The notes beneath the pieces are model-generated. The model was not told where the DNA came from and did no database searches. It saw nothing but the letters and a program-made list of their open reading frames with translations. Position numbers and translations under genes: made by a program. This document shows, in pieces, positions 1-64,000 of a stretch of 64,000 bases of DNA. Each line of letters opens with the position of its first letter. Within the stretch, counting starts at the first letter, position 1. Location: the IMG/VR virus record IMGVR_UViG_3300027759_000045, positions 124,001-188,000 of that record, one strand, 5' to 3'.

Positions 1-2
1 CT

Positions 3-629
3 CCGCTTGCCAATCGTTTCATCCACCAAGAGATGAAAGTGGACTTTGCCAGTTACCAGGCCTGGGCTGTTCAGCACAACATCCACAAAGACGTTGTGGG
101 CTATTTGAGCTTTGCCAAACAGGACCTGTACGACTTTGACGCCAAGAGTGCCAGCCGTGCCTTTGCTACTCCGCGCTCGTGGACTTTTGTGAGCCAGTTG
201 TTGGATGACGAGGACACAGACAACGACACATTGACCAACTTAATTGCCGGTACAATTGGCGAAGGTCTTGCTGTTAAATTTATGGCTCATCGTAAGATCA
301 GTTCTAAACTGCCCAAGCCCGAGGACATTTTGTCAGGCAAGGTAACCGACCTGTCTGTTAAAGAAGTCAGTGCCATGTACAGTTTGGTTATCTCCATGTG
401 CTATGAGCTCAAAGATGCAGTGGCCCGTAAAGTGCCAGACAAAGAGTTTCATAACATGTCCGACAACTTCCTGGGCTACATGATGAAGAACTTTGAGACA
501 GAACTAGTTGTTATGGGTGCTCGTATTGCTCTTACCACGTACGACCTGCCATTCCAGCCTACCAAGCTGAAGAACTTTGACGAGTTCCATCAAAAGTACG
601 GCAAGTACATTTTGCAAGCCAGATCTTAA
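3..629 (+). CDS. MoxR-like AAA+ ATPase, C-terminal part (5' end outside window)
   Basis: Frame is open from base 3 (PLANRFIHQEM...). PLANRF is an arginine-finger-type motif and ATPRSW a sensor-2 motif. It lies directly upstream of a VWA/metallopeptidase gene, the usual pairing. Confidence 0.85.
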   Translation, partial: PLANRFIHQEMKVDFASYQAWAVQHNIHKDVVGYLSFAKQDLYDFDAKSASRAFATPRSWTFVSQLLDDEDTDNDTLTNLIAGTIGEGLAVKFMAHRKISSKLPKPEDILSGKVTDLSVKEVSAMYSLVISMCYELKDAVARKVPDKEFHNMSDNFLGYMMKNFETELVVMGARIALTTYDLPFQPTKLKNFDEFHQKYGKYILQARS

Positions 630-641
630 TTAAGGAATTGT

Positions 642-1949
642 ATGAGCGCCAAAAAAGGTACCACCGCAGATTCTAAAGACAGCGACAAGTTTAAAGATCT
701 CATTGGTAAAATGGATCCCAAACTGGATCGAGAAGTACGAGAAATCTTGACCACTGCTCGTGTGGGCCTGTTGCTAAAGGCCAGTTTCTTTGGTAACTTG
801 GCAACTCGTTTAAAACTGGTCAACGCAGACGAGTGGTGTCCTACTGCCGCAACAGATGGACGTAATTTCTATTATAACTGTAAGTTTATTAAACTGCTCC
901 GTCCCAAAGAAGTAGAATTCCTGTTTGGACACGAAGTGTTGCATTGTGTATATGACCACTTTGGACGTTGCGGAGAACGAGATCCCATGTTGTGGAATAT
1001 TGCAGACGACTATTGTGTAAATGGTGACTTGAAGAAGCACGGTGTCGGCGAGTTTATCACCAGTGTGCCTTGTTTATACGACAAAAAATATGAAGGTCTC
1101 TGCGCCGAGGAAGTGTACGATATCCTGTATGAGAAAGCAGACAAGATCGACATTGGCAAGTTGATGGACCAGATGATTGACGAGCACCTGGATGGCGAAG
1201 GCGATGACGACAGTGGCGGTTCAGGTGAGGAAGGTGAAGACGGAGACAAAAAAGGCAAGGGTCGTCCTAAACTGAGTGCCGAGGATCGTCAACAGATCAA
1301 GGACGAGATTAAAGAAGCTATGTTGTCGGCTGTGGCCGCAGATGCAGATGGCGCAGGCAACTTGCCCGCAGGCGTTCGTCGTATCTTAAAGGACTTGACA
1401 GAGCCCAAGATGAACTGGCGCGAACTGCTCCGCATGCAGTTAGAAAGCACTATTAAGAGTGACTATACCTGGATGAAAACCGGCCGTAAAGGCTGGGACA
1501 TGGATGCCATCATGCCCGGCATGAAGCTGGAGCCCATGATCGATATTGCAGTGGCAATTGACACGTCTGGATCCATTGGTGAAGCCATGTTGAAGGACTT
1601 CTTAAGTGAGATCCAAGGCATTATGGAATCGTTTCCAGCATACAAGATCCATGTTGTTAGCTTTGATACAGAAACTTATAATCCTGTGCAATACGATAGT
1701 GACAACTTGGACACAATCTGTGACTACGAGCCAGCAGGTGGCGGTGGCACAGATTTTGATTGTGTGTACCAGTATTTAAAACACAACGAGATTGAGCCCA
1801 AACGCTTGGTCATGTTCACAGACGGATACCCATATGGTAGCTGGGGCGACGAGAACTATACAGAAACTGTGTTCATCTTGCATGGTACTAGAACTATTGT
1901 TCCTCCATTCGGGCAATATGCCTACTACGGTGAAGAAGAAGAAAATTGA
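642..1949 (+). CDS. Putative metallopeptidase (HExxH) plus VWA-like domain protein (DUF2201-like)
   Basis: TAATDG motif, HEVLH zinc motif, acidic linker, MIDAS-like DTSGS, GGGGTDF and FTDGY. SD AAGGA upstream. Confidence 0.85.
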   Translation: MSAKKGTTADSKDSDKFKDLIGKMDPKLDREVREILTTARVGLLLKASFFGNLATRLKLVNADEWCPTAATDGRNFYYNCKFIKLLRPKEVEFLFGHEVLHCVYDHFGRCGERDPMLWNIADDYCVNGDLKKHGVGEFITSVPCLYDKKYEGLCAEEVYDILYEKADKIDIGKLMDQMIDEHLDGEGDDDSGGSGEEGEDGDKKGKGRPKLSAEDRQQIKDEIKEAMLSAVAADADGAGNLPAGVRRILKDLTEPKMNWRELLRMQLESTIKSDYTWMKTGRKGWDMDAIMPGMKLEPMIDIAVAIDTSGSIGEAMLKDFLSEIQGIMESFPAYKIHVVSFDTETYNPVQYDSDNLDTICDYEPAGGGGTDFDCVYQYLKHNEIEPKRLVMFTDGYPYGSWGDENYTETVFILHGTRTIVPPFGQYAYYGEEEEN

Positions 1950-1961
1950 GGAGTGCCAGAA

Positions 1962-2102
1962 ATGATTGTTGTATTATTAATTACATTAGCAGTAGTGGTG
2001 AGCATCGTAGTGTTGTTTGCCACAATGCCTCCTACAGGATGCACAGGCGACTGTAATCAAGGTCGTAACTGTACTTGTCAAGACACTAAATGGAGTAAAT
2101 GA
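1962..2102 (+). CDS. Small membrane-anchored Cys-rich protein (46 aa, not in ORF track)
   Basis: Hand translation MIVVLLITLAVVVSIVVLFATMPPTGCTGDCNQGRNCTCQDTKWSK*. SD GAGGAG upstream; ATGA overlap with the next gene. Confidence 0.7.
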   Translation: MIVVLLITLAVVVSIVVLFATMPPTGCTGDCNQGRNCTCQDTKWSK

Positions 2103-2446
2103 TGGGATTCTTTAGTTGGCGCTGTGCCAAATCAGACAAGCCTGTAATGGCAGATGTTGCAGTAAGAAACACGCCGTGGGCATTTGCCTCGGATGTTATT
2201 GTGCTGTTTAAGAACGGCAATCGTGTCACGGGCACCTATGACGGCTACGGCCGAGTTGACGAATTTGAACTAATTGATTATCCTGAAGAACGATGGCGTA
2301 TGGTCATTGGGAAATTTTACAACGGAGAAACATTTGAACAACTGGCGCAGAACAAATACGATCAAGGACAAGGTTTCTTCTACAATGATGAAGACCTAGA
2401 AAAAGAATTTGGTGTAACAAATGAACAATCGTATTGCAGAACTTGA
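2099..2446 (+). CDS. Hypothetical phage protein
   Basis: 115-aa ORF coupled to both neighbours, SD GGAG, GxYDGYGR motif. Confidence 0.7.
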   Translation: MMGFFSWRCAKSDKPVMADVAVRNTPWAFASDVIVLFKNGNRVTGTYDGYGRVDEFELIDYPEERWRMVIGKFYNGETFEQLAQNKYDQGQGFFYNDEDLEKEFGVTNEQSYCRT

Positions 2447-2645
2447 AAAACAATGTTGGAGTCATCGTGTAGAAGGCGCACTGGTAGACGGTCAGTTGCA
2501 CTTTGATACAAAAAAGTTTGCCGAGTTGATTGTGCAGGAATGTATTGATATTATTGCTCCATATACTGTTAGAATGAGCAGACCTGGTGAAGAATACTTG
2601 CATCCTATACTAGAGATTAAAGAACATTTCGGAGTTGAAGAATGA
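2421..2645 (+). CDS. Hypothetical protein (MNxRIxxL...FAELIVQEC family)
   Basis: Paralogous to the next ORF at the N-terminus, in the FAELIVQEC core and at the IKxHF end. Confidence 0.75.
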   Translation: MNNRIAELEKQCWSHRVEGALVDGQLHFDTKKFAELIVQECIDIIAPYTVRMSRPGEEYLHPILEIKEHFGVEE

Positions 2646-2758
2646 ACGAACGAATTAAACAACTTTGGGAAGAGGCTGCTAAAACAACTCAAAGTGATTC
2701 TTGGGAAGAGCAGACAAAGTTTATGGAACGGTTCGCCGAGTTGATTGTGCAGGAATGT
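2520..2758 (+). repeat. 24-bp exact direct repeat GCCGAGTTGATTGTGCAGGAATGT (2520-2543 and 2735-2758)
   Basis: Read directly from the sequence; encodes AELIVQEC in both paralogs. Confidence 0.9.
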
Positions 2759-2845
2759 GTTCAGGTTTGTGAACAAGGTACTGCAACTCAGACTACCAGC
2801 AGTGGTGCCGCTTCTATGATTAAACAACACTTTGAGATCAACTAA
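2642..2845 (+). CDS. Hypothetical protein (MNxRIxxL...FAELIVQEC family)
   Basis: ATGA overlap with its paralog and shared motifs. Confidence 0.75.
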   Translation: MNERIKQLWEEAAKTTQSDSWEEQTKFMERFAELIVQECVQVCEQGTATQTTSSGAASMIKQHFEIN

Positions 2846-2846
2846 T

Positions 2847-3080
2847 ATGGGCTACGCTGAATACTTTGCCGACAAAAACAAAGATACTCCACGTCCAAAG
2901 TTTGATCTTGGGGCCAGAGTATTTGGACGTTTTACTGGAGTGCCATTTATCGGTACCGTAGTAAGAGAACAAGATAAACGTGTGTTAGTGCATACCGATC
3001 TTCCAGTCAAAGTTAAAACTGACATCCACCATGTTATATGGGTTCCAGTCAAGGATGTAAAGCAGTTGGTGGAGTTTTAA
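2847..3080 (+). CDS. Hypothetical protein, possibly a small SH3-like beta-barrel
   Basis: ATG 1 nt after the previous stop is preferred over TTG 2832. PKFDLGARVFG...FIGTV pattern. Confidence 0.6.
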   Translation: MGYAEYFADKNKDTPRPKFDLGARVFGRFTGVPFIGTVVREQDKRVLVHTDLPVKVKTDIHHVIWVPVKDVKQLVEF

Positions 3081-3156
3081 GCAATCAATTTGTCCTAAGT
3101 CACCAATTTTGAGTGCAATACTCAGTAAAAAACTTTTGCACTGCTATCTTTTTTAT

Positions 3157-3162
3157 TAAATA
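3157..3162 (+). promoter_or_regulatory. Putative T4-like late promoter core TAAATA
   Basis: TTAAATA lies 5 nt before ATG 3168 with no SD; the same geometry occurs at 36718 and 55165. Confidence 0.5.
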
Positions 3163-3167
3163 TCTAT

Positions 3168-3371
3168 ATGGAAAACAAAGAAATTACTATCTCCGATTTA
3201 AATCTGTTGAAAGATATCGTTGATCTAGCAAGCACTCGCGGTGCGTTTCGGGCCGCAGAAATGAAGGAGATTGGAGAAGTTTACAACAAACTAACCAGTT
3301 TTCTTGACGCAGTAGTAGCACAAGCCAAGGCCCAGGAAGAATCTGCGGCCAGTAACACACAAGGAGAGTAA
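3168..3371 (+). CDS. Hypothetical protein
   Basis: 67-aa helical ORF; its 3' end carries the GGAG SD of the next gene. Confidence 0.75.
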   Translation: MENKEITISDLNLLKDIVDLASTRGAFRAAEMKEIGEVYNKLTSFLDAVVAQAKAQEESAASNTQGE

Positions 3372-3373
3372 CA

Positions 3374-4123
3374 ATGGCATTTATGAAACACGTTGGTAAA
3401 CACGGTGACCGTAAGGTCTGTATCTTGTTCCGTCAGGTACCCGGAGAAGATCACATGAGTCTGGTTGTCTATCCTGAAACGCTACAGGCACACTGGCAAG
3501 ATTCTGTGCAAAAGGTATTGGAAAGCACAATCGGTCAAAGCGCAGAAGAATTTGCTGATGCACTACATCGCAGTTACTTCCCAGATGGTCGCCCTATTTT
3601 AGAAACTCTGCACCAAGAACGCATGATCAAGAAAGTGCGTTCCAGTGACATTATTATTACGCCAACTGGCAGTTCAAAAATCCGATTAGACGAACTGAAC
3701 AAAATGTTGAACGAAATGAAAACTGGCGAGGAAGCAATCAAACGCATGGCACTGAATGATGCCAGTCGCGGAATGGTGGCGCCAGAAGTCAAACGCAAAG
3801 CAGAAGCAGAATACAAAGCCGGACAAGCTGCCAAGGCAGCACCAGGTTATGTTGCTCCCCCAGTGCTTCGAGCTGGTGCTGATGGTGCATTGACCGATCG
3901 CGATATTGCTGCCAACATGTTGTCACAGGCACAGGCAATGGAAGCAAATGCCAAGTCAATGATTGCAGAAGCGGCACGTATGAAGAAAGATGCTGAACGC
4001 ATGGATCCCACAGTTAGTCGCCCCAGCAAAAGCAAATCAGTAGCAATCGAAGCAGTTGTGCCTGCCAAGCGCACACGTGGCCCTAACAAAGTTAAGACTG
4101 CTGTTGCTGATGGAACACAATAA
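3374..4123 (+). CDS. Hypothetical protein with Ala-rich coiled-coil and basic C-terminus
   Basis: 249-aa ORF with good SD (AGGAGAG). Confidence 0.8.
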   Translation: MAFMKHVGKHGDRKVCILFRQVPGEDHMSLVVYPETLQAHWQDSVQKVLESTIGQSAEEFADALHRSYFPDGRPILETLHQERMIKKVRSSDIIITPTGSSKIRLDELNKMLNEMKTGEEAIKRMALNDASRGMVAPEVKRKAEAEYKAGQAAKAAPGYVAPPVLRAGADGALTDRDIAANMLSQAQAMEANAKSMIAEAARMKKDAERMDPTVSRPSKSKSVAIEAVVPAKRTRGPNKVKTAVADGTQ

Positions 4124-4412
4124 AGACTTCCTGACTGCTTGGGAACACATTATTGCCGACGTATCCAAAACTGATGTACCGTTAGAATGTATCAAGAAAG
4201 TAATTCTTAAATTTCACGGTGGTCGTCAAAAGACGTTTAACTTGTCTACACTGCAAAAGCAAGGTATGAGTGTGGATGAAATTGAAGTGATGTTGACTCG
4301 TACCCTTGCAGAACTAGACGACGAAATTCGAGACATAGACTTTGTTGTAGATGTTGGTGCTGTGGCCAGCCTGGTTCAGCCCGAAACTAACAAAATTCTA
4401 AATGGTTTATGA
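4110..4412 (+). CDS. Hypothetical protein
   Basis: In-frame ATG 4110 (MEHNKDF...) is preferred over 4056; ATGA overlap with thyX. Confidence 0.7.
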   Translation: MEHNKDFLTAWEHIIADVSKTDVPLECIKKVILKFHGGRQKTFNLSTLQKQGMSVDEIEVMLTRTLAELDDEIRDIDFVVDVGAVASLVQPETNKILNGL

Positions 4413-5101
4413 AAATACAACTTGTATCGTATAGCCAACCAACCCAGGAGTTTGCTGACCAGGGTGTTGCAGATGCGCAAGAACTTATTGCGTATTGTGC
4501 CCGTGTCAGCAATCCTGCTAATCAACTAAACACAGAAACCAGTGAACGACTAATCCGGTATCTGGTTAAACATCAGCACTGGAGTCCGTTAGAAATGGTT
4601 TCGGCCTGTATGGAAATTACAACCACACGTGACATTGCAAGACAAATCTTGCGACATAGAAGTTTTAGTTTCCAAGAGTTCAGCCAACGTTATGCTGACC
4701 CCACACAGGAACTAGACGAAGCATTTACCCTGCGTGAAGCACGATTCCAAGACACAAAGAATCGTCAGAACAGTGTAGAGTTAGATCTGTCAGATGAACA
4801 GCAACGTTTGATTGCATACGAATGGGAACGTGCTCAGAAACGTGTGCTGTTTAGTGTTAAACAAGAATATTCTTGGGCAATTAAAAATGGCATTGCCAAA
4901 GAGCAGGCCCGTGCTGTGCTACCCGAAGGTCTTACTATTAGCCGTATGTACATGAATGGCACACTGCGTAGCTGGATTCACTACATCGAACTACGTGCAG
5001 CCAATGGCACACAAAAAGAACACATGGAAATTGCAAGAGCTTGCGCTCTAGCCATCACTGCAATCTTTCCAATGGCAGCCAACTTGGTTGCTAACAACTG
5101 A
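4409..5101 (+). CDS. thyX: FAD-dependent thymidylate synthase
   Basis: RHRSFSFQEFSQRY (RHRx7S) signature, HWSPLE, EQARAVLP and TQKEH motifs. Confidence 0.95.
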   Translation: MKIQLVSYSQPTQEFADQGVADAQELIAYCARVSNPANQLNTETSERLIRYLVKHQHWSPLEMVSACMEITTTRDIARQILRHRSFSFQEFSQRYADPTQELDEAFTLREARFQDTKNRQNSVELDLSDEQQRLIAYEWERAQKRVLFSVKQEYSWAIKNGIAKEQARAVLPEGLTISRMYMNGTLRSWIHYIELRAANGTQKEHMEIARACALAITAIFPMAANLVANN

Positions 5102-5116
5102 TCCTTGTGCTACACT
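5088..5116 (+). promoter_or_regulatory. Putative sigma70-type promoter TTGCTA-17-TACACT with extended TG
   Basis: Hexamers at 5088-5093 and 5111-5116, 17-nt spacer, ATG 5 nt downstream. Confidence 0.5.
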
Positions 5117-5121
5117 AGTGT

Positions 5122-5457
5122 ATGGCAATAACAAACACTTATCCAGACGAATACAAACAATGGCAACCTGAACAGGTTAAAATCATTGGAGACCGAGCTG
5201 TAAAGTTTAGTGACGTGTGCGTACACCAGATACGCATGGGCGATGTAGAGGATCCTGATTTGTATGTGGCACAACCTATATATGAATGGCAGGAATCAGA
5301 TGCTGGTAAGTTCATCATGGAACATGCGGTAGAAAAACCTTATTGGACTCGTCAAGCAGATATTGCCAGTTACGGGCACTTGTATCGTATAATGGCTAGA
5401 CTCAGCGAGCAAGATCAAACTTTCTGGACTCTTAAATGGGGAGAATTTAAAAAATGA
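5122..5457 (+). CDS. Hypothetical protein
   Basis: 111-aa ORF with GDVEDPDLY motif; ATGA-coupled to the epimerase. Confidence 0.75.
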   Translation: MAITNTYPDEYKQWQPEQVKIIGDRAVKFSDVCVHQIRMGDVEDPDLYVAQPIYEWQESDAGKFIMEHAVEKPYWTRQADIASYGHLYRIMARLSEQDQTFWTLKWGEFKK

Positions 5458-6422
5458 AAATACTAGTAACAGGCGGACTTGGTCTTATTGGACACAATGT
5501 TGTGCAACGATTAGAAGCACAAGGACACGACGTTGTCATTACCGACACTCGTACCAACTACGGTATTATTCCCCAGGCTGAAGTTGACTACTTGATGTCA
5601 GAACGTTTGAAAAAGATATCAGGCAACAACATATATCACATTGACATTACCGATGCTGACAATGTTGATTGGCTAGTAAATAAACACCAGCCTGAAGTGA
5701 TTATTCACATGGCCAGTTTCCCCCGACAGAAAGTTGTCAATGCTAACCCTGCCTGGGGTAGTCGTGTGATGAGCGAAGGTCTTATTAACATCTGTGAGAG
5801 TGCCAAAAAACACCATGTCAGTCGTGTAGTGTACATTAGCAGTAGCATGGTATACGGCGACTTTGATGATCAAGTTGAAGAGGACTACAATTGCCGACCC
5901 ATTGGCCAATATGGCATCTTAAAATTAACAGGAGAAGACATTGTCAAAGACTACCATCGTCGCGGCGCTTTTGATTACGCTATTATTAGGCCTAGTGCTG
6001 TATACGGCCCCTTGGATGTGGAGGACCGAGTTGTTGCAAAATTTATGCTCACAGCAATGCGAGGCGGCGTTCTCCGAGTTAATGGGGCAGGGGAGACGTT
6101 AGATTTTACCTACGTAGATGATGCCGCTGATGGCATTGTGGCTGCCGCAACACTTGAACACGCACGTAATGATACATACAATATTACCAAATCACATTCA
6201 GTGAGTTTGTTACAAGCCGCAGAAATGATTGTGAAGATTGTGGGCCAAGGCACCATTGAATGTCGCGACAAAGATGCAGACTTTCCCAGTCGCGGTGCAT
6301 TAAATATCACCAAGGCCCGGGCTGTACTAGGATATGATCCCCAAGTGGATGTAGAAGAAGGATTCGAAAATTACTTCAACTGGCTTAACAATTCCGTTTA
6401 CTGGTCTCCGAAAACAGTATAA
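5454..6422 (+). CDS. NAD-dependent nucleotide-sugar epimerase/dehydratase (extended SDR)
   Basis: MKILVTGGLGLIG Rossmann motif, SSSMVYG, YGILK (YxxxK), RPSAVYGP and DFTYVDD. Confidence 0.93.
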   Translation: MKILVTGGLGLIGHNVVQRLEAQGHDVVITDTRTNYGIIPQAEVDYLMSERLKKISGNNIYHIDITDADNVDWLVNKHQPEVIIHMASFPRQKVVNANPAWGSRVMSEGLINICESAKKHHVSRVVYISSSMVYGDFDDQVEEDYNCRPIGQYGILKLTGEDIVKDYHRRGAFDYAIIRPSAVYGPLDVEDRVVAKFMLTAMRGGVLRVNGAGETLDFTYVDDAADGIVAAATLEHARNDTYNITKSHSVSLLQAAEMIVKIVGQGTIECRDKDADFPSRGALNITKARAVLGYDPQVDVEEGFENYFNWLNNSVYWSPKTV

Positions 6423-7479
6423 CAATCTCCGTACAGAGATTCTAGACGTCACCGACGAAGTTCTTCGCGGTGGCCAACTCATGAACGGCAACAATACTGC
6501 AGAGTTTGAATCATGGTTGGCTCGAAAGAACCATGTACGCTATGCAGTAACTTGTCATTCTGGCACACACGCACTTGAGATATTGGCCGGATATTGGGCC
6601 ACGGAATCTCCTGTGCCGCATCCTCCTACTGTGTTAATTCCTGCAATGACTTACGTGGCCACTGCCAATGCATTTATACGTGCAGGATGGGATATACACA
6701 TCATTGACACAGATGCACAGGGATTAATCGATCTTACTAAAATTCCCACAGGCATAAGTTACCAAGCAGTGGTGTTGGTCGGTCTATATGGCGCCGCTGT
6801 CACACATCACGGCAGTGTTCGTACCTGGGAACACTGGATACAACATGATACTCTCGTAATTGAAGATGCTGCCCAACATTGGTTAGCTGCCGACTGCACA
6901 AGGATAGGCAAAGGTGGTGCAGCCATCAGTTTTGATCCTATGAAAAATCTTGCTTGTTATGGCAATGGCGGTGCTGTGGTCACAGACAACTTAGATCTAG
7001 CAGAATATGCTAGATCGTGGCGAGACAATGGTAAACCTACACATAAGAACACAGGAACTAACAGTCGCATGAGCGAATTAGACTGTGCGCACATGTTGGT
7101 TAAATCCAAACACATCGATCGTTGGCAAGCACGTAGACAAAAGATCTCAGACCACTGGGCAGATCGGTTTAAAGACACTGGAATACGTTGTTTAATCAAC
7201 GACACCAATGCACACAATCATGCGTTTCATAAGTTTGTTATTGATGTTGACAAACGAGATATATTAAAAGCCAATCTTGCACTGTGCAAAATTGACACGC
7301 GAGTACACTATGCGACTCCATTGCAAGAAATCAGTTTGTATCGTATGTTTCCAGGACCTGACATGTTGGCAGCAAGTTCTAGTCTAGCTCGGCGTGTACT
7401 AAGCCTGCCTATCTACCCCGAACTTACAGACCTAGAAGTCGAATACATCAGCGATCAGGTTGTAAACTGCGTCGCATAA
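6370..7479 (+). CDS. DegT/DnrJ/EryC1/StrS-family PLP-dependent sugar aminotransferase (start uncertain: ATT 6370 or 6391, or ATG 6481)
   Basis: SGTHAL, TYVATANA, IEDAAQ, SFDPMKNL (PLP lysine), GNGGAV and LSLPIYP. Family-like sequence IPFTGLRKQY continues upstream of the first ATG. Confidence 0.92.
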   Translation: MTSTGLTIPFTGLRKQYNNLRTEILDVTDEVLRGGQLMNGNNTAEFESWLARKNHVRYAVTCHSGTHALEILAGYWATESPVPHPPTVLIPAMTYVATANAFIRAGWDIHIIDTDAQGLIDLTKIPTGISYQAVVLVGLYGAAVTHHGSVRTWEHWIQHDTLVIEDAAQHWLAADCTRIGKGGAAISFDPMKNLACYGNGGAVVTDNLDLAEYARSWRDNGKPTHKNTGTNSRMSELDCAHMLVKSKHIDRWQARRQKISDHWADRFKDTGIRCLINDTNAHNHAFHKFVIDVDKRDILKANLALCKIDTRVHYATPLQEISLYRMFPGPDMLAASSSLARRVLSLPIYPELTDLEVEYISDQVVNCVA

Positions 7480-10279
7480 ACGCATAACTGGCCAACCAAG
7501 ACCACTCATAGCTCTTCTTCAAGTCTGCAAAGTTGCCGGCTACTTGGTCGTAGTATTCCACAGCATCTTCGGCGCCCCATTGACTCCATTCGGCATTTTT
7601 AGCTTCACCAGCATTGCTGAGCCACATGTTAAGTCTGTATTCACTTTCGACATCGGGTAAACTGGCTTTTAATTTAAGAACTTCACGGAATGCAGTGCGC
7701 CAAGCTGTCCAAGGTGTTTCATTATAATTGGCTACACCACTAAGCACGGGCACAACTTCGTGCGGTTGATCTAATGTAAAGTCCAATCCTGCTCCAGTAT
7801 TCTTCAACACCATTTTTTTGTTGTAGGCAATCATGGCTTGGTGACCATATGTTAATCCATTTACAGGATTGTATGCGTGGAAGATATAGTGTTTGGGTTG
7901 TTGCATACGATCAGGTTGCCAGGTCCAATCAAACATTTGATTCACTTCTAGCTTGGCAAACACAGCAAAGAACCAAGGCGTGGTGCTGGCTCTAGCAGCC
8001 GCATGATACGCTGCCACTCGTCCATTTACACCTTCTACCACATGAACGCGGTTTGTGTACCTTGACTCGTTGGCCAGATATATTGTCATCTGCAAATAAT
8101 TAGATCCAGCATTAGGTTCGCCATTGCTGATAAACACAATGTCCAATGGTTGATCTGTTAACTTGCGATGTGTTCGATCTATGTGTGTGTAGTCATACAA
8201 CTGTGTGCGAATGTCACCTACTGCTACTCTCGGCACAATTACACTAGTGGCACCTGAACTTAGTGGCACAATAGTTTTGGTCTCTTTGCGCCACAAAGGC
8301 ACAGTAAACACATCAGAGCACACAGTGTCTACAGTGGTAAATGTGGCCAATGGACCCGACCATGTTGTGTTTTTAACTACATCAACATGACTGTCTTCTG
8401 TGTGTTGGATCACAGGCATGGGTCTGCGTGGAACACGAATTTTAGGCACATAGTTTACACTGTACCATTCCAGCAGAGCTTTCTTTTCTGCACGAGCCGC
8501 AAATGTAGGAACATGCATATAAAATGTATCTCCAAACTTTTGTTCATTGCTGGCAAATACATGTAGCATGGTACTTTGCCATTTTTCTGGATGCCACGAA
8601 AAGTCAAAGTCTGTGTAGTCACAAATACTGCTACACACCCATACAAACTCATGCTCACCAACAAGACTCTTTGCCAACCGTATCAGAGTATCTCTATAGT
8701 TGTCAAAGTAACGCACCTTCTTTATGGCTCCGGGAACTTGTCCTCCAGCACCATCCAGGTGATCTATTTCAATAACAGGAACTGTGACTGTTTCAATCTT
8801 GATCTCTACATGCTCAAGGTATTTGATTTCTGTTGCGCCTGACACATGATACTGTGGACCACCGGTCTTTTGCCATTGTGTAGCAAACTGATAGATGTAA
8901 GCGGGTTCGCCAGGATCCGGAACCCAAGTGAAGTCCACGTGTTCTTCACGCACACCCTCAGGTAGCACCCACATTGTTTTGTTGGGTAATAGTGCGGCTC
9001 TGGGGTAGTCCATGTACTTGACGGGCAATTCTTGATCCTGGGGCTCAGAACAATAACGCAACATGGGCATTTTCTCTGCAGGCCAGTGTTGATTTCCAAA
9101 CACATATATCATAGGCGGCTCTCCTGGATCGGGCTGCCAAGAGTAGTCGAACTCATAATCATGATGACTGATGTTGTCCCAGTGTAGCTGTGTTTCCGGC
9201 AACTGAGCACGTGGGTAATCCATGTACTTGTGTTCAGTAGCACCAGGCACAGTGTATGTAACAGTGGGCATGATCTCTGCTGAATGCCACTGATTACCAA
9301 ACACGTAGATGTAGGGTGGATCTCCTGGATCTGGAATCCATGAATAATCCCAGTCGCACTGTTGTATAGTGTGCCACTTGTTGTCTTGCCGTACAGGTAA
9401 TTTAGCCCGGGGATAATCCATGTACTTGCGTTCAGTGGCATGGCCCACACAGTATTCCACTGTGGGCATGATCTCTGCTGTGTGCCATTCATTGCCAAAC
9501 ACATATATGTAATCTGGATCTGTAGGATTGGGTCTCCAACTATGATCAAAGTCAGCAATATCGTGCAACACGCCGAAGTCTGCAGGACTAGATGCTACAG
9601 TAGCCACAATATTATCTACATACTTGATTTCTGTGCTGCCAGGCACTGTATAAACTATAGTAGGTTCTAATACTCCAGGATTCCATTGATTGCCAAACAC
9701 ATACGTATAAGGAGGATCAAAAGGATTTGGTTCCCAAGAATAATCAAACTTGCTCACTGCCAGGTTATGCGCAAACAACTGTGGCTGTGGTAATCTCGTT
9801 GTTTTTAAATCCATGTATTTGCGTTCTGTTGCTCCAGGAACAACATACTCTACACTGGCTTTATATTCAGGCGAGTTCCACTGATTACCAAATACATAGA
9901 TATAAGGTGGCTCTGCTGGATCTGGATGCCAGGACCAATCCCATGCCTCTTGATCTATTGTTTCGTGTATTTTCCATGAATCTTCATTGTTAATTCTATG
10001 CAATACTACATCAGTGTGATAGGTTGTGTCTGTATAACCTGCCGCAGGAACAAGATACGTGCCGGAATCTTTTTGCCACTGACTTGCCCATGCATGTCGT
10101 TGGTGTGCTTGCCAAGGCACAGGTTCCCAAAGAAAATCAAAGCCAGAGTAGTCCGATAAGTAATTTACAAACCAAAAGAAACGTGTGCGACTCTGCTGTT
10201 GTGCTTGTTCAATGGTATCTACTGCCTGCTCATGCGCAAACAAATTGGGCTTTTTTCCAGAATAAAATACATCAAACAT
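7448..10279 (-). CDS. Trp/Pro-rich repeat protein with C-terminal glycosyltransferase-like domain
   Basis: Six tandem repeats of about 65 aa. The C-terminal domain aligns by eye with the 30134-31060 protein (VEGVNG..AAYHAAA, NPVNGLTYG, AWRTAFREVLKL). Confidence 0.75.
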   Translation of the reverse strand: MFDVFYSGKKPNLFAHEQAVDTIEQAQQQSRTRFFWFVNYLSDYSGFDFLWEPVPWQAHQRHAWASQWQKDSGTYLVPAAGYTDTTYHTDVVLHRINNEDSWKIHETIDQEAWDWSWHPDPAEPPYIYVFGNQWNSPEYKASVEYVVPGATERKYMDLKTTRLPQPQLFAHNLAVSKFDYSWEPNPFDPPYTYVFGNQWNPGVLEPTIVYTVPGSTEIKYVDNIVATVASSPADFGVLHDIADFDHSWRPNPTDPDYIYVFGNEWHTAEIMPTVEYCVGHATERKYMDYPRAKLPVRQDNKWHTIQQCDWDYSWIPDPGDPPYIYVFGNQWHSAEIMPTVTYTVPGATEHKYMDYPRAQLPETQLHWDNISHHDYEFDYSWQPDPGEPPMIYVFGNQHWPAEKMPMLRYCSEPQDQELPVKYMDYPRAALLPNKTMWVLPEGVREEHVDFTWVPDPGEPAYIYQFATQWQKTGGPQYHVSGATEIKYLEHVEIKIETVTVPVIEIDHLDGAGGQVPGAIKKVRYFDNYRDTLIRLAKSLVGEHEFVWVCSSICDYTDFDFSWHPEKWQSTMLHVFASNEQKFGDTFYMHVPTFAARAEKKALLEWYSVNYVPKIRVPRRPMPVIQHTEDSHVDVVKNTTWSGPLATFTTVDTVCSDVFTVPLWRKETKTIVPLSSGATSVIVPRVAVGDIRTQLYDYTHIDRTHRKLTDQPLDIVFISNGEPNAGSNYLQMTIYLANESRYTNRVHVVEGVNGRVAAYHAAARASTTPWFFAVFAKLEVNQMFDWTWQPDRMQQPKHYIFHAYNPVNGLTYGHQAMIAYNKKMVLKNTGAGLDFTLDQPHEVVPVLSGVANYNETPWTAWRTAFREVLKLKASLPDVESEYRLNMWLSNAGEAKNAEWSQWGAEDAVEYYDQVAGNFADLKKSYEWSWLASYAFMRRSLQPDR
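8810..9950 (-). repeat. Six tandem coding repeats, consensus [FW]DYSWxPDPxxPPYIYVFGNQW...PTVxYxVPGATExKYMD
   Basis: Seen directly in the translation; ends are approximate. Confidence 0.9.
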
Positions 10280-11393
10280 GATAAGAATAGACGAGATTTA
10301 TAATAATACCTTTTGGCCTTGGTTACATAAAAATAAACCAGGTACGAGATTGTTTTTTTGTGATCCGCCGGGAAGAACCGACCCGGATGCTTTATTTAAC
10401 TTGGGCAGTGATGACATTGTAGAAACCGACTACGTGTGGATGCACGATCAAGAACCGTGTTGGACGGAAGAATATCGGCCATTGTTTGATGATGTAGCAA
10501 GACGGAATACGGACTTGTGGTGGCATCAATACAATCAAGTAAAACCAGAACAATTTGGACATGTTGTTGTAAGCGAGCGCGGCGAGTATGTTGAGCAACT
10601 TTGTGCCGCATATGGATGGAAAAGTCACTATTATTTTTACCATGGGTGGGCTTGTCAAGACTGGTTCCGTGGATATGATAAGTCATTCTTAATTCCTCGT
10701 GCAAGAGATCGTGCGCCCACAAAAACTTTTATGAGTCCCAATCGTATCGTAGGCGGCAAGCGTGATCATCGTGTGTTGTTTTTGTATAATATATTCAAAC
10801 AAGGGTTAGAGCATAATCATATCAGTGTGCCACGAGTATGCCAATACGAAAATGTTGACATAAGTGTTGTGGCCAACAAGTATTGTAACACATATCCAGA
10901 TATTTCGCAAGTGTTTGAAAGTGCCGCTTTACCGAGATTGTTTGAAGGAGAAGAGTCACAACAAATGACCAGTTGTTGGCTAGGCAACTATGCAGAAGCA
11001 CAAGACAGTTTGGTATATGTTCCTACCGAAACTGTATACTTTGGCCGCAGAACACACATAACAGAAAAAACATTTAAAGCAATTGCATTAGAAATGCCAT
11101 TTGCATTGGTTGCACCTGCCCACAGTTTGGAGTATATGCGCAGTTACGGATTTAAAACATTTAATGACATATTTGACGAAAGTTACGACACCGAAACTGA
11201 TGACGTACTGCGTGTAGAAAAGGTTACTCGATTATTAAAAGACTTAGACAATCAAAGTGCGAGAGAACGTCAATCAATACATCGTGCATGTTTACCTATA
11301 GTGGAACACAACTTCCGACACTTTTACATGGGCGGATTAACAAATATATTATGGCCGGAACTAACTGGCATGCTCCATGGCTTACGCAAATAA
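10278..11393 (+). CDS. Glycosyltransferase-like protein (ET...TEK..K...PF family), paralog 1
   Basis: ETVYFGRRTHITEKTFKAIALEMPF...GFKTF...DESYD resembles the GT10 donor-binding E...Y.TEK motif. Confidence 0.55.
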   Translation: MIRIDEIYNNTFWPWLHKNKPGTRLFFCDPPGRTDPDALFNLGSDDIVETDYVWMHDQEPCWTEEYRPLFDDVARRNTDLWWHQYNQVKPEQFGHVVVSERGEYVEQLCAAYGWKSHYYFYHGWACQDWFRGYDKSFLIPRARDRAPTKTFMSPNRIVGGKRDHRVLFLYNIFKQGLEHNHISVPRVCQYENVDISVVANKYCNTYPDISQVFESAALPRLFEGEESQQMTSCWLGNYAEAQDSLVYVPTETVYFGRRTHITEKTFKAIALEMPFALVAPAHSLEYMRSYGFKTFNDIFDESYDTETDDVLRVEKVTRLLKDLDNQSARERQSIHRACLPIVEHNFRHFYMGGLTNILWPELTGMLHGLRK

Positions 11394-12564
11394 CTTTGTT
11401 GCTGACCGCATAGTTCGTAACAAAGCATATCCAGCACTGGCACGTTGGTCGGCACAGCCATACACCTCTGAGTGGAGACAATTTGTACAGCATTGGCCCA
11501 ACACAGTTCCTGCTGAGTTGTACGAACATTTCAACACACACAGCATAGAGTACAAGTTATCTGACTTTAACAATATCGTTACAGGATCTTACTACACAGT
11601 AGGGCTAGGTTTTTTTAACTTTGATGTTGACTACTTTGCCTTAATGACGGAAGTAGTGCGACGTCAGTTACGCCGCGAAGAACTAACTGTGCTGTTTTAC
11701 TATCACGAAGGCGACAATCCATTCCGTATCCGAGATCGACTAGATGAACTGTGTCAAAATCATTTGCTGCCGCCTAACTGCTACCGGTTTGTCAGTGGCA
11801 ATACAGCAGCCAATGGCATTCCAGGCTTTGCATATTTTCCAGATCACGAACTTCTATACTGGCATCGTAATCAACAAATACCCCCAACACCCGTACACTC
11901 AAATAAACGATTGCGCGACTTTACAGTACTAAGCAGAACACACAAATGGTGGCGTGCCACTGTGATGACAGACTTGCATCGTACAGGGTTGTTGAACAAT
12001 AGTTATTGGAGTTACGGAACTGACGTTGCTACAGACGAAGCCGAAACTGACAATCCTATTGAAGTTGACACTCTTGGAATCAGGACAGATATTGAACAAT
12101 TTTTAAGCAACGGCCCGTACACATGCGACACACTTACACCGGAACAACACAACGATCATCACTTAATAGAAACCAATCATTTCACAGATAGTTACTGTAA
12201 CATCATATTAGAAACACATTTTGATGCAGACGGGTCAGGCGGTGCGTTTTTAACTGAAAAAACATTCAAAGCAATCAAACACGGACAACCTTTTGTTGTG
12301 GTGGGCTGTGCAGGATCCTTGTCTGCATTGCGAGACCTAGGATATCGCACATTCGATCACGTTGTGGACAACAGTTACGATACTATACAAGATAATACTG
12401 AACGTTGGATTGCAGTGCGCAACACAATCACTCAATTAAAGTCGCAAAACTTACACGCCTGGTTTGAATCCTGTCGAAGTGATGTTGAACACAATCAACA
12501 GTTATTTTGTAGCACAAAAGCCGGCAGATTAAATACTCTATTAGAAAGAATACACAATGATTAA
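11377..12564 (+). CDS. Glycosyltransferase-like protein (TEK family), paralog 2
   Basis: ETHF...FLTEKTFKAIKHGQPF...GYRTFDHVVDNSYD. Confidence 0.55.
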   Translation: MAYANNFVADRIVRNKAYPALARWSAQPYTSEWRQFVQHWPNTVPAELYEHFNTHSIEYKLSDFNNIVTGSYYTVGLGFFNFDVDYFALMTEVVRRQLRREELTVLFYYHEGDNPFRIRDRLDELCQNHLLPPNCYRFVSGNTAANGIPGFAYFPDHELLYWHRNQQIPPTPVHSNKRLRDFTVLSRTHKWWRATVMTDLHRTGLLNNSYWSYGTDVATDEAETDNPIEVDTLGIRTDIEQFLSNGPYTCDTLTPEQHNDHHLIETNHFTDSYCNIILETHFDADGSGGAFLTEKTFKAIKHGQPFVVVGCAGSLSALRDLGYRTFDHVVDNSYDTIQDNTERWIAVRNTITQLKSQNLHAWFESCRSDVEHNQQLFCSTKAGRLNTLLERIHND

Positions 12565-13576
12565 TTCCTACACCAGTTGGCAACCCTTAGAAGAAGTTAT
12601 TGTAGGTCGTGCATACAGCCCAGACTACTTTGACTTCATTGAAGATCCGCAAGTGCGTAACCAATTACAACAGATCTTACACGAAACAGAAGAAGATTTA
12701 AATAACTTGCAAAAGACAATTGAAACTTATGGTGCTCGTGTACGTAGACCTAATTTGCCGCCCAAGGATCAATTTGTATGGTGGCAAACAGAAAACGGTG
12801 GTGCACCGCTGCCTCCACTGACTCCGCGTGATTGGCAAATCAGTCTAGGACAAAAGTTACTGCGTGTGTTGCCAATGGAAGAACTGGACGACATTTGTGC
12901 AGAATATGCAGACCAAGTGATCAGTCCACACAACGGTCGCTGGGATGCTGACTGCATTCTTAACCAAGCAAGTGCCAGTTGTATTGTACGTGTAGGGCGT
13001 GACGTATTCTTTGACAACAGTGATTATCTAAAGCCAGAACAAACTCGTTGGATTGTGGACAACTGCTTGGGCCCAGAGTATCGTATACACGAAGCAGTAA
13101 CAGACGGCCACGGCGATGCTGTGTTTGCTATTCTCAAGCCTGGTGTTATCTTGTCCAGCAAGCACGATGTTAACTTAGACTTAGCCAAGGACTTTCCAGG
13201 GTGGGAAGTGCTAAAGATTTGGGACTCAAGTATCTGGGCCGCAATGGAAATAGGCAAGTTCAAATACGAACAAAGTCCCGGAGCATGGTATGTGCAAGGG
13301 CAAACGCCCACACAGGAGTTTACCAAGTTTGTAGACACCTACTTGAACAAGTGGACCGGCTTTGTTGCTGAAACAGTATTTGATGTCAACTGTTTAGTGC
13401 TGGATGAAGAAAATGTTATCTTCAGTGCTTACAATAGAGATGTGTTTGATTTCTGTAAACAGCATCGTATTAATCCTATTATCAGTGAACTGCGTCACAG
13501 TTACTTCTGGGACGGTGGCATCAGTTGTTGTACACAGGATTTGACACGCCGAGGCGGTTTAGAAACATATCTATAA
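12557..13576 (+). CDS. Amidinotransferase (glycine/inosamine-phosphate amidinotransferase superfamily)
   Basis: N-terminal NSYTSWQPLEEVIVG, TPRD, HGDAVF..LKPG, FDVNCL and C-terminal GGISCCTQDL.R with the catalytic Cys. Confidence 0.85.
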   Translation: MINSYTSWQPLEEVIVGRAYSPDYFDFIEDPQVRNQLQQILHETEEDLNNLQKTIETYGARVRRPNLPPKDQFVWWQTENGGAPLPPLTPRDWQISLGQKLLRVLPMEELDDICAEYADQVISPHNGRWDADCILNQASASCIVRVGRDVFFDNSDYLKPEQTRWIVDNCLGPEYRIHEAVTDGHGDAVFAILKPGVILSSKHDVNLDLAKDFPGWEVLKIWDSSIWAAMEIGKFKYEQSPGAWYVQGQTPTQEFTKFVDTYLNKWTGFVAETVFDVNCLVLDEENVIFSAYNRDVFDFCKQHRINPIISELRHSYFWDGGISCCTQDLTRRGGLETYL

Positions 13577-14607
13577 TGTTTGTCATTCCAATTGCTAACC
13601 AGCACTCGTACAATTCAATACCGCGTAATGCAGATTTAAAATTAACCATTGACAATCACTGCAATGCGCCCAGTCGCCAATTGGTTATAGACTGGAAAGG
13701 TGATTGTTTTGTATGTGGGTGCGAAGCATGGTTACCGATCAGTGTGGGACAAATTTCAGACTTTGATTCATTGGCCAGTGTATGGAATAGTAATACAGCG
13801 TTGGCATTACAAGCAGATATTGATTCCGGTGCATATACACATTGTGCTGTTGATCGGTGTGGTGTGGTACATGCCAGCAAGATAGACAAAACACACGTGG
13901 TCAGTATCAATGTTGACGAAAGTTGTAACCTACGTTGTCCCAGTTGCAGACCTGCGGCAATAATGATCAACTCAGGTCCCGAATATGATCAAAAACTAGC
14001 ACAGGTACAACACATACGCCGATTGTTAGAAGAGTTTGCAGAGCCCTGTCACATTGTGATGAGTGGCAACGGAGATCCATTGGCCAGTGCTATTATGCGT
14101 CCATTGATACGAGAGTTTCGGCCCGGCCACAATCAAACTATTCGGCTGTTCACCAATGGCCTATTGCTAAAAAAACAACTAGATGATTCTCCTATCCTTG
14201 ATCACATCACACAGTATTTTATCAGCATAGATGCAGGCTCTGCTGGTGTGTATGAACGTGTGAGATTAGGCGGGCAATGGTCTCAATTGATTGCTAACCT
14301 AACTTGGTTGCAAGACACTGCTAAACGTACAGGTGCAGAAGTACTGTTAAAGTTTGTGCTACAACAAGACAACTATCAAGACATGCAGAACTTCTGTCGA
14401 CTATGTGTTGATATGGGCTTTAGTGGTGTTATCAATCGACTAGAAGATTGGGGCACCTGGGCCGATTACGCTGTGCATGATGTGATTGGTAACGCCGAAC
14501 ATACAGATCATCTGGCGGCCATGTATTTCTTAACCAGTGCATACTCAGAGTATGCAGGGCGTATACAGTTTAATCCCAGTCTAGAAGAAATGTGTCATGC
14601 CCAATAG
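13576..14607 (+). CDS. Radical SAM enzyme with N-terminal Cys-rich (SPASM/twitch-like) domain
   Basis: CNLRCPSC, GNGDPL, TNG and ISIDA. ATG 13576 overlaps the previous TAA. Confidence 0.88.
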   Translation: MFVIPIANQHSYNSIPRNADLKLTIDNHCNAPSRQLVIDWKGDCFVCGCEAWLPISVGQISDFDSLASVWNSNTALALQADIDSGAYTHCAVDRCGVVHASKIDKTHVVSINVDESCNLRCPSCRPAAIMINSGPEYDQKLAQVQHIRRLLEEFAEPCHIVMSGNGDPLASAIMRPLIREFRPGHNQTIRLFTNGLLLKKQLDDSPILDHITQYFISIDAGSAGVYERVRLGGQWSQLIANLTWLQDTAKRTGAEVLLKFVLQQDNYQDMQNFCRLCVDMGFSGVINRLEDWGTWADYAVHDVIGNAEHTDHLAAMYFLTSAYSEYAGRIQFNPSLEEMCHAQ

Positions 14608-15385
14608 ACTCAAAACTTCCGCGGCGGTTATCGTCATTGATGCATGGCCAGATCTGGTTGGCCACTGGCCTTATTCAATGTTAAAAAACCTAACAGAGTT
14701 TATTCAACAAGATTTTGTGAAGTGTATAGTAGTCGCATCTTACTCAGAATACACAGTTCACGGAACAACAGCAACGCCGATAGAGTCGCCAATTTGGCAC
14801 AACAGTCGACAGGTTTTCAATCCCGATCTCAATCCTGCTGTTCCGGCCTACACAGGTTCAGCCTGGTTGGCACAAGAACATGCACAGATAATTTCTAACA
14901 ACCATCATGGCCCTGTTGTAAATCAATTTATACTTCATGATACACCGGTCACTAATCCGGCTGTGTTAACTATGTCTCTTAGACAGGATCAGAAAATGTT
15001 TGCGGCCTGGACTCTGGACCAGGTGGTATATTTGCTCAATTCACAGTATCCCGACGTTGAAAATATATATCTGTGTGGTGGATCATTTGAACAGTGTCTA
15101 TCCAATCGACCGGTGGGGGTGAAATCACTGATGGTTGCAATGAATTTAAATCAGTTTAACAATGTTCAACGTTTATTAATTCCACCTAAATGTGTTTACA
15201 CCGACAGTGGCAAATTATTAAATGATGAATTAGAACTGATCGATCCAAACTGGTATTATAATCAAGTACAAGACTTGATTCATGTACAACTCCGACCGTT
15301 GCGTGAACAAACTACTAGTAAAGATGTTCTGGCAGCATTAGATCTTGAACAGATGGCAACCAACAAGCGGCATGGCTTAGACTAG
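14597..15385 (+). CDS. Possible isochorismatase/cysteine-hydrolase-fold protein
   Basis: AAVIVIDAW near the N-terminus and IYLCGGSFEQCL match the family's Asp and G-x4/5-C pattern. Confidence 0.45.
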   Translation: MPNRLKTSAAVIVIDAWPDLVGHWPYSMLKNLTEFIQQDFVKCIVVASYSEYTVHGTTATPIESPIWHNSRQVFNPDLNPAVPAYTGSAWLAQEHAQIISNNHHGPVVNQFILHDTPVTNPAVLTMSLRQDQKMFAAWTLDQVVYLLNSQYPDVENIYLCGGSFEQCLSNRPVGVKSLMVAMNLNQFNNVQRLLIPPKCVYTDSGKLLNDELELIDPNWYYNQVQDLIHVQLRPLREQTTSKDVLAALDLEQMATNKRHGLD

Positions 15386-15407
15386 AAACTAAAAAAGACG
15401 TGGGCTA

Positions 15408-16673
15408 TTATAGGTGTGTCAGCCACGGAAACAACAGTTTCCAATCGGTGCCACGACGGCGATCTATTTCAGTTAGATAAACTTTCAAATCAGCAACACG
15501 TTCTGCGTTGCGCGGTCCTGCCACAATCTGTTTCATAATGCCACGCATGTGTTCTTTAGCACTGACTTCGCTGGGATTGCGTTCTCGCATTGCGGCCAAC
15601 AGACGCTCGAAGTCCTGTTCAAACACACCTGGTCCAAATATGTCTGGAACCATTTCAGGCGGTGTCATTACACTCATGAAACTGTAGCTAATAGGATTCC
15701 ACGGGTTTCGACGATCGTTCCATTCGTTTATCTTTTCTACTAGCTCAGGTGCTGTTTTAATTGTCAATGCCGACACTGCACTGTTCACGCACATCACAAC
15801 CCAGTCTTTATCCAGTAGATATTCCCAGTTTTCTGTCCACTCAGCCAAGTCTAGTCCCCACCGCACATACTCTTCTTGTGGTCCCCAGGCATCTATACTA
15901 CCTGTGATTTGCAATCGTTTTAGTGCGCCAGACTCAACCATCTTGCCAAATCGATCAATGTAGGCTCGGAACTTTTTAGGAGGTACCTTTAGGTTGGTAA
16001 TAATGTTGAATGTGAGTTCGGGATTGGGGTGACTCTCCCAGAAGTCCATGCTGATGTCAAATTCATCCTGGAAGAAAGGCTCGCCGCCTAGTATTTGATA
16101 GTAGCGTATGTGTTTGTAACGATCTTTCTCTTCAAGATAACGCCAAAAGTCTGCTAACATGCGCTCATAGTTGGGATTAGATTGTGTGTTATGCCCAAAG
16201 TTTACATTGCCTTGTGTAAACACACCAAATCGTCGGTTCTCTTCTTCCCATTTTGTACTAAAGTGACTGCCGCAATACAAGCAGGCCATGTTGCATACAT
16301 TGTTGAAATATACTTCTAATATGGTAGGTACAACTTCTAATGTAGCTGGATCTTCAAACAACTCGTGTGGAGTGCGATCTAGGTCATGACGAGCATGCAA
16401 TTGATATTGTCTATCGCTCATGCCGCCGGCTGTTTCAATTTTCTCACAGTATTGACAACCACCCTGTGGCCATTCGCCACGCAACATCATTTGCCTGGCT
16501 TCTATTTTGTTTGGCAGGTTATGAAAACTTTCAAAATTATCCGGAGGTATGGGTTGTTGGTCTGTGCGATGGCAACTGGCACTTGTGCCTTGATTTAAGT
16601 ACACAGTACTCCATGCCCACTTGAGCAAGCATCCTGTGTCTGTTTTGATTGGAAATACTTGTTTATCAGTCAT
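15408..16673 (-). CDS. Radical SAM enzyme with N-terminal twitch-like domain
   Basis: CLLKW...SCHR...CQYC, then CNMACLYC and GGEPF. Confidence 0.9.
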   Translation of the reverse strand: MTDKQVFPIKTDTGCLLKWAWSTVYLNQGTSASCHRTDQQPIPPDNFESFHNLPNKIEARQMMLRGEWPQGGCQYCEKIETAGGMSDRQYQLHARHDLDRTPHELFEDPATLEVVPTILEVYFNNVCNMACLYCGSHFSTKWEEENRRFGVFTQGNVNFGHNTQSNPNYERMLADFWRYLEEKDRYKHIRYYQILGGEPFFQDEFDISMDFWESHPNPELTFNIITNLKVPPKKFRAYIDRFGKMVESGALKRLQITGSIDAWGPQEEYVRWGLDLAEWTENWEYLLDKDWVVMCVNSAVSALTIKTAPELVEKINEWNDRRNPWNPISYSFMSVMTPPEMVPDIFGPGVFEQDFERLLAAMRERNPSEVSAKEHMRGIMKQIVAGPRNAERVADLKVYLTEIDRRRGTDWKLLFPWLTHL

Positions 16674-18181
16674 GAGCAGACTTTTACTCCGTATAATTGT
16701 TCAAATCTATCTGCGTCTGCACGATCATTTACCATGGGTTCACCACGTATGTTAAGACTTGTGTTAAGCAACATGGGACAACCTGTGTTCTTGTACCATT
16801 CTTCTAGCAGTTGTCTTATTCCGGAGCCATCCTTGGGAACAGTCTGTACCCTACTAGTGCCATCCCTATGAACGATAGCAGGAAATATGTGAGGATGCCT
16901 ACAGCGAGCGATGACTTGCATATACCTACTGTTATGGAAGCCATGAGGCATATCAAAATACATATCAACATGTTCCTCCAAAATGATTGGCGCAAATGGT
17001 CTGAATTGCTGTCGTCTTTTAATATCATTTACACGGTCCTTTATATCTGCACCACGCGGGTCTGCCAATAAACTACGATTGCCTAGAGCTCTAGGGCCAA
17101 ACTCTGCACGACCACTAGCAACACCCACAATTTTATCACGTAGCAAACAAGCCACAACGTCGTTGACAGGATAAGCACCAGGAATATCACTACCCAGATA
17201 GGCGTTGGTCCAATGTATCTGTTTTCCGTATGCCAGTGCTGCTGCCCCCAGGCTACTGCCAGCATCACCAGGACAAGGCATAATCCAAATGTTATCAAAG
17301 TATTCTCCTAGGTTGCGGTTAGCACTACAGTTGAGAGCAACACCGCCCATGTAGACCAAGTTGTTACTCCAGCCAAAGTCCCTGGCTCTACGCATTACTG
17401 AGTTGATCAGCTGTTCTGCTATGGCCTGTGCGCCAGCGGCAATATCAAACTCCGTTAAGCCTTCTAAGTACTGGTTGTCTATGCCGGTGTGCAGATTTTC
17501 ACGAAAGCGTATGGTGTCTACATCTTCTACCAATGCTTGCATTTTAACAGCGTGACCAGCATTGCCATATGCAGCCATGCCCATCAAGATATATTCTTCA
17601 TCTAATGGACGTAGGCCAACGCTGCCAGTAACTGCAGAGTAGAACAGTCCAATTGAATGTGGATAATGTTGTGTCCAAAGTTTTTTATACTTTGCCATGC
17701 CTTTTGAATCATATTCTGCTCCCCAGATAGTTACGGTGTCTAATTCGCCAATTGCATCAATTACAACCACTGTGGCCCTGTTATAGGGGCTGGATTGGAA
17801 TCCAGCGGCGGCGTGACTATGATGATGGGACATATATTTTCTAGGACATTGTAGTAGTCGCTGCCGATGAACAGTATCAGATAAGTGTTTACGCAGATAC
17901 TGATCCAAAGTAAAATTCCCAAAATTAAAGGCTTCCTCATATTGTCCCGAATATAGTTGTTGTAGTTTTTTGACCCACGGACGTTCATAGTATGCAATCA
18001 CATCCGGAGTTGCGTATGACATTGCTTCTGCAATGATTGAATCATTTAGATGTGCGTCGTTTTTGTTTTTGCTGTAGCGTTCTGCATGGCCAGCAAAAAG
18101 GACGCTGCCGTCAGACTGAATTACACTGACGGCAGCATCGTGAAATCCAGCACTGATACCAAAATATGTTTTCAACTTCAT
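16670..18181 (-). CDS. Carbamoyltransferase, NodU/CmcH/TobZ family
   Basis: HDAAV, ERYSKNK, HHHSHAAA, DAIGE, GGVALNC, GDAG, GRAEFGPRALGNRS, FRPFAP and LNTSLN.RGEP. Confidence 0.95.
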   Translation of the reverse strand: MKLKTYFGISAGFHDAAVSVIQSDGSVLFAGHAERYSKNKNDAHLNDSIIAEAMSYATPDVIAYYERPWVKKLQQLYSGQYEEAFNFGNFTLDQYLRKHLSDTVHRQRLLQCPRKYMSHHHSHAAAGFQSSPYNRATVVVIDAIGELDTVTIWGAEYDSKGMAKYKKLWTQHYPHSIGLFYSAVTGSVGLRPLDEEYILMGMAAYGNAGHAVKMQALVEDVDTIRFRENLHTGIDNQYLEGLTEFDIAAGAQAIAEQLINSVMRRARDFGWSNNLVYMGGVALNCSANRNLGEYFDNIWIMPCPGDAGSSLGAAALAYGKQIHWTNAYLGSDIPGAYPVNDVVACLLRDKIVGVASGRAEFGPRALGNRSLLADPRGADIKDRVNDIKRRQQFRPFAPIILEEHVDMYFDMPHGFHNSRYMQVIARCRHPHIFPAIVHRDGTSRVQTVPKDGSGIRQLLEEWYKNTGCPMLLNTSLNIRGEPMVNDRADADRFEQLYGVKVCS

Positions 18182-18279
18182 TTGTAGATAAAAGGATCTC
18201 GCTTGCGTAGTTCTTTTAGTTTTTTACGATAGCGTATTTCTAAACAAATACGATTGTATAAATTTTTAATCCAGTTCAT
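18178..18279 (-). CDS. 33-aa basic peptide ending DPFIYK, coupled to the carbamoyltransferase (not in ORF track)
   Basis: Hand translation MNWIKNLYNRICLEIRYRKKLKELRKRDPFIYK*. It starts 1 nt after the upstream stop, has SD AAGGA, and overlaps the downstream gene by ATGA. Confidence 0.75.
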   Translation of the reverse strand: MNWIKNLYNRICLEIRYRKKLKELRKRDPFIYK

Positions 18280-18280
18280 A

Positions 18281-19348
18281 TCATGTCCTTTGTATTATTT
18301 TAATTTGTTGGTCTGCATAATCTGCATCTGTCCAGTTATAACTGTATGTAGCTGTTGCATTGCTGGTGCGTATTTTATACACATCAAGATGCGTTCCCAA
18401 CATGTTCCATATATCTACATAGTTATCTGTTCCAAAACTACGGATCAAATCTACCTGAGCCACCTGCGGATGTCCAATGGTCAATGTTTTATCGTCTGGA
18501 TCAAATCCATTGTTTATTAACCATGTTCTAAAGTCTGCCAAATGCTTCTTTTGCCAGTCATGTGGGCCAGGATTGTTTGCCCACTCTATATCAAAATCAC
18601 CAGCAGCTTCAAGTTGACTACGCATGGTTGTGGTTGTTAAAGTATCAATGATCATATTGGGATTATAGTTGGCCTCGTCCACAAATACTTCCCAATGGTG
18701 TTTGCCCACAGCCTTATTTACGCCTACAAAAACTCCACCCAGTGGCCTATTGATTGTTTCAATTCCAAACAGTTCATAATCTTGTTTATCTAATAGAAAT
18801 CGTGGTGCGTGTAACCAACACATGAGTTGACTAGGTCGTTGCCATGCAGGTGCATAAAGTGCTTTGCGCATACTGAGAACAAGACTTTCGTATTCATGAC
18901 ATAACAAATTTAATTGTCTTATATGCCATCGTGTAGTAGAATCTGCTTTGGTATAAAAAGGACTCATTGCACCCGATACACCTTGTAAATCTTCAAAGTA
19001 ACGATGTAGATAGTTTAACTTATCATGTATTAACGTTGTATCAGGCGTAATAGTATTAGCAGTTGAGAAATAATCGTCAATTTGATATCCAATGTTGGCA
19101 GCATTAATGGCAGCAATACTACTGTTCATTTGTTCAGTCAAGTATTCTGCGTTGCGCTGACTTTGTGTAAATCCAAAAAAACAGTAATTCTTTTCCAAAT
19201 GATAATTGTCACGGATCAGGGTATTTAATGCGGCAAGCCATTTGTGACTCAGGCTGTTGTCCGCCACATCTATATGCACAGTGAGCAGACTATCTTTTCC
19301 GCGCAGGTCTATTTCAATTTGATCTATCATTGTATATTCATCCACCAT
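18281..19348 (-). CDS. Hypothetical protein
   Basis: 355-aa ORF in the operon; LNYLHRYFEDLQG and LNLLCHEYE His/Glu helices could bind metal. Confidence 0.75.
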   Translation of the reverse strand: MVDEYTMIDQIEIDLRGKDSLLTVHIDVADNSLSHKWLAALNTLIRDNYHLEKNYCFFGFTQSQRNAEYLTEQMNSSIAAINAANIGYQIDDYFSTANTITPDTTLIHDKLNYLHRYFEDLQGVSGAMSPFYTKADSTTRWHIRQLNLLCHEYESLVLSMRKALYAPAWQRPSQLMCWLHAPRFLLDKQDYELFGIETINRPLGGVFVGVNKAVGKHHWEVFVDEANYNPNMIIDTLTTTTMRSQLEAAGDFDIEWANNPGPHDWQKKHLADFRTWLINNGFDPDDKTLTIGHPQVAQVDLIRSFGTDNYVDIWNMLGTHLDVYKIRTSNATATYSYNWTDADYADQQIKIIQRT

Positions 19349-20625
19349 TTTAATACATCAGGCCGGCTGCTCAGTATGTCTGTCATTGTGACTTGTTGTG
19401 TACGTATCTGTTCTAATTTTAACACACGTGCCTTGCCTTTTGCAATACCTGCGGCATACTGATCCGGCCATTGTTCAGCAAACGTAGGGCGTGTGCGTAG
19501 TTGAATTAACATGTCTCGCATCACTTGTGTGCGACATTGCGGTAACATTTCGTCAATCCAATCATGTAGCAATTCACGCGGCAATGCTAACGGACTCATA
19601 ACAATGTCAGGACCGAAACTGAATATCACTTTGGCCAACAGTTCTACTCCATACGTTTGCGCTAACGTTTCCATTGCACCAATCTCAAACATGCCTGGAA
19701 GAGTCAGCGTAAAGTCCAACCGCATCTGTCTACGATTTTTTTGGTACTTTAACCCTTCTTCAAAGTTTTGACAGAACTGTGAATAATCAAGTCCTGTTCT
19801 GATGTATTCTCCGATGTGTCCGGTTCCGTCAAGGCTGGCACAAATCTGCCAGTCACGTATGTTGGTCAAAATGTCACGATATAAATTAACGCCACGATAC
19901 TCAATGCGACTAAGATTGGTGTTATATCTAGCATATAGCTTAGGTCCATCTCCAAGTTCTACAATTCTTTTCATATACCGCCAATGTTGTTCATACATTA
20001 AAGGTTCTCCGCCCACCCAATAAATCTCTTCTACACGGTGTTGTTCTACTGCTTCGGCAAATTCTGACTCAATTTGCTCATCTTGAAACTTGGTTATTTC
20101 TTGACGTATTTCTGTGCGCATCCAATTGTTCTTAGGATTGTGCCAGTTGGTCATGTCATGTGTCTTTTGCTCTGTTTCCCATGCACTACTTAACATGTCT
20201 CCGCAGGTTCTACATTTAAAGTTACACAGGTTTGAGAAACGGTAATCCCAACTAACTGGTTTCATCGTGGTATACCCTGTGCTGTCTGTAGTAGTAACTG
20301 CATCGTCATATTTGTGTTTGAATAAATGCCAAAAATAACTGCGGTAAACATCAGTGTTTAACAGTTTACTATTACACACGTCGCATTCTGGTAATGTTTC
20401 GCCTGCCATCATTCTACGTCGAACTGATCGCATGTGATCACTGTTCCAGTGTTGCTCTAGTGTAACAGGCGTGTACCGGCCAGAGCCTGCAGATGTGTCA
20501 ATATACTGCTCAAAACTCTGTGCAGGTTCTCTGGAAGCGCAACACATACGCCGTTCTGTTTGTGGACTTAGATACGTGTGTGTCCATGGCGCCATGCACA
20601 ATGTATCAGGCTTTGTTGTAGTCAT
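19327..20625 (-). CDS. Radical SAM enzyme with N-terminal twitch-like domain
   Basis: CMAPW...MCC...CDVC, then CNFKCRTC, GGEPL, YNTN and ASLDG. Confidence 0.9.
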   Translation of the reverse strand: MTTTKPDTLCMAPWTHTYLSPQTERRMCCASREPAQSFEQYIDTSAGSGRYTPVTLEQHWNSDHMRSVRRRMMAGETLPECDVCNSKLLNTDVYRSYFWHLFKHKYDDAVTTTDSTGYTTMKPVSWDYRFSNLCNFKCRTCGDMLSSAWETEQKTHDMTNWHNPKNNWMRTEIRQEITKFQDEQIESEFAEAVEQHRVEEIYWVGGEPLMYEQHWRYMKRIVELGDGPKLYARYNTNLSRIEYRGVNLYRDILTNIRDWQICASLDGTGHIGEYIRTGLDYSQFCQNFEEGLKYQKNRRQMRLDFTLTLPGMFEIGAMETLAQTYGVELLAKVIFSFGPDIVMSPLALPRELLHDWIDEMLPQCRTQVMRDMLIQLRTRPTFAEQWPDQYAAGIAKGKARVLKLEQIRTQQVTMTDILSSRPDVLKWWMNIQ

Positions 20626-21826
20626 AATTGATCAATGCCGCAAACTCTGGTGCCACATCTGCTAAGTTTTGTTTTCGTTTGTAATCAAAGTCGCGCAGGT
20701 TCATTCGCAACAGATTTCCATCTAGGCTATTGCCACGATTCATAAACTCAGCCGCACTCACAAATTCTTTAAGTATCTTAGGCGGAACGCTTGCAGAGGT
20801 CAGTTGTTTAGTAATTTCTGCTTTGGCCGATTCTGGCAGTGTGCTGATACTAAAGTAATAGGCATCGTGCATCATGTTCCAGTAAATAAAATCAAATCCC
20901 TGTTGTACAAGCCAATTGGCCACTGTTTCGAGATAGTACACATTGAATACATTAATGGTGCAACAGGCCTGCAGAGTAATGTTGCTGTTGCGGCTGCGTA
21001 GTTGACGGAAACGTTCAACATTCTCCACAACTTCTGTCCACACAGCATTAGTGCGTTGATATTCAAAACGTTCAGCAACATCGTCGATGCTGACAGCAAT
21101 CTCTACATGTTTGAAATGTTTCCAGATTGCCTCACCTTCATCTGGATATTGTGTGCCATTGGTATTGTAATGTATTTCGACTTGTGCGGCACGTCCAGTA
21201 TCTACTAACTTTTGTAGCAGTTGGAAATGTTCTTTGATCATAAAAGGCTCGCCGCCAGTAAATTCAATGTAGCGTATGTTGTCCAGGTGCTGGTCTAGGT
21301 CTGTCCAGAACTCTGCGCTTTCTCTAGGCCAGGCACCGTCCTTCAGCATTTGATAAGCAAAGTTGCCACGAGTGTCTTCTGCACGATTATATTTAATTTC
21401 TTCCGCGGCGAACTGGCTACTGCTCCACGAACCACAAATGCGACATTTTAAGTTGCAGATGTTGCCCAGTTTAAGATCAAGGAACATCAATGGCATAGCA
21501 TCCGTGGTCCAGGAAACATCTGTGTCAATCATGTGCTTGAGTCTGTCTAGTGTATGCATACGTTTACTTGTGCGACCTGCACGTTCTTCGTTCCAGCAAC
21601 GCCGGCAGTTTTGCGGCTTTTTGCCAGCAAGAAAGTCTTCACGCAGAGTTTTCATTGCTTGACTATTTTGTATTTCAACTAATCCAGTAGAGGCCAGTTT
21701 ATATTTGTCACCAGCATCGTTGGTAATTTCATCCATGGCCAAACAGCATGGTCGCACAGTGCCAACAGGACTAGCCTCTAGACTGATCCAGGGTAACACG
21801 CAAAAAGTGTCATGTGGTATGTTCAT
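20606..21826 (-). CDS. Radical SAM enzyme with N-terminal twitch-like domain
   Basis: CVLPW...PCC...CRRC, then CNLKCRIC, GGEPF and YNTNGT. Confidence 0.9.
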   Translation of the reverse strand: MNIPHDTFCVLPWISLEASPVGTVRPCCLAMDEITNDAGDKYKLASTGLVEIQNSQAMKTLREDFLAGKKPQNCRRCWNEERAGRTSKRMHTLDRLKHMIDTDVSWTTDAMPLMFLDLKLGNICNLKCRICGSWSSSQFAAEEIKYNRAEDTRGNFAYQMLKDGAWPRESAEFWTDLDQHLDNIRYIEFTGGEPFMIKEHFQLLQKLVDTGRAAQVEIHYNTNGTQYPDEGEAIWKHFKHVEIAVSIDDVAERFEYQRTNAVWTEVVENVERFRQLRSRNSNITLQACCTINVFNVYYLETVANWLVQQGFDFIYWNMMHDAYYFSISTLPESAKAEITKQLTSASVPPKILKEFVSAAEFMNRGNSLDGNLLRMNLRDFDYKRKQNLADVAPEFAALINYDYNKA

Positions 21827-23106
21827 TTAATTGCTCTTAGTTCAGGTAATACATCAAGCACATGTTCTCGTCTAATGCTGTCAAGCTCGTGCGTCTTGCG
21901 CCAAAAAGTGTCTAGTAGATGTGTGTTGTCAGTGCTGTTCATAAATGTAATAGCACTTTCAAATCCCACAGTGGCACGATTTAATTGATCCAATGGGCGC
22001 AACCATTCTAAGTGTTGCTCATACTTAGATTGTATTTGTTGTTTGTACTCTGCAGGTGCGATGTCGATACGCAAGTATGCAGGGTCTTGAAGTATGTTCA
22101 CGTTGAGATCCTGAGGTTTTAATAAACCTTTTTCTACCCAGTCTCTGTGAAAGTCAGGAAGATGCAGTGCATTCATTATACTCAATGTAGGACTGATATA
22201 AAAGTCTACCCTAGGGCATATTTCCATCATCTGTCTACGATTAGATTCTACCACAGCCCAGTCTGTGCCTTTACGTATATACTCACCTCGTGGACCCGAC
22301 GCATCAAGGCTTGCACCAACTGCCACGCTGTCAAATTTGCGCCAGTAATCAAACACTGTGCGGTCTTTAAGACGTGTCTGTGTAAAGTTAGTATTGTATA
22401 TTAGTCTAACATCAAAGCGACCACGACGTTCTAGTTCTTCTAGAATCCGGTAGTGCTCTTCCATCATCAAGGGTTCGCCGCCGGCAAAGTAAATCTGCTC
22501 CACGTGATCAATATGCTCAATCAGCTGTTCCCACAGATCAGTGGCAAAACGACCAGCATAGTTAAGAGGTTTGTTTTGACTGGCCCAAGCGGATCCTGCT
22601 AATTCTGTTTGATCTTTGTACCAACTTGAACTAAAGATATGCCCACAACTACGGCAACTTAAATTGCAAAGATTACTAAACCGCAGATCCCAATAGGTCA
22701 TTTCAAATTGATCAACATGCCCAGCAGCATCTGTATTGTCTACACGGGCAACATGGTGCCCGTGGTGCTTGTTGGCACTTTTACGTCCACTGAAAAATCC
22801 TGATTCTTCCTGTTCGTAGCAACGGCCACAGGTAGGATTAGGTGTTTCGGCCAGCATGTCAACTCTGAGTTGTTTTTGTTCGGCACTGTTCCATATTTCT
22901 GCCAGTGTGTTTGATCTGCAGTTGCCAATTTGGCCCACACCCATTTCGGCATGACAGCAAGGATATGCTTCGCCTGTGGGATATGCGTGTAAGTGTATCC
23001 AAGGGTAGATGCAAAATGTTTTGGAATCTTTTAATAAAAATTCTTCACGTTCTGAAAGTTCTGTTGGACGTACTAAATCTGTTGAATTATATTTGTATTG
23101 AGTCAT
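21823..23106 (-). CDS. Radical SAM enzyme with N-terminal twitch-like domain
   Basis: CIYPW...PCC...IGN...CGRC, then CNLSCRSC and GGEPL. Confidence 0.9.
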   Translation of the reverse strand: MTQYKYNSTDLVRPTELSEREEFLLKDSKTFCIYPWIHLHAYPTGEAYPCCHAEMGVGQIGNCRSNTLAEIWNSAEQKQLRVDMLAETPNPTCGRCYEQEESGFFSGRKSANKHHGHHVARVDNTDAAGHVDQFEMTYWDLRFSNLCNLSCRSCGHIFSSSWYKDQTELAGSAWASQNKPLNYAGRFATDLWEQLIEHIDHVEQIYFAGGEPLMMEEHYRILEELERRGRFDVRLIYNTNFTQTRLKDRTVFDYWRKFDSVAVGASLDASGPRGEYIRKGTDWAVVESNRRQMMEICPRVDFYISPTLSIMNALHLPDFHRDWVEKGLLKPQDLNVNILQDPAYLRIDIAPAEYKQQIQSKYEQHLEWLRPLDQLNRATVGFESAITFMNSTDNTHLLDTFWRKTHELDSIRREHVLDVLPELRAIK

Positions 23107-24445
23107 ACCATGTTGATAATGTTACGTCTAACGAATAACTGTCTTTAAATGTATCTTTAAAACTTTTTCCGCGACGTTGATCGTACTGTGTGTAAAACTG
23201 CTTAAAATCATTGTGTAACTTAGGCATATCAAATGCGTCTGAATGCGGAGTTTTTACTACATCTAAATAATCAATTAATCTCTGTAGGTGATTAATCTCG
23301 TGTTCGTGCAGTATGTCAGGAACCGCTTTCCATCGCTGTAGGAAATTAGATAAGTCAAGCATGTGACGTGTAAGCAATGCCCGGGGCAATACCAGTGGAC
23401 TTTGAAAACTGGGAAATCTCAATATATTTAATGTAAAGTTAACACGTTCACGACCATACTTTGATTTAAGTTGTACTACGTAATGCAGAAGCATTGGCAA
23501 CGTTGTCAAGCACAATGCATTAATGGTGGCCATTATGTGTACTGCACCCACATGACTGTCTAGTAATTTAACTACATTTTTTTCCCAAGCAGGATAATCT
23601 AGTCCATCTCGAATATATTCAGCGGCAGCGCCAACAGCTTCCATGGATGTGTAAATTTCCACATCCAATCCTTGAGTGCTTTCAATTAATCTATCCACGT
23701 CAACATCTGCACCAAGATTAGAATTAATTGCTAACCGGGTGGTCGATCTACCGGGATTGTTTTTAAACCAGTCAATCAATTTCCATGTCTCGGCACTCAT
23801 TAGCGGTTCGCCGCCGGTGATTCTCAGTTCTTGGAGTGTTTGGTGAAGGTCAGTTTCCCACCATTTAAAAAACGCTTCAACATAGGGATTAGTTTCACCA
23901 AGCCGGTATAGTTGACTGCTAGCGTGAGCATGAGTAAAGTGGTTACGCCCATCAGACACCAGGCCGACATAAGGTCCGCTTCGCTTGATATCATTGACCC
24001 ATGTGCTACTGAAAGCAGGGTTACAATAGCTACAAGCAAATTGGCAAGTGCGATCGAACGCAATTTCAAGTGTGCGAAGATTGACATCTTCGGTGTGTGG
24101 GGTGTTATATGCTTCATCTAAGGCCTTTATAGGATAAATTTTACTTTTGTACACACGGTCTGATACGGAATCTTTGCCCATGTCTTCGATCTTCCAACAG
24201 TATTCACAACCTGAGGGACGTTTCCCTTCCAACATCAGTCGTCGATCATCTTTTTTCTTTGCAGTGTTATGCAATGCAGATGGATTAATTTTTAATTGTT
24301 CAACATCGATTGCGTGTGCTGGAGGGTGATGACAGCTGGTGGTCTGGCCCGAACCTAGCCATATGGTGGCATTGTACCATTTGGCCGCACAAAAACTTGC
24401 ACTCTTGGTGTCTAAAATTTCATGTTTAAAGTCTAAATCGTTCAT
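23087..24445 (-). CDS. Radical SAM enzyme with N-terminal twitch-like domain
   Basis: CAAKW...SCHHPP...CEYC, then CQFACSYC and GGEPL. Start at ATG 24445 (MNDLDF) is preferred to avoid a 119-nt overlap. Confidence 0.88.
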   Translation of the reverse strand: MNDLDFKHEILDTKSASFCAAKWYNATIWLGSGQTTSCHHPPAHAIDVEQLKINPSALHNTAKKKDDRRLMLEGKRPSGCEYCWKIEDMGKDSVSDRVYKSKIYPIKALDEAYNTPHTEDVNLRTLEIAFDRTCQFACSYCNPAFSSTWVNDIKRSGPYVGLVSDGRNHFTHAHASSQLYRLGETNPYVEAFFKWWETDLHQTLQELRITGGEPLMSAETWKLIDWFKNNPGRSTTRLAINSNLGADVDVDRLIESTQGLDVEIYTSMEAVGAAAEYIRDGLDYPAWEKNVVKLLDSHVGAVHIMATINALCLTTLPMLLHYVVQLKSKYGRERVNFTLNILRFPSFQSPLVLPRALLTRHMLDLSNFLQRWKAVPDILHEHEINHLQRLIDYLDVVKTPHSDAFDMPKLHNDFKQFYTQYDQRRGKSFKDTFKDSYSLDVTLSTWYDSIQI

Positions 24446-25565
24446 TGATAAATTGTTGGAAACGGTTGGGAAATTCTTTGCGAGTCTGTGTGCGCACTTC
24501 TGCAAGATGTTGTTGATTGTATTTACACACATTATAGCATTCATTTAGGAAACTTGCAAGATCTTGTTGGCACAAATCATTAACTATCATTGTTATTCTT
24601 TCCATTCGATCTTGATGATTATCAATAGAATCAAAACTTTCATCAATCACATGTCCAAATGTTTGAAATCCCAACTTGTGTATATCTCGATAAAATCCTA
24701 CACTGGTAGCACAGATCCACGGATGCCCCATGGCCAATGGTTTGGCAATTTTTTCTGTTCTAAAACTATACGGATATTCAAACACAGTTTCAGTTACTAA
24801 ACTAAAGTAGGTGTCAATATACGGAGCAGGTTCTAAATAAATTTCTCCCCATTTGCTGCCAAACAGTTCGTTCTTGGCAAATTTGTGTGGGTAGTCGATC
24901 ACAATACTATTATTTTTAAAAAATTCAAATTCATATTCTGAAGGCAAGTGTTTAATAGATGCAGTTTTTCCCAATAGATCTTGCCTGTTTTCTATTAGTG
25001 TAAAATGCCTGCTGCCACCGGCACGACCATCTAACAGTGTCCAAAGTGCATGATCCAACAGATTCATTTGTCGAAATCTTTCAAGTAGATATTTTCTATG
25101 TGATCTTGCTCGCCCATTTAGAAATAAAAATTTGTAGGGTTTGTTGTGTTTGGCAAAGATTTCATCAGTACGTTGTTGTGCCTGAATGTTTTCATCATAG
25201 TCCAAGATGTGTGTAATAAAATGTTCGTGCAATAGATATGGATATTGAGATTCCATCTCGCCTCCAGTTAGCAACAATAGTTGACCTGACAGTACCAGGT
25301 CCTCAATCTTTAACACATGCAATTGATCCAGTATAGTTTTAGAACCTTCGGCGCTGTTGCCAAATATCACAGTTATGGTTGGATCCTGTGTCATTGATCT
25401 GACACGATCTGTGTGTTCTACCATTTGCTTACGGCCTAATAGATAGATTGAATTGGACTGCGTTTCGTGCAGGCCCAAATCCCAGAATTCATCATCCGAG
25501 TAAGGTTTCATTATACTGTAAACCTCGCTCATTGTGTCAATAATAAACTTACGATTGCCGAGCAT
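24426..25565 (-). CDS. Glycosyltransferase-like protein (TEK family), paralog 3
   Basis: FLFLNGRARSHR; ETVFEYPYSFRTEKIAKPLAMGHPW...GFQTF...DESFD. Confidence 0.55.
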   Translation of the reverse strand: MLGNRKFIIDTMSEVYSIMKPYSDDEFWDLGLHETQSNSIYLLGRKQMVEHTDRVRSMTQDPTITVIFGNSAEGSKTILDQLHVLKIEDLVLSGQLLLLTGGEMESQYPYLLHEHFITHILDYDENIQAQQRTDEIFAKHNKPYKFLFLNGRARSHRKYLLERFRQMNLLDHALWTLLDGRAGGSRHFTLIENRQDLLGKTASIKHLPSEYEFEFFKNNSIVIDYPHKFAKNELFGSKWGEIYLEPAPYIDTYFSLVTETVFEYPYSFRTEKIAKPLAMGHPWICATSVGFYRDIHKLGFQTFGHVIDESFDSIDNHQDRMERITMIVNDLCQQDLASFLNECYNVCKYNQQHLAEVRTQTRKEFPNRFQQFINERFRL

Positions 25566-26949
25566 GGTACTCGCATTCTGCCCACCAAGACCGCATTTCA
25601 GGAAAAGCTGTTAAAAAGTCAGTTCCTCTACGCCGATCATGTTCAGCAAAGAAACGATGGAAATCTGCTCGGGCAGTTGAATTATCTTTATGTTGTCCTT
25701 CACGCATCCACGCAACATCACGTTCTAGGCGTTGCACTTCGTAATCTTTAAATCCGTGCAGAGGGTTAGCTTCTGTAACCATGTTGGCCAACATGTAATC
25801 TCTAGCACGTTCTAACTGTTGTGCATAACTTTCTGGAAGTATTTGTAAACTTTGCCAAGCAGGTTCACGTAGTACTGGAGTATCAAACCACACACGTTGA
25901 TAAGTTGTTGAATATGTTTTTCTTAATTCCAAAATCCATTTTAACAGTGCAGGCAAACCAGTGACAGTTAAATTGTTCATAGTAATAATAAACGTCAGAC
26001 TATTGCGATAAGGAATATCACGTAAGAATTCTTCAACATTATTGGCCATGCGACCATAGTCCAGTCCGTGACGTAAGTATTCTGCTTGTGCAGGTATACC
26101 AGAGTCTAGGCTGACGTACTGCATGAAGTGTTCAATGTTGGGCGTACAAAGACGTTTTACATAACTTATGTACTTTTTAAACAGCGCATCTTCCACTGAA
26201 AAGTTTGACGTTACATTCAGGTGTAGTTTAGGATTAGGGTGTTCTAATACATAATCAAACACCCGATAAGTGTTTCGATCCATTAATGGTTCACCACCAG
26301 TCATACGAAAGTGCTCTAGCTGTGGATACAGGGTGGGCCACCATTCCCAAAATGCATCTACATAAGGGTTAGCTTCCCTGACAGGAATAGGTTTGCGATT
26401 GCCTACAAAATGCTCCGGCGCATTGTGTGGTTTACTGGTGGGATATGCACCGTGTCGTTCTACTTCTTCACCCCAACTACTACTGAACTGCGGTGAACAA
26501 TAACTGCACTTTAGATTACAAGCGTGGTTAAAATTAACTTCTACATAACTGGGAACAACGTCATCCTCATTGCCTACACTGTTTTTAATCTTTTCAAAAT
26601 CCACCGCAGCCCAGGCTTCTCCAGAACGATAGTGGCGATCACTCAGTTTGTCCAAGTTTTCCATATTCCAGCAATACTGACACTCCGTGGGCTTTTCACC
26701 GCGAATCATCATCATACGTTGTTGTTTTTTGTGTTCAGTGTTGTGTATTCCACCAGTGTGTTGCAAATCATCTGCAGTGATCTGATGCAACGGCGGGTGG
26801 TAACAACTGTTGTTGAGTCCTGTAGGCAGGTGCAGACTTACCTGTTTCCACTTGGCCAAGCATAATGCAGGACCAAGATCCTCTGCCATCTGTTCAGCAG
26901 AGTTTAAGAATCGACTTTTGTTGTCTACTGTTTCATCACCTTTGTTCAT
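25549..26949 (-). CDS. Radical SAM enzyme with N-terminal twitch-like domain
   Basis: CLAKW...SCYHPP...CQYC, then CNLKCSYC and GGEPL; close paralog of 23087-24445. Confidence 0.9.
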   Translation of the reverse strand: MNKGDETVDNKSRFLNSAEQMAEDLGPALCLAKWKQVSLHLPTGLNNSCYHPPLHQITADDLQHTGGIHNTEHKKQQRMMMIRGEKPTECQYCWNMENLDKLSDRHYRSGEAWAAVDFEKIKNSVGNEDDVVPSYVEVNFNHACNLKCSYCSPQFSSSWGEEVERHGAYPTSKPHNAPEHFVGNRKPIPVREANPYVDAFWEWWPTLYPQLEHFRMTGGEPLMDRNTYRVFDYVLEHPNPKLHLNVTSNFSVEDALFKKYISYVKRLCTPNIEHFMQYVSLDSGIPAQAEYLRHGLDYGRMANNVEEFLRDIPYRNSLTFIITMNNLTVTGLPALLKWILELRKTYSTTYQRVWFDTPVLREPAWQSLQILPESYAQQLERARDYMLANMVTEANPLHGFKDYEVQRLERDVAWMREGQHKDNSTARADFHRFFAEHDRRRGTDFLTAFPEMRSWWAECEYHARQS

Positions 26950-27634
26950 GTAACCATTTCTTCACTGTTGGTTGCAGAAATTCTGCAAATTCTTTGTTAG
27001 CTTGCGGAGTAGGATGTTCATGGCAAAAATATCCGTGTTCTTCCCACCAACACCATTCTTTGATCTGTTCGTCCCAGGCAAAGGTTGCGGCTCGGCCCGG
27101 TACAATTCCATTGCTGTGCATACGCCAGCCCACGTCTGACGCACCCCAGCCATGCTGGAACCATTTGCTATCTAGCTGTGTGGCAATCCACTTTTGCCAG
27201 CTTGCACACAGTACATCAAATCCAAATGCCTGTGCTAGTAACGGATCAACGTCACTGAGCCCGCCAATAAAGGTAATGGGATTGTTCACACGATCACGTA
27301 TCTCACTCATTATAGCATGATTCAGTGCTGTACGTATACTGAACATGTCTTCTTTTTCAATCCATTCATGCGGCGGGGCATTCTTTATGCGCCCATAATC
27401 ACGTCCGGGTTCGGTCCATATCCATACTACAGGAACGTTGTCGGGCACACGCATGGCAACCAGTCTATCCAAACAGGCTAGATTACCCTGCCCCGGAGCC
27501 AAACAGTGCTGATAAGGCCAAGGCCAGTGATCTGCCAGTCGTTCATCGCCGGGCAATGGCTGTTGATTACCTTTGTCATAATTGTCATTAGTAAAGCCTT
27601 TTAGTGCCCAACTGTCCCCGGCAAAGATATACAT
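26936..27634 (-). CDS. SGNH/GDSL-like hydrolase or acyltransferase
   Basis: N-terminal FAGDSW, APGQGN block and C-terminal HPT..AN..FA. Confidence 0.55.
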   Translation of the reverse strand: MYIFAGDSWALKGFTNDNYDKGNQQPLPGDERLADHWPWPYQHCLAPGQGNLACLDRLVAMRVPDNVPVVWIWTEPGRDYGRIKNAPPHEWIEKEDMFSIRTALNHAIMSEIRDRVNNPITFIGGLSDVDPLLAQAFGFDVLCASWQKWIATQLDSKWFQHGWGASDVGWRMHSNGIVPGRAATFAWDEQIKEWCWWEEHGYFCHEHPTPQANKEFAEFLQPTVKKWLHEQR

Positions 27635-28497
27635 TACTTTAGATCCTTTTTCTGTTGTGCAAAGATTTGATCACCATTGTACTGTTCTGGACAAAACTTA
27701 CACTGATCAATGGGCTGGTCTAGACTGTTCACAAACTGCTGTTTAGCTGTGCCACTGTCAGTGATCTTCAAGGGTCTGTAACTCAGCATGAGTTCACGGT
27801 CCTCTGCGCTGAGTGTGAGTGAGTGCTGTTGATCAAATTCGGGCAACACTGCCGCAACACCGCACTTGTACAGCTCACCACGTATGAAATGGTGGCAGGT
27901 TTTCATGTGGCAAATGTCATGTGCTCGAGCTACGTCACTTTGGTGCAGTGTTAGTGCGCCGTCTGTTTTGACAATGGCACCTTGGTGGAACCACCAATTG
28001 TATTCTATTTTGATGCGTACCCCACGTGCATCAGTAATGGTCATGTACTGTTGATAGGGGTTGTCTGTGTTAAACGTCACAGTGTGCGGGGCTTGACCAA
28101 AGTCTCGAACCTTTTGTATGATTTCTGATTTGTGCTGTTTGTTGTGTATGCCAACCCACAGCTCAATGTTGCGATGTTGCTCTAGTATGGGATAAAGATC
28201 GGCATGTCGATCCAATCTAAAGCCATTGCTGATAATTCTTATTTTCTTTCCAGGCCATAGTTGATTTATGCCCTGCACCCAGGCCAAGAACGTGGGGTTC
28301 AGTAGCGGCTCGCCGCCCAGGATGCCAATACTGCCAATATCAACTTGTTCGGCCCACTGCTGATATACTTCAGCATAGTCACTCCAGCGTTGATAGCCCG
28401 TGAAGTTGTAGTCATTGAAACGATTGCAACCTGCGCATGCTAGATTGCAAACATTAATGATATAAAACTCTGCGTAGGGTATGTGTAGCTTAGGCAT
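27634..28497 (-). CDS. Radical SAM enzyme with C-terminal Cys-rich domain
   Basis: CNLACAGC, GGEPLL and SNG; C-terminal C...C...LYKC...CKFC. Confidence 0.88.
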   Translation of the reverse strand: MPKLHIPYAEFYIINVCNLACAGCNRFNDYNFTGYQRWSDYAEVYQQWAEQVDIGSIGILGGEPLLNPTFLAWVQGINQLWPGKKIRIISNGFRLDRHADLYPILEQHRNIELWVGIHNKQHKSEIIQKVRDFGQAPHTVTFNTDNPYQQYMTITDARGVRIKIEYNWWFHQGAIVKTDGALTLHQSDVARAHDICHMKTCHHFIRGELYKCGVAAVLPEFDQQHSLTLSAEDRELMLSYRPLKITDSGTAKQQFVNSLDQPIDQCKFCPEQYNGDQIFAQQKKDLK

Positions 28498-29449
28498 GTA
28501 GGTCTTGCATTTGAATTCGTTTCAACAACTGATAGTTGTGTTCCAGCACTGATTGCATGTCTGCGTACATGGCGTCTAGTTCAGCAAGGCTTTTTTCAGC
28601 CAATTGCTCTATTAAGCGCACAATTTCTTTTAGTTGATAGTCTGGTGGATCTTCGCTGTAGCCTTCATCCCACCAGGCGTCAAATGTGCGAAATCCCAGG
28701 GCACGTAATCTAGACAGAAACTTCTGTGGCCCATGCACAACAAATGGTGTGCGCATCAGCATGGGGCGCCAGATCTTTTCATCAATATAAAATGTGTCCC
28801 CTGACCAGTAAGTTAAATTCACAATTTCCACAAAGAAGTTGGGATACGCTTTGGTAATGTTTAGTGTGACAGGATTACAAATGGGATATTGATCAATACT
28901 GTCAATTGTCAGCGGTGAGTGTTGCAGTAATTCCACAGCGTCTTGAACTTCTGCCCAGGAATGATTGTTGAACATCATGTCTTCCACGCCAATAAAAGGC
29001 CTGTGATACTGATTGGTCACTTGGGTGTGATAAGTCTGCATGGTTCGATCGCGATGATGTGCATACAAGTAACTGCCCAGATACAGTCGGGGCTGATTGC
29101 CATGCCCAATAAAGTGTCCAAAATGCTTGGCAATTGTTTTGTTGCTAGCAGGCGGACTATATTGTTGTGCGGCTGTGAGATATACCATTTGCGGTTTTAT
29201 AACAATGTTGTAACGGTCATGTGTTTCGGCCAAGTTACAAGTTGTGATATAAATGTCACTGGCACTGTAATTGAAACGACTGCACATATTATCCAGCAAA
29301 TCATACAGGCCCAGGCTGCGAGCACAGGGTCCTTCGCGTTTGGTACCAATATCAATGCGCGGCACGGCCTGTGACATGGCATGGGCAATGTCAATAATCA
29401 GTTGATCACGGTTCCAAATTGTGCTGTCACTGTTGGCAAATTCAATCAT
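28490..29449 (-). CDS. Glycosyltransferase-like protein (TEK family), paralog 4
   Basis: FYIDEKIWRPMLMRTPF...GFRTFDAWWDEGY. Confidence 0.5.
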   Translation of the reverse strand: MIEFANSDSTIWNRDQLIIDIAHAMSQAVPRIDIGTKREGPCARSLGLYDLLDNMCSRFNYSASDIYITTCNLAETHDRYNIVIKPQMVYLTAAQQYSPPASNKTIAKHFGHFIGHGNQPRLYLGSYLYAHHRDRTMQTYHTQVTNQYHRPFIGVEDMMFNNHSWAEVQDAVELLQHSPLTIDSIDQYPICNPVTLNITKAYPNFFVEIVNLTYWSGDTFYIDEKIWRPMLMRTPFVVHGPQKFLSRLRALGFRTFDAWWDEGYSEDPPDYQLKEIVRLIEQLAEKSLAELDAMYADMQSVLEHNYQLLKRIQMQDLHA

Positions 29450-30140
29450 TCATGTACTCCGCCACATGCTCAAATACTTCTGACTTTGACAGTACGTATT
29501 GACCAAATGGTGCGCAACTGTGTAAATCATAAGGCGGTACAGCATTGTTGGTCAACGCAACATCTGCGCAGAATCTCTGCATTATTTCTGCGTCAGACAC
29601 AGGCTCACTTACCAAATTGATTTCTCTAATGTCATGTTCAATCACTGTGGCAATGTCCCTGCACAGTCTTGACAGCGGATAATACTGCCTGACCACAGCA
29701 CCGTTGACACGATCCAAGTATTGACGATGGCGAATATCAAACAATAGATTTTTACTGATTGCAGGGTGAATCAAGGTACACAGTCTAATAACATGACAGC
29801 ATTCAAATTGAGTCAGGGCAAAATGTTCCAATGCCAGTCTGTTGCTGCCATACACAGAATCTGGTGCGTACACAGCGTCCACTGATCCGATCAGTACAAA
29901 TCTATTGGCCCTAACTGTGCGCAAGTTATCAGCAAGATATCCAATGCTGTCTGTGTCCCACTGTGGTTGTTGATTGGCCCGCAAGCGATTGCCTGATAGT
30001 GCCGCACAGTACACAGTGTCAAAATTACAATGTTGTATCTGCTCTATATTGGCAGAGTTGTAGGTTTGGTCAAATTCGAGGTTGGCACCTAACACTGTGC
30101 CAATCAAACCAGTGTGACCTATCAACACGTTCATTACCAA
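29442..30140 (-). CDS. Short NAD-dependent epimerase/reductase (SDR)
   Basis: VLIGHTGLIG Rossmann motif and YGSNR (YxxxK variant); may start at ATG 30134. Confidence 0.7.
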   Translation of the reverse strand: MVMNVLIGHTGLIGTVLGANLEFDQTYNSANIEQIQHCNFDTVYCAALSGNRLRANQQPQWDTDSIGYLADNLRTVRANRFVLIGSVDAVYAPDSVYGSNRLALEHFALTQFECCHVIRLCTLIHPAISKNLLFDIRHRQYLDRVNGAVVRQYYPLSRLCRDIATVIEHDIREINLVSEPVSDAEIMQRFCADVALTNNAVPPYDLHSCAPFGQYVLSKSEVFEHVAEYMND

Positions 30141-31060
30141 CCTTCTTGCTTCCTGATCACATCAATTTCTCGAACCATAACGCCTTGATTGTGCCAACCG
30201 ATACGATAATGATGTTTGAAAAACTTGCTGGCTTCGTCTTCGTACCAGACCATTGGCAAGTCTAACTGTGTACTTAGTTCTTCGGCTACGCGACCTAACA
30301 ATAGTTCCGGCTCAGTGTCTTTGACTGTGTCCCACAACTCGTTTAACGAATCAAACCATTGCACTTGTTTATGATCCCAATTGGTCAGCATGGTCATGTA
30401 CGTGCCCATTCGAGCACCAGCAATGGCCCATACTCCATGTTCAGCATCACGACCCACATTGTGCCACACAGTCAAGTTGTCTAAGTTGCGCTGATGTACA
30501 CGCTGTTTAAATTCTGCCACTGTGGGACGCACACCTTTGTTCAGGCACATCTTTACACCTTCGCGGAATCCTGCTCGCCAAGCATGAAAAGCTGAACCAT
30601 TGGGATATGTTGTACTATAGCAATCGTGCATGGCCCAATATAAGGGATCAAAACAAAACTCTACTTCGGTGGCGGCTGTGCCATCTGTGTTTTCATGTGT
30701 TTTCATTTCGTTGACAAATGTGCGTGTCCATGAACTCATGCCACCGTTGCCATACATCAAGCCATTGATGTTGTTACACGCTCTCCAACGGAACACTGCA
30801 CGTTCATAATCTGTAGTAGGAAATGTTAGTGTTTGATTGAAGAATTCAGGATGCGGCATATTATCGCCGTCGATCAAAATAAAACGTTCTGTTTCACTTG
30901 CGGCAGCGGCAGCTTTGTGTGCGGCATCTGATCCTTTGACTCCGTCAACACGTTTGGCCCAAGGCACCATGTTGCGAATTCGAACCCAGAATTCTTCCTT
31001 CTGTGGTTCGTCGTAGGTCAAGTAGATGCAGTCTAGGTCTGCTACATCAATTTGATTCAT
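30134..31060 (-). CDS. GT-A-fold glycosyltransferase-like protein
   Basis: Hydrophobic strand followed by a DxD motif (RFILIDGDN), GVKG..AAHKAAA and YGNGG. Confidence 0.6.
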   Translation of the reverse strand: MNQIDVADLDCIYLTYDEPQKEEFWVRIRNMVPWAKRVDGVKGSDAAHKAAAAASETERFILIDGDNMPHPEFFNQTLTFPTTDYERAVFRWRACNNINGLMYGNGGMSSWTRTFVNEMKTHENTDGTAATEVEFCFDPLYWAMHDCYSTTYPNGSAFHAWRAGFREGVKMCLNKGVRPTVAEFKQRVHQRNLDNLTVWHNVGRDAEHGVWAIAGARMGTYMTMLTNWDHKQVQWFDSLNELWDTVKDTEPELLLGRVAEELSTQLDLPMVWYEDEASKFFKHHYRIGWHNQGVMVREIDVIRKQEGW

Positions 31061-31394
31061 TTGATTTTAAACTCCATTTAATATGCGGTTGGTCTTCTGC
31101 AACAACAACAGAAACATTCTCAATTGAACATGGTGTTCCGGTTGTGCTGGGCGTTAACTTACTCGTGGGTCTTTTGTACACAACTGGCACTAATTTGCCG
31201 TCAACAACTCGAACATTGAACCTACTGAGTTGATATGTTTCTGCATCAATCTCTATATAATTACCTGGCAAGTCTTCCATGCTGTAAGATACTGGCTCAC
31301 CACGCTCATTGTAGTATAATCTAAAAAAAATAGGCACAGGGTCCGGTGCAGGCTCTGCCAGTGCCAGCCAAAAATTTTCAGTTGTTTCATTCAT
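31047..31394 (-). CDS. Hypothetical protein
   Basis: In-frame ATG 31394 (MNETTENF) overlaps the upstream stop; FRLYYNERGEP motif. Confidence 0.7.
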   Translation of the reverse strand: MNETTENFWLALAEPAPDPVPIFFRLYYNERGEPVSYSMEDLPGNYIEIDAETYQLSRFNVRVVDGKLVPVVYKRPTSKLTPSTTGTPCSIENVSVVVAEDQPHIKWSLKSNESN

Positions 31395-31701
31395 CTGTAG
31401 GCGGAATACCGTTTGAGTGTCGGTCTGTTGTTTTGTCAACATCTTGGAAAAGTCGTTTTTCCTGTGCTGTCAGTGTGTCTTTGTGTGTTCTGCGAGGATT
31501 ACCGCACAATGGACATTGTGGATTACCACAGTCCATCACATGATGTTTGGCCAATCGGTGTGGTTCTTTTACTGCTAGATCTTTGTTGGTCATGCCGTGT
31601 GCTTTGGCAATCTTAACTTGTCGGGCCACTGCATTTTCATCTTTTAATAGACGTTTACTTTTTTTAAATTTATCTTCTTCTTTACTCAAAGCAATCTCCA
31701 A
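31387..31701 (-). CDS. Small basic protein with putative Zn-binding Cys motif
   Basis: CGNPQCPLCGNPR. The true start may be TTG 31689, which has a GGAG SD and overlaps the upstream TGA. Confidence 0.7.
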   Translation of the reverse strand: MEIALSKEEDKFKKSKRLLKDENAVARQVKIAKAHGMTNKDLAVKEPHRLAKHHVMDCGNPQCPLCGNPRRTHKDTLTAQEKRLFQDVDKTTDRHSNGIPPTDE

Positions 31702-32459
31702 TCTTTATTATGATAATGCACAAGTCCCCATTGTGCTACTGTGTTGATCCGCACACCCGGATCGGTATTTTCCCACACTAGTTCTTCGGTCCAATCATCA
31801 GTATGTGTAGGAATTACATGTTGTTTCATGTGTACAATGGTTGGTCCAAGGCCTGCGGGCAGTGTGACCAGTTCTGGACCAATGATCAGTGCGGCCATGG
31901 CATATACCACATCTGTACTGGGAATTTCTTCTGGAAACTTTAACAAAGTCTTGTAGGAACTCCAGTTTGAAAAGATTTTCTCTACTAGATTAAAAAAATC
32001 CTGTGCTGTTTTGCTCACACGCCAGTAGGTTATTGCGTTGTACACATCGGGCAGGCAGTTGTCGTCAAACAGTCGACGATAGTATCTACTGGCTGCAGGC
32101 CGATCATAAAAGTCTCTGCAACCCTGACTGATCACAACATCACGCTTTTCAAACATGGTCCACCAGTGATCAACAGGGCTGGCAGCAATCATGTCTGCTT
32201 CTAGTTTGATTGTTTGTCTATACGGACTGGCGCGGAACACCTGCCAGTCATTGGCATAGCCACCTTGGTCTCCGTACGGCAGTTCAACCACATGAGTAAA
32301 CAATGACCAGTCACACCTGTTGTTAGTTAATATGGCTATGTTAGCGTCAGGATGCCATTGACGTATGCTCATGGCCAGCTGTTCTGCACAGTCAGTATAG
32401 CTGACTGTGTCTGTGTTTACAGCCGGAATCAAATATCCACGTTCAGAGAGGATTGGCAA
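31686..32459 (-). CDS. GT8-like glycosyltransferase
   Basis: SPYRQTIKLEADM (ExD at the DxD position), STDVVYA and VHMK. Confidence 0.65.
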   Translation of the reverse strand: MPILSERGYLIPAVNTDTVSYTDCAEQLAMSIRQWHPDANIAILTNNRCDWSLFTHVVELPYGDQGGYANDWQVFRASPYRQTIKLEADMIAASPVDHWWTMFEKRDVVISQGCRDFYDRPAASRYYRRLFDDNCLPDVYNAITYWRVSKTAQDFFNLVEKIFSNWSSYKTLLKFPEEIPSTDVVYAMAALIIGPELVTLPAGLGPTIVHMKQHVIPTHTDDWTEELVWENTDPGVRINTVAQWGLVHYHNKDWRLL

Positions 32460-33240
32460 CTATTGCTCCTAATTGTTGTTTGCCCATGGCATGGAAATCC
32501 TGTGTTAGCGTGATCCATCGTGCTTTTTTATCTGGTGTCGAAAAGTCTACTCTATATGAATCTATATCAAGTTGAGTCAATCGATGTTCTGGTGTGATGC
32601 TGGCCAGTGTTCCAGGAATCTCATCAACACACAGTGTGTGTCCATTTAAAGTATTTAACGCAATACTAAGTGCATGATCATTTCTGTAGGTCGCAACAGG
32701 ATTCTTATACAGGTTCCTGTAATGTGTCCAATTATCACGAATCATTTGCATTGAATCAAACAGTAATTCTGAGGCTGTGCTCCGACGGAACATCATCACA
32801 GTGGCCCACCACATGGGCATACGATGATTGCCAAAGTAGTTTAAATCTTCAAATGTTTGTAATCCTGTTACATCCCAGGCCCGGCGATAGCACATGAAAT
32901 CTTGACGGCTGTTTAATACAGTACGCAGTTGAGCACTGGTAATGACATAATCAGCATCGAGTACTAGCGTTTGATCCCAGGGACTTAATTGGTACGCATC
33001 CATACGATTGGTGTTATGCCAAGTTACATTGGTATCATAATCTGAAAAATAACGTTGACCACCACCTTGTGCTTGAGTGTTTACGACATAATCAAAGTCA
33101 CCTAGCGGGTTTTCATAATCAGTTACAACAGCCACAGGGATTCCAAGATGCCTGTGTATGTTTTTGGCAGACCATGCTGCCATAGAAAGATAATCAGTTT
33201 GCTCGTTGTTAAATGCAAATATTAATGCACCAGTGGTCAT
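32443..33240 (-). CDS. GT8-like glycosyltransferase
   Basis: SPWDQTLVLDADY (DxD), RNDHALSIA and FHAMGK; tandem paralog of 31686-32459. Confidence 0.7.
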   Translation of the reverse strand: MTTGALIFAFNNEQTDYLSMAAWSAKNIHRHLGIPVAVVTDYENPLGDFDYVVNTQAQGGGQRYFSDYDTNVTWHNTNRMDAYQLSPWDQTLVLDADYVITSAQLRTVLNSRQDFMCYRRAWDVTGLQTFEDLNYFGNHRMPMWWATVMMFRRSTASELLFDSMQMIRDNWTHYRNLYKNPVATYRNDHALSIALNTLNGHTLCVDEIPGTLASITPEHRLTQLDIDSYRVDFSTPDKKARWITLTQDFHAMGKQQLGAIVANPL

Positions 33241-33542
33241 CGTTGTTTATTAAGTTCTTCGTATTCGATCAACCAAGCATTCATTTGCTCTTGCCAGCGT
33301 TGCATGGCCAGACCACGCAGTTCTTCAGGCCGAACCAGTACCGGAGTTTCATACAAGTCTAACAGCACTGCATCACCTGGAGGCACAGTGGCCAAGATGT
33401 TTAAGAGTTCAGGGCCGGCACACCACATGCCGCTAGCGTGTGCAAATACCAGCTTGGCTTGATATTTTTCTTTTAGCAATCGTCGGGCGGCCACGTGATC
33501 AAAACGGGCACGACCGTGTGCAATTAGTTGTTCAGTATTCAT
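33237..33542 (-). CDS. Hypothetical protein, first gene of the glycosyltransferase/radical SAM operon
   Basis: 101-aa ORF, ATGA-coupled to the GT8-like gene. Confidence 0.75.
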   Translation of the reverse strand: MNTEQLIAHGRARFDHVAARRLLKEKYQAKLVFAHASGMWCAGPELLNILATVPPGDAVLLDLYETPVLVRPEELRGLAMQRWQEQMNAWLIEYEELNKQR

Positions 33543-33549
33543 ATTGTTT

Positions 33550-33578
33550 ATTATACAGGAAGTGTAGATAAAAGTAAA
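33550..33578 (-). promoter_or_regulatory. sigma70-type promoter TTTACT-17-TATAAT
   Basis: On the minus strand: perfect -10, 17-nt spacer, and ATG 7 nt downstream. Confidence 0.7.
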
Positions 33579-33596
33579 GGGCCCGGAGGCCCTTTT
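33570..33596 (-). terminator. Intrinsic terminator after the fibre gene (possibly bidirectional)
   Basis: Stem AAAGGGCC-TCCG-GGCCCTTT followed by ACTTTT on the minus strand, about 20 nt after the stop at 33617. Confidence 0.85.
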
Positions 33597-33616
33597 GGTA
33601 AACCGCTACAGTTCAA

Positions 33617-34612
33617 TTATGCAACTGCGGCTGCAATAGTTGGTGTGCCCCAAGCGGCGCTGGTTAGGTAAGTTGAGCTTGGTACAAACAGCGTGACCAA
33701 TGTGGTAGGCGCTGTTCCAAAAGTTGTAAATGGTGATGCAGTGGCAGTACCGCCTGTGATAACGTCACTGGAACCTGTGCCAGAACCACCTGGATCAACC
33801 CAGGTTGTGGTGATTACTAGTTGTGTTCCGGTGCCTGCTGTTTTGGCATTTACTGCAATAAACTGTCCGGTGTACGGAGCAGTATCTGCAAATTGTTTAT
33901 AAATTAGTGTGTCGGTTGTTAACAAGTTATACCAACCAGTTGCGGTAGTCAATGTAACTGGTGTACCAGTTCCACCTACCTTGGTAGTACCGGTATAATT
34001 GGCGGCAGCAATTGCCTGTGGGCTTAGTACACTGCCGGCAGTGATATAAATGTCGCCAACCAGTGTGTTGGCCAAGTCATTCCATTCTGCATCGGCCAAG
34101 TTGCCTGTTGATGTTTTGTTGGTTTCCCACTTGATGCGTCCGCCTGCGTTGAAGAAGTACCGAGCAGCATTGGCGCTGGCCCAGGTTATGGTATGTGTAA
34201 AAGTAATTGTCCACGGAGTTGATCCAGAACCTGTGTCAGTTGTTTTACTAGTGCTGCCAGTAAAACTAGTTGTTTGTGCGCCACTGGCAGCGGCATTGCC
34301 GCGAGCAGCAGTGAGATTTGTCACGTCGGTGTTTAAGTTGGCTAAAATTGCAATGGTGTTGCCAACAACAGGGTTTGATCTGCTGGTGATGGTGGTGCCT
34401 TGATGACTGGCCATAGCCGAAATTTTACTGTTCAATGTAGACCATTGGGAAGCAGTGATTGTTGCGGCTGCACTCACTGTGCTCAATGCAGTTTCGCCAT
34501 AGCCAGCTGTGGTGGCGCCTGTGGACCAAATCCCGTTTACGTTTGCTCCGTTGGTACTAACAAATCCGTTATAATCGGTTGCTAGTATTGTGCTGCCTAC
34601 AGTATATGTCAT
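33617..34612 (-). CDS. Thr/Ala/Gly-rich virion structural protein (fibre-like)
   Basis: MTYTVGSTI.ATDYN start, ARYFFNAGG motif, very Thr-rich; last gene of the structural operon. Confidence 0.7.
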   Translation of the reverse strand: MTYTVGSTILATDYNGFVSTNGANVNGIWSTGATTAGYGETALSTVSAAATITASQWSTLNSKISAMASHQGTTITSRSNPVVGNTIAILANLNTDVTNLTAARGNAAASGAQTTSFTGSTSKTTDTGSGSTPWTITFTHTITWASANAARYFFNAGGRIKWETNKTSTGNLADAEWNDLANTLVGDIYITAGSVLSPQAIAAANYTGTTKVGGTGTPVTLTTATGWYNLLTTDTLIYKQFADTAPYTGQFIAVNAKTAGTGTQLVITTTWVDPGGSGTGSSDVITGGTATASPFTTFGTAPTTLVTLFVPSSTYLTSAAWGTPTIAAAVA

Positions 34613-34624
34613 GTTGTTATCCTA

Positions 34625-35908
34625 TTAATTAATTTTTACAATTGCTTCTACTGTGCCTTGCTCAGTGGATGCCTTGTTGTCCAAGGATCTGCCAATAACA
34701 TTAAACGCTGTAGCTTCGCCAGGTTGAGCGGCTCGAGCAAGTCCGTTGCCGGCAGATACCAGCCTATCTCCTTTGCGTACAACACCGATGGTGTTGACCG
34801 GAACGCGACCTGTCATCGCAACAGGGGGGTGAGTTTCGTCAGTTCCAGCAACGGCATTCATTAAATAGGCTGCTCGTGTACTTATGACTCCAAACACACT
34901 TTCGCTTAATTCGTCGGTAACTCTGGTAATTTCGTTGGCGCCGCCTAGTTCAACCACTGTTCCTGCTGTCAACACTTCATCAGCGGCAAAGCGTTCTGCA
35001 ACGTCAGCGTAGTTGGCATAGATGCCGTTTGCACCCGACACAATACCAGTTGCACCATTGATCAACATTACCTGTGTTGGTGTACCTGCAATGTTGACAT
35101 TGAATGCAATGTTACCATTGGTAGTTTGATTATAAAGTATTGCCGCTGTTCCAGTGACACCAATACGGAAATCTTGATTTACACCAACTGCAAGTCCAGT
35201 ATTGTTTAACACACCAAACGTGCCTGTGGTAGTTTGATTGGTATTTCTTAACAAGAAGCCTGTTGAGTCAATACCGTCGAGCAATTGTGAATCTGTTGCT
35301 GTGCCCTGGAACAAGGGAACTTGTGCTCCTACCAGTGTGCTTAATGTAATGCCTGGGCGTACTGTTGTGAATCCTGTAAGCGGTACTTGTGGAGTAAACG
35401 CAGCATCTTTGCTGATAATGCCAACAATTGAATTTTCAACATACAATTCAATCACCACGTGACTGACAGAAGTGTTGTCTGTAATAGTAGCAACAATGGC
35501 ACCTGTGGTGCCTGTGCCTGCTGTGAACTGCGGACCAACCAACAAGAAGACAGTGCCTGTCCACACTTTTAACTGTGCATTTACAGTGTCATACCACAGA
35601 TCACCTGTCACATTGCCTGTTGGAGCAGTAGATGATGCGGTTGCGCCTGAAATAACTTTGAACGCAGCGCCACTGTAAACTTTCATCAATCCATTGGCTT
35701 TGTCCCACCAAAGTTGGCCGGTTAACGGCGCAGTTGGGGCAGTTGTGTTGGACGCATTCTCCAACAGGTGGATAAAGTTTTCGTCTAAAAATTCACCGTA
35801 GCCAGCGTAATTTTTACCAACTAGTACCATGTTACTAGAAGTGTTAATGGTACCATCTGCAATAGTAGCAAACAAGGTACCGTCAGTTAGATTGATTGTA
35901 TATGCCAT
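34625..35908 (-). CDS. Tail fibre/spike-like protein with C-terminal autocleaving-chaperone-like domain
   Basis: LVGKNYAGYGE..ENF..LLE N-terminus, G.LW[WY]D repeats and LDGIDS. The C-terminal YADVAERF...GVIST...PVAMTGRVPV resembles peptidase G2-type chaperones. Confidence 0.7.
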   Translation of the reverse strand: MAYTINLTDGTLFATIADGTINTSSNMVLVGKNYAGYGEFLDENFIHLLENASNTTAPTAPLTGQLWWDKANGLMKVYSGAAFKVISGATASSTAPTGNVTGDLWYDTVNAQLKVWTGTVFLLVGPQFTAGTGTTGAIVATITDNTSVSHVVIELYVENSIVGIISKDAAFTPQVPLTGFTTVRPGITLSTLVGAQVPLFQGTATDSQLLDGIDSTGFLLRNTNQTTTGTFGVLNNTGLAVGVNQDFRIGVTGTAAILYNQTTNGNIAFNVNIAGTPTQVMLINGATGIVSGANGIYANYADVAERFAADEVLTAGTVVELGGANEITRVTDELSESVFGVISTRAAYLMNAVAGTDETHPPVAMTGRVPVNTIGVVRKGDRLVSAGNGLARAAQPGEATAFNVIGRSLDNKASTEQGTVEAIVKIN

Positions 35909-35930
35909 TTGTGTCTTACTCCGTTAATTG

Positions 35931-35963
35931 TATTTATAATGCAATTATATCTCTATATTTATG
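35931..35963 (-). promoter_or_regulatory. T4-like late promoters TATAAATA (35931-35938) and CATAAATA (35956-35963)
   Basis: Exact T4 late consensus upstream of SD GGAG and ATG 35908. Confidence 0.7.
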
Positions 35964-36579
35964 CCGCACTAAGGTTTGTCAATGTCTGGATACGAATTGT
36001 GTAATCAATCTGTATCTGTCTATTCAAACTCTTTTGCACTGGATGAAATATTACATGGGTGATAAGACGCAAATTATCTGCTGATCCATTCCATGTTTTA
36101 AGCCCTAATTCGTCAAACACGTACTCACCGTTGAAGTTTGTACTGTTATCAAATGCCTGTTGTCCGGCTGGTTCGCCATAGTCCAACAAACATGTTACTA
36201 AAATATCTGTGTAAACTTTACCAGATGTGTGTAGCACTGTCATTTTATTGTTGGCAGTGTCAGTGTCGGCAGCAGAGTTGTCATCGACCACTTTGGCATA
36301 AGTTTCATTATACAATGCGGCATTTTGTCCTGTTGTGTTGGGCGGCAAATAGGTAATAATACCTGTGGGGTCCACACTGGATCCACCGTTGCCAAATGCC
36401 ATTTCATATATCCAGCCGCCGCCCTGGGCACTTGTGCGATTGCTCAGCGTTTGTGCCATGGCATAGGATATATTTTCGTAGTGTATTGCGTTCTTTTTAT
36501 CTACCAGTACTTCGCCAGTGACTGGGTTGTGGATTTTTACAAATCCTTCAATTTTGGCTAGTCCGGGCTGAATTATCAT
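35959..36579 (-). CDS. Virion structural protein (baseplate/fibre-attachment-like)
   Basis: MAFGNGG, LDYGEP, FDELGL and THVIFHPVQKS motifs; position within the tail module. Confidence 0.65.
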   Translation of the reverse strand: MIIQPGLAKIEGFVKIHNPVTGEVLVDKKNAIHYENISYAMAQTLSNRTSAQGGGWIYEMAFGNGGSSVDPTGIITYLPPNTTGQNAALYNETYAKVVDDNSAADTDTANNKMTVLHTSGKVYTDILVTCLLDYGEPAGQQAFDNSTNFNGEYVFDELGLKTWNGSADNLRLITHVIFHPVQKSLNRQIQIDYTIRIQTLTNLSAA

Positions 36580-36713
36580 GCTCGCTTCTCCACTATAACT
36601 TCCTTGGTTTTTGGGTCAAAAATACGAATATGTCCTTCAACAGAGATGGATCCTGTTTCAGTGGGTTTCTTAGCCGGTGTTGGTGGCTGTTGAGGTCGTG
36701 CGCTTTGATTCAT
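36576..36713 (-). CDS. 45-aa protein resembling the N-terminus of the downstream structural protein (not in ORF track)
   Basis: Hand translation MNQSARPQQPPTPAKKPTETGSISVEGHIRIFDPKTKEVIVEKRA*. ATGA overlap downstream, TAAATA promoter upstream. Confidence 0.75.
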   Translation of the reverse strand: MNQSARPQQPPTPAKKPTETGSISVEGHIRIFDPKTKEVIVEKRA

Positions 36714-36717
36714 ACTT

Positions 36718-36725
36718 TATTTATC
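36718..36725 (-). promoter_or_regulatory. Putative late promoter GATAAATA
   Basis: TAAATA lies 4 nt before ATG 36713. Confidence 0.6.
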
Positions 36726-36729
36726 TTGT

Positions 36730-39700
36730 TTAATCACCCCGTAAAAACCTTGCGGCCTGTGTTTCGGTGTCTTGCAATGCCACACCGTTGCTGGCTGTGC
36801 CTGCGCCGGGAGCATACCAGGTCACGCCTCTACGCACTAGAATAGTTACCTCAACTCCTTCTGGAGGTGCAACTTCGAACAATACAGCCACTGGGTTAGT
36901 AGATATAACACTAAATCCTGAAATTAATTGTATGCCACCAACATATACCTCAACCTGATTAGTTGGGTCGCCGGCGCCATAATCATAAGAACCGGGCTCT
37001 CCAGTCACAGTGCCAACATCATACGGTAGAAAATCGAATCCCTCAGCACTATCATACGTCAGAGTAATATTTGGTGCATAGAATATTGTGTCTGTTCCAT
37101 TTGCAATTATGGAATCACTAACAATGTAATTCTGAAACTGTGGTGGCAGTAAATTGCCACGTCCAATATTGTACACATCTGTGTCAGTTGCATGGTCTGC
37201 AACGCCTGTGCCAGCTGTGCCTCTGCGCAGTCCACTGACTGTGTTGGCCGCAGTGTCACGGTTACGATACATGATACGTTCACCATTTACAGTTAGTAAT
37301 CCCCATATGTTTGTTGCCAAATTGGGTTCATTCAGTGCAGCCGCATTGTGTACATAAATGATGTCATCGGTGGTACTGAGTGGTTCTACTAGATATGTGG
37401 TAGTAGCAGGAGTAATACGGTATGTTGCTTGCACTCCGCGCATGTCTTGGAATATGCGGAATGCCATTGCTTCGGGTGCAATGCTGTCAGTAAACTCAGT
37501 GATCATCACCACATCTGTGGCAGACATGACATAACCGTTGGCCAACACTATTGTGTTGTCAACAATAGTAAATCCATCGTTAACAAATATCTGGAGTCCA
37601 TTCAGTGTTACCCACAAGCGTTCAGGGTTAAGAATTGTTCTATTCAGATATAAATTATTGCGTGTAACACTTTGCACTATGGAATAATCATACGATCCAG
37701 ATTCATTGGTTACTAGTCCAACATCATAATCAGTAGTATCGTAAGGCTCCACAGCTAATGCAGTTCCAGATTCAGGACCAACATAAACTTGTGTTAGTAT
37801 ATCTTGTTGACGAGTATCATTCCAACTGGTCACTGCAATGATGTCACCATTAGATGGGATCATTCCAGTAAATGTATTGAATAACAATTGAGTGCCAACA
37901 ACTGATGCTTGTGTGCCTGTTGTGACATAAATTAAAATCTTTTCGCCTAAGGTCAATGTCTCAGTGAACATTACAGCACGTGGAGTGACAGGATCATACG
38001 GCTCAACTACAAAGTCTACTCCCAACACTTGCGGAATATTATTTACATACACATGAACTTCGTTGTTTGCAATAAGTGATTGTGAAAAACCCAGTCGTTG
38101 TGGTAACAGATAATCTGTTGTGCCGTCTGCTAGATATTCAATGCCTGCAGAAGTTCTAGCACGGACACCATTAAAAGTAACAACTATGTTGTCTGGGTTG
38201 GTGTACTCCATGCTGTTGGTCAAGTCGTACTCTAGTACACCTGACACACCTGTAATATACTGTGTAACTGGCACAGACCAACTGTAATCAATTTCGGTGC
38301 CATCTATTGTGGTTGGACCAATGGCACTGATCATCAGGTAATCATTGATACTGTAAGGTACAGCAAACACCACTTCAGTGCTGGTAGTACTGTAAGGCAC
38401 AAATGTGTAATCTGTGGTCAATTCGCCATTGGCAAAAATTACAAATTGGGTAATCAACGAGTACTCCACTGGTACCACAACTGAACTGCCAATTTCTGCG
38501 CCATTGTACGACCGCTTGAACAGTTGATTACCGCCGCCAATTTCATACAAGGTGATTGCTATTTCGCTGCCAACCGACACACCGGAATTCAAGGTGATAG
38601 TTTGTTCTGCCCAGTTTGCTGTGTAATCCACGTCAACGATCAAGTTGAGCCCTAGAGTTTGATTTGCAACTAACATTGTTGCAGGAACAGGAGCAATGCC
38701 AGCAAAACTTAAAGTTTCACCTGCTGAGGTAACTGTAAATTTGCGTACTTCTATACGGAAACCGTGACCGTCACGTGCCCAGTCAGCCCCTGGTGTGGTG
38801 TAAACACGCATGTCAAGTGTGTCAAATTCACTACCGGGCACCAGCTCTTCGGGTGCATAGCTGCTGAACACATCAATGTATTCACCGCCTTCAACGTTGA
38901 TACTAGTTGGTCGTGTGCCCAGGTAAGGATCTGTGTATGGACTTTCAAAGATAGTGTCCAGTATGGACTGATCAAATGTTGGACGACCTTCTGGTCCATA
39001 TGTTAAGTTATCAAACGGGGTTGAATCAAACGGTGCTACATCAAACCCAGGATATTGGTCGTAACCAACACCAAACACCTGCACACCTGGATACTCAACG
39101 CCATCAATCAACAATGGTAAACTCAATCCAGGCTGATTAACAGTGGGGGTGTAAAAGCCCATGGTACGATCAACACCGGACAGTGTGCTGGCACTTACTA
39201 AGGTCCAGTTGGTTGGATCAAATGTAGCACTTTGAACTCCAAAACTATCATCACTGGTTGCTTGCCACACACGGTTTGCATATCTAACTTGTGTTCCATC
39301 TTCGTAGGTTACATTTGGTTGCCATTCTTGAATAGTGGACACGTACTGGTATCTGTCATATTTCATTGTGGTTTTTATCTGACGTACCAGGTCGTTGCCC
39401 ATGACCACTGCCGCAGTGGCGCCAGATCCATTGCCACCTACAAAAGTTATGATTGGAGTAGTAATGTACCCACTACCGTAATTCACAATGTCAATACTTA
39501 CTATTTGTCCTGCACTGTTGACAATAGCAGTCATTTCTGCAGGAATGACAGCGTCACCAGTGATGGTAATTGTTGGCGTGACAGTGTATCCTGAACCAGT
39601 GTTGGTGATAACAACCGACTGAACTGTTAACGTGTAGTTATTATACCAGTCTGCCCAAGGAGTTTCTGCCCATATCTCAGCGTTTGATGCAGTATCTGCA

Positions 39701-42700
39701 TTGGGGTTGGTTGGACTGTTTGCAGTTGACTGTGTGTATGGCAACAGTACCGGTGCAATAAATTGAGGTACAGTTAAGGTTTCATCAAAGAACGCAGGAT
39801 TATCAAAGTCAGTCAATGCACCTGGATACTCATCGTTGCCAGTGTACTGCAAGTTGAACTCACGAATTTGTACATGATACGGTTTGACTTCTTGAATGTA
39901 ATTTAATACAAAGTCCTGATTGTCTTGACGATATGACTGGTACGGCAGCAACGAACGAATTTTATGGTTAACATCAATCAGACTGGTTTTTAGCAGCCAT
40001 CCTGGCGCAGAAAACTCACTCATGACAAACTCAAACATCAACATCAATGAACGATTACGATTGATTGCTAATTCGTCAATGAACAATTGCTGATTGACTG
40101 CCTGAACAATCTTGCGTGTTTCAATCACTGGTTCCTGATCGAAGTACTGTGCATCAAACACTTCGACGTCGAATCCAAAATTACCAAGTGAGTAATTCCA
40201 TAACGTTGCACTGAACTCAATGGTTCCGTCTTCAAGTCCCACGCGATCCCAACTTGTCAGTGTACGCTGATAAATTTCAAATTTACCTGCAGGTGCATTA
40301 GTTACTTTGACACTTGAGCCAACAGGTGCAACAGTGAATGTTATCCCGGATAGTTCTGCATAATTTGTAACAGTGGCAACAGGATTCACTGTGCTGTTGT
40401 AACCAGGCGTATACCAATTGATATAACTCCAATAACGGCTGGTATCGTAATTTTGTACACGTATTAGTCTGAGTTCTTTGGATCCAACTAGCGGTCCAGT
40501 AACAACATCATATATGGTCCAGAAGCCAAAGTTGCTGGAGTCTGTTGCTACCAAATATCGATAACCGTAGGGCACAACCGATAAGTTTTGGTAACCCAGT
40601 TCTGTCAAGTCAGCAACACGTGAGTTCCAATTGACAAATGTAGCAGTGCCTGTGCCTTCACCTGGACCGGTGGCCACAAACAAAACTCCAATTGTGTTAC
40701 TGGCTGCTCCGATTGCAGTAAAATTAGTAGTGCCAACATACGAAATTGTGTAGGTGTCACCGGTGTTGAATGTTCCAGCATAGTATGTCTGAGTTGCAGT
40801 TGGTTCAGCATCTTTACTGTTCAACAGTGTAAAACTCTTTGTTTCAGATATTGGATAATTTGCCAGTATTCGGTTGGCATATCCAAAATAGTTTTTCAAT
40901 GCTGCAAATCGATCAACAAACATGCTTTGTCGAGGTCTAAACTCAACACCGTAACGTTCTGCAGGACTTAGACTGGGATCTGGTACCTGAGACCCCAAGG
41001 CGTTGATGCCACTCAGACTATCTTGTAATTTTAAATACAAGCCAGCACTTAAGAAACTGTCAGCAACACCATCTGCAATCAATTCGTATTCTTGGTGTAC
41101 ATTGTCATCATTTTTAATACGGTCATACTCAATGTGCAAGATTGTATCTTGCGCACTGATCAAACTGATCACATTATAAATTGCAACAGTGCTGGCATTC
41201 AGTGGTGCCAGGTAAGAAATTCCACTGGCACGCGGATTAAAAATGTAATTGGCAATGGCATTTGTGCTTAATTTTTTGTTTGCTACGGTGGCCACTGTGG
41301 ATATATTACGTACCCAGAAATAATAACGAGTTGCAAAAATATTATCAGTATTAAGCTCAGAACGGGCTGTGTAACTCAACACACTCAGCGGAGTGCCTGG
41401 TCCTGCGTAGGCGGCAGGTGTTACATCACTTTCAATCCACTGATAAATGTCTACACTACTGCCCGGAAACGTCTGACTCCATCGACGACTTGCATATACA
41501 ATATCATCTTGATTGGGATCAATAAAGCGTACTGAATTAGTGTCCCACCAAATTTCTCCAATTCTTGCGGCAGCCCAGGGATTGCCAACGTTGCGTATAG
41601 GACCAATATTGTAATTGGCAGGATCCACTGCACCAATGTAATCAATGTTTTCTCTTGCAACACCAAGAATTTTACCTTGCAATGGATCAATAAAATCCAA
41701 ATACGATGTAATAGTGGATTCTAACTTGTCATACATGTAAACAGAATTTAACAATGCAATATCAACCACTGGCTGTTGTACATGTTTCACTGTCCAGGCC
41801 GGTGTTCTGTTGGCATTTTCAAACACGCTGACACGGCCATAGTTGGCATTACTGCTGTCTCCAAAATCACTTCCGGGTGATCCAATCAATAATCTGCCTG
41901 TCACATAGCTGACAGCAGTGCCGTATTGGTCCAGTTCAACAATGTTGTTGTCGTACATTTGTTGTCCAAATACAAATTGTCCTGGGTTAGTGACAGAATC
42001 AGTTGCGCTTGGAAGATAATCAAATGTGTATGTTACACCACTTTGCACGACCACAGTGGAGAACACTGTACTACGGTCGTCAAAATAAGTTGTGTTGTCA
42101 TCAAATGTAACTGGTTGGTACAAGTTACCTCTTGGCGCACCAACCACCAGGGTTGTTGCGGTTGTATCGATAACTACTTCAGCACCAAAATTTGCATCAA
42201 CAGTTGGTGCAGGGCTTGTTATGGTCTGTGTATAAACATAATCCACAAATCCAAAGTCAGCAAATACTGTTCCAACTACACCTGGCAGCACAGTTAACCG
42301 TGTGTTTGATAACACAGCCGCTGAATTTATAACATTCAGTGTTAATATTCCCTGTACCACACGTATGGTAGATTGTGCAGTGGGAGCGGTAATAAAACTA
42401 ATAATGCCAGTGCTGTTGTTGTACGTGTAATCAGTGTTAAAAATTTGCACTACGTTATCAACATACACCAATGGATTGTAAATGGCATATTTTGAATAAG
42501 TTACGCCAATGTCATATGTTTTTACAGCACCGTTGCTGACAAAGAATAGATCGCCTGCGGCAGAGGCTCGTACATTAGGCACACCAACGCCTTCGTTGGC
42601 AGTGTTAATGGCAGTAACTAGCCCGGCCACAGTGTTATTGGGACTAGCTGGTATTGCTATTTCATAGTTGTCAATACGCAGTGTGTCGCCACTTGTTAAC

Positions 42701-45700
42701 ACAGGGTTTGGAATCTGAGATGATATTACTCCGTACACACGAGATTGATTTACACTGCGTTGTACACTGCCGGCGCCCGGTAACACTGTGCCATCAATTG
42801 GTGCGCCAATGTAGATACTACAATTATTTGAGCACAGGTCAACTGAACTACCAAAACTTGCTTGATCAAATGGGGTGTTGATTGTGATCTGTTGTACTAA
42901 CTGGAAAATATTGCTTTCAATTTCAATTATGTCGCCCACTGCTAATGTTACAGTATCTTCCAATATTACGTTGCCGCCGGCGACTGTAAATTGTCCGCCC
43001 AATATTTGATCAGCATCTGTCAAGAACGCATTATTAAGCGTCACAGATACCGGAGTGTTGTATCCAGCGGGCAGTGCAAAAGTTGTCACGTCTGTTTCGC
43101 CAATGCCAACCTGATATCTTGCAACACTGCGATCGTACACGTATGTGCTGCCATTGATTAAAGAATTGTTTACATCTGTTGGTGCACCAATTACTATTTG
43201 TTGTCCATCTGTTGCTGTTGCTACACTTGTTCCAAATCCAGAACCTGCTGGACCAGTTATAGTTTCAACATACATGAAATATGAACCGGTTTCAACATCA
43301 ATCTTGACACCGGCAGCTGGTACTGTAACAAAAGTTAATGTGGTTCCTGCAAATGTGTAATCAAGATAGGGACGTTGTAGTACGTTGCTAACTTTGACAT
43401 TGAACGAATTCAGATTTGTAGCAGTGTACAATGTTGTGCTTAGATCAAACACAGATGTATTTGAAATCCCTGCACCAGAATATGTAAATTCAGTAATTGC
43501 CCCAAGCCCGTCAACTGCTGTTACCGTAATAATTAAATCATTTGCAGGTGATGTGCCGCCACCAATGGTGGCTGCGTTAATTGTAAGTGTGTCCCCATCT
43601 GCGTAGAATGCACCACGACTGGTTATGGTAGGGGTGTATGTTCCACGAATTCTCTCAACTGTGAACATTGCAAGTATACCAGAACCGTCTGTGGAGTCTT
43701 GTTCAACATCATAGTACGTGTTGGAATCCAGTGATGACAGCATGTTTCGTATTATCACAATTGGCAAATCTTGAAGCGGCGGAGTAGTAAATATTACTGA
43801 TGTCGAGTTTAAATTATAATCAACTCCGTACTGCTGGGTAGCGTTGTTGACCAGCACAGTGATCTGACCTGGGTGTACTAGATCAAACACTAAATTATCA
43901 CTGTAATTAAATGTAGTAGTCGCGCTGTTACCAATGTACGTGACTTCTTGAATTTCTAAATCAACACGACCATATGCATACACTGCGTCTTGATCTGGTG
44001 CACCAATGTATGCCCAACGTTCATCTCGGCTGATTGCTACAGCAGATCCAAAACTGCCAGCACTGGTCAGATAATCTGGTGCAATCAACAGTTGCGTTTG
44101 TAGGAATTCATTGCTGGCAGGTGCTCGATACAGTATCACTGCATACCCAGCACCGCTGTTGCTTTGAGGAGCGCCAACAATGGCCCAAGATTGGTAACCA
44201 ATATCCAATGCACTGCCATATCCTGCTGTGTCGGCAGCTCCTAGTTGTATCAATGGGCTTGCTTCATACAAATTAAGTTGCCCACGCAGGTACGGGTAAA
44301 TTGCACCAACACCACTGTCGTACAATGGCGCACCAACCAATGCCGCAATGTTTTCGTATGCCTGAGCAACACTTGAACCATACCCACTGTTCAGCACTGG
44401 ATCAGTTGACTCAAGTGCATAGCCGGCTGCAAAAACATCTTGTTTTTCAAGCACTGTCCACAATCCAGCACCGTTGTTATCTACCCAGGCCATAGCACCC
44501 GGAATCAAGTCGTTGGCAAAAGACAACGTGCCAATGTCACTGGCTTGAGCAACACGCATGGTGTCAAGATAAAATCCTATTCCTGATCCAGTTATGACAG
44601 TTTGATTACCGTTCGGGAATGTGTACGCCACAGTAAGTGTGGTCGGAGTAGGCGTAGTCAGTACGCGATATACGCCGTTGAAGGCATCATTGAAGAATCG
44701 AACAATTAATATATCGCCTAGAGATAAATTATGTATCTGAGTGAATGACACTAGACTGGCACCATCAAGGTTGTCAGTCACACGAGTAATTCTGCCAGGT
44801 ACCTGGGTGGCACGATATATGTTCCAATCATAACTGTTGGTTTTGGCCACCCATATTTTTGTACCATTACCAATGGTGTCTAAGTTGGCAGCAATAGTAC
44901 CAGGATCATCCAAGGAAAATACTGTTATATCAACATCATTGATGTTGACGTAGCCTGCACTTGGCAACGCAGTGTCAGTTATTTGAGTAGTAGTAGTTGG
45001 CAAAAAGTCTGGGGAAGTTAATTTATAACTTTCGCGCCACACGTCATTCAACAACACAGTTTGGTTTGCCAAACTTGATTCACCAGGTTGAATTATCTGC
45101 ACAGTGGCTGGATCACTTTGTAACAATGGTTCGTTTAGTCGCAACTCAACATAACTGCGATTTGCGTTTGCTCCGTATGTGCCGCGTAGCACTGCCCAGT
45201 TTTCGTAGATTTGATAATCTGCAGACTCTTTTTCAAGGCGGGCACCAGTGAACAACTCAGCACTTAGTATTGTTCCTTTGGCACCAATAAATTGTTGGTA
45301 CAGGTTAACTTGACTGACATCGTCAAGATTCAACGCAACCATATACTCTCTTGGCTGGAATCCGATTAATCCAAAACTCAATAGATCGTTATCGCCTTCA
45401 AGGTTTGCAGTTTGTGTGTTGTAACTGTTCTCCAACTGGTCTGCTTTGTTTGCAATGTTGGGCAACAGGCCTTTTTGTATCTTGGTATAGTCACTCTTGA
45501 CCCAGTCAGAATAGGCAAATTCTCGCTTGGGCTGAATAATATCCTGTGCAGACCAATAGAGGTTTTTGTACAGAACAATTTCGCCCTTGGCATACTTGAT
45601 ATTCGGCGCCCATTCTTTCACATTGTCTCGGTTAAGCACAAAGCCTTGTGCATTTAATGTGCCGTTCCATTCGGTGGTTGTAATAGCACTGACGTAGACA

Positions 45701-48700
45701 CGATTCTGTCGTGCGCCAGTGGGAGGATTATAAATTAAGTCGGCAAAAACACTGACGTTGTTGAGTATTACAATGTCTTCGTAGTTAACAAATTGTAATT
45801 TAACATAAGAAATTGCCTGGTTGTTTGTGCCATTTATTGTGAATCTGTTTTCTAATCGTTCAATTACCAAATTTCTAGCATCAAACGGCGTACGATTTTG
45901 ATCCAGCAACATGTTTTCTGGATTCTGCACACTGATGCTGTCAACCACTGCTCCGGGTCGGTCAGCAGTCAATTGCAGTGCGGCTGGATTTAAATTGATT
46001 AAACTGTTGACAGCCCAGCCTTGGTTTGCCCAATAAAGAAACTCGCTGGCCATCTGTTTCCAGTCCAGCGTGTAGCCGTTTTCTCGTGTGTCGAACACTA
46101 GACCCTGAGTGGTCAAGTATTGTCCATAGCTCAACAAGAAGTCAACCACACTTGATTGGTTGGTGAATACAAATCCATATGGAACTTGTACAATATCATT
46201 TGTGTATTGCCGCGGAACACGCACTGTGCTGCCGCCGGCGCTGATAGTTTGTAACTCGCCACTGGCGCGACTTGCATAAATGTCAAAGTACGGATCAGTT
46301 GTGCTGTAGCCAAATACTGCATATCCTGTATCAGTCGATTGAACAATCACTGCACTGTATGCCACACTGGCAAACGGTGAGTTTTTATACAACATCAAGT
46401 CATAACTTTCGTCGGGCAACAGTAAACTTGAATTCAAACTGTTAGGACTAGAACGTTCTGTGTATATTTTGAGATATTGTTTATCTGTGAAACTTGCAGT
46501 TCTCCAACACAACCGCACGTCAAGATTTGCCAGTGCTTCTTCCAGTGCCTGTGTTGAATTGATACCCAGCTGTTGATTGTAGTCAACGATCCAGTTGATA
46601 TAACTGGCCTTGCTGACAGGTGTAACAACACCGGTTGATATGTTAACGTTGCCGCCGTATACCTGGACGCCACTGGCATCTAGTCGATATCGACCATTGT
46701 ACAAATACTGTTCAAATTCTGTACTGTACTTGTAAAGATCTCGGTCTGCAAACAAACTAAAGAATTTTGCTGGGCGTGTCAGTGCCAACAGGCGCATCAC
46801 AGCAAATGGATAACTACTGCTGGTCCACCATGCGGCCTCAACAGGGCCGCCGTCGCCAACAACCCAGCTCTTACGGAATGCATTGGGATTGTATTGTCCA
46901 ACCACACTGTCCAATGGAGCCAGTAACTGGCCTTCTGTGCCTGTGGGTATAAAATAAGTTGACAAGTTTGGTCTTACGAAGTCGGGTTTAATATAATATC
47001 CGTCTGGATCAGCAACAATACCCGCCTGTATATCGTCCCATAACACCAAGTTATCCTGTGTGTATGGCGCAGGGCCATAGCGTGTTTCCCACCATGCAGG
47101 CTGTTGGCTAAAGCCCAACATTTCCCACGGAGTATAATTGGGACTCAGTGTATCATAGAAATATCTACTGATGCCGCGCCAGGCTCCCAGTAATGGCAAA
47201 TCTTTTTCTTTATCGCCGGCTTGGCTATAGTTGTAGGTAAATGGGTTGTTGGCAATGTACTGCTGTGTTTTATAATCTAGTTTGTTTTGTCCTACCCAGG
47301 TCAAGAAACTTTCGCCTAGGATGGTTGTGATCTCGGCCTGCGTGTAATCAGTTGTGCGGAAATATCCTGGAATGACTTCTTCGGGTGGGATTGGTACTGG
47401 GTTACCTTCGGTCTTTAAATTGTTAAAAATTCTGCGTTCAAATTCCAATAAAATATCATCGCGCATGTCACCAAAGGCAGCGGTAATACTGCCATCATGC
47501 CCACGGATAACAACAGTTGGGTTTACATAGTTTTCATCCAGGAACATTTCAGGTTTGTATGCCTGATATAGACCCATTTTGGTAGGAGTATTAGGAACAT
47601 AATTTCCAGCAGTGTCTGCATATTCACGAACAGTAACTACATCGCCAACTGCCAACGGAACAGTGACAGTGAGTGTCGGTCCATCTGTTGCCACTGTGTA
47701 GTCATAGTTTAGTGTCAGCAGGGTGTTGTTCAAAAACACCAATAACCCTAAGAAGTTTGCAGAAGTAAACGAGTGTGTTTGTAGTGTGTCAAATATGCCA
47801 ACAGTGATCGGTGTCACTGTGTATACAGTGTCTGTGTAGACATTGCCACTGGGCAACATATCGCTGTAATAGAAACTGTTTACATTGGTTTTACCAATGT
47901 TTAAATCAGTAACCACAGAGTCAAGAATTTCGCTTGTTGTTAAATTGCCCCATTCGCCGCGAATGGTATTTTCTAACAGTCTGTTTTTAAACTTGGTGTA
48001 TTCTCTATCGTTAAACTCCATTGACTTAAATACGTTGTACTCACTGCTTCTCATAAAGAAGCCAGCCAGAGTCAATGGTGCGCTTTGTTCCAGTATAGTT
48101 GTGCCGTACCGACCAATGTTGCCTAGGTCTCGTGTGTTGTTTGCGCCGTTGATATCACCAGTGAAGGTAATTAAGTTTTCGGCAATACTTTCATAATGTG
48201 TTCGTATAGTGCCCAACGTAAAGTACGGACTGTTAACGTTAAACGGGTTATTTGCCAAGTTGATTGGCACTTGATAAAAACCATTGTCGCTTGGCTCCGT
48301 ACTTAATACCCGAACTTCAATGATTGATCCTGGCGTGTAGATGTTATTCAATACAATTGTGGTTGTAGCATTGGTTCTGGTTACTGTGTATTCTGCAGGC
48401 AGTATATACTTGTTGGCCACAAAAAGTTGTATTGGTGGAACAACTGTGTTCTCGGGTATATTGATATTGAATCGTAATGGAGATCCATCGTAGGTGAACT
48501 GAAATTGTTGACGAATCAAACTTGGAGTCGCAGCCACTTTCCAACCAAGTTCTCGTTCGTAGACGACTCGACTGGCATATTGATACGAGTAACCTTCACT
48601 TATATTAACAGTCTTCGAAGTGTTTTGTTCAGCATAGATAAACTGGTCTGTGTAAAAATTATTATCAAATACAATGTCACCAATGTTGTTTATACTTAGA

Positions 48701-51297
48701 TAACGCAGTGGCAATCCTAACACAGTGTCTGCGGCACCCTGGCCAGTGGCATAACTGAATAACTTACTGCCGACAAATGTAGAACTGGGGTACTTGGCAC
48801 GGTCGCTGAAACTAATTCCAGCAGAATCATACACATTAAACAATGGCGCTTGGTTCGTGGCTGTCTTTTGTTGTGCTCTAATCCAAGTAACACCATCATA
48901 ATAATAACTGGTTCCTTGTGTTGTTAGTCCGCTGAGTGTGACTACGGTTTGGTCAATCAACACAGTTGAGTCATCTGCAGGAACTAGATTAATGATAGGT
49001 TGTGCAATCAAGGGCGCCACAGTGTCAGGTATAATAAAATTTACAACGTAAACTTTATTTCTGACGTCTGGATCAGTGTCTGCTGCGAAAATAACACGGG
49101 TGCCGTTGACAAATTCGTATCCGTCAATGCCGTAGCCCAGTGATCCGTTGATGGTACTCAGTGCATCGGTGATATTGAAATCAACAATATTGACCGGAAG
49201 TTTTCCTTGTGTTCCAAAATCATATAATCGTGTTCCTGCATTGAATTCTATAATAGGACGTTTAGCACGTTGAGAGTTGCTTAAAATTGGTGTTGTGTTG
49301 TTATAAGCCGCAGATGCATTGATGATATCAATATGGAACCAGCGATTACTGCGTGTCCAGGCATTTAAATCTGGACTGGCACGTCCGATTGTGAGATACT
49401 CTGGAATCAGTGGTGAACTCAACGAAGCATCATAGTTTCCAACATCAAATGCTAGACTATCAAAAGGAATAGATTCATTTTCAGTGTATGGCTCGGGTGT
49501 AATAAAATCACTGACCAGTAGTAATCTAATAGCTGTGCCTACACCTTCAACATAGTATTCTTGATTTTCGTACTCAGCTGGTATTGTGCTGCCACGAAAT
49601 TGAACCTTGAGTCCATTGGTGAACACCACACCATTTGAACTGGTATAGTTGGGTTTTCCAATGATATCGTTGATGTATGTTGTGGTTGCATTGGTTTGAT
49701 CAAGTAAACGAATTTGTCCAAAAATTCCAGGGTCTGTGCCGTCTTGATAATACAATACATCTTTGATTGCTGTCAGCAACGGAATTTCTTCAAAGTACCC
49801 AGAAGCATCTTTATACCAACCAGTATTCGAATACTGTGTACCAAAGGCAATAGTAAACTTTTCTAACTCGGCCACCGGCAATACTGGATTTAATTGAATG
49901 TACTGCTGCCCTCCTGATGATGTCACGTATGTTATTTGCCATACACTGTAACGGTCAGACTGCGTGAGTGGAATTGCCTGTGCAAATGCTGTGCTATCAA
50001 AACTACCAATTCCTGTACCAGACGCAGGCAATGGATCAAATTGACTAACAACTTCCCACCCATCGTCGCCAGTGGTTGTGTTGAGGAATACTAGTGTGCG
50101 GCCATTTAAATTTGTAATTCCATCAATCCCCGACGGATACTCTGCAAAAAATTCAGAAAGAAAAACATTGTTGATCTGACTAAATGTCAGATTAGTGGCA
50201 AGGTCAACAGGAGCAATGCTAGTTAATCCATAGTAAAAACTCTGTGCAGTGGCAGCAGGAACACTGAATGTCACTGTTCCAAGATCTTCACCGTTGTTGG
50301 TTACACCCAACACATCTCTACTAGAAATGTTAGGTGCATAAGGCAGTACACCTTCGACGCCAGGATCAGTCTGAATCCAGAATCCAGGGCCTGTGCCCGG
50401 AGTTCCGTCAACAATTGTCAGCACGCCTTGCATGTTAAACTGCGTTTCACTTGCGTAGTACAAGGTGTCGGGTGCGTCTTGTGGAACGGTAAATGTAATG
50501 TTGCCAGTGTTTGCACCGTTGCGACTTACACCAGTATTGTATTGATCAATGCGGCCTTGCGACGGAGTTGTTTTAATCCAGAATGGTGATACTACACCAA
50601 GATTTAAATTGAACACATAGGTGTTGCCACGCACCAGTGTCAGTGATGGATTTGGCAAGTAATCAATAATGTATGCTGATGTTGTGGCCGCTGTTACACG
50701 ATAATTTACTGTTTCTGTTGCATTCTGTGCCACAGTAAATGTGTAGTTGCCGTTGCGCAATAGCGTAATTGTAGGATTACTGCCGGTATAGTTTGAAAAT
50801 GTATATACACCATTTTCTCTTGTGACAGTATAATCTGCAGTCAATGGAACTGCTGTACCACCTACATCAACTGACAACGGGCCACCGGGTAGCCAATAGT
50901 ATTGGCTGTAGTTTACAAACTTGTCCCAGTTAATCTGCGGATCCCAGGTATAGTATTCGCTGGTATAAAGTCGCTGGCTTTGATCAACAAACGCACCTTG
51001 TGTGCCCAACGCATCGGTAATGCCTGGATAGGTAACTGCGTCTTTGATCACTGTGGAATCAGTTTTTCTGAATACAACGCCAGGTTCTAATTGATAGTCT
51101 CGACGAGATTCAGTAGGTTCTACAACATATCTATCGTCGGCATTTACACCTGGTCCCACACGTCGTCCAACATATCCTTGTGTCTTTTTAAACTGCGGTT
51201 CTTGAACCAACTGGTCCAGGGTGGCAGCTAAAAATTGCTTGTTTGTGGAGGTTTGGAATATTTCTGGTAGAAAATCTACTGTTCTCACTGTGGCCAT
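36730..51297 (-). CDS. Giant 4855-aa virion structural protein (baseplate-associated, multidomain)
   Basis: Uninterrupted 14.6 kb ORF coupled to the gp6-like gene. It has FG-GAP-like repeats, NP.LTL.RG.TY.F modules, GSGY motifs and CBM-like W.PN..Y..G..V.Y motifs. Confidence 0.85.
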   Translation of the reverse strand: MATVRTVDFLPEIFQTSTNKQFLAATLDQLVQEPQFKKTQGYVGRRVGPGVNADDRYVVEPTESRRDYQLEPGVVFRKTDSTVIKDAVTYPGITDALGTQGAFVDQSQRLYTSEYYTWDPQINWDKFVNYSQYYWLPGGPLSVDVGGTAVPLTADYTVTRENGVYTFSNYTGSNPTITLLRNGNYTFTVAQNATETVNYRVTAATTSAYIIDYLPNPSLTLVRGNTYVFNLNLGVVSPFWIKTTPSQGRIDQYNTGVSRNGANTGNITFTVPQDAPDTLYYASETQFNMQGVLTIVDGTPGTGPGFWIQTDPGVEGVLPYAPNISSRDVLGVTNNGEDLGTVTFSVPAATAQSFYYGLTSIAPVDLATNLTFSQINNVFLSEFFAEYPSGIDGITNLNGRTLVFLNTTTGDDGWEVVSQFDPLPASGTGIGSFDSTAFAQAIPLTQSDRYSVWQITYVTSSGGQQYIQLNPVLPVAELEKFTIAFGTQYSNTGWYKDASGYFEEIPLLTAIKDVLYYQDGTDPGIFGQIRLLDQTNATTTYINDIIGKPNYTSSNGVVFTNGLKVQFRGSTIPAEYENQEYYVEGVGTAIRLLLVSDFITPEPYTENESIPFDSLAFDVGNYDASLSSPLIPEYLTIGRASPDLNAWTRSNRWFHIDIINASAAYNNTTPILSNSQRAKRPIIEFNAGTRLYDFGTQGKLPVNIVDFNITDALSTINGSLGYGIDGYEFVNGTRVIFAADTDPDVRNKVYVVNFIIPDTVAPLIAQPIINLVPADDSTVLIDQTVVTLSGLTTQGTSYYYDGVTWIRAQQKTATNQAPLFNVYDSAGISFSDRAKYPSSTFVGSKLFSYATGQGAADTVLGLPLRYLSINNIGDIVFDNNFYTDQFIYAEQNTSKTVNISEGYSYQYASRVVYERELGWKVAATPSLIRQQFQFTYDGSPLRFNINIPENTVVPPIQLFVANKYILPAEYTVTRTNATTTIVLNNIYTPGSIIEVRVLSTEPSDNGFYQVPINLANNPFNVNSPYFTLGTIRTHYESIAENLITFTGDINGANNTRDLGNIGRYGTTILEQSAPLTLAGFFMRSSEYNVFKSMEFNDREYTKFKNRLLENTIRGEWGNLTTSEILDSVVTDLNIGKTNVNSFYYSDMLPSGNVYTDTVYTVTPITVGIFDTLQTHSFTSANFLGLLVFLNNTLLTLNYDYTVATDGPTLTVTVPLAVGDVVTVREYADTAGNYVPNTPTKMGLYQAYKPEMFLDENYVNPTVVIRGHDGSITAAFGDMRDDILLEFERRIFNNLKTEGNPVPIPPEEVIPGYFRTTDYTQAEITTILGESFLTWVGQNKLDYKTQQYIANNPFTYNYSQAGDKEKDLPLLGAWRGISRYFYDTLSPNYTPWEMLGFSQQPAWWETRYGPAPYTQDNLVLWDDIQAGIVADPDGYYIKPDFVRPNLSTYFIPTGTEGQLLAPLDSVVGQYNPNAFRKSWVVGDGGPVEAAWWTSSSYPFAVMRLLALTRPAKFFSLFADRDLYKYSTEFEQYLYNGRYRLDASGVQVYGGNVNISTGVVTPVSKASYINWIVDYNQQLGINSTQALEEALANLDVRLCWRTASFTDKQYLKIYTERSSPNSLNSSLLLPDESYDLMLYKNSPFASVAYSAVIVQSTDTGYAVFGYSTTDPYFDIYASRASGELQTISAGGSTVRVPRQYTNDIVQVPYGFVFTNQSSVVDFLLSYGQYLTTQGLVFDTRENGYTLDWKQMASEFLYWANQGWAVNSLINLNPAALQLTADRPGAVVDSISVQNPENMLLDQNRTPFDARNLVIERLENRFTINGTNNQAISYVKLQFVNYEDIVILNNVSVFADLIYNPPTGARQNRVYVSAITTTEWNGTLNAQGFVLNRDNVKEWAPNIKYAKGEIVLYKNLYWSAQDIIQPKREFAYSDWVKSDYTKIQKGLLPNIANKADQLENSYNTQTANLEGDNDLLSFGLIGFQPREYMVALNLDDVSQVNLYQQFIGAKGTILSAELFTGARLEKESADYQIYENWAVLRGTYGANANRSYVELRLNEPLLQSDPATVQIIQPGESSLANQTVLLNDVWRESYKLTSPDFLPTTTTQITDTALPSAGYVNINDVDITVFSLDDPGTIAANLDTIGNGTKIWVAKTNSYDWNIYRATQVPGRITRVTDNLDGASLVSFTQIHNLSLGDILIVRFFNDAFNGVYRVLTTPTPTTLTVAYTFPNGNQTVITGSGIGFYLDTMRVAQASDIGTLSFANDLIPGAMAWVDNNGAGLWTVLEKQDVFAAGYALESTDPVLNSGYGSSVAQAYENIAALVGAPLYDSGVGAIYPYLRGQLNLYEASPLIQLGAADTAGYGSALDIGYQSWAIVGAPQSNSGAGYAVILYRAPASNEFLQTQLLIAPDYLTSAGSFGSAVAISRDERWAYIGAPDQDAVYAYGRVDLEIQEVTYIGNSATTTFNYSDNLVFDLVHPGQITVLVNNATQQYGVDYNLNSTSVIFTTPPLQDLPIVIIRNMLSSLDSNTYYDVEQDSTDGSGILAMFTVERIRGTYTPTITSRGAFYADGDTLTINAATIGGGTSPANDLIITVTAVDGLGAITEFTYSGAGISNTSVFDLSTTLYTATNLNSFNVKVSNVLQRPYLDYTFAGTTLTFVTVPAAGVKIDVETGSYFMYVETITGPAGSGFGTSVATATDGQQIVIGAPTDVNNSLINGSTYVYDRSVARYQVGIGETDVTTFALPAGYNTPVSVTLNNAFLTDADQILGGQFTVAGGNVILEDTVTLAVGDIIEIESNIFQLVQQITINTPFDQASFGSSVDLCSNNCSIYIGAPIDGTVLPGAGSVQRSVNQSRVYGVISSQIPNPVLTSGDTLRIDNYEIAIPASPNNTVAGLVTAINTANEGVGVPNVRASAAGDLFFVSNGAVKTYDIGVTYSKYAIYNPLVYVDNVVQIFNTDYTYNNSTGIISFITAPTAQSTIRVVQGILTLNVINSAAVLSNTRLTVLPGVVGTVFADFGFVDYVYTQTITSPAPTVDANFGAEVVIDTTATTLVVGAPRGNLYQPVTFDDNTTYFDDRSTVFSTVVVQSGVTYTFDYLPSATDSVTNPGQFVFGQQMYDNNIVELDQYGTAVSYVTGRLLIGSPGSDFGDSSNANYGRVSVFENANRTPAWTVKHVQQPVVDIALLNSVYMYDKLESTITSYLDFIDPLQGKILGVARENIDYIGAVDPANYNIGPIRNVGNPWAAARIGEIWWDTNSVRFIDPNQDDIVYASRRWSQTFPGSSVDIYQWIESDVTPAAYAGPGTPLSVLSYTARSELNTDNIFATRYYFWVRNISTVATVANKKLSTNAIANYIFNPRASGISYLAPLNASTVAIYNVISLISAQDTILHIEYDRIKNDDNVHQEYELIADGVADSFLSAGLYLKLQDSLSGINALGSQVPDPSLSPAERYGVEFRPRQSMFVDRFAALKNYFGYANRILANYPISETKSFTLLNSKDAEPTATQTYYAGTFNTGDTYTISYVGTTNFTAIGAASNTIGVLFVATGPGEGTGTATFVNWNSRVADLTELGYQNLSVVPYGYRYLVATDSSNFGFWTIYDVVTGPLVGSKELRLIRVQNYDTSRYWSYINWYTPGYNSTVNPVATVTNYAELSGITFTVAPVGSSVKVTNAPAGKFEIYQRTLTSWDRVGLEDGTIEFSATLWNYSLGNFGFDVEVFDAQYFDQEPVIETRKIVQAVNQQLFIDELAINRNRSLMLMFEFVMSEFSAPGWLLKTSLIDVNHKIRSLLPYQSYRQDNQDFVLNYIQEVKPYHVQIREFNLQYTGNDEYPGALTDFDNPAFFDETLTVPQFIAPVLLPYTQSTANSPTNPNADTASNAEIWAETPWADWYNNYTLTVQSVVITNTGSGYTVTPTITITGDAVIPAEMTAIVNSAGQIVSIDIVNYGSGYITTPIITFVGGNGSGATAAVVMGNDLVRQIKTTMKYDRYQYVSTIQEWQPNVTYEDGTQVRYANRVWQATSDDSFGVQSATFDPTNWTLVSASTLSGVDRTMGFYTPTVNQPGLSLPLLIDGVEYPGVQVFGVGYDQYPGFDVAPFDSTPFDNLTYGPEGRPTFDQSILDTIFESPYTDPYLGTRPTSINVEGGEYIDVFSSYAPEELVPGSEFDTLDMRVYTTPGADWARDGHGFRIEVRKFTVTSAGETLSFAGIAPVPATMLVANQTLGLNLIVDVDYTANWAEQTITLNSGVSVGSEIAITLYEIGGGNQLFKRSYNGAEIGSSVVVPVEYSLITQFVIFANGELTTDYTFVPYSTTSTEVVFAVPYSINDYLMISAIGPTTIDGTEIDYSWSVPVTQYITGVSGVLEYDLTNSMEYTNPDNIVVTFNGVRARTSAGIEYLADGTTDYLLPQRLGFSQSLIANNEVHVYVNNIPQVLGVDFVVEPYDPVTPRAVMFTETLTLGEKILIYVTTGTQASVVGTQLLFNTFTGMIPSNGDIIAVTSWNDTRQQDILTQVYVGPESGTALAVEPYDTTDYDVGLVTNESGSYDYSIVQSVTRNNLYLNRTILNPERLWVTLNGLQIFVNDGFTIVDNTIVLANGYVMSATDVVMITEFTDSIAPEAMAFRIFQDMRGVQATYRITPATTTYLVEPLSTTDDIIYVHNAAALNEPNLATNIWGLLTVNGERIMYRNRDTAANTVSGLRRGTAGTGVADHATDTDVYNIGRGNLLPPQFQNYIVSDSIIANGTDTIFYAPNITLTYDSAEGFDFLPYDVGTVTGEPGSYDYGAGDPTNQVEVYVGGIQLISGFSVISTNPVAVLFEVAPPEGVEVTILVRRGVTWYAPGAGTASNGVALQDTETQAARFLRGD

Positions 51298-54200
51298 TAA
51301 ATTACTCCGCTGCCAGGGGCAGTTCTAAGATTTGTGCTGGTCAATGCTTCTATTACCTGAATGTCTGCCACAGTGGCTGCGTTAACAAAAATTTGATTAG
51401 GTGCTGACCGTATTTCGTACAAGTCACCAAAACTCTTTTGTGGGCTTATTGGAACCAACACAACTGAACTTACCACATCGCCGATGTTTTGATGCAGGTA
51501 TCCGGATAGTTCTGAGAAGTAGAACGTATCGCCGAAATTCCAATTTTCAATTGCAAAATAACTGTTGATAAAGGACACCACCAAACTCTTTATTTCGCTA
51601 ACGGATGCTGTGGATCCACTGGCACGAATCACCTTAATAGTTGCACGTAGTTCTGGTGCGGCCTTGAGGCCAAACAATGGTTTAAAGTCAACTGAGTTAA
51701 TGATCATGTTGTCTGAAATCATTTTATAGTCTTGTAGTCCTGCATACTCAGTAGTTAGTGTATCTAAAGATGGTGGTTCTGGCTCTGGAACTGTTCCTGT
51801 TGAGTCTACAATGTAGTTTCTATATGCTGTGTAGTATGCCTGCGTGACCACATAGACATCGATAATGTTGGTTGATCCTGGATCAATACGATTGGTCAAC
51901 GAACTGTTGTGTCTGTATTGGAAAAACAGGTCTTGTCTGCCAACGCGAGTTATGTAATCACGTGTTGTTACCAGTTCAGTGGTGCCGGTGGCAGTCAACG
52001 ACAGGATATAAAATGCTGGCGATGTTGTGTATGACAGTGTTGTGGTATCGTAAACACCGTATGCATAGAACACTTGTCCAACTATGTACTGTGATTTTAC
52101 CACTTCGATGTCACTCTGGGTGGCATACTGAGAATTTATAACTCCAGGTTCTACCAATACGTACCGTTGTAGATTGTTAAAGTCGACAATTTGTTGAAAG
52201 AACACATTTTTAGTTGTGGGGTTCACAGTGGGTGCAACAATTGTGTCAAAGAAGTCTGGATCATCTGGGACGCCGTCGGCATCGTTGTCTTGCCAGGAAA
52301 CCAGCACTTGATAGTCATCAACATAGCCGTCTGGTTGAACTGGTTGGTCAATGATCCGCATGGAAACGTCGCTTTCAAGCGGTAAATTTGAGTCTGGTCT
52401 GCTGTTGGTTTTTAACACTTTGACAAAGTCACGGATGGTGGTTCCGGTACGACTATCATAAATTTGTTCGTCACCGTAGAAGAAGAAGCGTGTCTGTAGC
52501 ACACTGCCAAAATAATAGTTCAGCGCACGGCTTGTAACTGTGTACGATTCGCCGTCGGTTATAAACTGCAAGAACCAGCTGGCATCTAAGTTTGCGCCAG
52601 TGGTGTCACCTTCGTATGTTTGGCTCCAGGTAGCATCAATAGCAAGATTATTTGCAGTTATTAAATACCAGGTTTTGGTTAGATTATTATAACCCAGTCC
52701 AAAGTTACGATACAATTCAATCTGTGCGGCAGCACTGTTACGCACATCTGTTCCTAGGTCTGTTACAAACAATGGAATAACTTGACTGCATACTGCGCCA
52801 GTGGGCACAAAATTATTAAGCACCACAGGTCCAACTCCGTTGCTAAAATTGCCAAGACCTTGATTTGTTCCGTCATTGTATATTGCCATGGCTGACGCCC
52901 AGATTATTAACTTTTCATCTGCTCGAGTTGGTGTGCCCAACACTAATGTATTATTGGCATCAAAGTAATAGCCCGAAGGAGGAACAAACTTAATCAAACT
53001 GCCAGTTTGAACATATTGCATGTTATTGCTGGCGTATTGTCCAACTGGTACAGGATTTCCTGCAGAATTTTTAAAATAACCTGTTGTTTCATTGGCCAGA
53101 GTTGTGCTTTCGTTCCAGGTCACTGCCAGTGGCAACAACGACAGGCGAGGGAAATTAGCATAGTAAAATTGTTTAGCAGGACTGTTGGCCAAGTTGACTT
53201 CAACTTGATTGGTGAGAACATCACCAATTTCATTGGTTGTCAGCCACGTGAATAGGAACGTAGGCAACGCATTATATTCGTACAAGGCACCATCACTGGA
53301 GAATGTGTTGGTACTTGAATATTTTCCAGTATTGTCAACTAGGTCAAGGTATCGACTTGTGCCAATTGACGCACGGTTCAGTGCTTTAGATTTAATAATT
53401 GAATTGTACTGAGTGAACGGAAAGTTGTTGTAGTCCTCACCATTGACCATGCGATTCTGTGTGTAGTACCGGGCCGGTGCACGTTGCTTGATATCATCAA
53501 TGGTTTCGCGAGCAAGAGCATTGCTCACTGGCTCAGTGATACCACATGTCATTGTGAGTGTTTCTAGTTGTCCAGTACGGCTGACATAACTGATGCTCAA
53601 TAAAACATTTTGCATCTCTTCAGGATTGATAATGTACTGCAATCCGTTTGATGCACGAACATAAGCACGGAAAGTGCCAACAGGAATTTCTGAGAATACA
53701 CCATCACCAAAGTTCATGGTAATTTGATCATTGGCTCTGCTGGTAACCGAGTATATTGATCGTAGCGTTGTGAGCTGTTCGGCTGCGGCAGTGTACACAC
53801 TTTCAACAAACTCCCACTCACGACTTATGTTGCCCACATTGTCTAATTGATATAGCCAACGGTCAGTGTTATTGACGCCTTCAATATTGATGTTGACTGC
53901 ACGGTTAGAAATTCGTTCAGGCAAGTTAAAATCTTGGTTTTGTAGCACACCTTGTTTGAACAAGAAAAAGAATCCGGTGTTGGCAGAAGCAAATCCCAGT
54001 TGGTCATTACGAAACAACACATTAAATTGTCCGTTAGGACGTGGACTAGGTTCGTATACATAGCCGCGGCCACTGGCTGTGGCACTGACTGCTTCAAATG
54101 GCATGTTGACACCATCCACAACAGAACTGTAAGGGATCACCGGCAAGAAGCCTGGCAACAAGTTGATTGTGTATTCGTCTGTACGAATTCCGTTAATGGT

Positions 54201-54731
54201 AGTTCTGTTGCCAGGACGGCCTGTGCGTTGTGTGTTGACCAATGCGGCATTTAAGATAGCAGTAAATTGTTCTTGCCAGTCAAAGTTAGTTGGGTCGGCC
54301 CAGTTAACAGTGATATTGCTCAGGTTAATGCCGTTGTAGTCCACAATGTTTTCTGTGGTTTGAATTGAAAATACTTTAAGGTATCCAGATGCTTCTGTGT
54401 TACGCTTGGGAGTGTAGCTGACCAAATTGGCAAGTTTAACCACACTGTCACGACGTTCAGCAGTGTCTAAATAATTTTCACGTGTGTTGAGATCAGTACG
54501 GAAGGCCAGTGCTTGACCCATAAACGCCATCACATCTAGTAGAGCAATAAATTCACTTGACTCAATGTAATCGTTGAATGTTTCTGGATAGTACAGTCGT
54601 ATGTAGTCAACAAAACTCTTGCGAAGAGTTTCAAAGTCATAACTTTGGAAGTTGGCTTCTTGGTAGGTTTGATAGATTCTTTTCCAATCCTCAACACCAA
54701 ATACCGCAGTTTGTCTAGTAGTTTTTGCCAT
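51297..54731 (-). CDS. Baseplate wedge subunit, T4 gp6-like
   Basis: YDFETLR, ENYLDTAERRDSVVKLA..VSYTPKR, FGDGVF and ETIDDIKQRAP..Y.TQNRMV..EDY; adjacent to the gp25-like gene. Confidence 0.85.
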   Translation of the reverse strand: MAKTTRQTAVFGVEDWKRIYQTYQEANFQSYDFETLRKSFVDYIRLYYPETFNDYIESSEFIALLDVMAFMGQALAFRTDLNTRENYLDTAERRDSVVKLANLVSYTPKRNTEASGYLKVFSIQTTENIVDYNGINLSNITVNWADPTNFDWQEQFTAILNAALVNTQRTGRPGNRTTINGIRTDEYTINLLPGFLPVIPYSSVVDGVNMPFEAVSATASGRGYVYEPSPRPNGQFNVLFRNDQLGFASANTGFFFLFKQGVLQNQDFNLPERISNRAVNINIEGVNNTDRWLYQLDNVGNISREWEFVESVYTAAAEQLTTLRSIYSVTSRANDQITMNFGDGVFSEIPVGTFRAYVRASNGLQYIINPEEMQNVLLSISYVSRTGQLETLTMTCGITEPVSNALARETIDDIKQRAPARYYTQNRMVNGEDYNNFPFTQYNSIIKSKALNRASIGTSRYLDLVDNTGKYSSTNTFSSDGALYEYNALPTFLFTWLTTNEIGDVLTNQVEVNLANSPAKQFYYANFPRLSLLPLAVTWNESTTLANETTGYFKNSAGNPVPVGQYASNNMQYVQTGSLIKFVPPSGYYFDANNTLVLGTPTRADEKLIIWASAMAIYNDGTNQGLGNFSNGVGPVVLNNFVPTGAVCSQVIPLFVTDLGTDVRNSAAAQIELYRNFGLGYNNLTKTWYLITANNLAIDATWSQTYEGDTTGANLDASWFLQFITDGESYTVTSRALNYYFGSVLQTRFFFYGDEQIYDSRTGTTIRDFVKVLKTNSRPDSNLPLESDVSMRIIDQPVQPDGYVDDYQVLVSWQDNDADGVPDDPDFFDTIVAPTVNPTTKNVFFQQIVDFNNLQRYVLVEPGVINSQYATQSDIEVVKSQYIVGQVFYAYGVYDTTTLSYTTSPAFYILSLTATGTTELVTTRDYITRVGRQDLFFQYRHNSSLTNRIDPGSTNIIDVYVVTQAYYTAYRNYIVDSTGTVPEPEPPSLDTLTTEYAGLQDYKMISDNMIINSVDFKPLFGLKAAPELRATIKVIRASGSTASVSEIKSLVVSFINSYFAIENWNFGDTFYFSELSGYLHQNIGDVVSSVVLVPISPQKSFGDLYEIRSAPNQIFVNAATVADIQVIEALTSTNLRTAPGSGVI

Positions 54732-54750
54732 AATAATCCATCTTGTAGAT

Positions 54751-54758
54751 TATTTATG
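54751..54758 (-). promoter_or_regulatory. Putative late promoter CATAAATA
   Basis: Intergenic, 19 nt upstream of the gp6-like ATG. Confidence 0.6.
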
Positions 54759-54784
54759 GCGAAAATAAACCACCCAGTTTATGT

Positions 54785-55159
54785 TTAGACGTAGCCTGCA
54801 GTTTGATTTTGCTGATCAAAAAACAGTGATAAGAACTGTGTTGTTTGTCCCGGCACTGTGTTTACTGCAAGTTGTATGAGTATACCGTTGTCTTGTGGAA
54901 ATAGTTCAGCAGATTCAATATAGATTCTTGGGTCTAGGCCAGCCACACGTTGTATTTCTGCCAGTATTGCTCGTTCAGTGTCTTGTGTTTGATTTTCAAA
55001 CAGATAACTCCAAATCACTGTGCCGTATCCCGGACGGCCAACCAATTGCCCTTGCTGTATATTAAATGCATTCAACAAGTCGCGCTTGATCAATTCAAAG
55101 TCCACAAGTGTAAACTTCTTTGGCTGGTTGATTGTGTTGAATCCTACAAATGTTGTCAT
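54785..55159 (-). CDS. Baseplate wedge/sheath initiator, T4 gp25-like (GPW/gp25)
   Basis: LIKRDLLN...G....P.YGT.I...LFE...DPRI pattern. Confidence 0.85.
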   Translation of the reverse strand: MTTFVGFNTINQPKKFTLVDFELIKRDLLNAFNIQQGQLVGRPGYGTVIWSYLFENQTQDTERAILAEIQRVAGLDPRIYIESAELFPQDNGILIQLAVNTVPGQTTQFLSLFFDQQNQTAGYV

Positions 55160-55164
55160 AGTAA

Positions 55165-55171
55165 TATTTAC
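55165..55171 (-). promoter_or_regulatory. Putative late promoter GTAAATA, containing the upstream gene's TAA stop
   Basis: Lies 5 nt before ATG 55159, with no SD. Confidence 0.55.
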
Positions 55172-56523
55172 CCTAATCTAGATTTGATTGCAGCCAATGG
55201 ATCAGGCGATTGTCCTAGTCTTAGCAGTGTGTTTGAATCTGTTCCTGTATAAGGTAATTTACCCAGTGCACCGCTTATGGCACCGCCTGCGCCGGTTACA
55301 CTGCTTAGAGCAGATGTGGCGCCGCTTATGGCACCGTTTAGTGATGCTGTTACACTTCCTAGGCCGCCGGCACCAGACGCCCTGGCCAACAATCCGCCAG
55401 CATCTAGACCACCAGACAGCAAGCCTTTAGCTTTGCTTGCGGCATCAGTCAATGCAGATGTGTCAACTGCTTGTGGGCTGAAGTCTGGCAATCCTATTTT
55501 ATCACTGCCAACTAGTTTGGCAGTGGCCGCATTTAATGTAGACCTATCAATGGTTCCTTTGAATCCTGCGGCCGGAACAATGCCGGCCACTGCGGCCGGT
55601 AATTTAGTGTCGCTGAAATTAACTGCAAACTCTCCTTGTTTGGCCAGTGAGTCCATCTGAGTTGTCAGCCCAGATGTTAATTTACTGGCAGCGCCTCCGA
55701 GTGCTCCGGCGGCACCTCCAACTGCTCCGGATAATGCGCCTGTGGCACCACCAAGTGCTCCGGATAGTGCTCCGGTGGCACCTCCAAGTGCTCCACCAAT
55801 ACCTCCAGACAATACATTGGCTACACCCGATGCACCGCCAGATAGTGCTCCAGATATTCCTGCTATTGCACCAGTGGCGCCAGATGTAGTTTTGGCCCAT
55901 TCAACTGCTGTGCCAACTCCATATTTACTGGCATTGGCCAATAGTCCACCAAGTTGCGCTGTGCCGTTATTGGCCAATGATGAAACACTGCCAAGATTGC
56001 TGGTGATACCACCAAGTGCTCCAGATAATGCCCCAGTGGCACCTCCAACTGCTCCGGACAATGCGCTGGTGGCACCGCCAAGTGCTCCGGACAATGCTCC
56101 AGTGGCACTGCCGAGTGCTCCAGACAATGCGCCGGCGGCGCCGCCCAGGCCTCCTGCCAATCCGCCCAATGCCCCAGTGGCACTGCCAAGTGCGCCCGAT
56201 AACCCACTGGTTAAACTAGATAAGCTGCCAGAAGCCAGACTGCTCAATTCTTTGGGGAGTTCTACTAGACCGGCAGTGGGCGATATTAAACTTTTTCCAG
56301 CATTTGCAGCCGCATTATATAACAGGCCGGTTGGTGCTTTTAAATCTGTGCCAGGCGTTACAATTTCTCCAGTTTTGACCAAGGTGTCAAAACTAGATTT
56401 CATTAGGCCAAACTGTATTTTATCCTGCAGTGGAGGATTTTTTAACAGGTCGGTTACTGCAGACACTCCATCTTTGCCGGTCCATACACTGGGACTTTTT
56501 AATACATCAGTTAATCCAATCAT
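55168..56523 (-). CDS. Gly/Ala/Ser-rich low-complexity virion-module protein
   Basis: SPSVWTGKDG N-terminal domain followed by 11-aa GALSGALGGAT repeats; SD AGGA and ATGA overlap. Confidence 0.75.
   Translation of the reverse strand: MIGLTDVLKSPSVWTGKDGVSAVTDLLKNPPLQDKIQFGLMKSSFDTLVKTGEIVTPGTDLKAPTGLLYNAAANAGKSLISPTAGLVELPKELSSLASGSLSSLTSGLSGALGSATGALGGLAGGLGGAAGALSGALGSATGALSGALGGATSALSGAVGGATGALSGALGGITSNLGSVSSLANNGTAQLGGLLANASKYGVGTAVEWAKTTSGATGAIAGISGALSGGASGVANVLSGGIGGALGGATGALSGALGGATGALSGAVGGAAGALGGAASKLTSGLTTQMDSLAKQGEFAVNFSDTKLPAAVAGIVPAAGFKGTIDRSTLNAATAKLVGSDKIGLPDFSPQAVDTSALTDAASKAKGLLSGGLDAGGLLARASGAGGLGSVTASLNGAISGATSALSSVTGAGGAISGALGKLPYTGTDSNTLLRLGQSPDPLAAIKSRLG
55690..56205 (-). 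repeat. Two arrays of imperfect 33-bp tandem repeats encoding GALSGA[LV]G[GS]AT
   Basis: Visible in DNA (gtggcac...agtgctccgga.aatgc units) and in protein; ends are approximate. Confidence 0.85.
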
Positions 56524-57050
56524 TGTGCTTGTCCTAAAAATCTAGCAGTGGTGCCGCATTTTAAATATCCAGCATCTTCCAGCTGTTGTGAACTCAGTCC
56601 ATATTTGCCAACACCCAGTTCATCAGTCACAACGTCGGCAGGTTGGCACACACTGGCCGCAACAGCGGCCATAACGGCCTGCACTTGCGATGTTGATAGT
56701 GGACCGATGCCTTCTGTCACAGTTGATTGACCCACATAGTCTGCCACTGTGATACCATTGTTGATGGGTACATTGGCCAGAACAGGCAACGAAGATATTA
56801 TGCCGCTGTTATAAATTGCCAGTAACGGTGTATCTGGAACACCTGCTGTGCCACGATCAAGACGAGATTGAGTGAATTGAATTGTTGTGTTTTCTCGAGA
56901 CTGTAATTGATCTCCTGATCTTAGCCCAACAAATGCGCCAGCGGCCAACTGTTGAAGATATATTTTCTCTGCTTGCACTAATGTAGAACCTGCAGGGCCG
57001 TCAAGTGTGACGAATTGTCCGTTTGGCAATGCAAATGTAAACTTAACCAT
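56520..57050 (-). CDS. Hypothetical virion-module protein
   Basis: 176-aa ORF overlapping the gp5-like stop; ends GVGKYGLSSQQLEDAGYLK.GT. Confidence 0.7.
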   Translation of the reverse strand: MVKFTFALPNGQFVTLDGPAGSTLVQAEKIYLQQLAAGAFVGLRSGDQLQSRENTTIQFTQSRLDRGTAGVPDTPLLAIYNSGIISSLPVLANVPINNGITVADYVGQSTVTEGIGPLSTSQVQAVMAAVAASVCQPADVVTDELGVGKYGLSSQQLEDAGYLKCGTTARFLGQAQ

Positions 57051-58572
57051 TTGAACTACCTGTTACTGTTCCGCTCCAACCTGACGGCAATGGCGGAGTA
57101 TTGGGCGGAGTAGTTGGTTGCCCTTCTTCCATGGCCACTTCAACTTCTACACCTTGATTATGGAATGGCCATGGTTCGTGTGTGGGAGCTCGTGTCACAA
57201 TACTTTCCAATCCTGTAGCAGAAATCTGCCAACCTGTGGCATTGTTAAACTCAGTGTCGGGCATTATGCGTTTTTCTAGTTTGACAGGAGGTTCTACATT
57301 TTCAGCAGATCCGCCGTTGAGATCAATTCCTCCAGCTCGTAATACCATTGCACCACCTGCGTTCCATGATCCGTTGTTGCTGACCATTGCAAGACTGCCG
57401 TCGGCACGTACACCAATGCGGGCTTTGCTGTAAAGAGTCATTTCAGTGTTGCTGGCCAGGGTTATTGTTCTTTCACTTTCTAGCGTTGTGCCGGTCATGC
57501 TTTTCATATTGATTGTGCCGCCAGCAAACATGTTGATATCTTTGTCTGCATGTAGATTAATTGTGCCTTGTGTGCGAACATTAACTGAGTTTGTGGCGTA
57601 CACATCAATTGTGCCTTCTTGTCCAAATTCTAACCAGGCTTGGCCATTGGCATGAATGATGTAGAAAAAGTTGCCGTCGTCACTCATGGTGATTTGATGT
57701 CCGCCAGCAGTGCGAATTCGCACTAGTTGATCGTCACCTTCTAAATTGCCGTCATCCAGCACAATGCTGTGACCACCTTTGCGTCCAATCACAGTGACGT
57801 CTGCCGCACTGATTGACCCAGCGGCAATGCGTTTTTTAATGTCAGATTCAGTTATACCGCCTTGGTATACTGCACGTCCCGGAGTGCTTACTCCAAACAC
57901 AGCACTGGGACTTTCTCGCTGACTGGTTGATCCTATCGGTCCACGTTGTGTATCGCCCAGTGTGCCTTGCTGGAACATTTCTGCAGCCAGAAAACTGTGT
58001 ACTGGCTTTGGCTGGTTAAAGAACTGTGGGTTATCATCAATTTTAGAATTGTTTGGATTGATTTCGGTCACTGGCAACACTGTGGCGCCATTGTAATAGC
58101 TTTTTTGATCACTGTTTTGCAAGTCAAACGCCTTGCTGGATCCGATTGCAGGAACCATGTGCGTTATGCCTGCGTTTGGAATGCAACCTATGTAGTATCC
58201 AAAGTTGGGATCACCGCCGGCAAATACACACAGCACACTTACTCCAATGTCCGGAGGAGTAAACCACATGCCGTAACTTTGTGGATTACCATCAAGGTAT
58301 CCGCCCACACTAGTGGTGTCGCCTTTCTTGCCAGGGCTTGGTGGAGTTGATCCATAAAATCCCGGGGCATAACCAACTGTGCGCCATAATGTTTTATTCT
58401 CAGGGTCTCCTCCACCAAATTGCTCAATGTAAACTTGTAGTCGCCCTTGTCTGGTAGGGTCAACATTATTTTTTACCACTCCAACAAATGGTCCAAACTG
58501 CGAAGGTATGCCGCCGCGGTCAAGTTTATAATTGGGCGCAACGCCTTTGGTTCTAATAATATTATCTGCCAT
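57043..58572 (-). CDS. Baseplate central spike, gp5/VgrG-like (OB-fold plus beta-helix; no lysozyme domain seen)
   Basis: GVVKNNVDPTRQGRLQVYI, PPDIGVSVLCVFAGGD and IRTAGGHQI, followed by short beta-strand repeats. Confidence 0.85.
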   Translation of the reverse strand: MADNIIRTKGVAPNYKLDRGGIPSQFGPFVGVVKNNVDPTRQGRLQVYIEQFGGGDPENKTLWRTVGYAPGFYGSTPPSPGKKGDTTSVGGYLDGNPQSYGMWFTPPDIGVSVLCVFAGGDPNFGYYIGCIPNAGITHMVPAIGSSKAFDLQNSDQKSYYNGATVLPVTEINPNNSKIDDNPQFFNQPKPVHSFLAAEMFQQGTLGDTQRGPIGSTSQRESPSAVFGVSTPGRAVYQGGITESDIKKRIAAGSISAADVTVIGRKGGHSIVLDDGNLEGDDQLVRIRTAGGHQITMSDDGNFFYIIHANGQAWLEFGQEGTIDVYATNSVNVRTQGTINLHADKDINMFAGGTINMKSMTGTTLESERTITLASNTEMTLYSKARIGVRADGSLAMVSNNGSWNAGGAMVLRAGGIDLNGGSAENVEPPVKLEKRIMPDTEFNNATGWQISATGLESIVTRAPTHEPWPFHNQGVEVEVAMEEGQPTTPPNTPPLPSGWSGTVTGSSNG

Positions 58573-60140
58573 TATGTTTCTCTGTTGATTTTTTGTACTG
58601 GTGTTGTTGATGTGGTGTTGGCCGCATTTGCATTGGTTTGAGCTGCTCTGGCAGCATTGGCCTGTGCGGCACGCTCACGCAAACTACCAGGCCTAATGTT
58701 AGGATTGCCTAGTTGCGTTCCTTGTGCCAGTATTGGATTTCCTGTGGCTGCTCCACCGCCGGTGTTGCTAAATGGCGGAGGAGGAGGCAATGCAGGTGGG
58801 CGCACAGCTGGGGGTGGCGGTGGGGTAGCATCGGCTCGTTCTACTGTGGCGGCCGCTGTGGCGATTTTGGCGGGAGCATCTGGAATTAACACATCAACTT
58901 GCACCCCTTTGATGTCCTGTTCAAATTTGCCTTTGCTAAATTTGCTAGTAACTTCTGTTGCCACGTATGTATAGATGGCCTGAGGTGCACCAGAAACATT
59001 TGGATTTGCCAGCCCAGTTCCTGTTAAGTCATAATCTACACCAGGACTCCATTGTAGGTCAAAAATAATTTGCTGTGCATCAAAATTAATTGAGCCGTCA
59101 GCATTAAACGGATTAAAATTATAGTTCAATGAACTGATACCAGTGGCCGCTTCTCCTTGCTGTAGCCAGGCTGGATCGCCAACAATGGTCAACTCACATT
59201 TGGCAATATCAGTTGGGCTATACAAATAGTCGGCAGCAGATGCACCTATTGAATTTGTCAGTCCTTCGGCACCTTGACTGCTACTGCCAGCCACTGCGGC
59301 CTGGTATTCACGTCCGGGTGTGTTTCTATTATTTTTTGTGTTGGAATCAGTGAGAATTTTTGGATTGTTGAATGTGTTTTTATATAAACTATTGAACTTT
59401 TGTTCGAATCTTAGAACTGATGTGTTTTGCCCAGTGAACCAATACTTGTAACTTTTGTGGCGTCCACGTATTTTACTCTCTGGAAAATATTCACTTTGCA
59501 TACTGTTTATAGGATATGCAGAAATTACATACTTGATATTATACGCATCATCTCCACGTTTTTCGTCAAAGGCAATAGGTGTAGTTTCTACAGAAATTTT
59601 ATACCACATTAAATTACCCAGGGGTTTTTGTGGTTTTGTCTCTTGAGAGACTTCATCAACAATATAAGCAGCCTGATCAGCAATGTATGTGCTGTTTTTT
59701 AATATTTCATCTAAGACAGTTATGATTGGTTGACCAGCAGTGATTCCAAATGTTCTAACATCATAATCAGCCGAGTTGCTTTCAGGATTCACTTTGTCAG
59801 CAGGATTTTTTGCCTGTTGCATTGGAAGTTTTGCTTTGTTGGGTTTTCCGCCTTTGGTAACAAGAGCGTCACCCAGTGCTGCCGGGGCAAACTCCACACT
59901 GTAAATGTTTGCCACTTTAAACACGCCTTCTTTTACTAAATCTGCTTCGGTCTTATTCAAAAATTCCATCAACCCAACTGCAATATTTTTCTTTACACTG
60001 GGGGCTGCATTGGCCTTGGGTGGTGCAGCCGCAGGTGCCGCTGGTGCGGCAGCCGCACTATCGTTAATGGATCGTACGCCAGGTTCCGCACTGCCGTCGT
60101 CGCCTACGTAATTTCCAAGGGTGTCGTATATTCCTGCCAT
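58572..60140 (-). CDS. Baseplate hub-like protein (gp27-like, C-terminal-type part)
   Basis: Directly upstream of the gp5-like gene. Y.YWFTGQN..V..F, ELTIVGDPAWL and Y...V.SKFSKGKFEQ are hub-type strands. Confidence 0.55.
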   Translation of the reverse strand: MAGIYDTLGNYVGDDGSAEPGVRSINDSAAAAPAAPAAAPPKANAAPSVKKNIAVGLMEFLNKTEADLVKEGVFKVANIYSVEFAPAALGDALVTKGGKPNKAKLPMQQAKNPADKVNPESNSADYDVRTFGITAGQPIITVLDEILKNSTYIADQAAYIVDEVSQETKPQKPLGNLMWYKISVETTPIAFDEKRGDDAYNIKYVISAYPINSMQSEYFPESKIRGRHKSYKYWFTGQNTSVLRFEQKFNSLYKNTFNNPKILTDSNTKNNRNTPGREYQAAVAGSSSQGAEGLTNSIGASAADYLYSPTDIAKCELTIVGDPAWLQQGEAATGISSLNYNFNPFNADGSINFDAQQIIFDLQWSPGVDYDLTGTGLANPNVSGAPQAIYTYVATEVTSKFSKGKFEQDIKGVQVDVLIPDAPAKIATAAATVERADATPPPPPAVRPPALPPPPPFSNTGGGAATGNPILAQGTQLGNPNIRPGSLRERAAQANAARAAQTNANAANTTSTTPVQKINRET

Positions 60141-60149
60141 ATGTTTTCC

Positions 60150-61589
60150 TTAAAAATTCCCGGGGGCAAATGACATGCCGCTGTCATTTACTAGATTATA
60201 ATCTGAACCGGTAGCCATCAAGGCTGTAGGACTAACTGTATCCTTAAGAGGTGGTGCTGCCGGAGGTGTGGATGGCTTGGCTGGTGTAGGAGTGGTTGTT
60301 CTTCCATCCGCTGGCGACACCTCGGCTAGTGCAACTCCTTTGGTCAACAGGTCTTTTACAGTGCCGCCCGAAATTTGAATACTTGATTTAACCACACCTA
60401 AACTACTGCCAAGCCCGACCTGGTACGGAACTGGTTGAGCTTGTATTTGATATTCAACCAACTTGTTAGACACAGAGAACTGAATGTCTTTCAACCTAAA
60501 AGGTATAATTTTTTCTACAACAGCACTTTTATTATCAGAGTCACTGGCCTGAACAATTTTTCCATTTTCGTCATAGCCGTAAAAGCGTATGACCAATGCA
60601 AAGTATGCTGATATGGGCTTGATGCTGTCATTTTTGTATAGTGTTGTTACTGCTTGTGCAAGGTTATTGATAAGTGTTATACTTGCTGTTTCAGTCACTG
60701 TAAAACTCAATTCTACTGCATTGTGTGCCAGGCCACTGCCCTTGCCTGTGATTTTACTTTTTAGTACAAAATTATCAAAGTAGTAATCTAAGCCAAAGAA
60801 TGGATTTCTTCCTGCAGACTTTGAAACACCGGCCACTGCGCCACTGCTGTTCAAGTCAGGTTGTACACCTTCAACTGTGGACGGTGCACCACCACTTTGT
60901 ATCAACAGGTTGTACTGACTCACTGCTATCTTGCTGGTTTTTTGTAAGGTAGTGTATTGTTCTGGAGTCATCAAATACCAACCAATGTTGTAGGTGTAAC
61001 TGGCATACTGGTCTAACACATTGTTCCTGGGTGTAAATGTTGATTGGTTGGTCTGGGCAGCTGATATAATTTGTTTGGTGTTGGCCGCTGTGACACCATC
61101 CTCACCAGTGGCACCCACACCAGGTTCGCCACCGGGACGGCCTTCTGAATCGTTGCCGGTGTTGGCTGGCGGAACACTTTGTGTTTCTGTCAGGGTCTTT
61201 ACCGGCGGGTTGGTTCCGGTTTCGGTATTCTGTGCCAAGGTGGCAGCTTCGGTAGTGGTCAATCGACCTGTGCTGGCCGGAGCCGGTGCAGGATTCTGTG
61301 TGGCACCGGCGGCGCTGTTAGCAACATCTGCGGCTGCTGACTGTGCAGGGGGTTCATCAGGAATGGCCGCTATCTGTGCTTGAACATCAGTTGCTCGTTG
61401 TTCTAATGTGGCTATTCTCTCTTGGGTTCTTGCTATAGTTGCTTCTTGCGATGTAATTAAATCAGCCAGTGCAGGATTGGCGCGACTTTCTGCCAAAAAT
61501 CCCCCAAGCCGCGTAAGTTCACCTTGCAACTTAACAATTTCTTGCTGTATCTGGGTAAGTTCAGATTGTAGCTCTGCTCTGGTTGCCAT
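60150..61589 (-). CDS. Baseplate hub-like protein (N-terminal-type part) with leading coiled coil
   Basis: Heptad coiled coil, low-complexity linker, then NVLDQYASYTYNI...F.VTE...I.FYGYDE.G domain. Confidence 0.5.
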   Translation of the reverse strand: MATRAELQSELTQIQQEIVKLQGELTRLGGFLAESRANPALADLITSQEATIARTQERIATLEQRATDVQAQIAAIPDEPPAQSAAADVANSAAGATQNPAPAPASTGRLTTTEAATLAQNTETGTNPPVKTLTETQSVPPANTGNDSEGRPGGEPGVGATGEDGVTAANTKQIISAAQTNQSTFTPRNNVLDQYASYTYNIGWYLMTPEQYTTLQKTSKIAVSQYNLLIQSGGAPSTVEGVQPDLNSSGAVAGVSKSAGRNPFFGLDYYFDNFVLKSKITGKGSGLAHNAVELSFTVTETASITLINNLAQAVTTLYKNDSIKPISAYFALVIRFYGYDENGKIVQASDSDNKSAVVEKIIPFRLKDIQFSVSNKLVEYQIQAQPVPYQVGLGSSLGVVKSSIQISGGTVKDLLTKGVALAEVSPADGRTTTPTPAKPSTPPAAPPLKDTVSPTALMATGSDYNLVNDSGMSFAPGNF

Positions 61590-61592
61590 GGT

Positions 61593-61892
61593 TTAAAATC
61601 CCAGCACTGAACGCAGTGTGCTCAACTTGGGCACGTAGATAAAAGTATCTATCACAAAATCCAACGGAGGTTTGGTCAGTGTGTTGGGATTGCGTTGATA
61701 AAACACCCACCATAGGCCTGAGTTGTCGTACAGGTCAAATGCCAACAGGTCTGGACGATACTGATAGGTCTGATTGATTGTGAATGGCAGGTCATCCGTT
61801 TGGCTGGGTATTGGTCTGTTGACCATGGTGTCCAAAAAGAACTGACTGTACCCTGTGGTATAGTACGGACTGGTTGCGTTGTAGGTTGCCAT
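61593..61892 (-). CDS. Baseplate wedge protein, gp53/LysM-like
   Basis: YQYRPDLLAFDLYDNSGLWWVF..RN motif. Confidence 0.8.
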   Translation of the reverse strand: MATYNATSPYYTTGYSQFFLDTMVNRPIPSQTDDLPFTINQTYQYRPDLLAFDLYDNSGLWWVFYQRNPNTLTKPPLDFVIDTFIYVPKLSTLRSVLGF

Positions 61893-64000
61893 TACCAGAA
61901 TCCTCCTTTGAGTAGGTCACCATTGGCATACTGACGTAGGCTGAACTGTTGGCTCTGTTGCTTGCGGCTTTGAACCGGCAGCAGTGATATGCTTATGTTC
62001 ATCTTTGTTGGCACATAGGTGGGACTGTTTTGACCAAATGATGCAGGTGCTGGTGGTTTGCTCATGCCACCTTTGGGTAATCCGGCGTTGGCCAAACGGT
62101 TGATGGCTCCACCTAGTACATTGCCCAGTATGCCACCACCCCAGGTTGTGCCAGGGCCTGTGGGATTGGTGCTTTGACGTTTGTTCAGCATGTTACTGTT
62201 GTTGACATTGGGACTGCGAGCACGTATATAGTCCACATCTACAGGCAGGTCGTAGGTAAAAGACTGCACCACACAGGGATGTTCGTTGAATTGGTATTCA
62301 CCCAGTCCGGTTAGATACACCAATGGAGGTGGTGTGCCACGTTGAGGATCTTGACCATAGAACATTTTTGTCACTGATTTAAAAAAGTGTATCACTGCCA
62401 ACAGATATTCAGCCTCTGTTGTGCTTTGTGCAGTAAATGGACAACTCAGTGTGACTGGTTCAACTGAACTGCTTTGATAGTAGTAGCCTTTGTAGTTGCT
62501 GTGTGTTAGATCATAACTTGCATAGTTGGCCTTGTACGAAGTGCCAATTGTGGGTGTGTAAGGAAATATAATTCCTGTGCCTTTTAGTGGCTGTAATATT
62601 CCAGGTTCTGGGGCATTGTACAAATAATCAGCACCTGGTGCTAGTCGTAACTTAACACGCCAATCACCGTTGTTGGGATTTCTGCGCTGGTTGGCAATGG
62701 TGTTCTGTGCTCGTGCCTTGTCCAAGGTGCCTTGTTTTATGGCAGCATTGAGATTGGTACGCTCTTCTTCTTCTTCAGGATTGGCGGCAAAGTCTCCAGA
62801 AGGTTGTATTGTGACTGGATCGTCGGCACCCACAGCCTCGGGATTGAATACATTTTCAGTAACCCCGGCAGTTCCAGTTGGATCAAAAATATTTTCTGCA
62901 TTTGGGTCAACTGTGGGTTCAACTTCTATGGCTTCTGTGGCTAGTATTCGTCGATTCTCTGCTTGTTCTAGTTCCAGTGCGTCTGCTTCCTCATCTGTCA
63001 TTACAGGCACATCTGTGGGTTCAAACTCTGTTGCTTCTTGTTCTGCTAGTGCTTGTTCTGCTTCGAATCTTGCCTGTTCAAATGGATCTGAGTTGGGCTC
63101 AACGTTGGCAGGATCAAATACTGATTCTTCTCCGGCGTTGATTGTCTCTCCTGGATCAAAAACATTCTCACCAGGATCAACTGTGGGGTCAACTTCTATG
63201 GCTTCTGTGGACAAGACACGACGATTTTCAGCTTGTTGTGCATCAAGTGCATCAGCTTCCTCATCTGTTAGAAATGCCACATCTCCAGGATCAAATTCTC
63301 GTGGTTCTCCGTCGAGTTCAAGTCCTGCTTCAAATCTTGCCTGTTCAAATGGATCCGAGTTAGGATCAACATTGTTGGGATCAAATACTGATTCTTCTCC
63401 GGCGTTGAATGTATTGCCTGGATCAAACACATTTTCAACTGCGTCAGCAGTTTTACCTGGTGCGTCGCCTCTGAAATACGTTCCACCGGTTTCTTCATTG
63501 ATTGCAAACCCGGGCTGTAGATTGCCATCGTCGTCATATGCAGGAAATTGACTTGGGTCACTTGCAGGATTTAATTCAGCAGCACTTTTTGGTACTGCTG
63601 TGCTGGCTGGTAAAACATCTTTTGTGCTTTTGAAAATTGAACCAATTGAACTTGCCAAGGATAACGCAGCCAATGGATTGGCTGCCGCTGCCCCCAGTGC
63701 CGCTGCCCCCAGTGTGTTTAGTAATCCAGATGAATTGCTTAATAAACTGCCCGAGCTGGGCGCTGGCGTTGACACATTGTATGGCAGTTGTTTGGCACCA
63801 GGATCAACCAGTGGACTTACGCCGCCATTACGATTGCCAGCTGATGCAACCGAGTCAGGAACACCCAGGCCGGTAGCTGGTGGAGTTTTTCCAGAGGCCG
63901 AAGTCACTGCCGCAGTGGCATTGTTTGTGGCCAACTGTGTAGCTTTTACTGCTGTGGTGGCAGCTTCAACTGCCGCCAGTGCCGCAGGAGACGGTGTTCG
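61892..64000 (-). CDS. Tail-tube-fold baseplate protein (gp48/gp54-like) with long acidic repeat N-terminal extension (5' end outside window)
   Basis: Frame is open to base 64000. C-terminal IFPYTPTI, THSNY, GTPPPLVYL.G.G.YQF..HP.V..SF.Y.LP and VPT motifs. Confidence 0.7.
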   Translation of the reverse strand, partial: RTPSPAALAAVEAATTAVKATQLATNNATAAVTSASGKTPPATGLGVPDSVASAGNRNGGVSPLVDPGAKQLPYNVSTPAPSSGSLLSNSSGLLNTLGAAALGAAAANPLAALSLASSIGSIFKSTKDVLPASTAVPKSAAELNPASDPSQFPAYDDDGNLQPGFAINEETGGTYFRGDAPGKTADAVENVFDPGNTFNAGEESVFDPNNVDPNSDPFEQARFEAGLELDGEPREFDPGDVAFLTDEEADALDAQQAENRRVLSTEAIEVDPTVDPGENVFDPGETINAGEESVFDPANVEPNSDPFEQARFEAEQALAEQEATEFEPTDVPVMTDEEADALELEQAENRRILATEAIEVEPTVDPNAENIFDPTGTAGVTENVFNPEAVGADDPVTIQPSGDFAANPEEEEERTNLNAAIKQGTLDKARAQNTIANQRRNPNNGDWRVKLRLAPGADYLYNAPEPGILQPLKGTGIIFPYTPTIGTSYKANYASYDLTHSNYKGYYYQSSSVEPVTLSCPFTAQSTTEAEYLLAVIHFFKSVTKMFYGQDPQRGTPPPLVYLTGLGEYQFNEHPCVVQSFTYDLPVDVDYIRARSPNVNNSNMLNKRQSTNPTGPGTTWGGGILGNVLGGAINRLANAGLPKGGMSKPPAPASFGQNSPTYVPTKMNISISLLPVQSRKQQSQQFSLRQYANGDLLKGGFW
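62840..63436 (-). repeat. Two ~270-bp tandem coding repeats plus a partial third
   Basis: Units start at 63436, 63169 and 62896 (ENVFDPG..NAGEESVFDP.NV.PNSDPFEQARFEA...TDEEADAL...QAENRR.L.TEAIEV.PTVDP). Confidence 0.9.

What the first reader, a model, noticed from the sequence alone, without database searches (positions are those of the whole stretch)
13576..28497. Eight radical SAM paralogs, seven with the auxiliary Cys domain placed before the CxxxCxxC motif
Seen: CxxxCxxC motifs in the ORFs at 13576, 15408, 19327, 20606, 21823, 23087, 25549 and 27634. Seven carry an N-terminal Cys-rich segment, in two clear subfamilies (C..PW...CC...CxxC at 19327, 20606 and 21823; C..KW...SC.H/SCHR...CxYC at 15408, 23087 and 25549) plus a divergent form at 13576. 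Established: SPASM/twitch domains normally follow the radical SAM core, as they do here only at 27634. Inference: a permuted family expanded by duplication, each copy acting at a different position or on a different substrate. This would place a large Fe-S and SAM demand on the infected cell.
Basis: partly seen in the sequence, partly recalled or inferred. Interest (0 to 1): 0.8.

Follow-up and report, generated by a model that had tools for sequence, protein, structure and literature searches.

The report
Phage radical-SAM array in glycosylation island
A freshwater giant phage carries eight radical SAM enzyme genes, six from an already catalogued but never studied family whose extra iron-sulfur domain sits in front of the catalytic core; they lie among sugar-transferring enzymes in a gene module shared by hundreds of uncultured phages.

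Summary
Eight ORFs each carry one CX3CX2C motif, and seven have a conserved four-Cys domain upstream of it.

- The eight genes are three families, not eight copies of one. Six (15408, 19327, 20606, 21823, 23087, 25549) match NCBIfam NF033640, "twitch domain-containing radical SAM protein" (N_Twi_rSAM), full length at 224-403 bits against a cutoff of 170. The "permuted" architecture is therefore already curated. I found no paper on the family.
- 13576 is a separate N-terminal-SPASM-like type. 27634 is a small radical SAM enzyme with five conserved C-terminal Cys and no SPASM profile hit.
- The six paralogs are only 22-31% identical to each other. Each has its own orthologue clade (65-78% identity) in related phage contigs, so the duplications are ancient and the set is inherited together.
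- In 80 IMG/VR loci the family always occurs in arrays of 2-8 copies, most often 5-6. Partner genes are a conserved unknown protein (65 of 80 loci), GT8-like glycosyltransferases (57), GT-B glycosyltransferases (56) and a carbamoyltransferase (47).
- In the window, NDP-sugar epimerase/dehydratase and DegT aminotransferase genes lie nearby.

Best reading: a multi-step set of radical enzymes that tailors a phage-made glycan. The acceptor and the chemistry are unknown. This is a new member of a known but uncharacterised kind.

The parts
13576..14607 (+). A-type radical SAM enzyme with an N-terminal SPASM-like four-Cys domain. Not a member of NF033640. Sporadic accessory gene of the module.
   Evidence: Pfam SPASM at residues 29-95 (26.8 bits) and Radical_SAM at 115-272. 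NF033640 scores only 35 bits. The N-twitch-only HMM gives 12.6 bits. C29, C47, C90 and C95 are conserved in 8 of 8 homologues. Present in 7 of 80 viral loci.
15408..16673 (-). N-twitch radical SAM paralog B (B/F/G superclade).
   Evidence: NF033640 at 224 bits, full length. Cys at 15, 34, 73, 76 and CX3CX2C at 127. Its only orthologue among the fetched loci is in L006. Absent from L001.
16670..18181 (-). Carbamoyltransferase (NodU/CmcH type). Its stop overlaps the start of B by 4 nt.
   Evidence: Pfam Carbam_trans_N at 109 bits and Carbam_trans_C at 165 bits. Lies beside family members in 47 of 80 viral loci. In the first set of loci (genome contigs, related phage contigs and the window) it was found in 13.
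18281..19348 (-). Conserved module protein of unknown function (p18281).
   Evidence: No Pfam, PHROG or NCBIfam hit. Present in 46 of 80 viral loci.
19327..20625 (-). N-twitch radical SAM paralog C.
   Evidence: NF033640 at 283 bits. Cys at 10, 28, 29, 81, 84 and CX3CX2C at 134. Has its own starred orthologue clade.
20606..21826 (-). N-twitch radical SAM paralog D.
   Evidence: NF033640 at 351 bits. Pfam SPASM at residues 9-78 (24.6 bits). Has its own starred clade.
21823..23106 (-). N-twitch radical SAM paralog E, the best match to the family model. This is the paralog I modelled.
   Evidence: NF033640 at 403 bits. Pfam SPASM at residues 32-97 (43.8 bits). AlphaFold2 pLDDT 95.3. The core (residues 135-393) aligns to BlsE, anSME and DesII at Z about 12.6-12.9.
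23087..24544 (-). N-twitch radical SAM paralog F. Its true start is probably a later ATG.
   Evidence: NF033640 at 291 bits over residues 49-469. Cys at 52, 71, 113, 116 and CX3CX2C at 167. The orthologous gene called in L001 is 450 aa.
24426..25565 (-). GT-B glycosyltransferase paralog.
   Evidence: Member of alignment A2, with invariant R, E-K, P, G, T, N. The family model folds as GT-B.
25549..26949 (-). N-twitch radical SAM paralog G.
   Evidence: NF033640 at 302 bits. Cys at 30, 49, 90, 93 and CX3CX2C at 144. 34.6% identical to a Ralstonia phage RsoM2USA protein.
26936..27634 (-). Unknown 232-aa protein that accompanies H.
   Evidence: No family hit. 84% identical orthologue in L005. Present in 3 of 80 viral loci.
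27634..28497 (-). H-type small radical SAM enzyme with CX3CX2C at residue 17 and five conserved C-terminal Cys. Accessory gene of the module.
   Evidence: Pfam Radical_SAM at 37 bits and no SPASM hit. C196, C201, C212, C266 and C269 are conserved in homologues down to 26% identity. Present in 5 of 80 viral loci.
28490..29449 (-). GT-B glycosyltransferase paralog.
   Evidence: Member of A2; 311 bits to the A2 HMM.
10278..11393 (+). GT-B glycosyltransferase paralog.
   Evidence: Member of A2.
11377..12564 (+). GT-B glycosyltransferase paralog (the one modelled).
   Evidence: AlphaFold2 pLDDT 82.5. All top Foldseek PDB hits are GT-B enzymes: SenB, T4 beta-glucosyltransferase, PglA, SdgB and TarM.
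12557..13576 (+). Highly conserved module protein of unknown function (p12557).
   Evidence: Hits only PHROG 25854, function unknown. 86% identical in L001. Present in 21 of 80 viral loci.
30134..31060 (-). Most constant partner of the array (p30134). Function unknown. Has an invariant D-x-D.
   Evidence: Present in 65 of 80 viral loci. More than 8000 metagenomic relatives, most about 80% identical. 51 invariant columns. No PDB profile hit.
31686..32459 (-). GT8-like (GT-A fold) glycosyltransferase.
   Evidence: The A4 profile hits glycogenin at E 2.7e-5 over the first 110 positions. Present in 57 of 80 viral loci.
32443..33240 (-). Second GT8-like paralog.
   Evidence: Same cluster and alignment as 31686. 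Present in 55 viral loci.
5454..6422 (+). NAD-dependent NDP-sugar epimerase/dehydratase.
   Evidence: Pfam Epimerase at 152 bits and GDP_Man_Dehyd at 112 bits.
6481..7479 (+). DegT/DnrJ/EryC1-type sugar aminotransferase.
   Evidence: Pfam PF01041 at 190.8 bits.
7448..10279 (-). 943-aa protein with about six 'PDPxxPPYIYVFGNQW' repeats and a C-terminal p30134-like domain.
   Evidence: Sequence. Clusters with p30134. Relatives in 47 viral loci.

Best explanation
The locus is a typical copy of a widespread, conserved glycosylation and glycan-tailoring module of uncultured, mostly large phages.

The enzymes (shown by sequence):
- Six genes encode members of the curated but biochemically uncharacterised family NF033640.
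- Their architecture is an N-terminal twitch-type domain with four invariant Cys (C-x18-C-x~41-CxxC), a long linker helix, a canonical CX3CX2C/GGE radical SAM core, and a variable helical C-terminal domain.

How the enzymes probably work (inferred):
- The four Cys hold a fully ligated auxiliary [4Fe-4S] cluster, as in BtrN.
- That cluster serves as an electron conduit for a radical started when 5'-deoxyadenosyl abstracts a hydrogen atom.

Why I think they work as a set (shown):
- The six paralogs are ancient and individually conserved.
- They are co-inherited as a set of about five or six.
- They sit in one tightly overlapping operon with GT-B and GT8-like glycosyltransferases and a carbamoyltransferase, next to NDP-sugar dehydratase and aminotransferase genes.

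Proposed function (inferred): each paralog carries out a different radical edit on sugar residues of a phage-built glycan or glycoconjugate. Candidate reactions are oxidation to a keto sugar, epimerisation, deoxygenation or C-C bond formation. The divergent C-terminal domain would set the specificity.

The acceptor is unknown. It could be virion or tail-fibre protein, the host envelope, or DNA. A conserved position just downstream of tail-fibre-like genes favours a virion component only weakly.

The two other radical SAM genes (13576 and 27634) are sporadic accessory enzymes of the same module.
For: Family membership and cluster site:
- NF033640 scores of 224-403 bits over the full length.
- Pfam SPASM hits N-terminal to the core.
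- Invariant C32, C51, C93 and C96 plus CX3CX2C and GGE in 143 domains.
- BtrN's auxiliary cluster has Cys4 ligation (PMC10337720).
- AlphaFold2 model with pLDDT 95.3.
- The best structural matches are SPASM/twitch-group or sugar-acting radical SAM enzymes: BlsE, anSME, DesII, SkfB and CteB, at Z 12.4-12.9.

Ancient, non-redundant paralogs:
- 22-31% identity between paralogs.
- One starred orthologue clade per paralog.
- 65-78% identity to orthologues in L001.
- Identity by region: paralogs 0.26, 0.25, 0.15 against orthologues 0.77, 0.72, 0.64 for twitch, core and C-terminal domain.

The module:
- 80 of 80 IMG/VR loci carry arrays of 2-8 copies, most often 5-6.
- Partners: p30134 in 65, GT8-like in 57, GT-B in 56, carbamoyltransferase in 47.

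Glycan enzymes:
- GT-B fold.
- Glycogenin-like GT8 profile hit at E 2.7e-5.
- Carbamoyltransferase.
- Epimerase/dehydratase and DegT aminotransferase.

Independent bacterial context: a complete Crocinitomicaceae chromosome has three paralogs inside a locus with an epimerase/dehydratase, a carbamoyltransferase, a GT1/GT4 enzyme and a sulfotransferase. GT1 genes recur in 12 loci.

Operon structure: stop and start codons overlap by 1-22 nt along 15408-33240 (coordinates).

Possible expression: lake metatranscriptome contigs at 90-95% identity map onto D, E and F. This is weak evidence.
Against: - No substrate, product or cluster has been observed. Everything about function rests on gene context.
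- Structural Z-scores do not separate sugar-acting from peptide-acting radical SAM enzymes.
- Some bacterial arrays have no glycosyltransferase nearby. Examples are the Bacteriovoracaceae chromosome and an Oligoflexia contig beside Fur and a Gld-like ABC transporter.
- The commonest fusion partners of the family are TPR and Sel1 repeats, which bind proteins.
- The most constant partner, p30134, has no recognisable fold or family.
- The AlphaFold model has no metal sites, and I could not measure Cys geometry.
Confidence: 0.55

Rival explanations
1. The N-twitch enzymes are protein or peptide maturases of the anSME/sactisynthase/RiPP type. Under this reading they modify residues of a virion protein, such as a tail fibre, the 4855-aa protein or the repeat protein at 7448-10279, or a host protein. 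The glycosyltransferases would act on the same protein independently.
For: - Most characterised SPASM-domain radical SAM enzymes belong to RiPP (peptide) pathways (PMC9012708).
- anSMEcpe and CteB are top fold matches, and MftC, anSME and AlbA lead the Swiss-Prot fold search.
- Family members are repeatedly fused to TPR or Sel1 repeats. A secreted Sel1-like 110-aa protein sits inside a bacterial array.
- The module is syntenic with tail-fibre-like genes in 34-41 of 80 loci.
Against: - No RRE or PqqD-like domain was detected by Pfam or NCBIfam.
- I found no conserved small precursor ORF in the phage module.
- Only four auxiliary Cys are present (twitch), not the seven-Cys SPASM site of anSME and sactisynthases.
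- The constant partners are glycosyltransferases and a carbamoyltransferase.
- Fold scores for peptide-acting and sugar-acting enzymes are equal.
Confidence: 0.2
2. The module hypermodifies the phage's DNA or its nucleotide precursors. Under this reading the DNA is glycosylated, and the sugar or base is then edited by radical chemistry, to evade host restriction.
For: - T4 DNA beta-glucosyltransferase is the fourth-best fold match of the GT-B paralog.
- A ThyX gene lies 350 bp upstream of the sugar genes.
- From general knowledge, not tested here: radical SAM, PLP-dependent and glycosyl-transfer enzymes occur in known phage thymidine and cytosine hypermodification pathways.
Against: - The fold match is generic GT-B (TM 0.36-0.41), with many non-DNA enzymes scoring equally.
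- GT8-like enzymes, NDP-sugar dehydratase, DegT and carbamoyltransferase are typical of polysaccharide pathways.
- Bacterial homologues sit in polysaccharide loci.
- I saw no hydroxymethylase, kinase or DNA-binding component in the module.
Confidence: 0.1
3. The array consists of redundant or decaying duplicates, or the Cys patterns arose by chance, and it has no distinct function.
For: None beyond the low identity between paralogs.
Against: - All catalytic and cluster motifs are intact in every copy and in 143 relatives.
- Each paralog is conserved at 65-78% identity in related phages.
- HMM E-values range from 1e-66 to 1e-120.
- Arrays recur in 80 of 80 viral loci.
Confidence: 0.02

Closest known systems
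NCBIfam NF033640, 'twitch domain-containing radical SAM protein' (N_Twi_rSAM)
   Same: Six of the eight proteins match the whole model above the curated cutoff. They share the domain order (four-Cys twitch, then CX3CX2C core, then helical C-terminal domain) and the invariant residues.
   Different: Nothing for the six members. The family itself has no described substrate or reaction, and I found no paper on it. 13576 and 27634 are not members.
BtrN (butirosin 2-deoxy-scyllo-inosamine dehydrogenase), the archetypal twitch radical SAM enzyme
   Same: A single auxiliary cluster site with four Cys. It acts on an amino-sugar-like substrate in a pathway that includes aminotransferases. A proposed role of the auxiliary cluster is as electron acceptor.
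   Different: In BtrN the twitch domain is C-terminal; here it is N-terminal. There is no detectable sequence similarity to any PDB chain. BtrN was not among the listed top fold matches. Activity here is untested.
anSME (anaerobic sulfatase-maturating enzyme) and the SPASM maturases CteB, SkfB and MftC
   Same: Best Foldseek and VIA matches to the radical SAM core (Z about 12.4-12.8). The N-terminal domain hits the same Pfam SPASM model.
   Different: Those enzymes carry a C-terminal seven-Cys SPASM domain with two clusters (SkfB has a twitch domain) and act on peptides or proteins. Here there are four Cys, the domain is N-terminal, and no peptide-recognition domain was detected.
BlsE and DesII (sugar-nucleotide radical SAM enzymes)
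   Same: Top VIA matches (Z 12.9 and 12.6). They act on nucleotide-linked sugars. DesII follows a DegT-family aminotransferase, and a DegT gene is present in this window.
   Different: Only the core aligns, at 13-15% identity. The scores are not distinguishable from peptide-acting relatives.
Aeromonas giant phage vB_AerVM_332-Vera (PMC12390700)
   Same: A freshwater giant phage reported to have eight radical SAM superfamily genes inside its structural-gene cluster. The authors call this 'highly unusual'.
   Different: It belongs to a different phage lineage (Chimallinviridae). Its record is not in the collection I could search, so I could not test whether its genes are homologous to those here.

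Membership tests
NF033640 N_Twi_rSAM | Full-length match to the curated HMM at or above the 170-bit cutoff | tested here: met
   B 224, C 283, D 351, E 403, F 291 and G 302 bits, covering model positions about 2-397 of 398. Not met by A13576 (35 bits, core only) or H27634 (27 bits).
NF033640 N_Twi_rSAM | Four-Cys twitch-type site N-terminal to the CX3CX2C motif | tested here: met
   C32, C93 and C96 are Cys in 143 of 143 domains and C51 in 139 of 143. CX3CX2C is present in 142-143 of 143. The N-twitch-only HMM gives 51-106 bits on the six.
Radical SAM superfamily | CX3CX2C cluster motif, GGE SAM-binding motif and partial TIM-barrel core | tested here: met
   Motifs. Pfam PF04055 hits on seven of the eight proteins; F has none. 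The core aligns to many solved radical SAM enzymes at Z 10-13.
SPASM/twitch domain (Pfam PF13186) | Profile match at or above the gathering score of 21.5 bits | tested here: inconclusive
   Met by E (43.8), A (26.8) and D (24.6). C reaches 21.0, just below. B, F, G and H give no hit. B, F and G are homologous to E over this domain according to the family HMM.
SPASM proper (two auxiliary clusters) | Seven-Cys motif that binds AuxI and AuxII | tested here: not met
   Only four Cys are conserved, plus one semi-conserved neighbour (C50). No CX2CX5CX3C block is present.
Circular permutation of a twitch radical SAM enzyme (the BtrN arrangement) | The N-terminal twitch domain occupies the same spatial position relative to the barrel as the C-terminal twitch of BtrN or MoaA | not testable with these tools
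   Model coordinates are not exposed. Sequential aligners match only the core, residues 135-393.
Auxiliary [4Fe-4S] cluster binding | About 8 Fe and 8 S per monomer, a second EPR or Mossbauer signal, and loss on Cys-to-Ala change | not testable with these tools
   Only the sequence conservation of four Cys is available.
C-terminal twitch/SPASM domain in H27634 | Profile or fold match of the C-terminal Cys region to SPASM/twitch | tested here: inconclusive
   No Pfam SPASM hit. The N-twitch HMM gives E 0.42. Five Cys are conserved down to 26% identity. Only distant Atlas neighbours carry SPASM.
GT-B glycosyltransferases (the four interleaved paralogs) | Two-Rossmann GT-B fold with a conserved nucleotide-sugar-binding C-terminal half | tested here: met
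   AlphaFold2 pLDDT 82.5. The 13 Foldseek hits at E <= 1e-3 are all GT-B enzymes. R, E-K, P and G are invariant. Activity is untested.
GT8 (glycogenin/LgtC-like) for 31686 and 32443 | Profile similarity that includes the nucleotide-binding N-terminal half and the DxD position | tested here: met
   The A4 profile against PDB gives glycogenin at E 2.7e-5, positions 3-110, with 'EAD' aligned to glycogenin 'DAD'. Only the N-terminal half aligns.

The most novel reading that the evidence does not exclude
The set of five or six N-twitch radical SAM enzymes is a self-contained, mobile, multi-step radical pathway shared by hundreds of aquatic phages and some Bdellovibrionota and Bacteroidota. Together with phage glycosyltransferases and the unknown protein p30134, it builds a heavily radical-edited glycan on the virion, for example on tail fibres. 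That would be a kind of viral glycosylation chemistry with no characterised precedent.
Probability: 0.3. Interest if true: 0.8.

Novelty: new member of a known kind. Interest (0 to 1): 0.5.

Why it matters
- **An unstudied family.** It has about 1500 clusters at 50% identity with E <= 1e-30 and at least 583 viral contigs. Its nearest Atlas clusters are almost all viral. No substrate or reaction is known.
- **A working hypothesis.** The family comes in co-inherited sets of five or six non-redundant paralogs inside a glycosyltransferase module. That points to sequential radical tailoring of a glycan, and it gives a defined set of genes to express together.
- **If correct,** it would add a new chemistry to phage surface or DNA decoration, with consequences for host recognition and for how phages evade host defences in lakes and oceans.
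- **For enzymologists,** it offers a natural test of whether a twitch domain works when placed before the core.

Tried and rejected
- **Nucleotide search of the region against phage records:** no match. Protein searches found only distant relatives in Vibrio phages K566 and K567, Ralstonia phage RsoM2USA, a marine single-cell virus and Campylobacter phages.
- **Sequence search of E and of its N-terminal domain against PDB:** nothing.
- **Literature searches** for the family name, the accession, N-terminal twitch, and radical SAM in jumbo phages: no paper on the family. One paper notes eight radical SAM genes in an Aeromonas giant phage. Its record was not available for comparison.
- **Pfam, PHROG and NCBIfam scans of the unknown neighbours:** mostly empty.
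- **Bacterial gene context as a guide to function:** heterogeneous. A solitary gene in Agaribacillus, glycan loci in Bacteroidota, and bare arrays in Bdellovibrionota.
- **An apparent 31-locus partner cluster:** its example ORF (L060 2090-2731, minus strand) lies antisense within a long radical SAM gene (L060 182-2794). I therefore discarded the cluster as an artefact.
- **My first reading of the ABC-transporter partners as Wzm/Wzt exporters:** weakened, because one such locus is Gld-like.
- **p30134:** a homologue search returned only 'hypothetical protein', its profile hit nothing in PDB, and hhalign against the GT8-like family was not significant.
- **Testing the C-terminus of H against the N-twitch HMM:** not significant.
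- **One exact-protein look-up failed**.

Full report
**What is there.** The window is part of a 346,856-bp viral contig, IMGVR_UViG_3300027759_000045. Its closest DNA holders are freshwater and lake metagenomes.
- Tail and baseplate genes at 51-64 kb resemble those of Rak2/GAP32-like jumbo myoviruses only distantly: the baseplate wedge protein is about 34% identical.
- No nucleotide match exists among deposited phage genomes.
Each has a single CX3CX2C motif.

**Three families, not one.** NCBIfam NF033640, "twitch domain-containing radical SAM protein" (short name N_Twi_rSAM, cutoff 170 bits), matches six of the eight proteins end to end:

| ORF | Label | Bits |
|---|---|---|
| 15408 | B | 224 |
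| 19327 | C | 283 |
| 20606 | D | 351 |
| 21823 | E | 403 |
| 23087 | F | 291 |
| 25549 | G | 302 |

- Pfam places a SPASM domain at the N-terminus of E (43.8 bits), D (24.6 bits) and C (21.0 bits, just under the gathering score of 21.5).
- The protein at 13576 (A) scores only 35 bits on NF033640, over its core alone. It does have a Pfam SPASM hit at residues 29-95, ahead of the radical SAM domain. Its homologues conserve C29, C47, C90 and C95. It is a second, distinct family with an N-terminal auxiliary domain.
- The protein at 27634 (H) is a small enzyme with the radical SAM motif at residue 17 and five C-terminal Cys that are conserved down to 26% identity. No SPASM or twitch profile recognises that region.
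- Atlas neighbours of A and of H form separate, mostly viral clusters.

**The auxiliary site.** I aligned 143 family domains from the window, related phage contigs and bacterial genomes.
- The positions equivalent to E-protein C32, C93 and C96 are Cys in all 143, and C51 in 139.
- C50 is Cys in 120 and Ser in the B/F/G clade.
- CX3CX2C and GGE are essentially invariant.
- The pattern C-x18-C-x~41-CxxC has four ligands, so one cluster. That makes it a twitch domain rather than a seven-Cys SPASM domain.
- A review states that SPASM/twitch domains are C-terminal extensions and that a twitch domain binds one auxiliary cluster (PMC9012708). BtrN's auxiliary cluster has Cys4 ligation (PMC10337720).
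- The AlphaFold2 model of E is confident (pLDDT 95.3, pTM 0.92). It shows a short hairpin-and-helix domain (residues about 30-105), a long linker helix (107-124), the barrel core, and a helical C-terminal domain.
- Solved structures align only to the core (residues about 135-393). The best are BlsE (Z 12.9), anSMEcpe (12.8), DesII (12.6), SkfB and CteB. In Swiss-Prot models the best are MftC, anSME and AlbA.
- I could not test whether the N-terminal domain sits where BtrN's C-terminal twitch sits, because model coordinates are not exposed.

**Old paralogs inherited as a set.**
- The six paralogs are 22-31% identical to each other.
- A related 328-kb contig (L001) has orthologues of C, D, E, F and G at 65-78% identity but lacks A, B, H and the ORF at 14597.
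- In a 143-row maximum-likelihood tree, each window paralog falls in its own strongly supported clade with orthologues from related phage-like contigs. B, F and G form one superclade.
- A genuine Bacteriovoracaceae chromosome segment, flanked by the ribosomal protein L21 and L27 genes, obg and lgt, holds eight paralogs. They fall in or beside five of the six window-paralog clades; none groups with B.
- Between paralogs the twitch, core and C-terminal regions are 26%, 25% and 15% identical. Between orthologues they are 77%, 72% and 64%.
- So the duplications long predate this phage, every copy is under constraint, and the C-terminal domain diverges most. This fits different substrates or positions.

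**A conserved module.** The family is large.
- About 9948 clusters at 50% identity score E <= 1e-3, and 1488 score E <= 1e-30.
- Nearest Atlas clusters are almost entirely viral.
- At least 583 IMG/VR contigs encode relatives.
- In the 80 best viral loci (each +-10 kb), the family never occurs singly:

| Copies per locus | 2 | 3 | 4 | 5 | 6 | 7 | 8 |
|---|---|---|---|---|---|---|---|
| Loci | 1 | 3 | 13 | 32 | 27 | 3 | 1 |

Partners in those 80 loci:

| Partner | Loci |
|---|---|
| 308-aa protein at 30134 (p30134) | 65 |
| Family of 31686 and 32443 | 57 |
| Family of 10278, 11377, 24426 and 28490 | 56 |
| Carbamoyltransferase | 47 |
| Protein at 18281 | 46 |
| A-type radical SAM | 7 |
| H-type radical SAM | 5 |

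- Arrays also occur in isolated phages: Vibrio phages K566 and K567 have four copies, and Ralstonia phage RsoM2USA also carries the family.
- A 2025 paper notes eight radical SAM genes inside the structural cluster of Aeromonas giant phage 332-Vera and calls this highly unusual (PMC12390700). I could not test homology because the record was not available.

**What the partners are.**
- The family of four paralogs (alignment A2) has invariant Arg, Glu-Lys, Pro, Gly and Thr. It is modelled at pLDDT 82.5 as a GT-B glycosyltransferase. All significant PDB matches are GT-B enzymes: SenB, T4 beta-glucosyltransferase, PglA, SdgB and TarM.
- The profile of the 31686/32443 family hits glycogenin (GT8) at E 2.7e-5 across the nucleotide-binding half.
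- 16670-18181 is a NodU/CmcH-type carbamoyltransferase.
- Just upstream on the other strand are an NDP-sugar epimerase/dehydratase and a DegT/DnrJ/EryC1 aminotransferase.
- p30134 is very abundant and conserved: more than 8000 relatives, 51 invariant columns and a D-x-D. It has no recognisable family.
- From 33240 down to 15408 the genes share one strand, and their stops and starts overlap by 1-22 nt. This indicates one operon.
- That operon follows tail-fibre-like genes, and the order is conserved in 34-41 of the 80 viral loci.

**Bacterial context.**
- In a complete Crocinitomicaceae chromosome, three paralogs lie within a locus holding an epimerase/dehydratase, a carbamoyltransferase, a GT1/GT4 fusion protein and a sulfotransferase.
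- Across the first set of loci (genome contigs, related phage contigs and the window), recurrent neighbours are GT1/GT4 enzymes (12 loci), carbamoyltransferase (13), epimerase/dehydratase (9), PhyH dioxygenases (9), GDSL enzymes and ABC transporters.
- One MAG contig has a sugar nucleotidyltransferase followed by about eleven radical SAM genes, including B12-dependent ones.
- The picture is mixed, though. Bdellovibrionota arrays lack glycosyltransferases. Many family members are fused to TPR or Sel1 repeats. One bacterial array includes a secreted Sel1-like protein.

**Interpretation.** The most economical reading is that the N-twitch enzymes are tailoring enzymes of a phage-encoded glycosylation pathway. 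Each would perform a different radical reaction on sugar residues, with the Cys4 twitch cluster acting as electron conduit as proposed for BtrN.
- Shown: family membership, the Cys site, the paralog history, the composition of the module, and the glycosyltransferase folds.
- Inferred: cluster binding, the sugar substrate, the chemistry and the acceptor.
- Rivals: protein or peptide maturation (supported by the TPR/Sel1 fusions and the SPASM precedent) and DNA hypermodification (only generic support).
- Expression evidence is weak. Lake metatranscriptome contigs at 90-95% identity map onto D, E and F, and DNA carry-over cannot be excluded.

**Verdict.** The "permuted" architecture is already a curated family, so it is not new as such. 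What the tools add:
- the eight genes are three families;
- the six N-twitch paralogs are an ancient, co-inherited set;
- they belong to a widespread, undescribed phage module built around glycosyltransferases.

I rate it a new member of a known but uncharacterised kind, of moderate interest.

Noticed in passing
window 36730-51297 (-): A single 4855-aa ORF between the baseplate wedge gene and the tail-fibre-like genes. Its only Pfam hits are weak: FG-GAP (37 bits) and CBM_5_12. Probably a giant virion or host-recognition protein.
   Followed up: partly
window 7448-10279 (-): A 943-aa protein with about six tandem repeats of roughly 50 aa containing 'PDPxxPPYIYVFGNQW'. Its C-terminal domain is homologous to p30134 but lacks the D-x-D. 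Relatives occur in 47 of 80 viral loci. No family hit.
   Followed up: partly
window 30134-31060 (-): p30134 is the most constant partner of the radical SAM arrays. It is extremely abundant in metagenomes: more than 8000 hits, most about 80% identical, all annotated 'hypothetical'. It has 51 invariant columns. Its function is unknown and it is a good target for structure prediction.
   Followed up: partly
window 12557-13576 (+): The most conserved protein of the island (86% identical in L001). It ends in a Gly-Gly-x-x-Cys-Cys-Thr motif. From memory only, this resembles the catalytic Cys motif of amidinotransferase/arginine-deiminase-type enzymes. Only a PHROG of unknown function hits it.
   Followed up: no
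window 23087-24544 (-): The F ORF overlaps the upstream GT-B gene by 119 nt, and its first 48 residues lie outside the family model. The real start is probably a later ATG. The orthologous gene called in L001 is 450 aa.
   Followed up: partly
window 4409-5101 (+) and 642-1949 (+): ThyX (flavin-dependent thymidylate synthase, 137 bits) and a DUF2201/VWA putative metallopeptidase lie upstream of the sugar genes.
   Followed up: no
L024, L033 and about 20 further contigs of Elusimicrobia MAG MJ-2014_bin-0981: More than 20 copies of the family in tandem, each fused to long N-terminal TPR arrays (800-1200 aa). They form one lineage-specific clade.
   Followed up: partly
L082 (MAG GCA_027401895.1) 2164-17736: A sugar nucleotidyltransferase gene is followed by about eleven consecutive radical SAM genes. 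They include B12-binding types and a 1106-aa protein with two N-twitch radical SAM units joined by TPR repeats. GDSL and asparagine-synthase genes follow.
   Followed up: partly
L085 (Bacteriovoracaceae UBA6144) 12469-12801: A secreted, Cys-rich, Sel1-like 110-aa protein is encoded in the middle of an eight-paralog bacterial array. It could be an adaptor or a substrate.
   Followed up: no
L004, L005 (contigs binned as 'Haliscomenobacter sp. EUL_031'): These 183-kb and 148-kb contigs carry the whole phage module at 47-84% protein identity to the window. They are probably phage contigs placed by mistake in a bacterial MAG.
   Followed up: partly
window 19327-25300: Contigs from two lake metatranscriptomes map at 90-95% identity onto parts of the D, E and F genes. 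This hints that relatives are transcribed in nature, but DNA carry-over cannot be excluded.
   Followed up: partly
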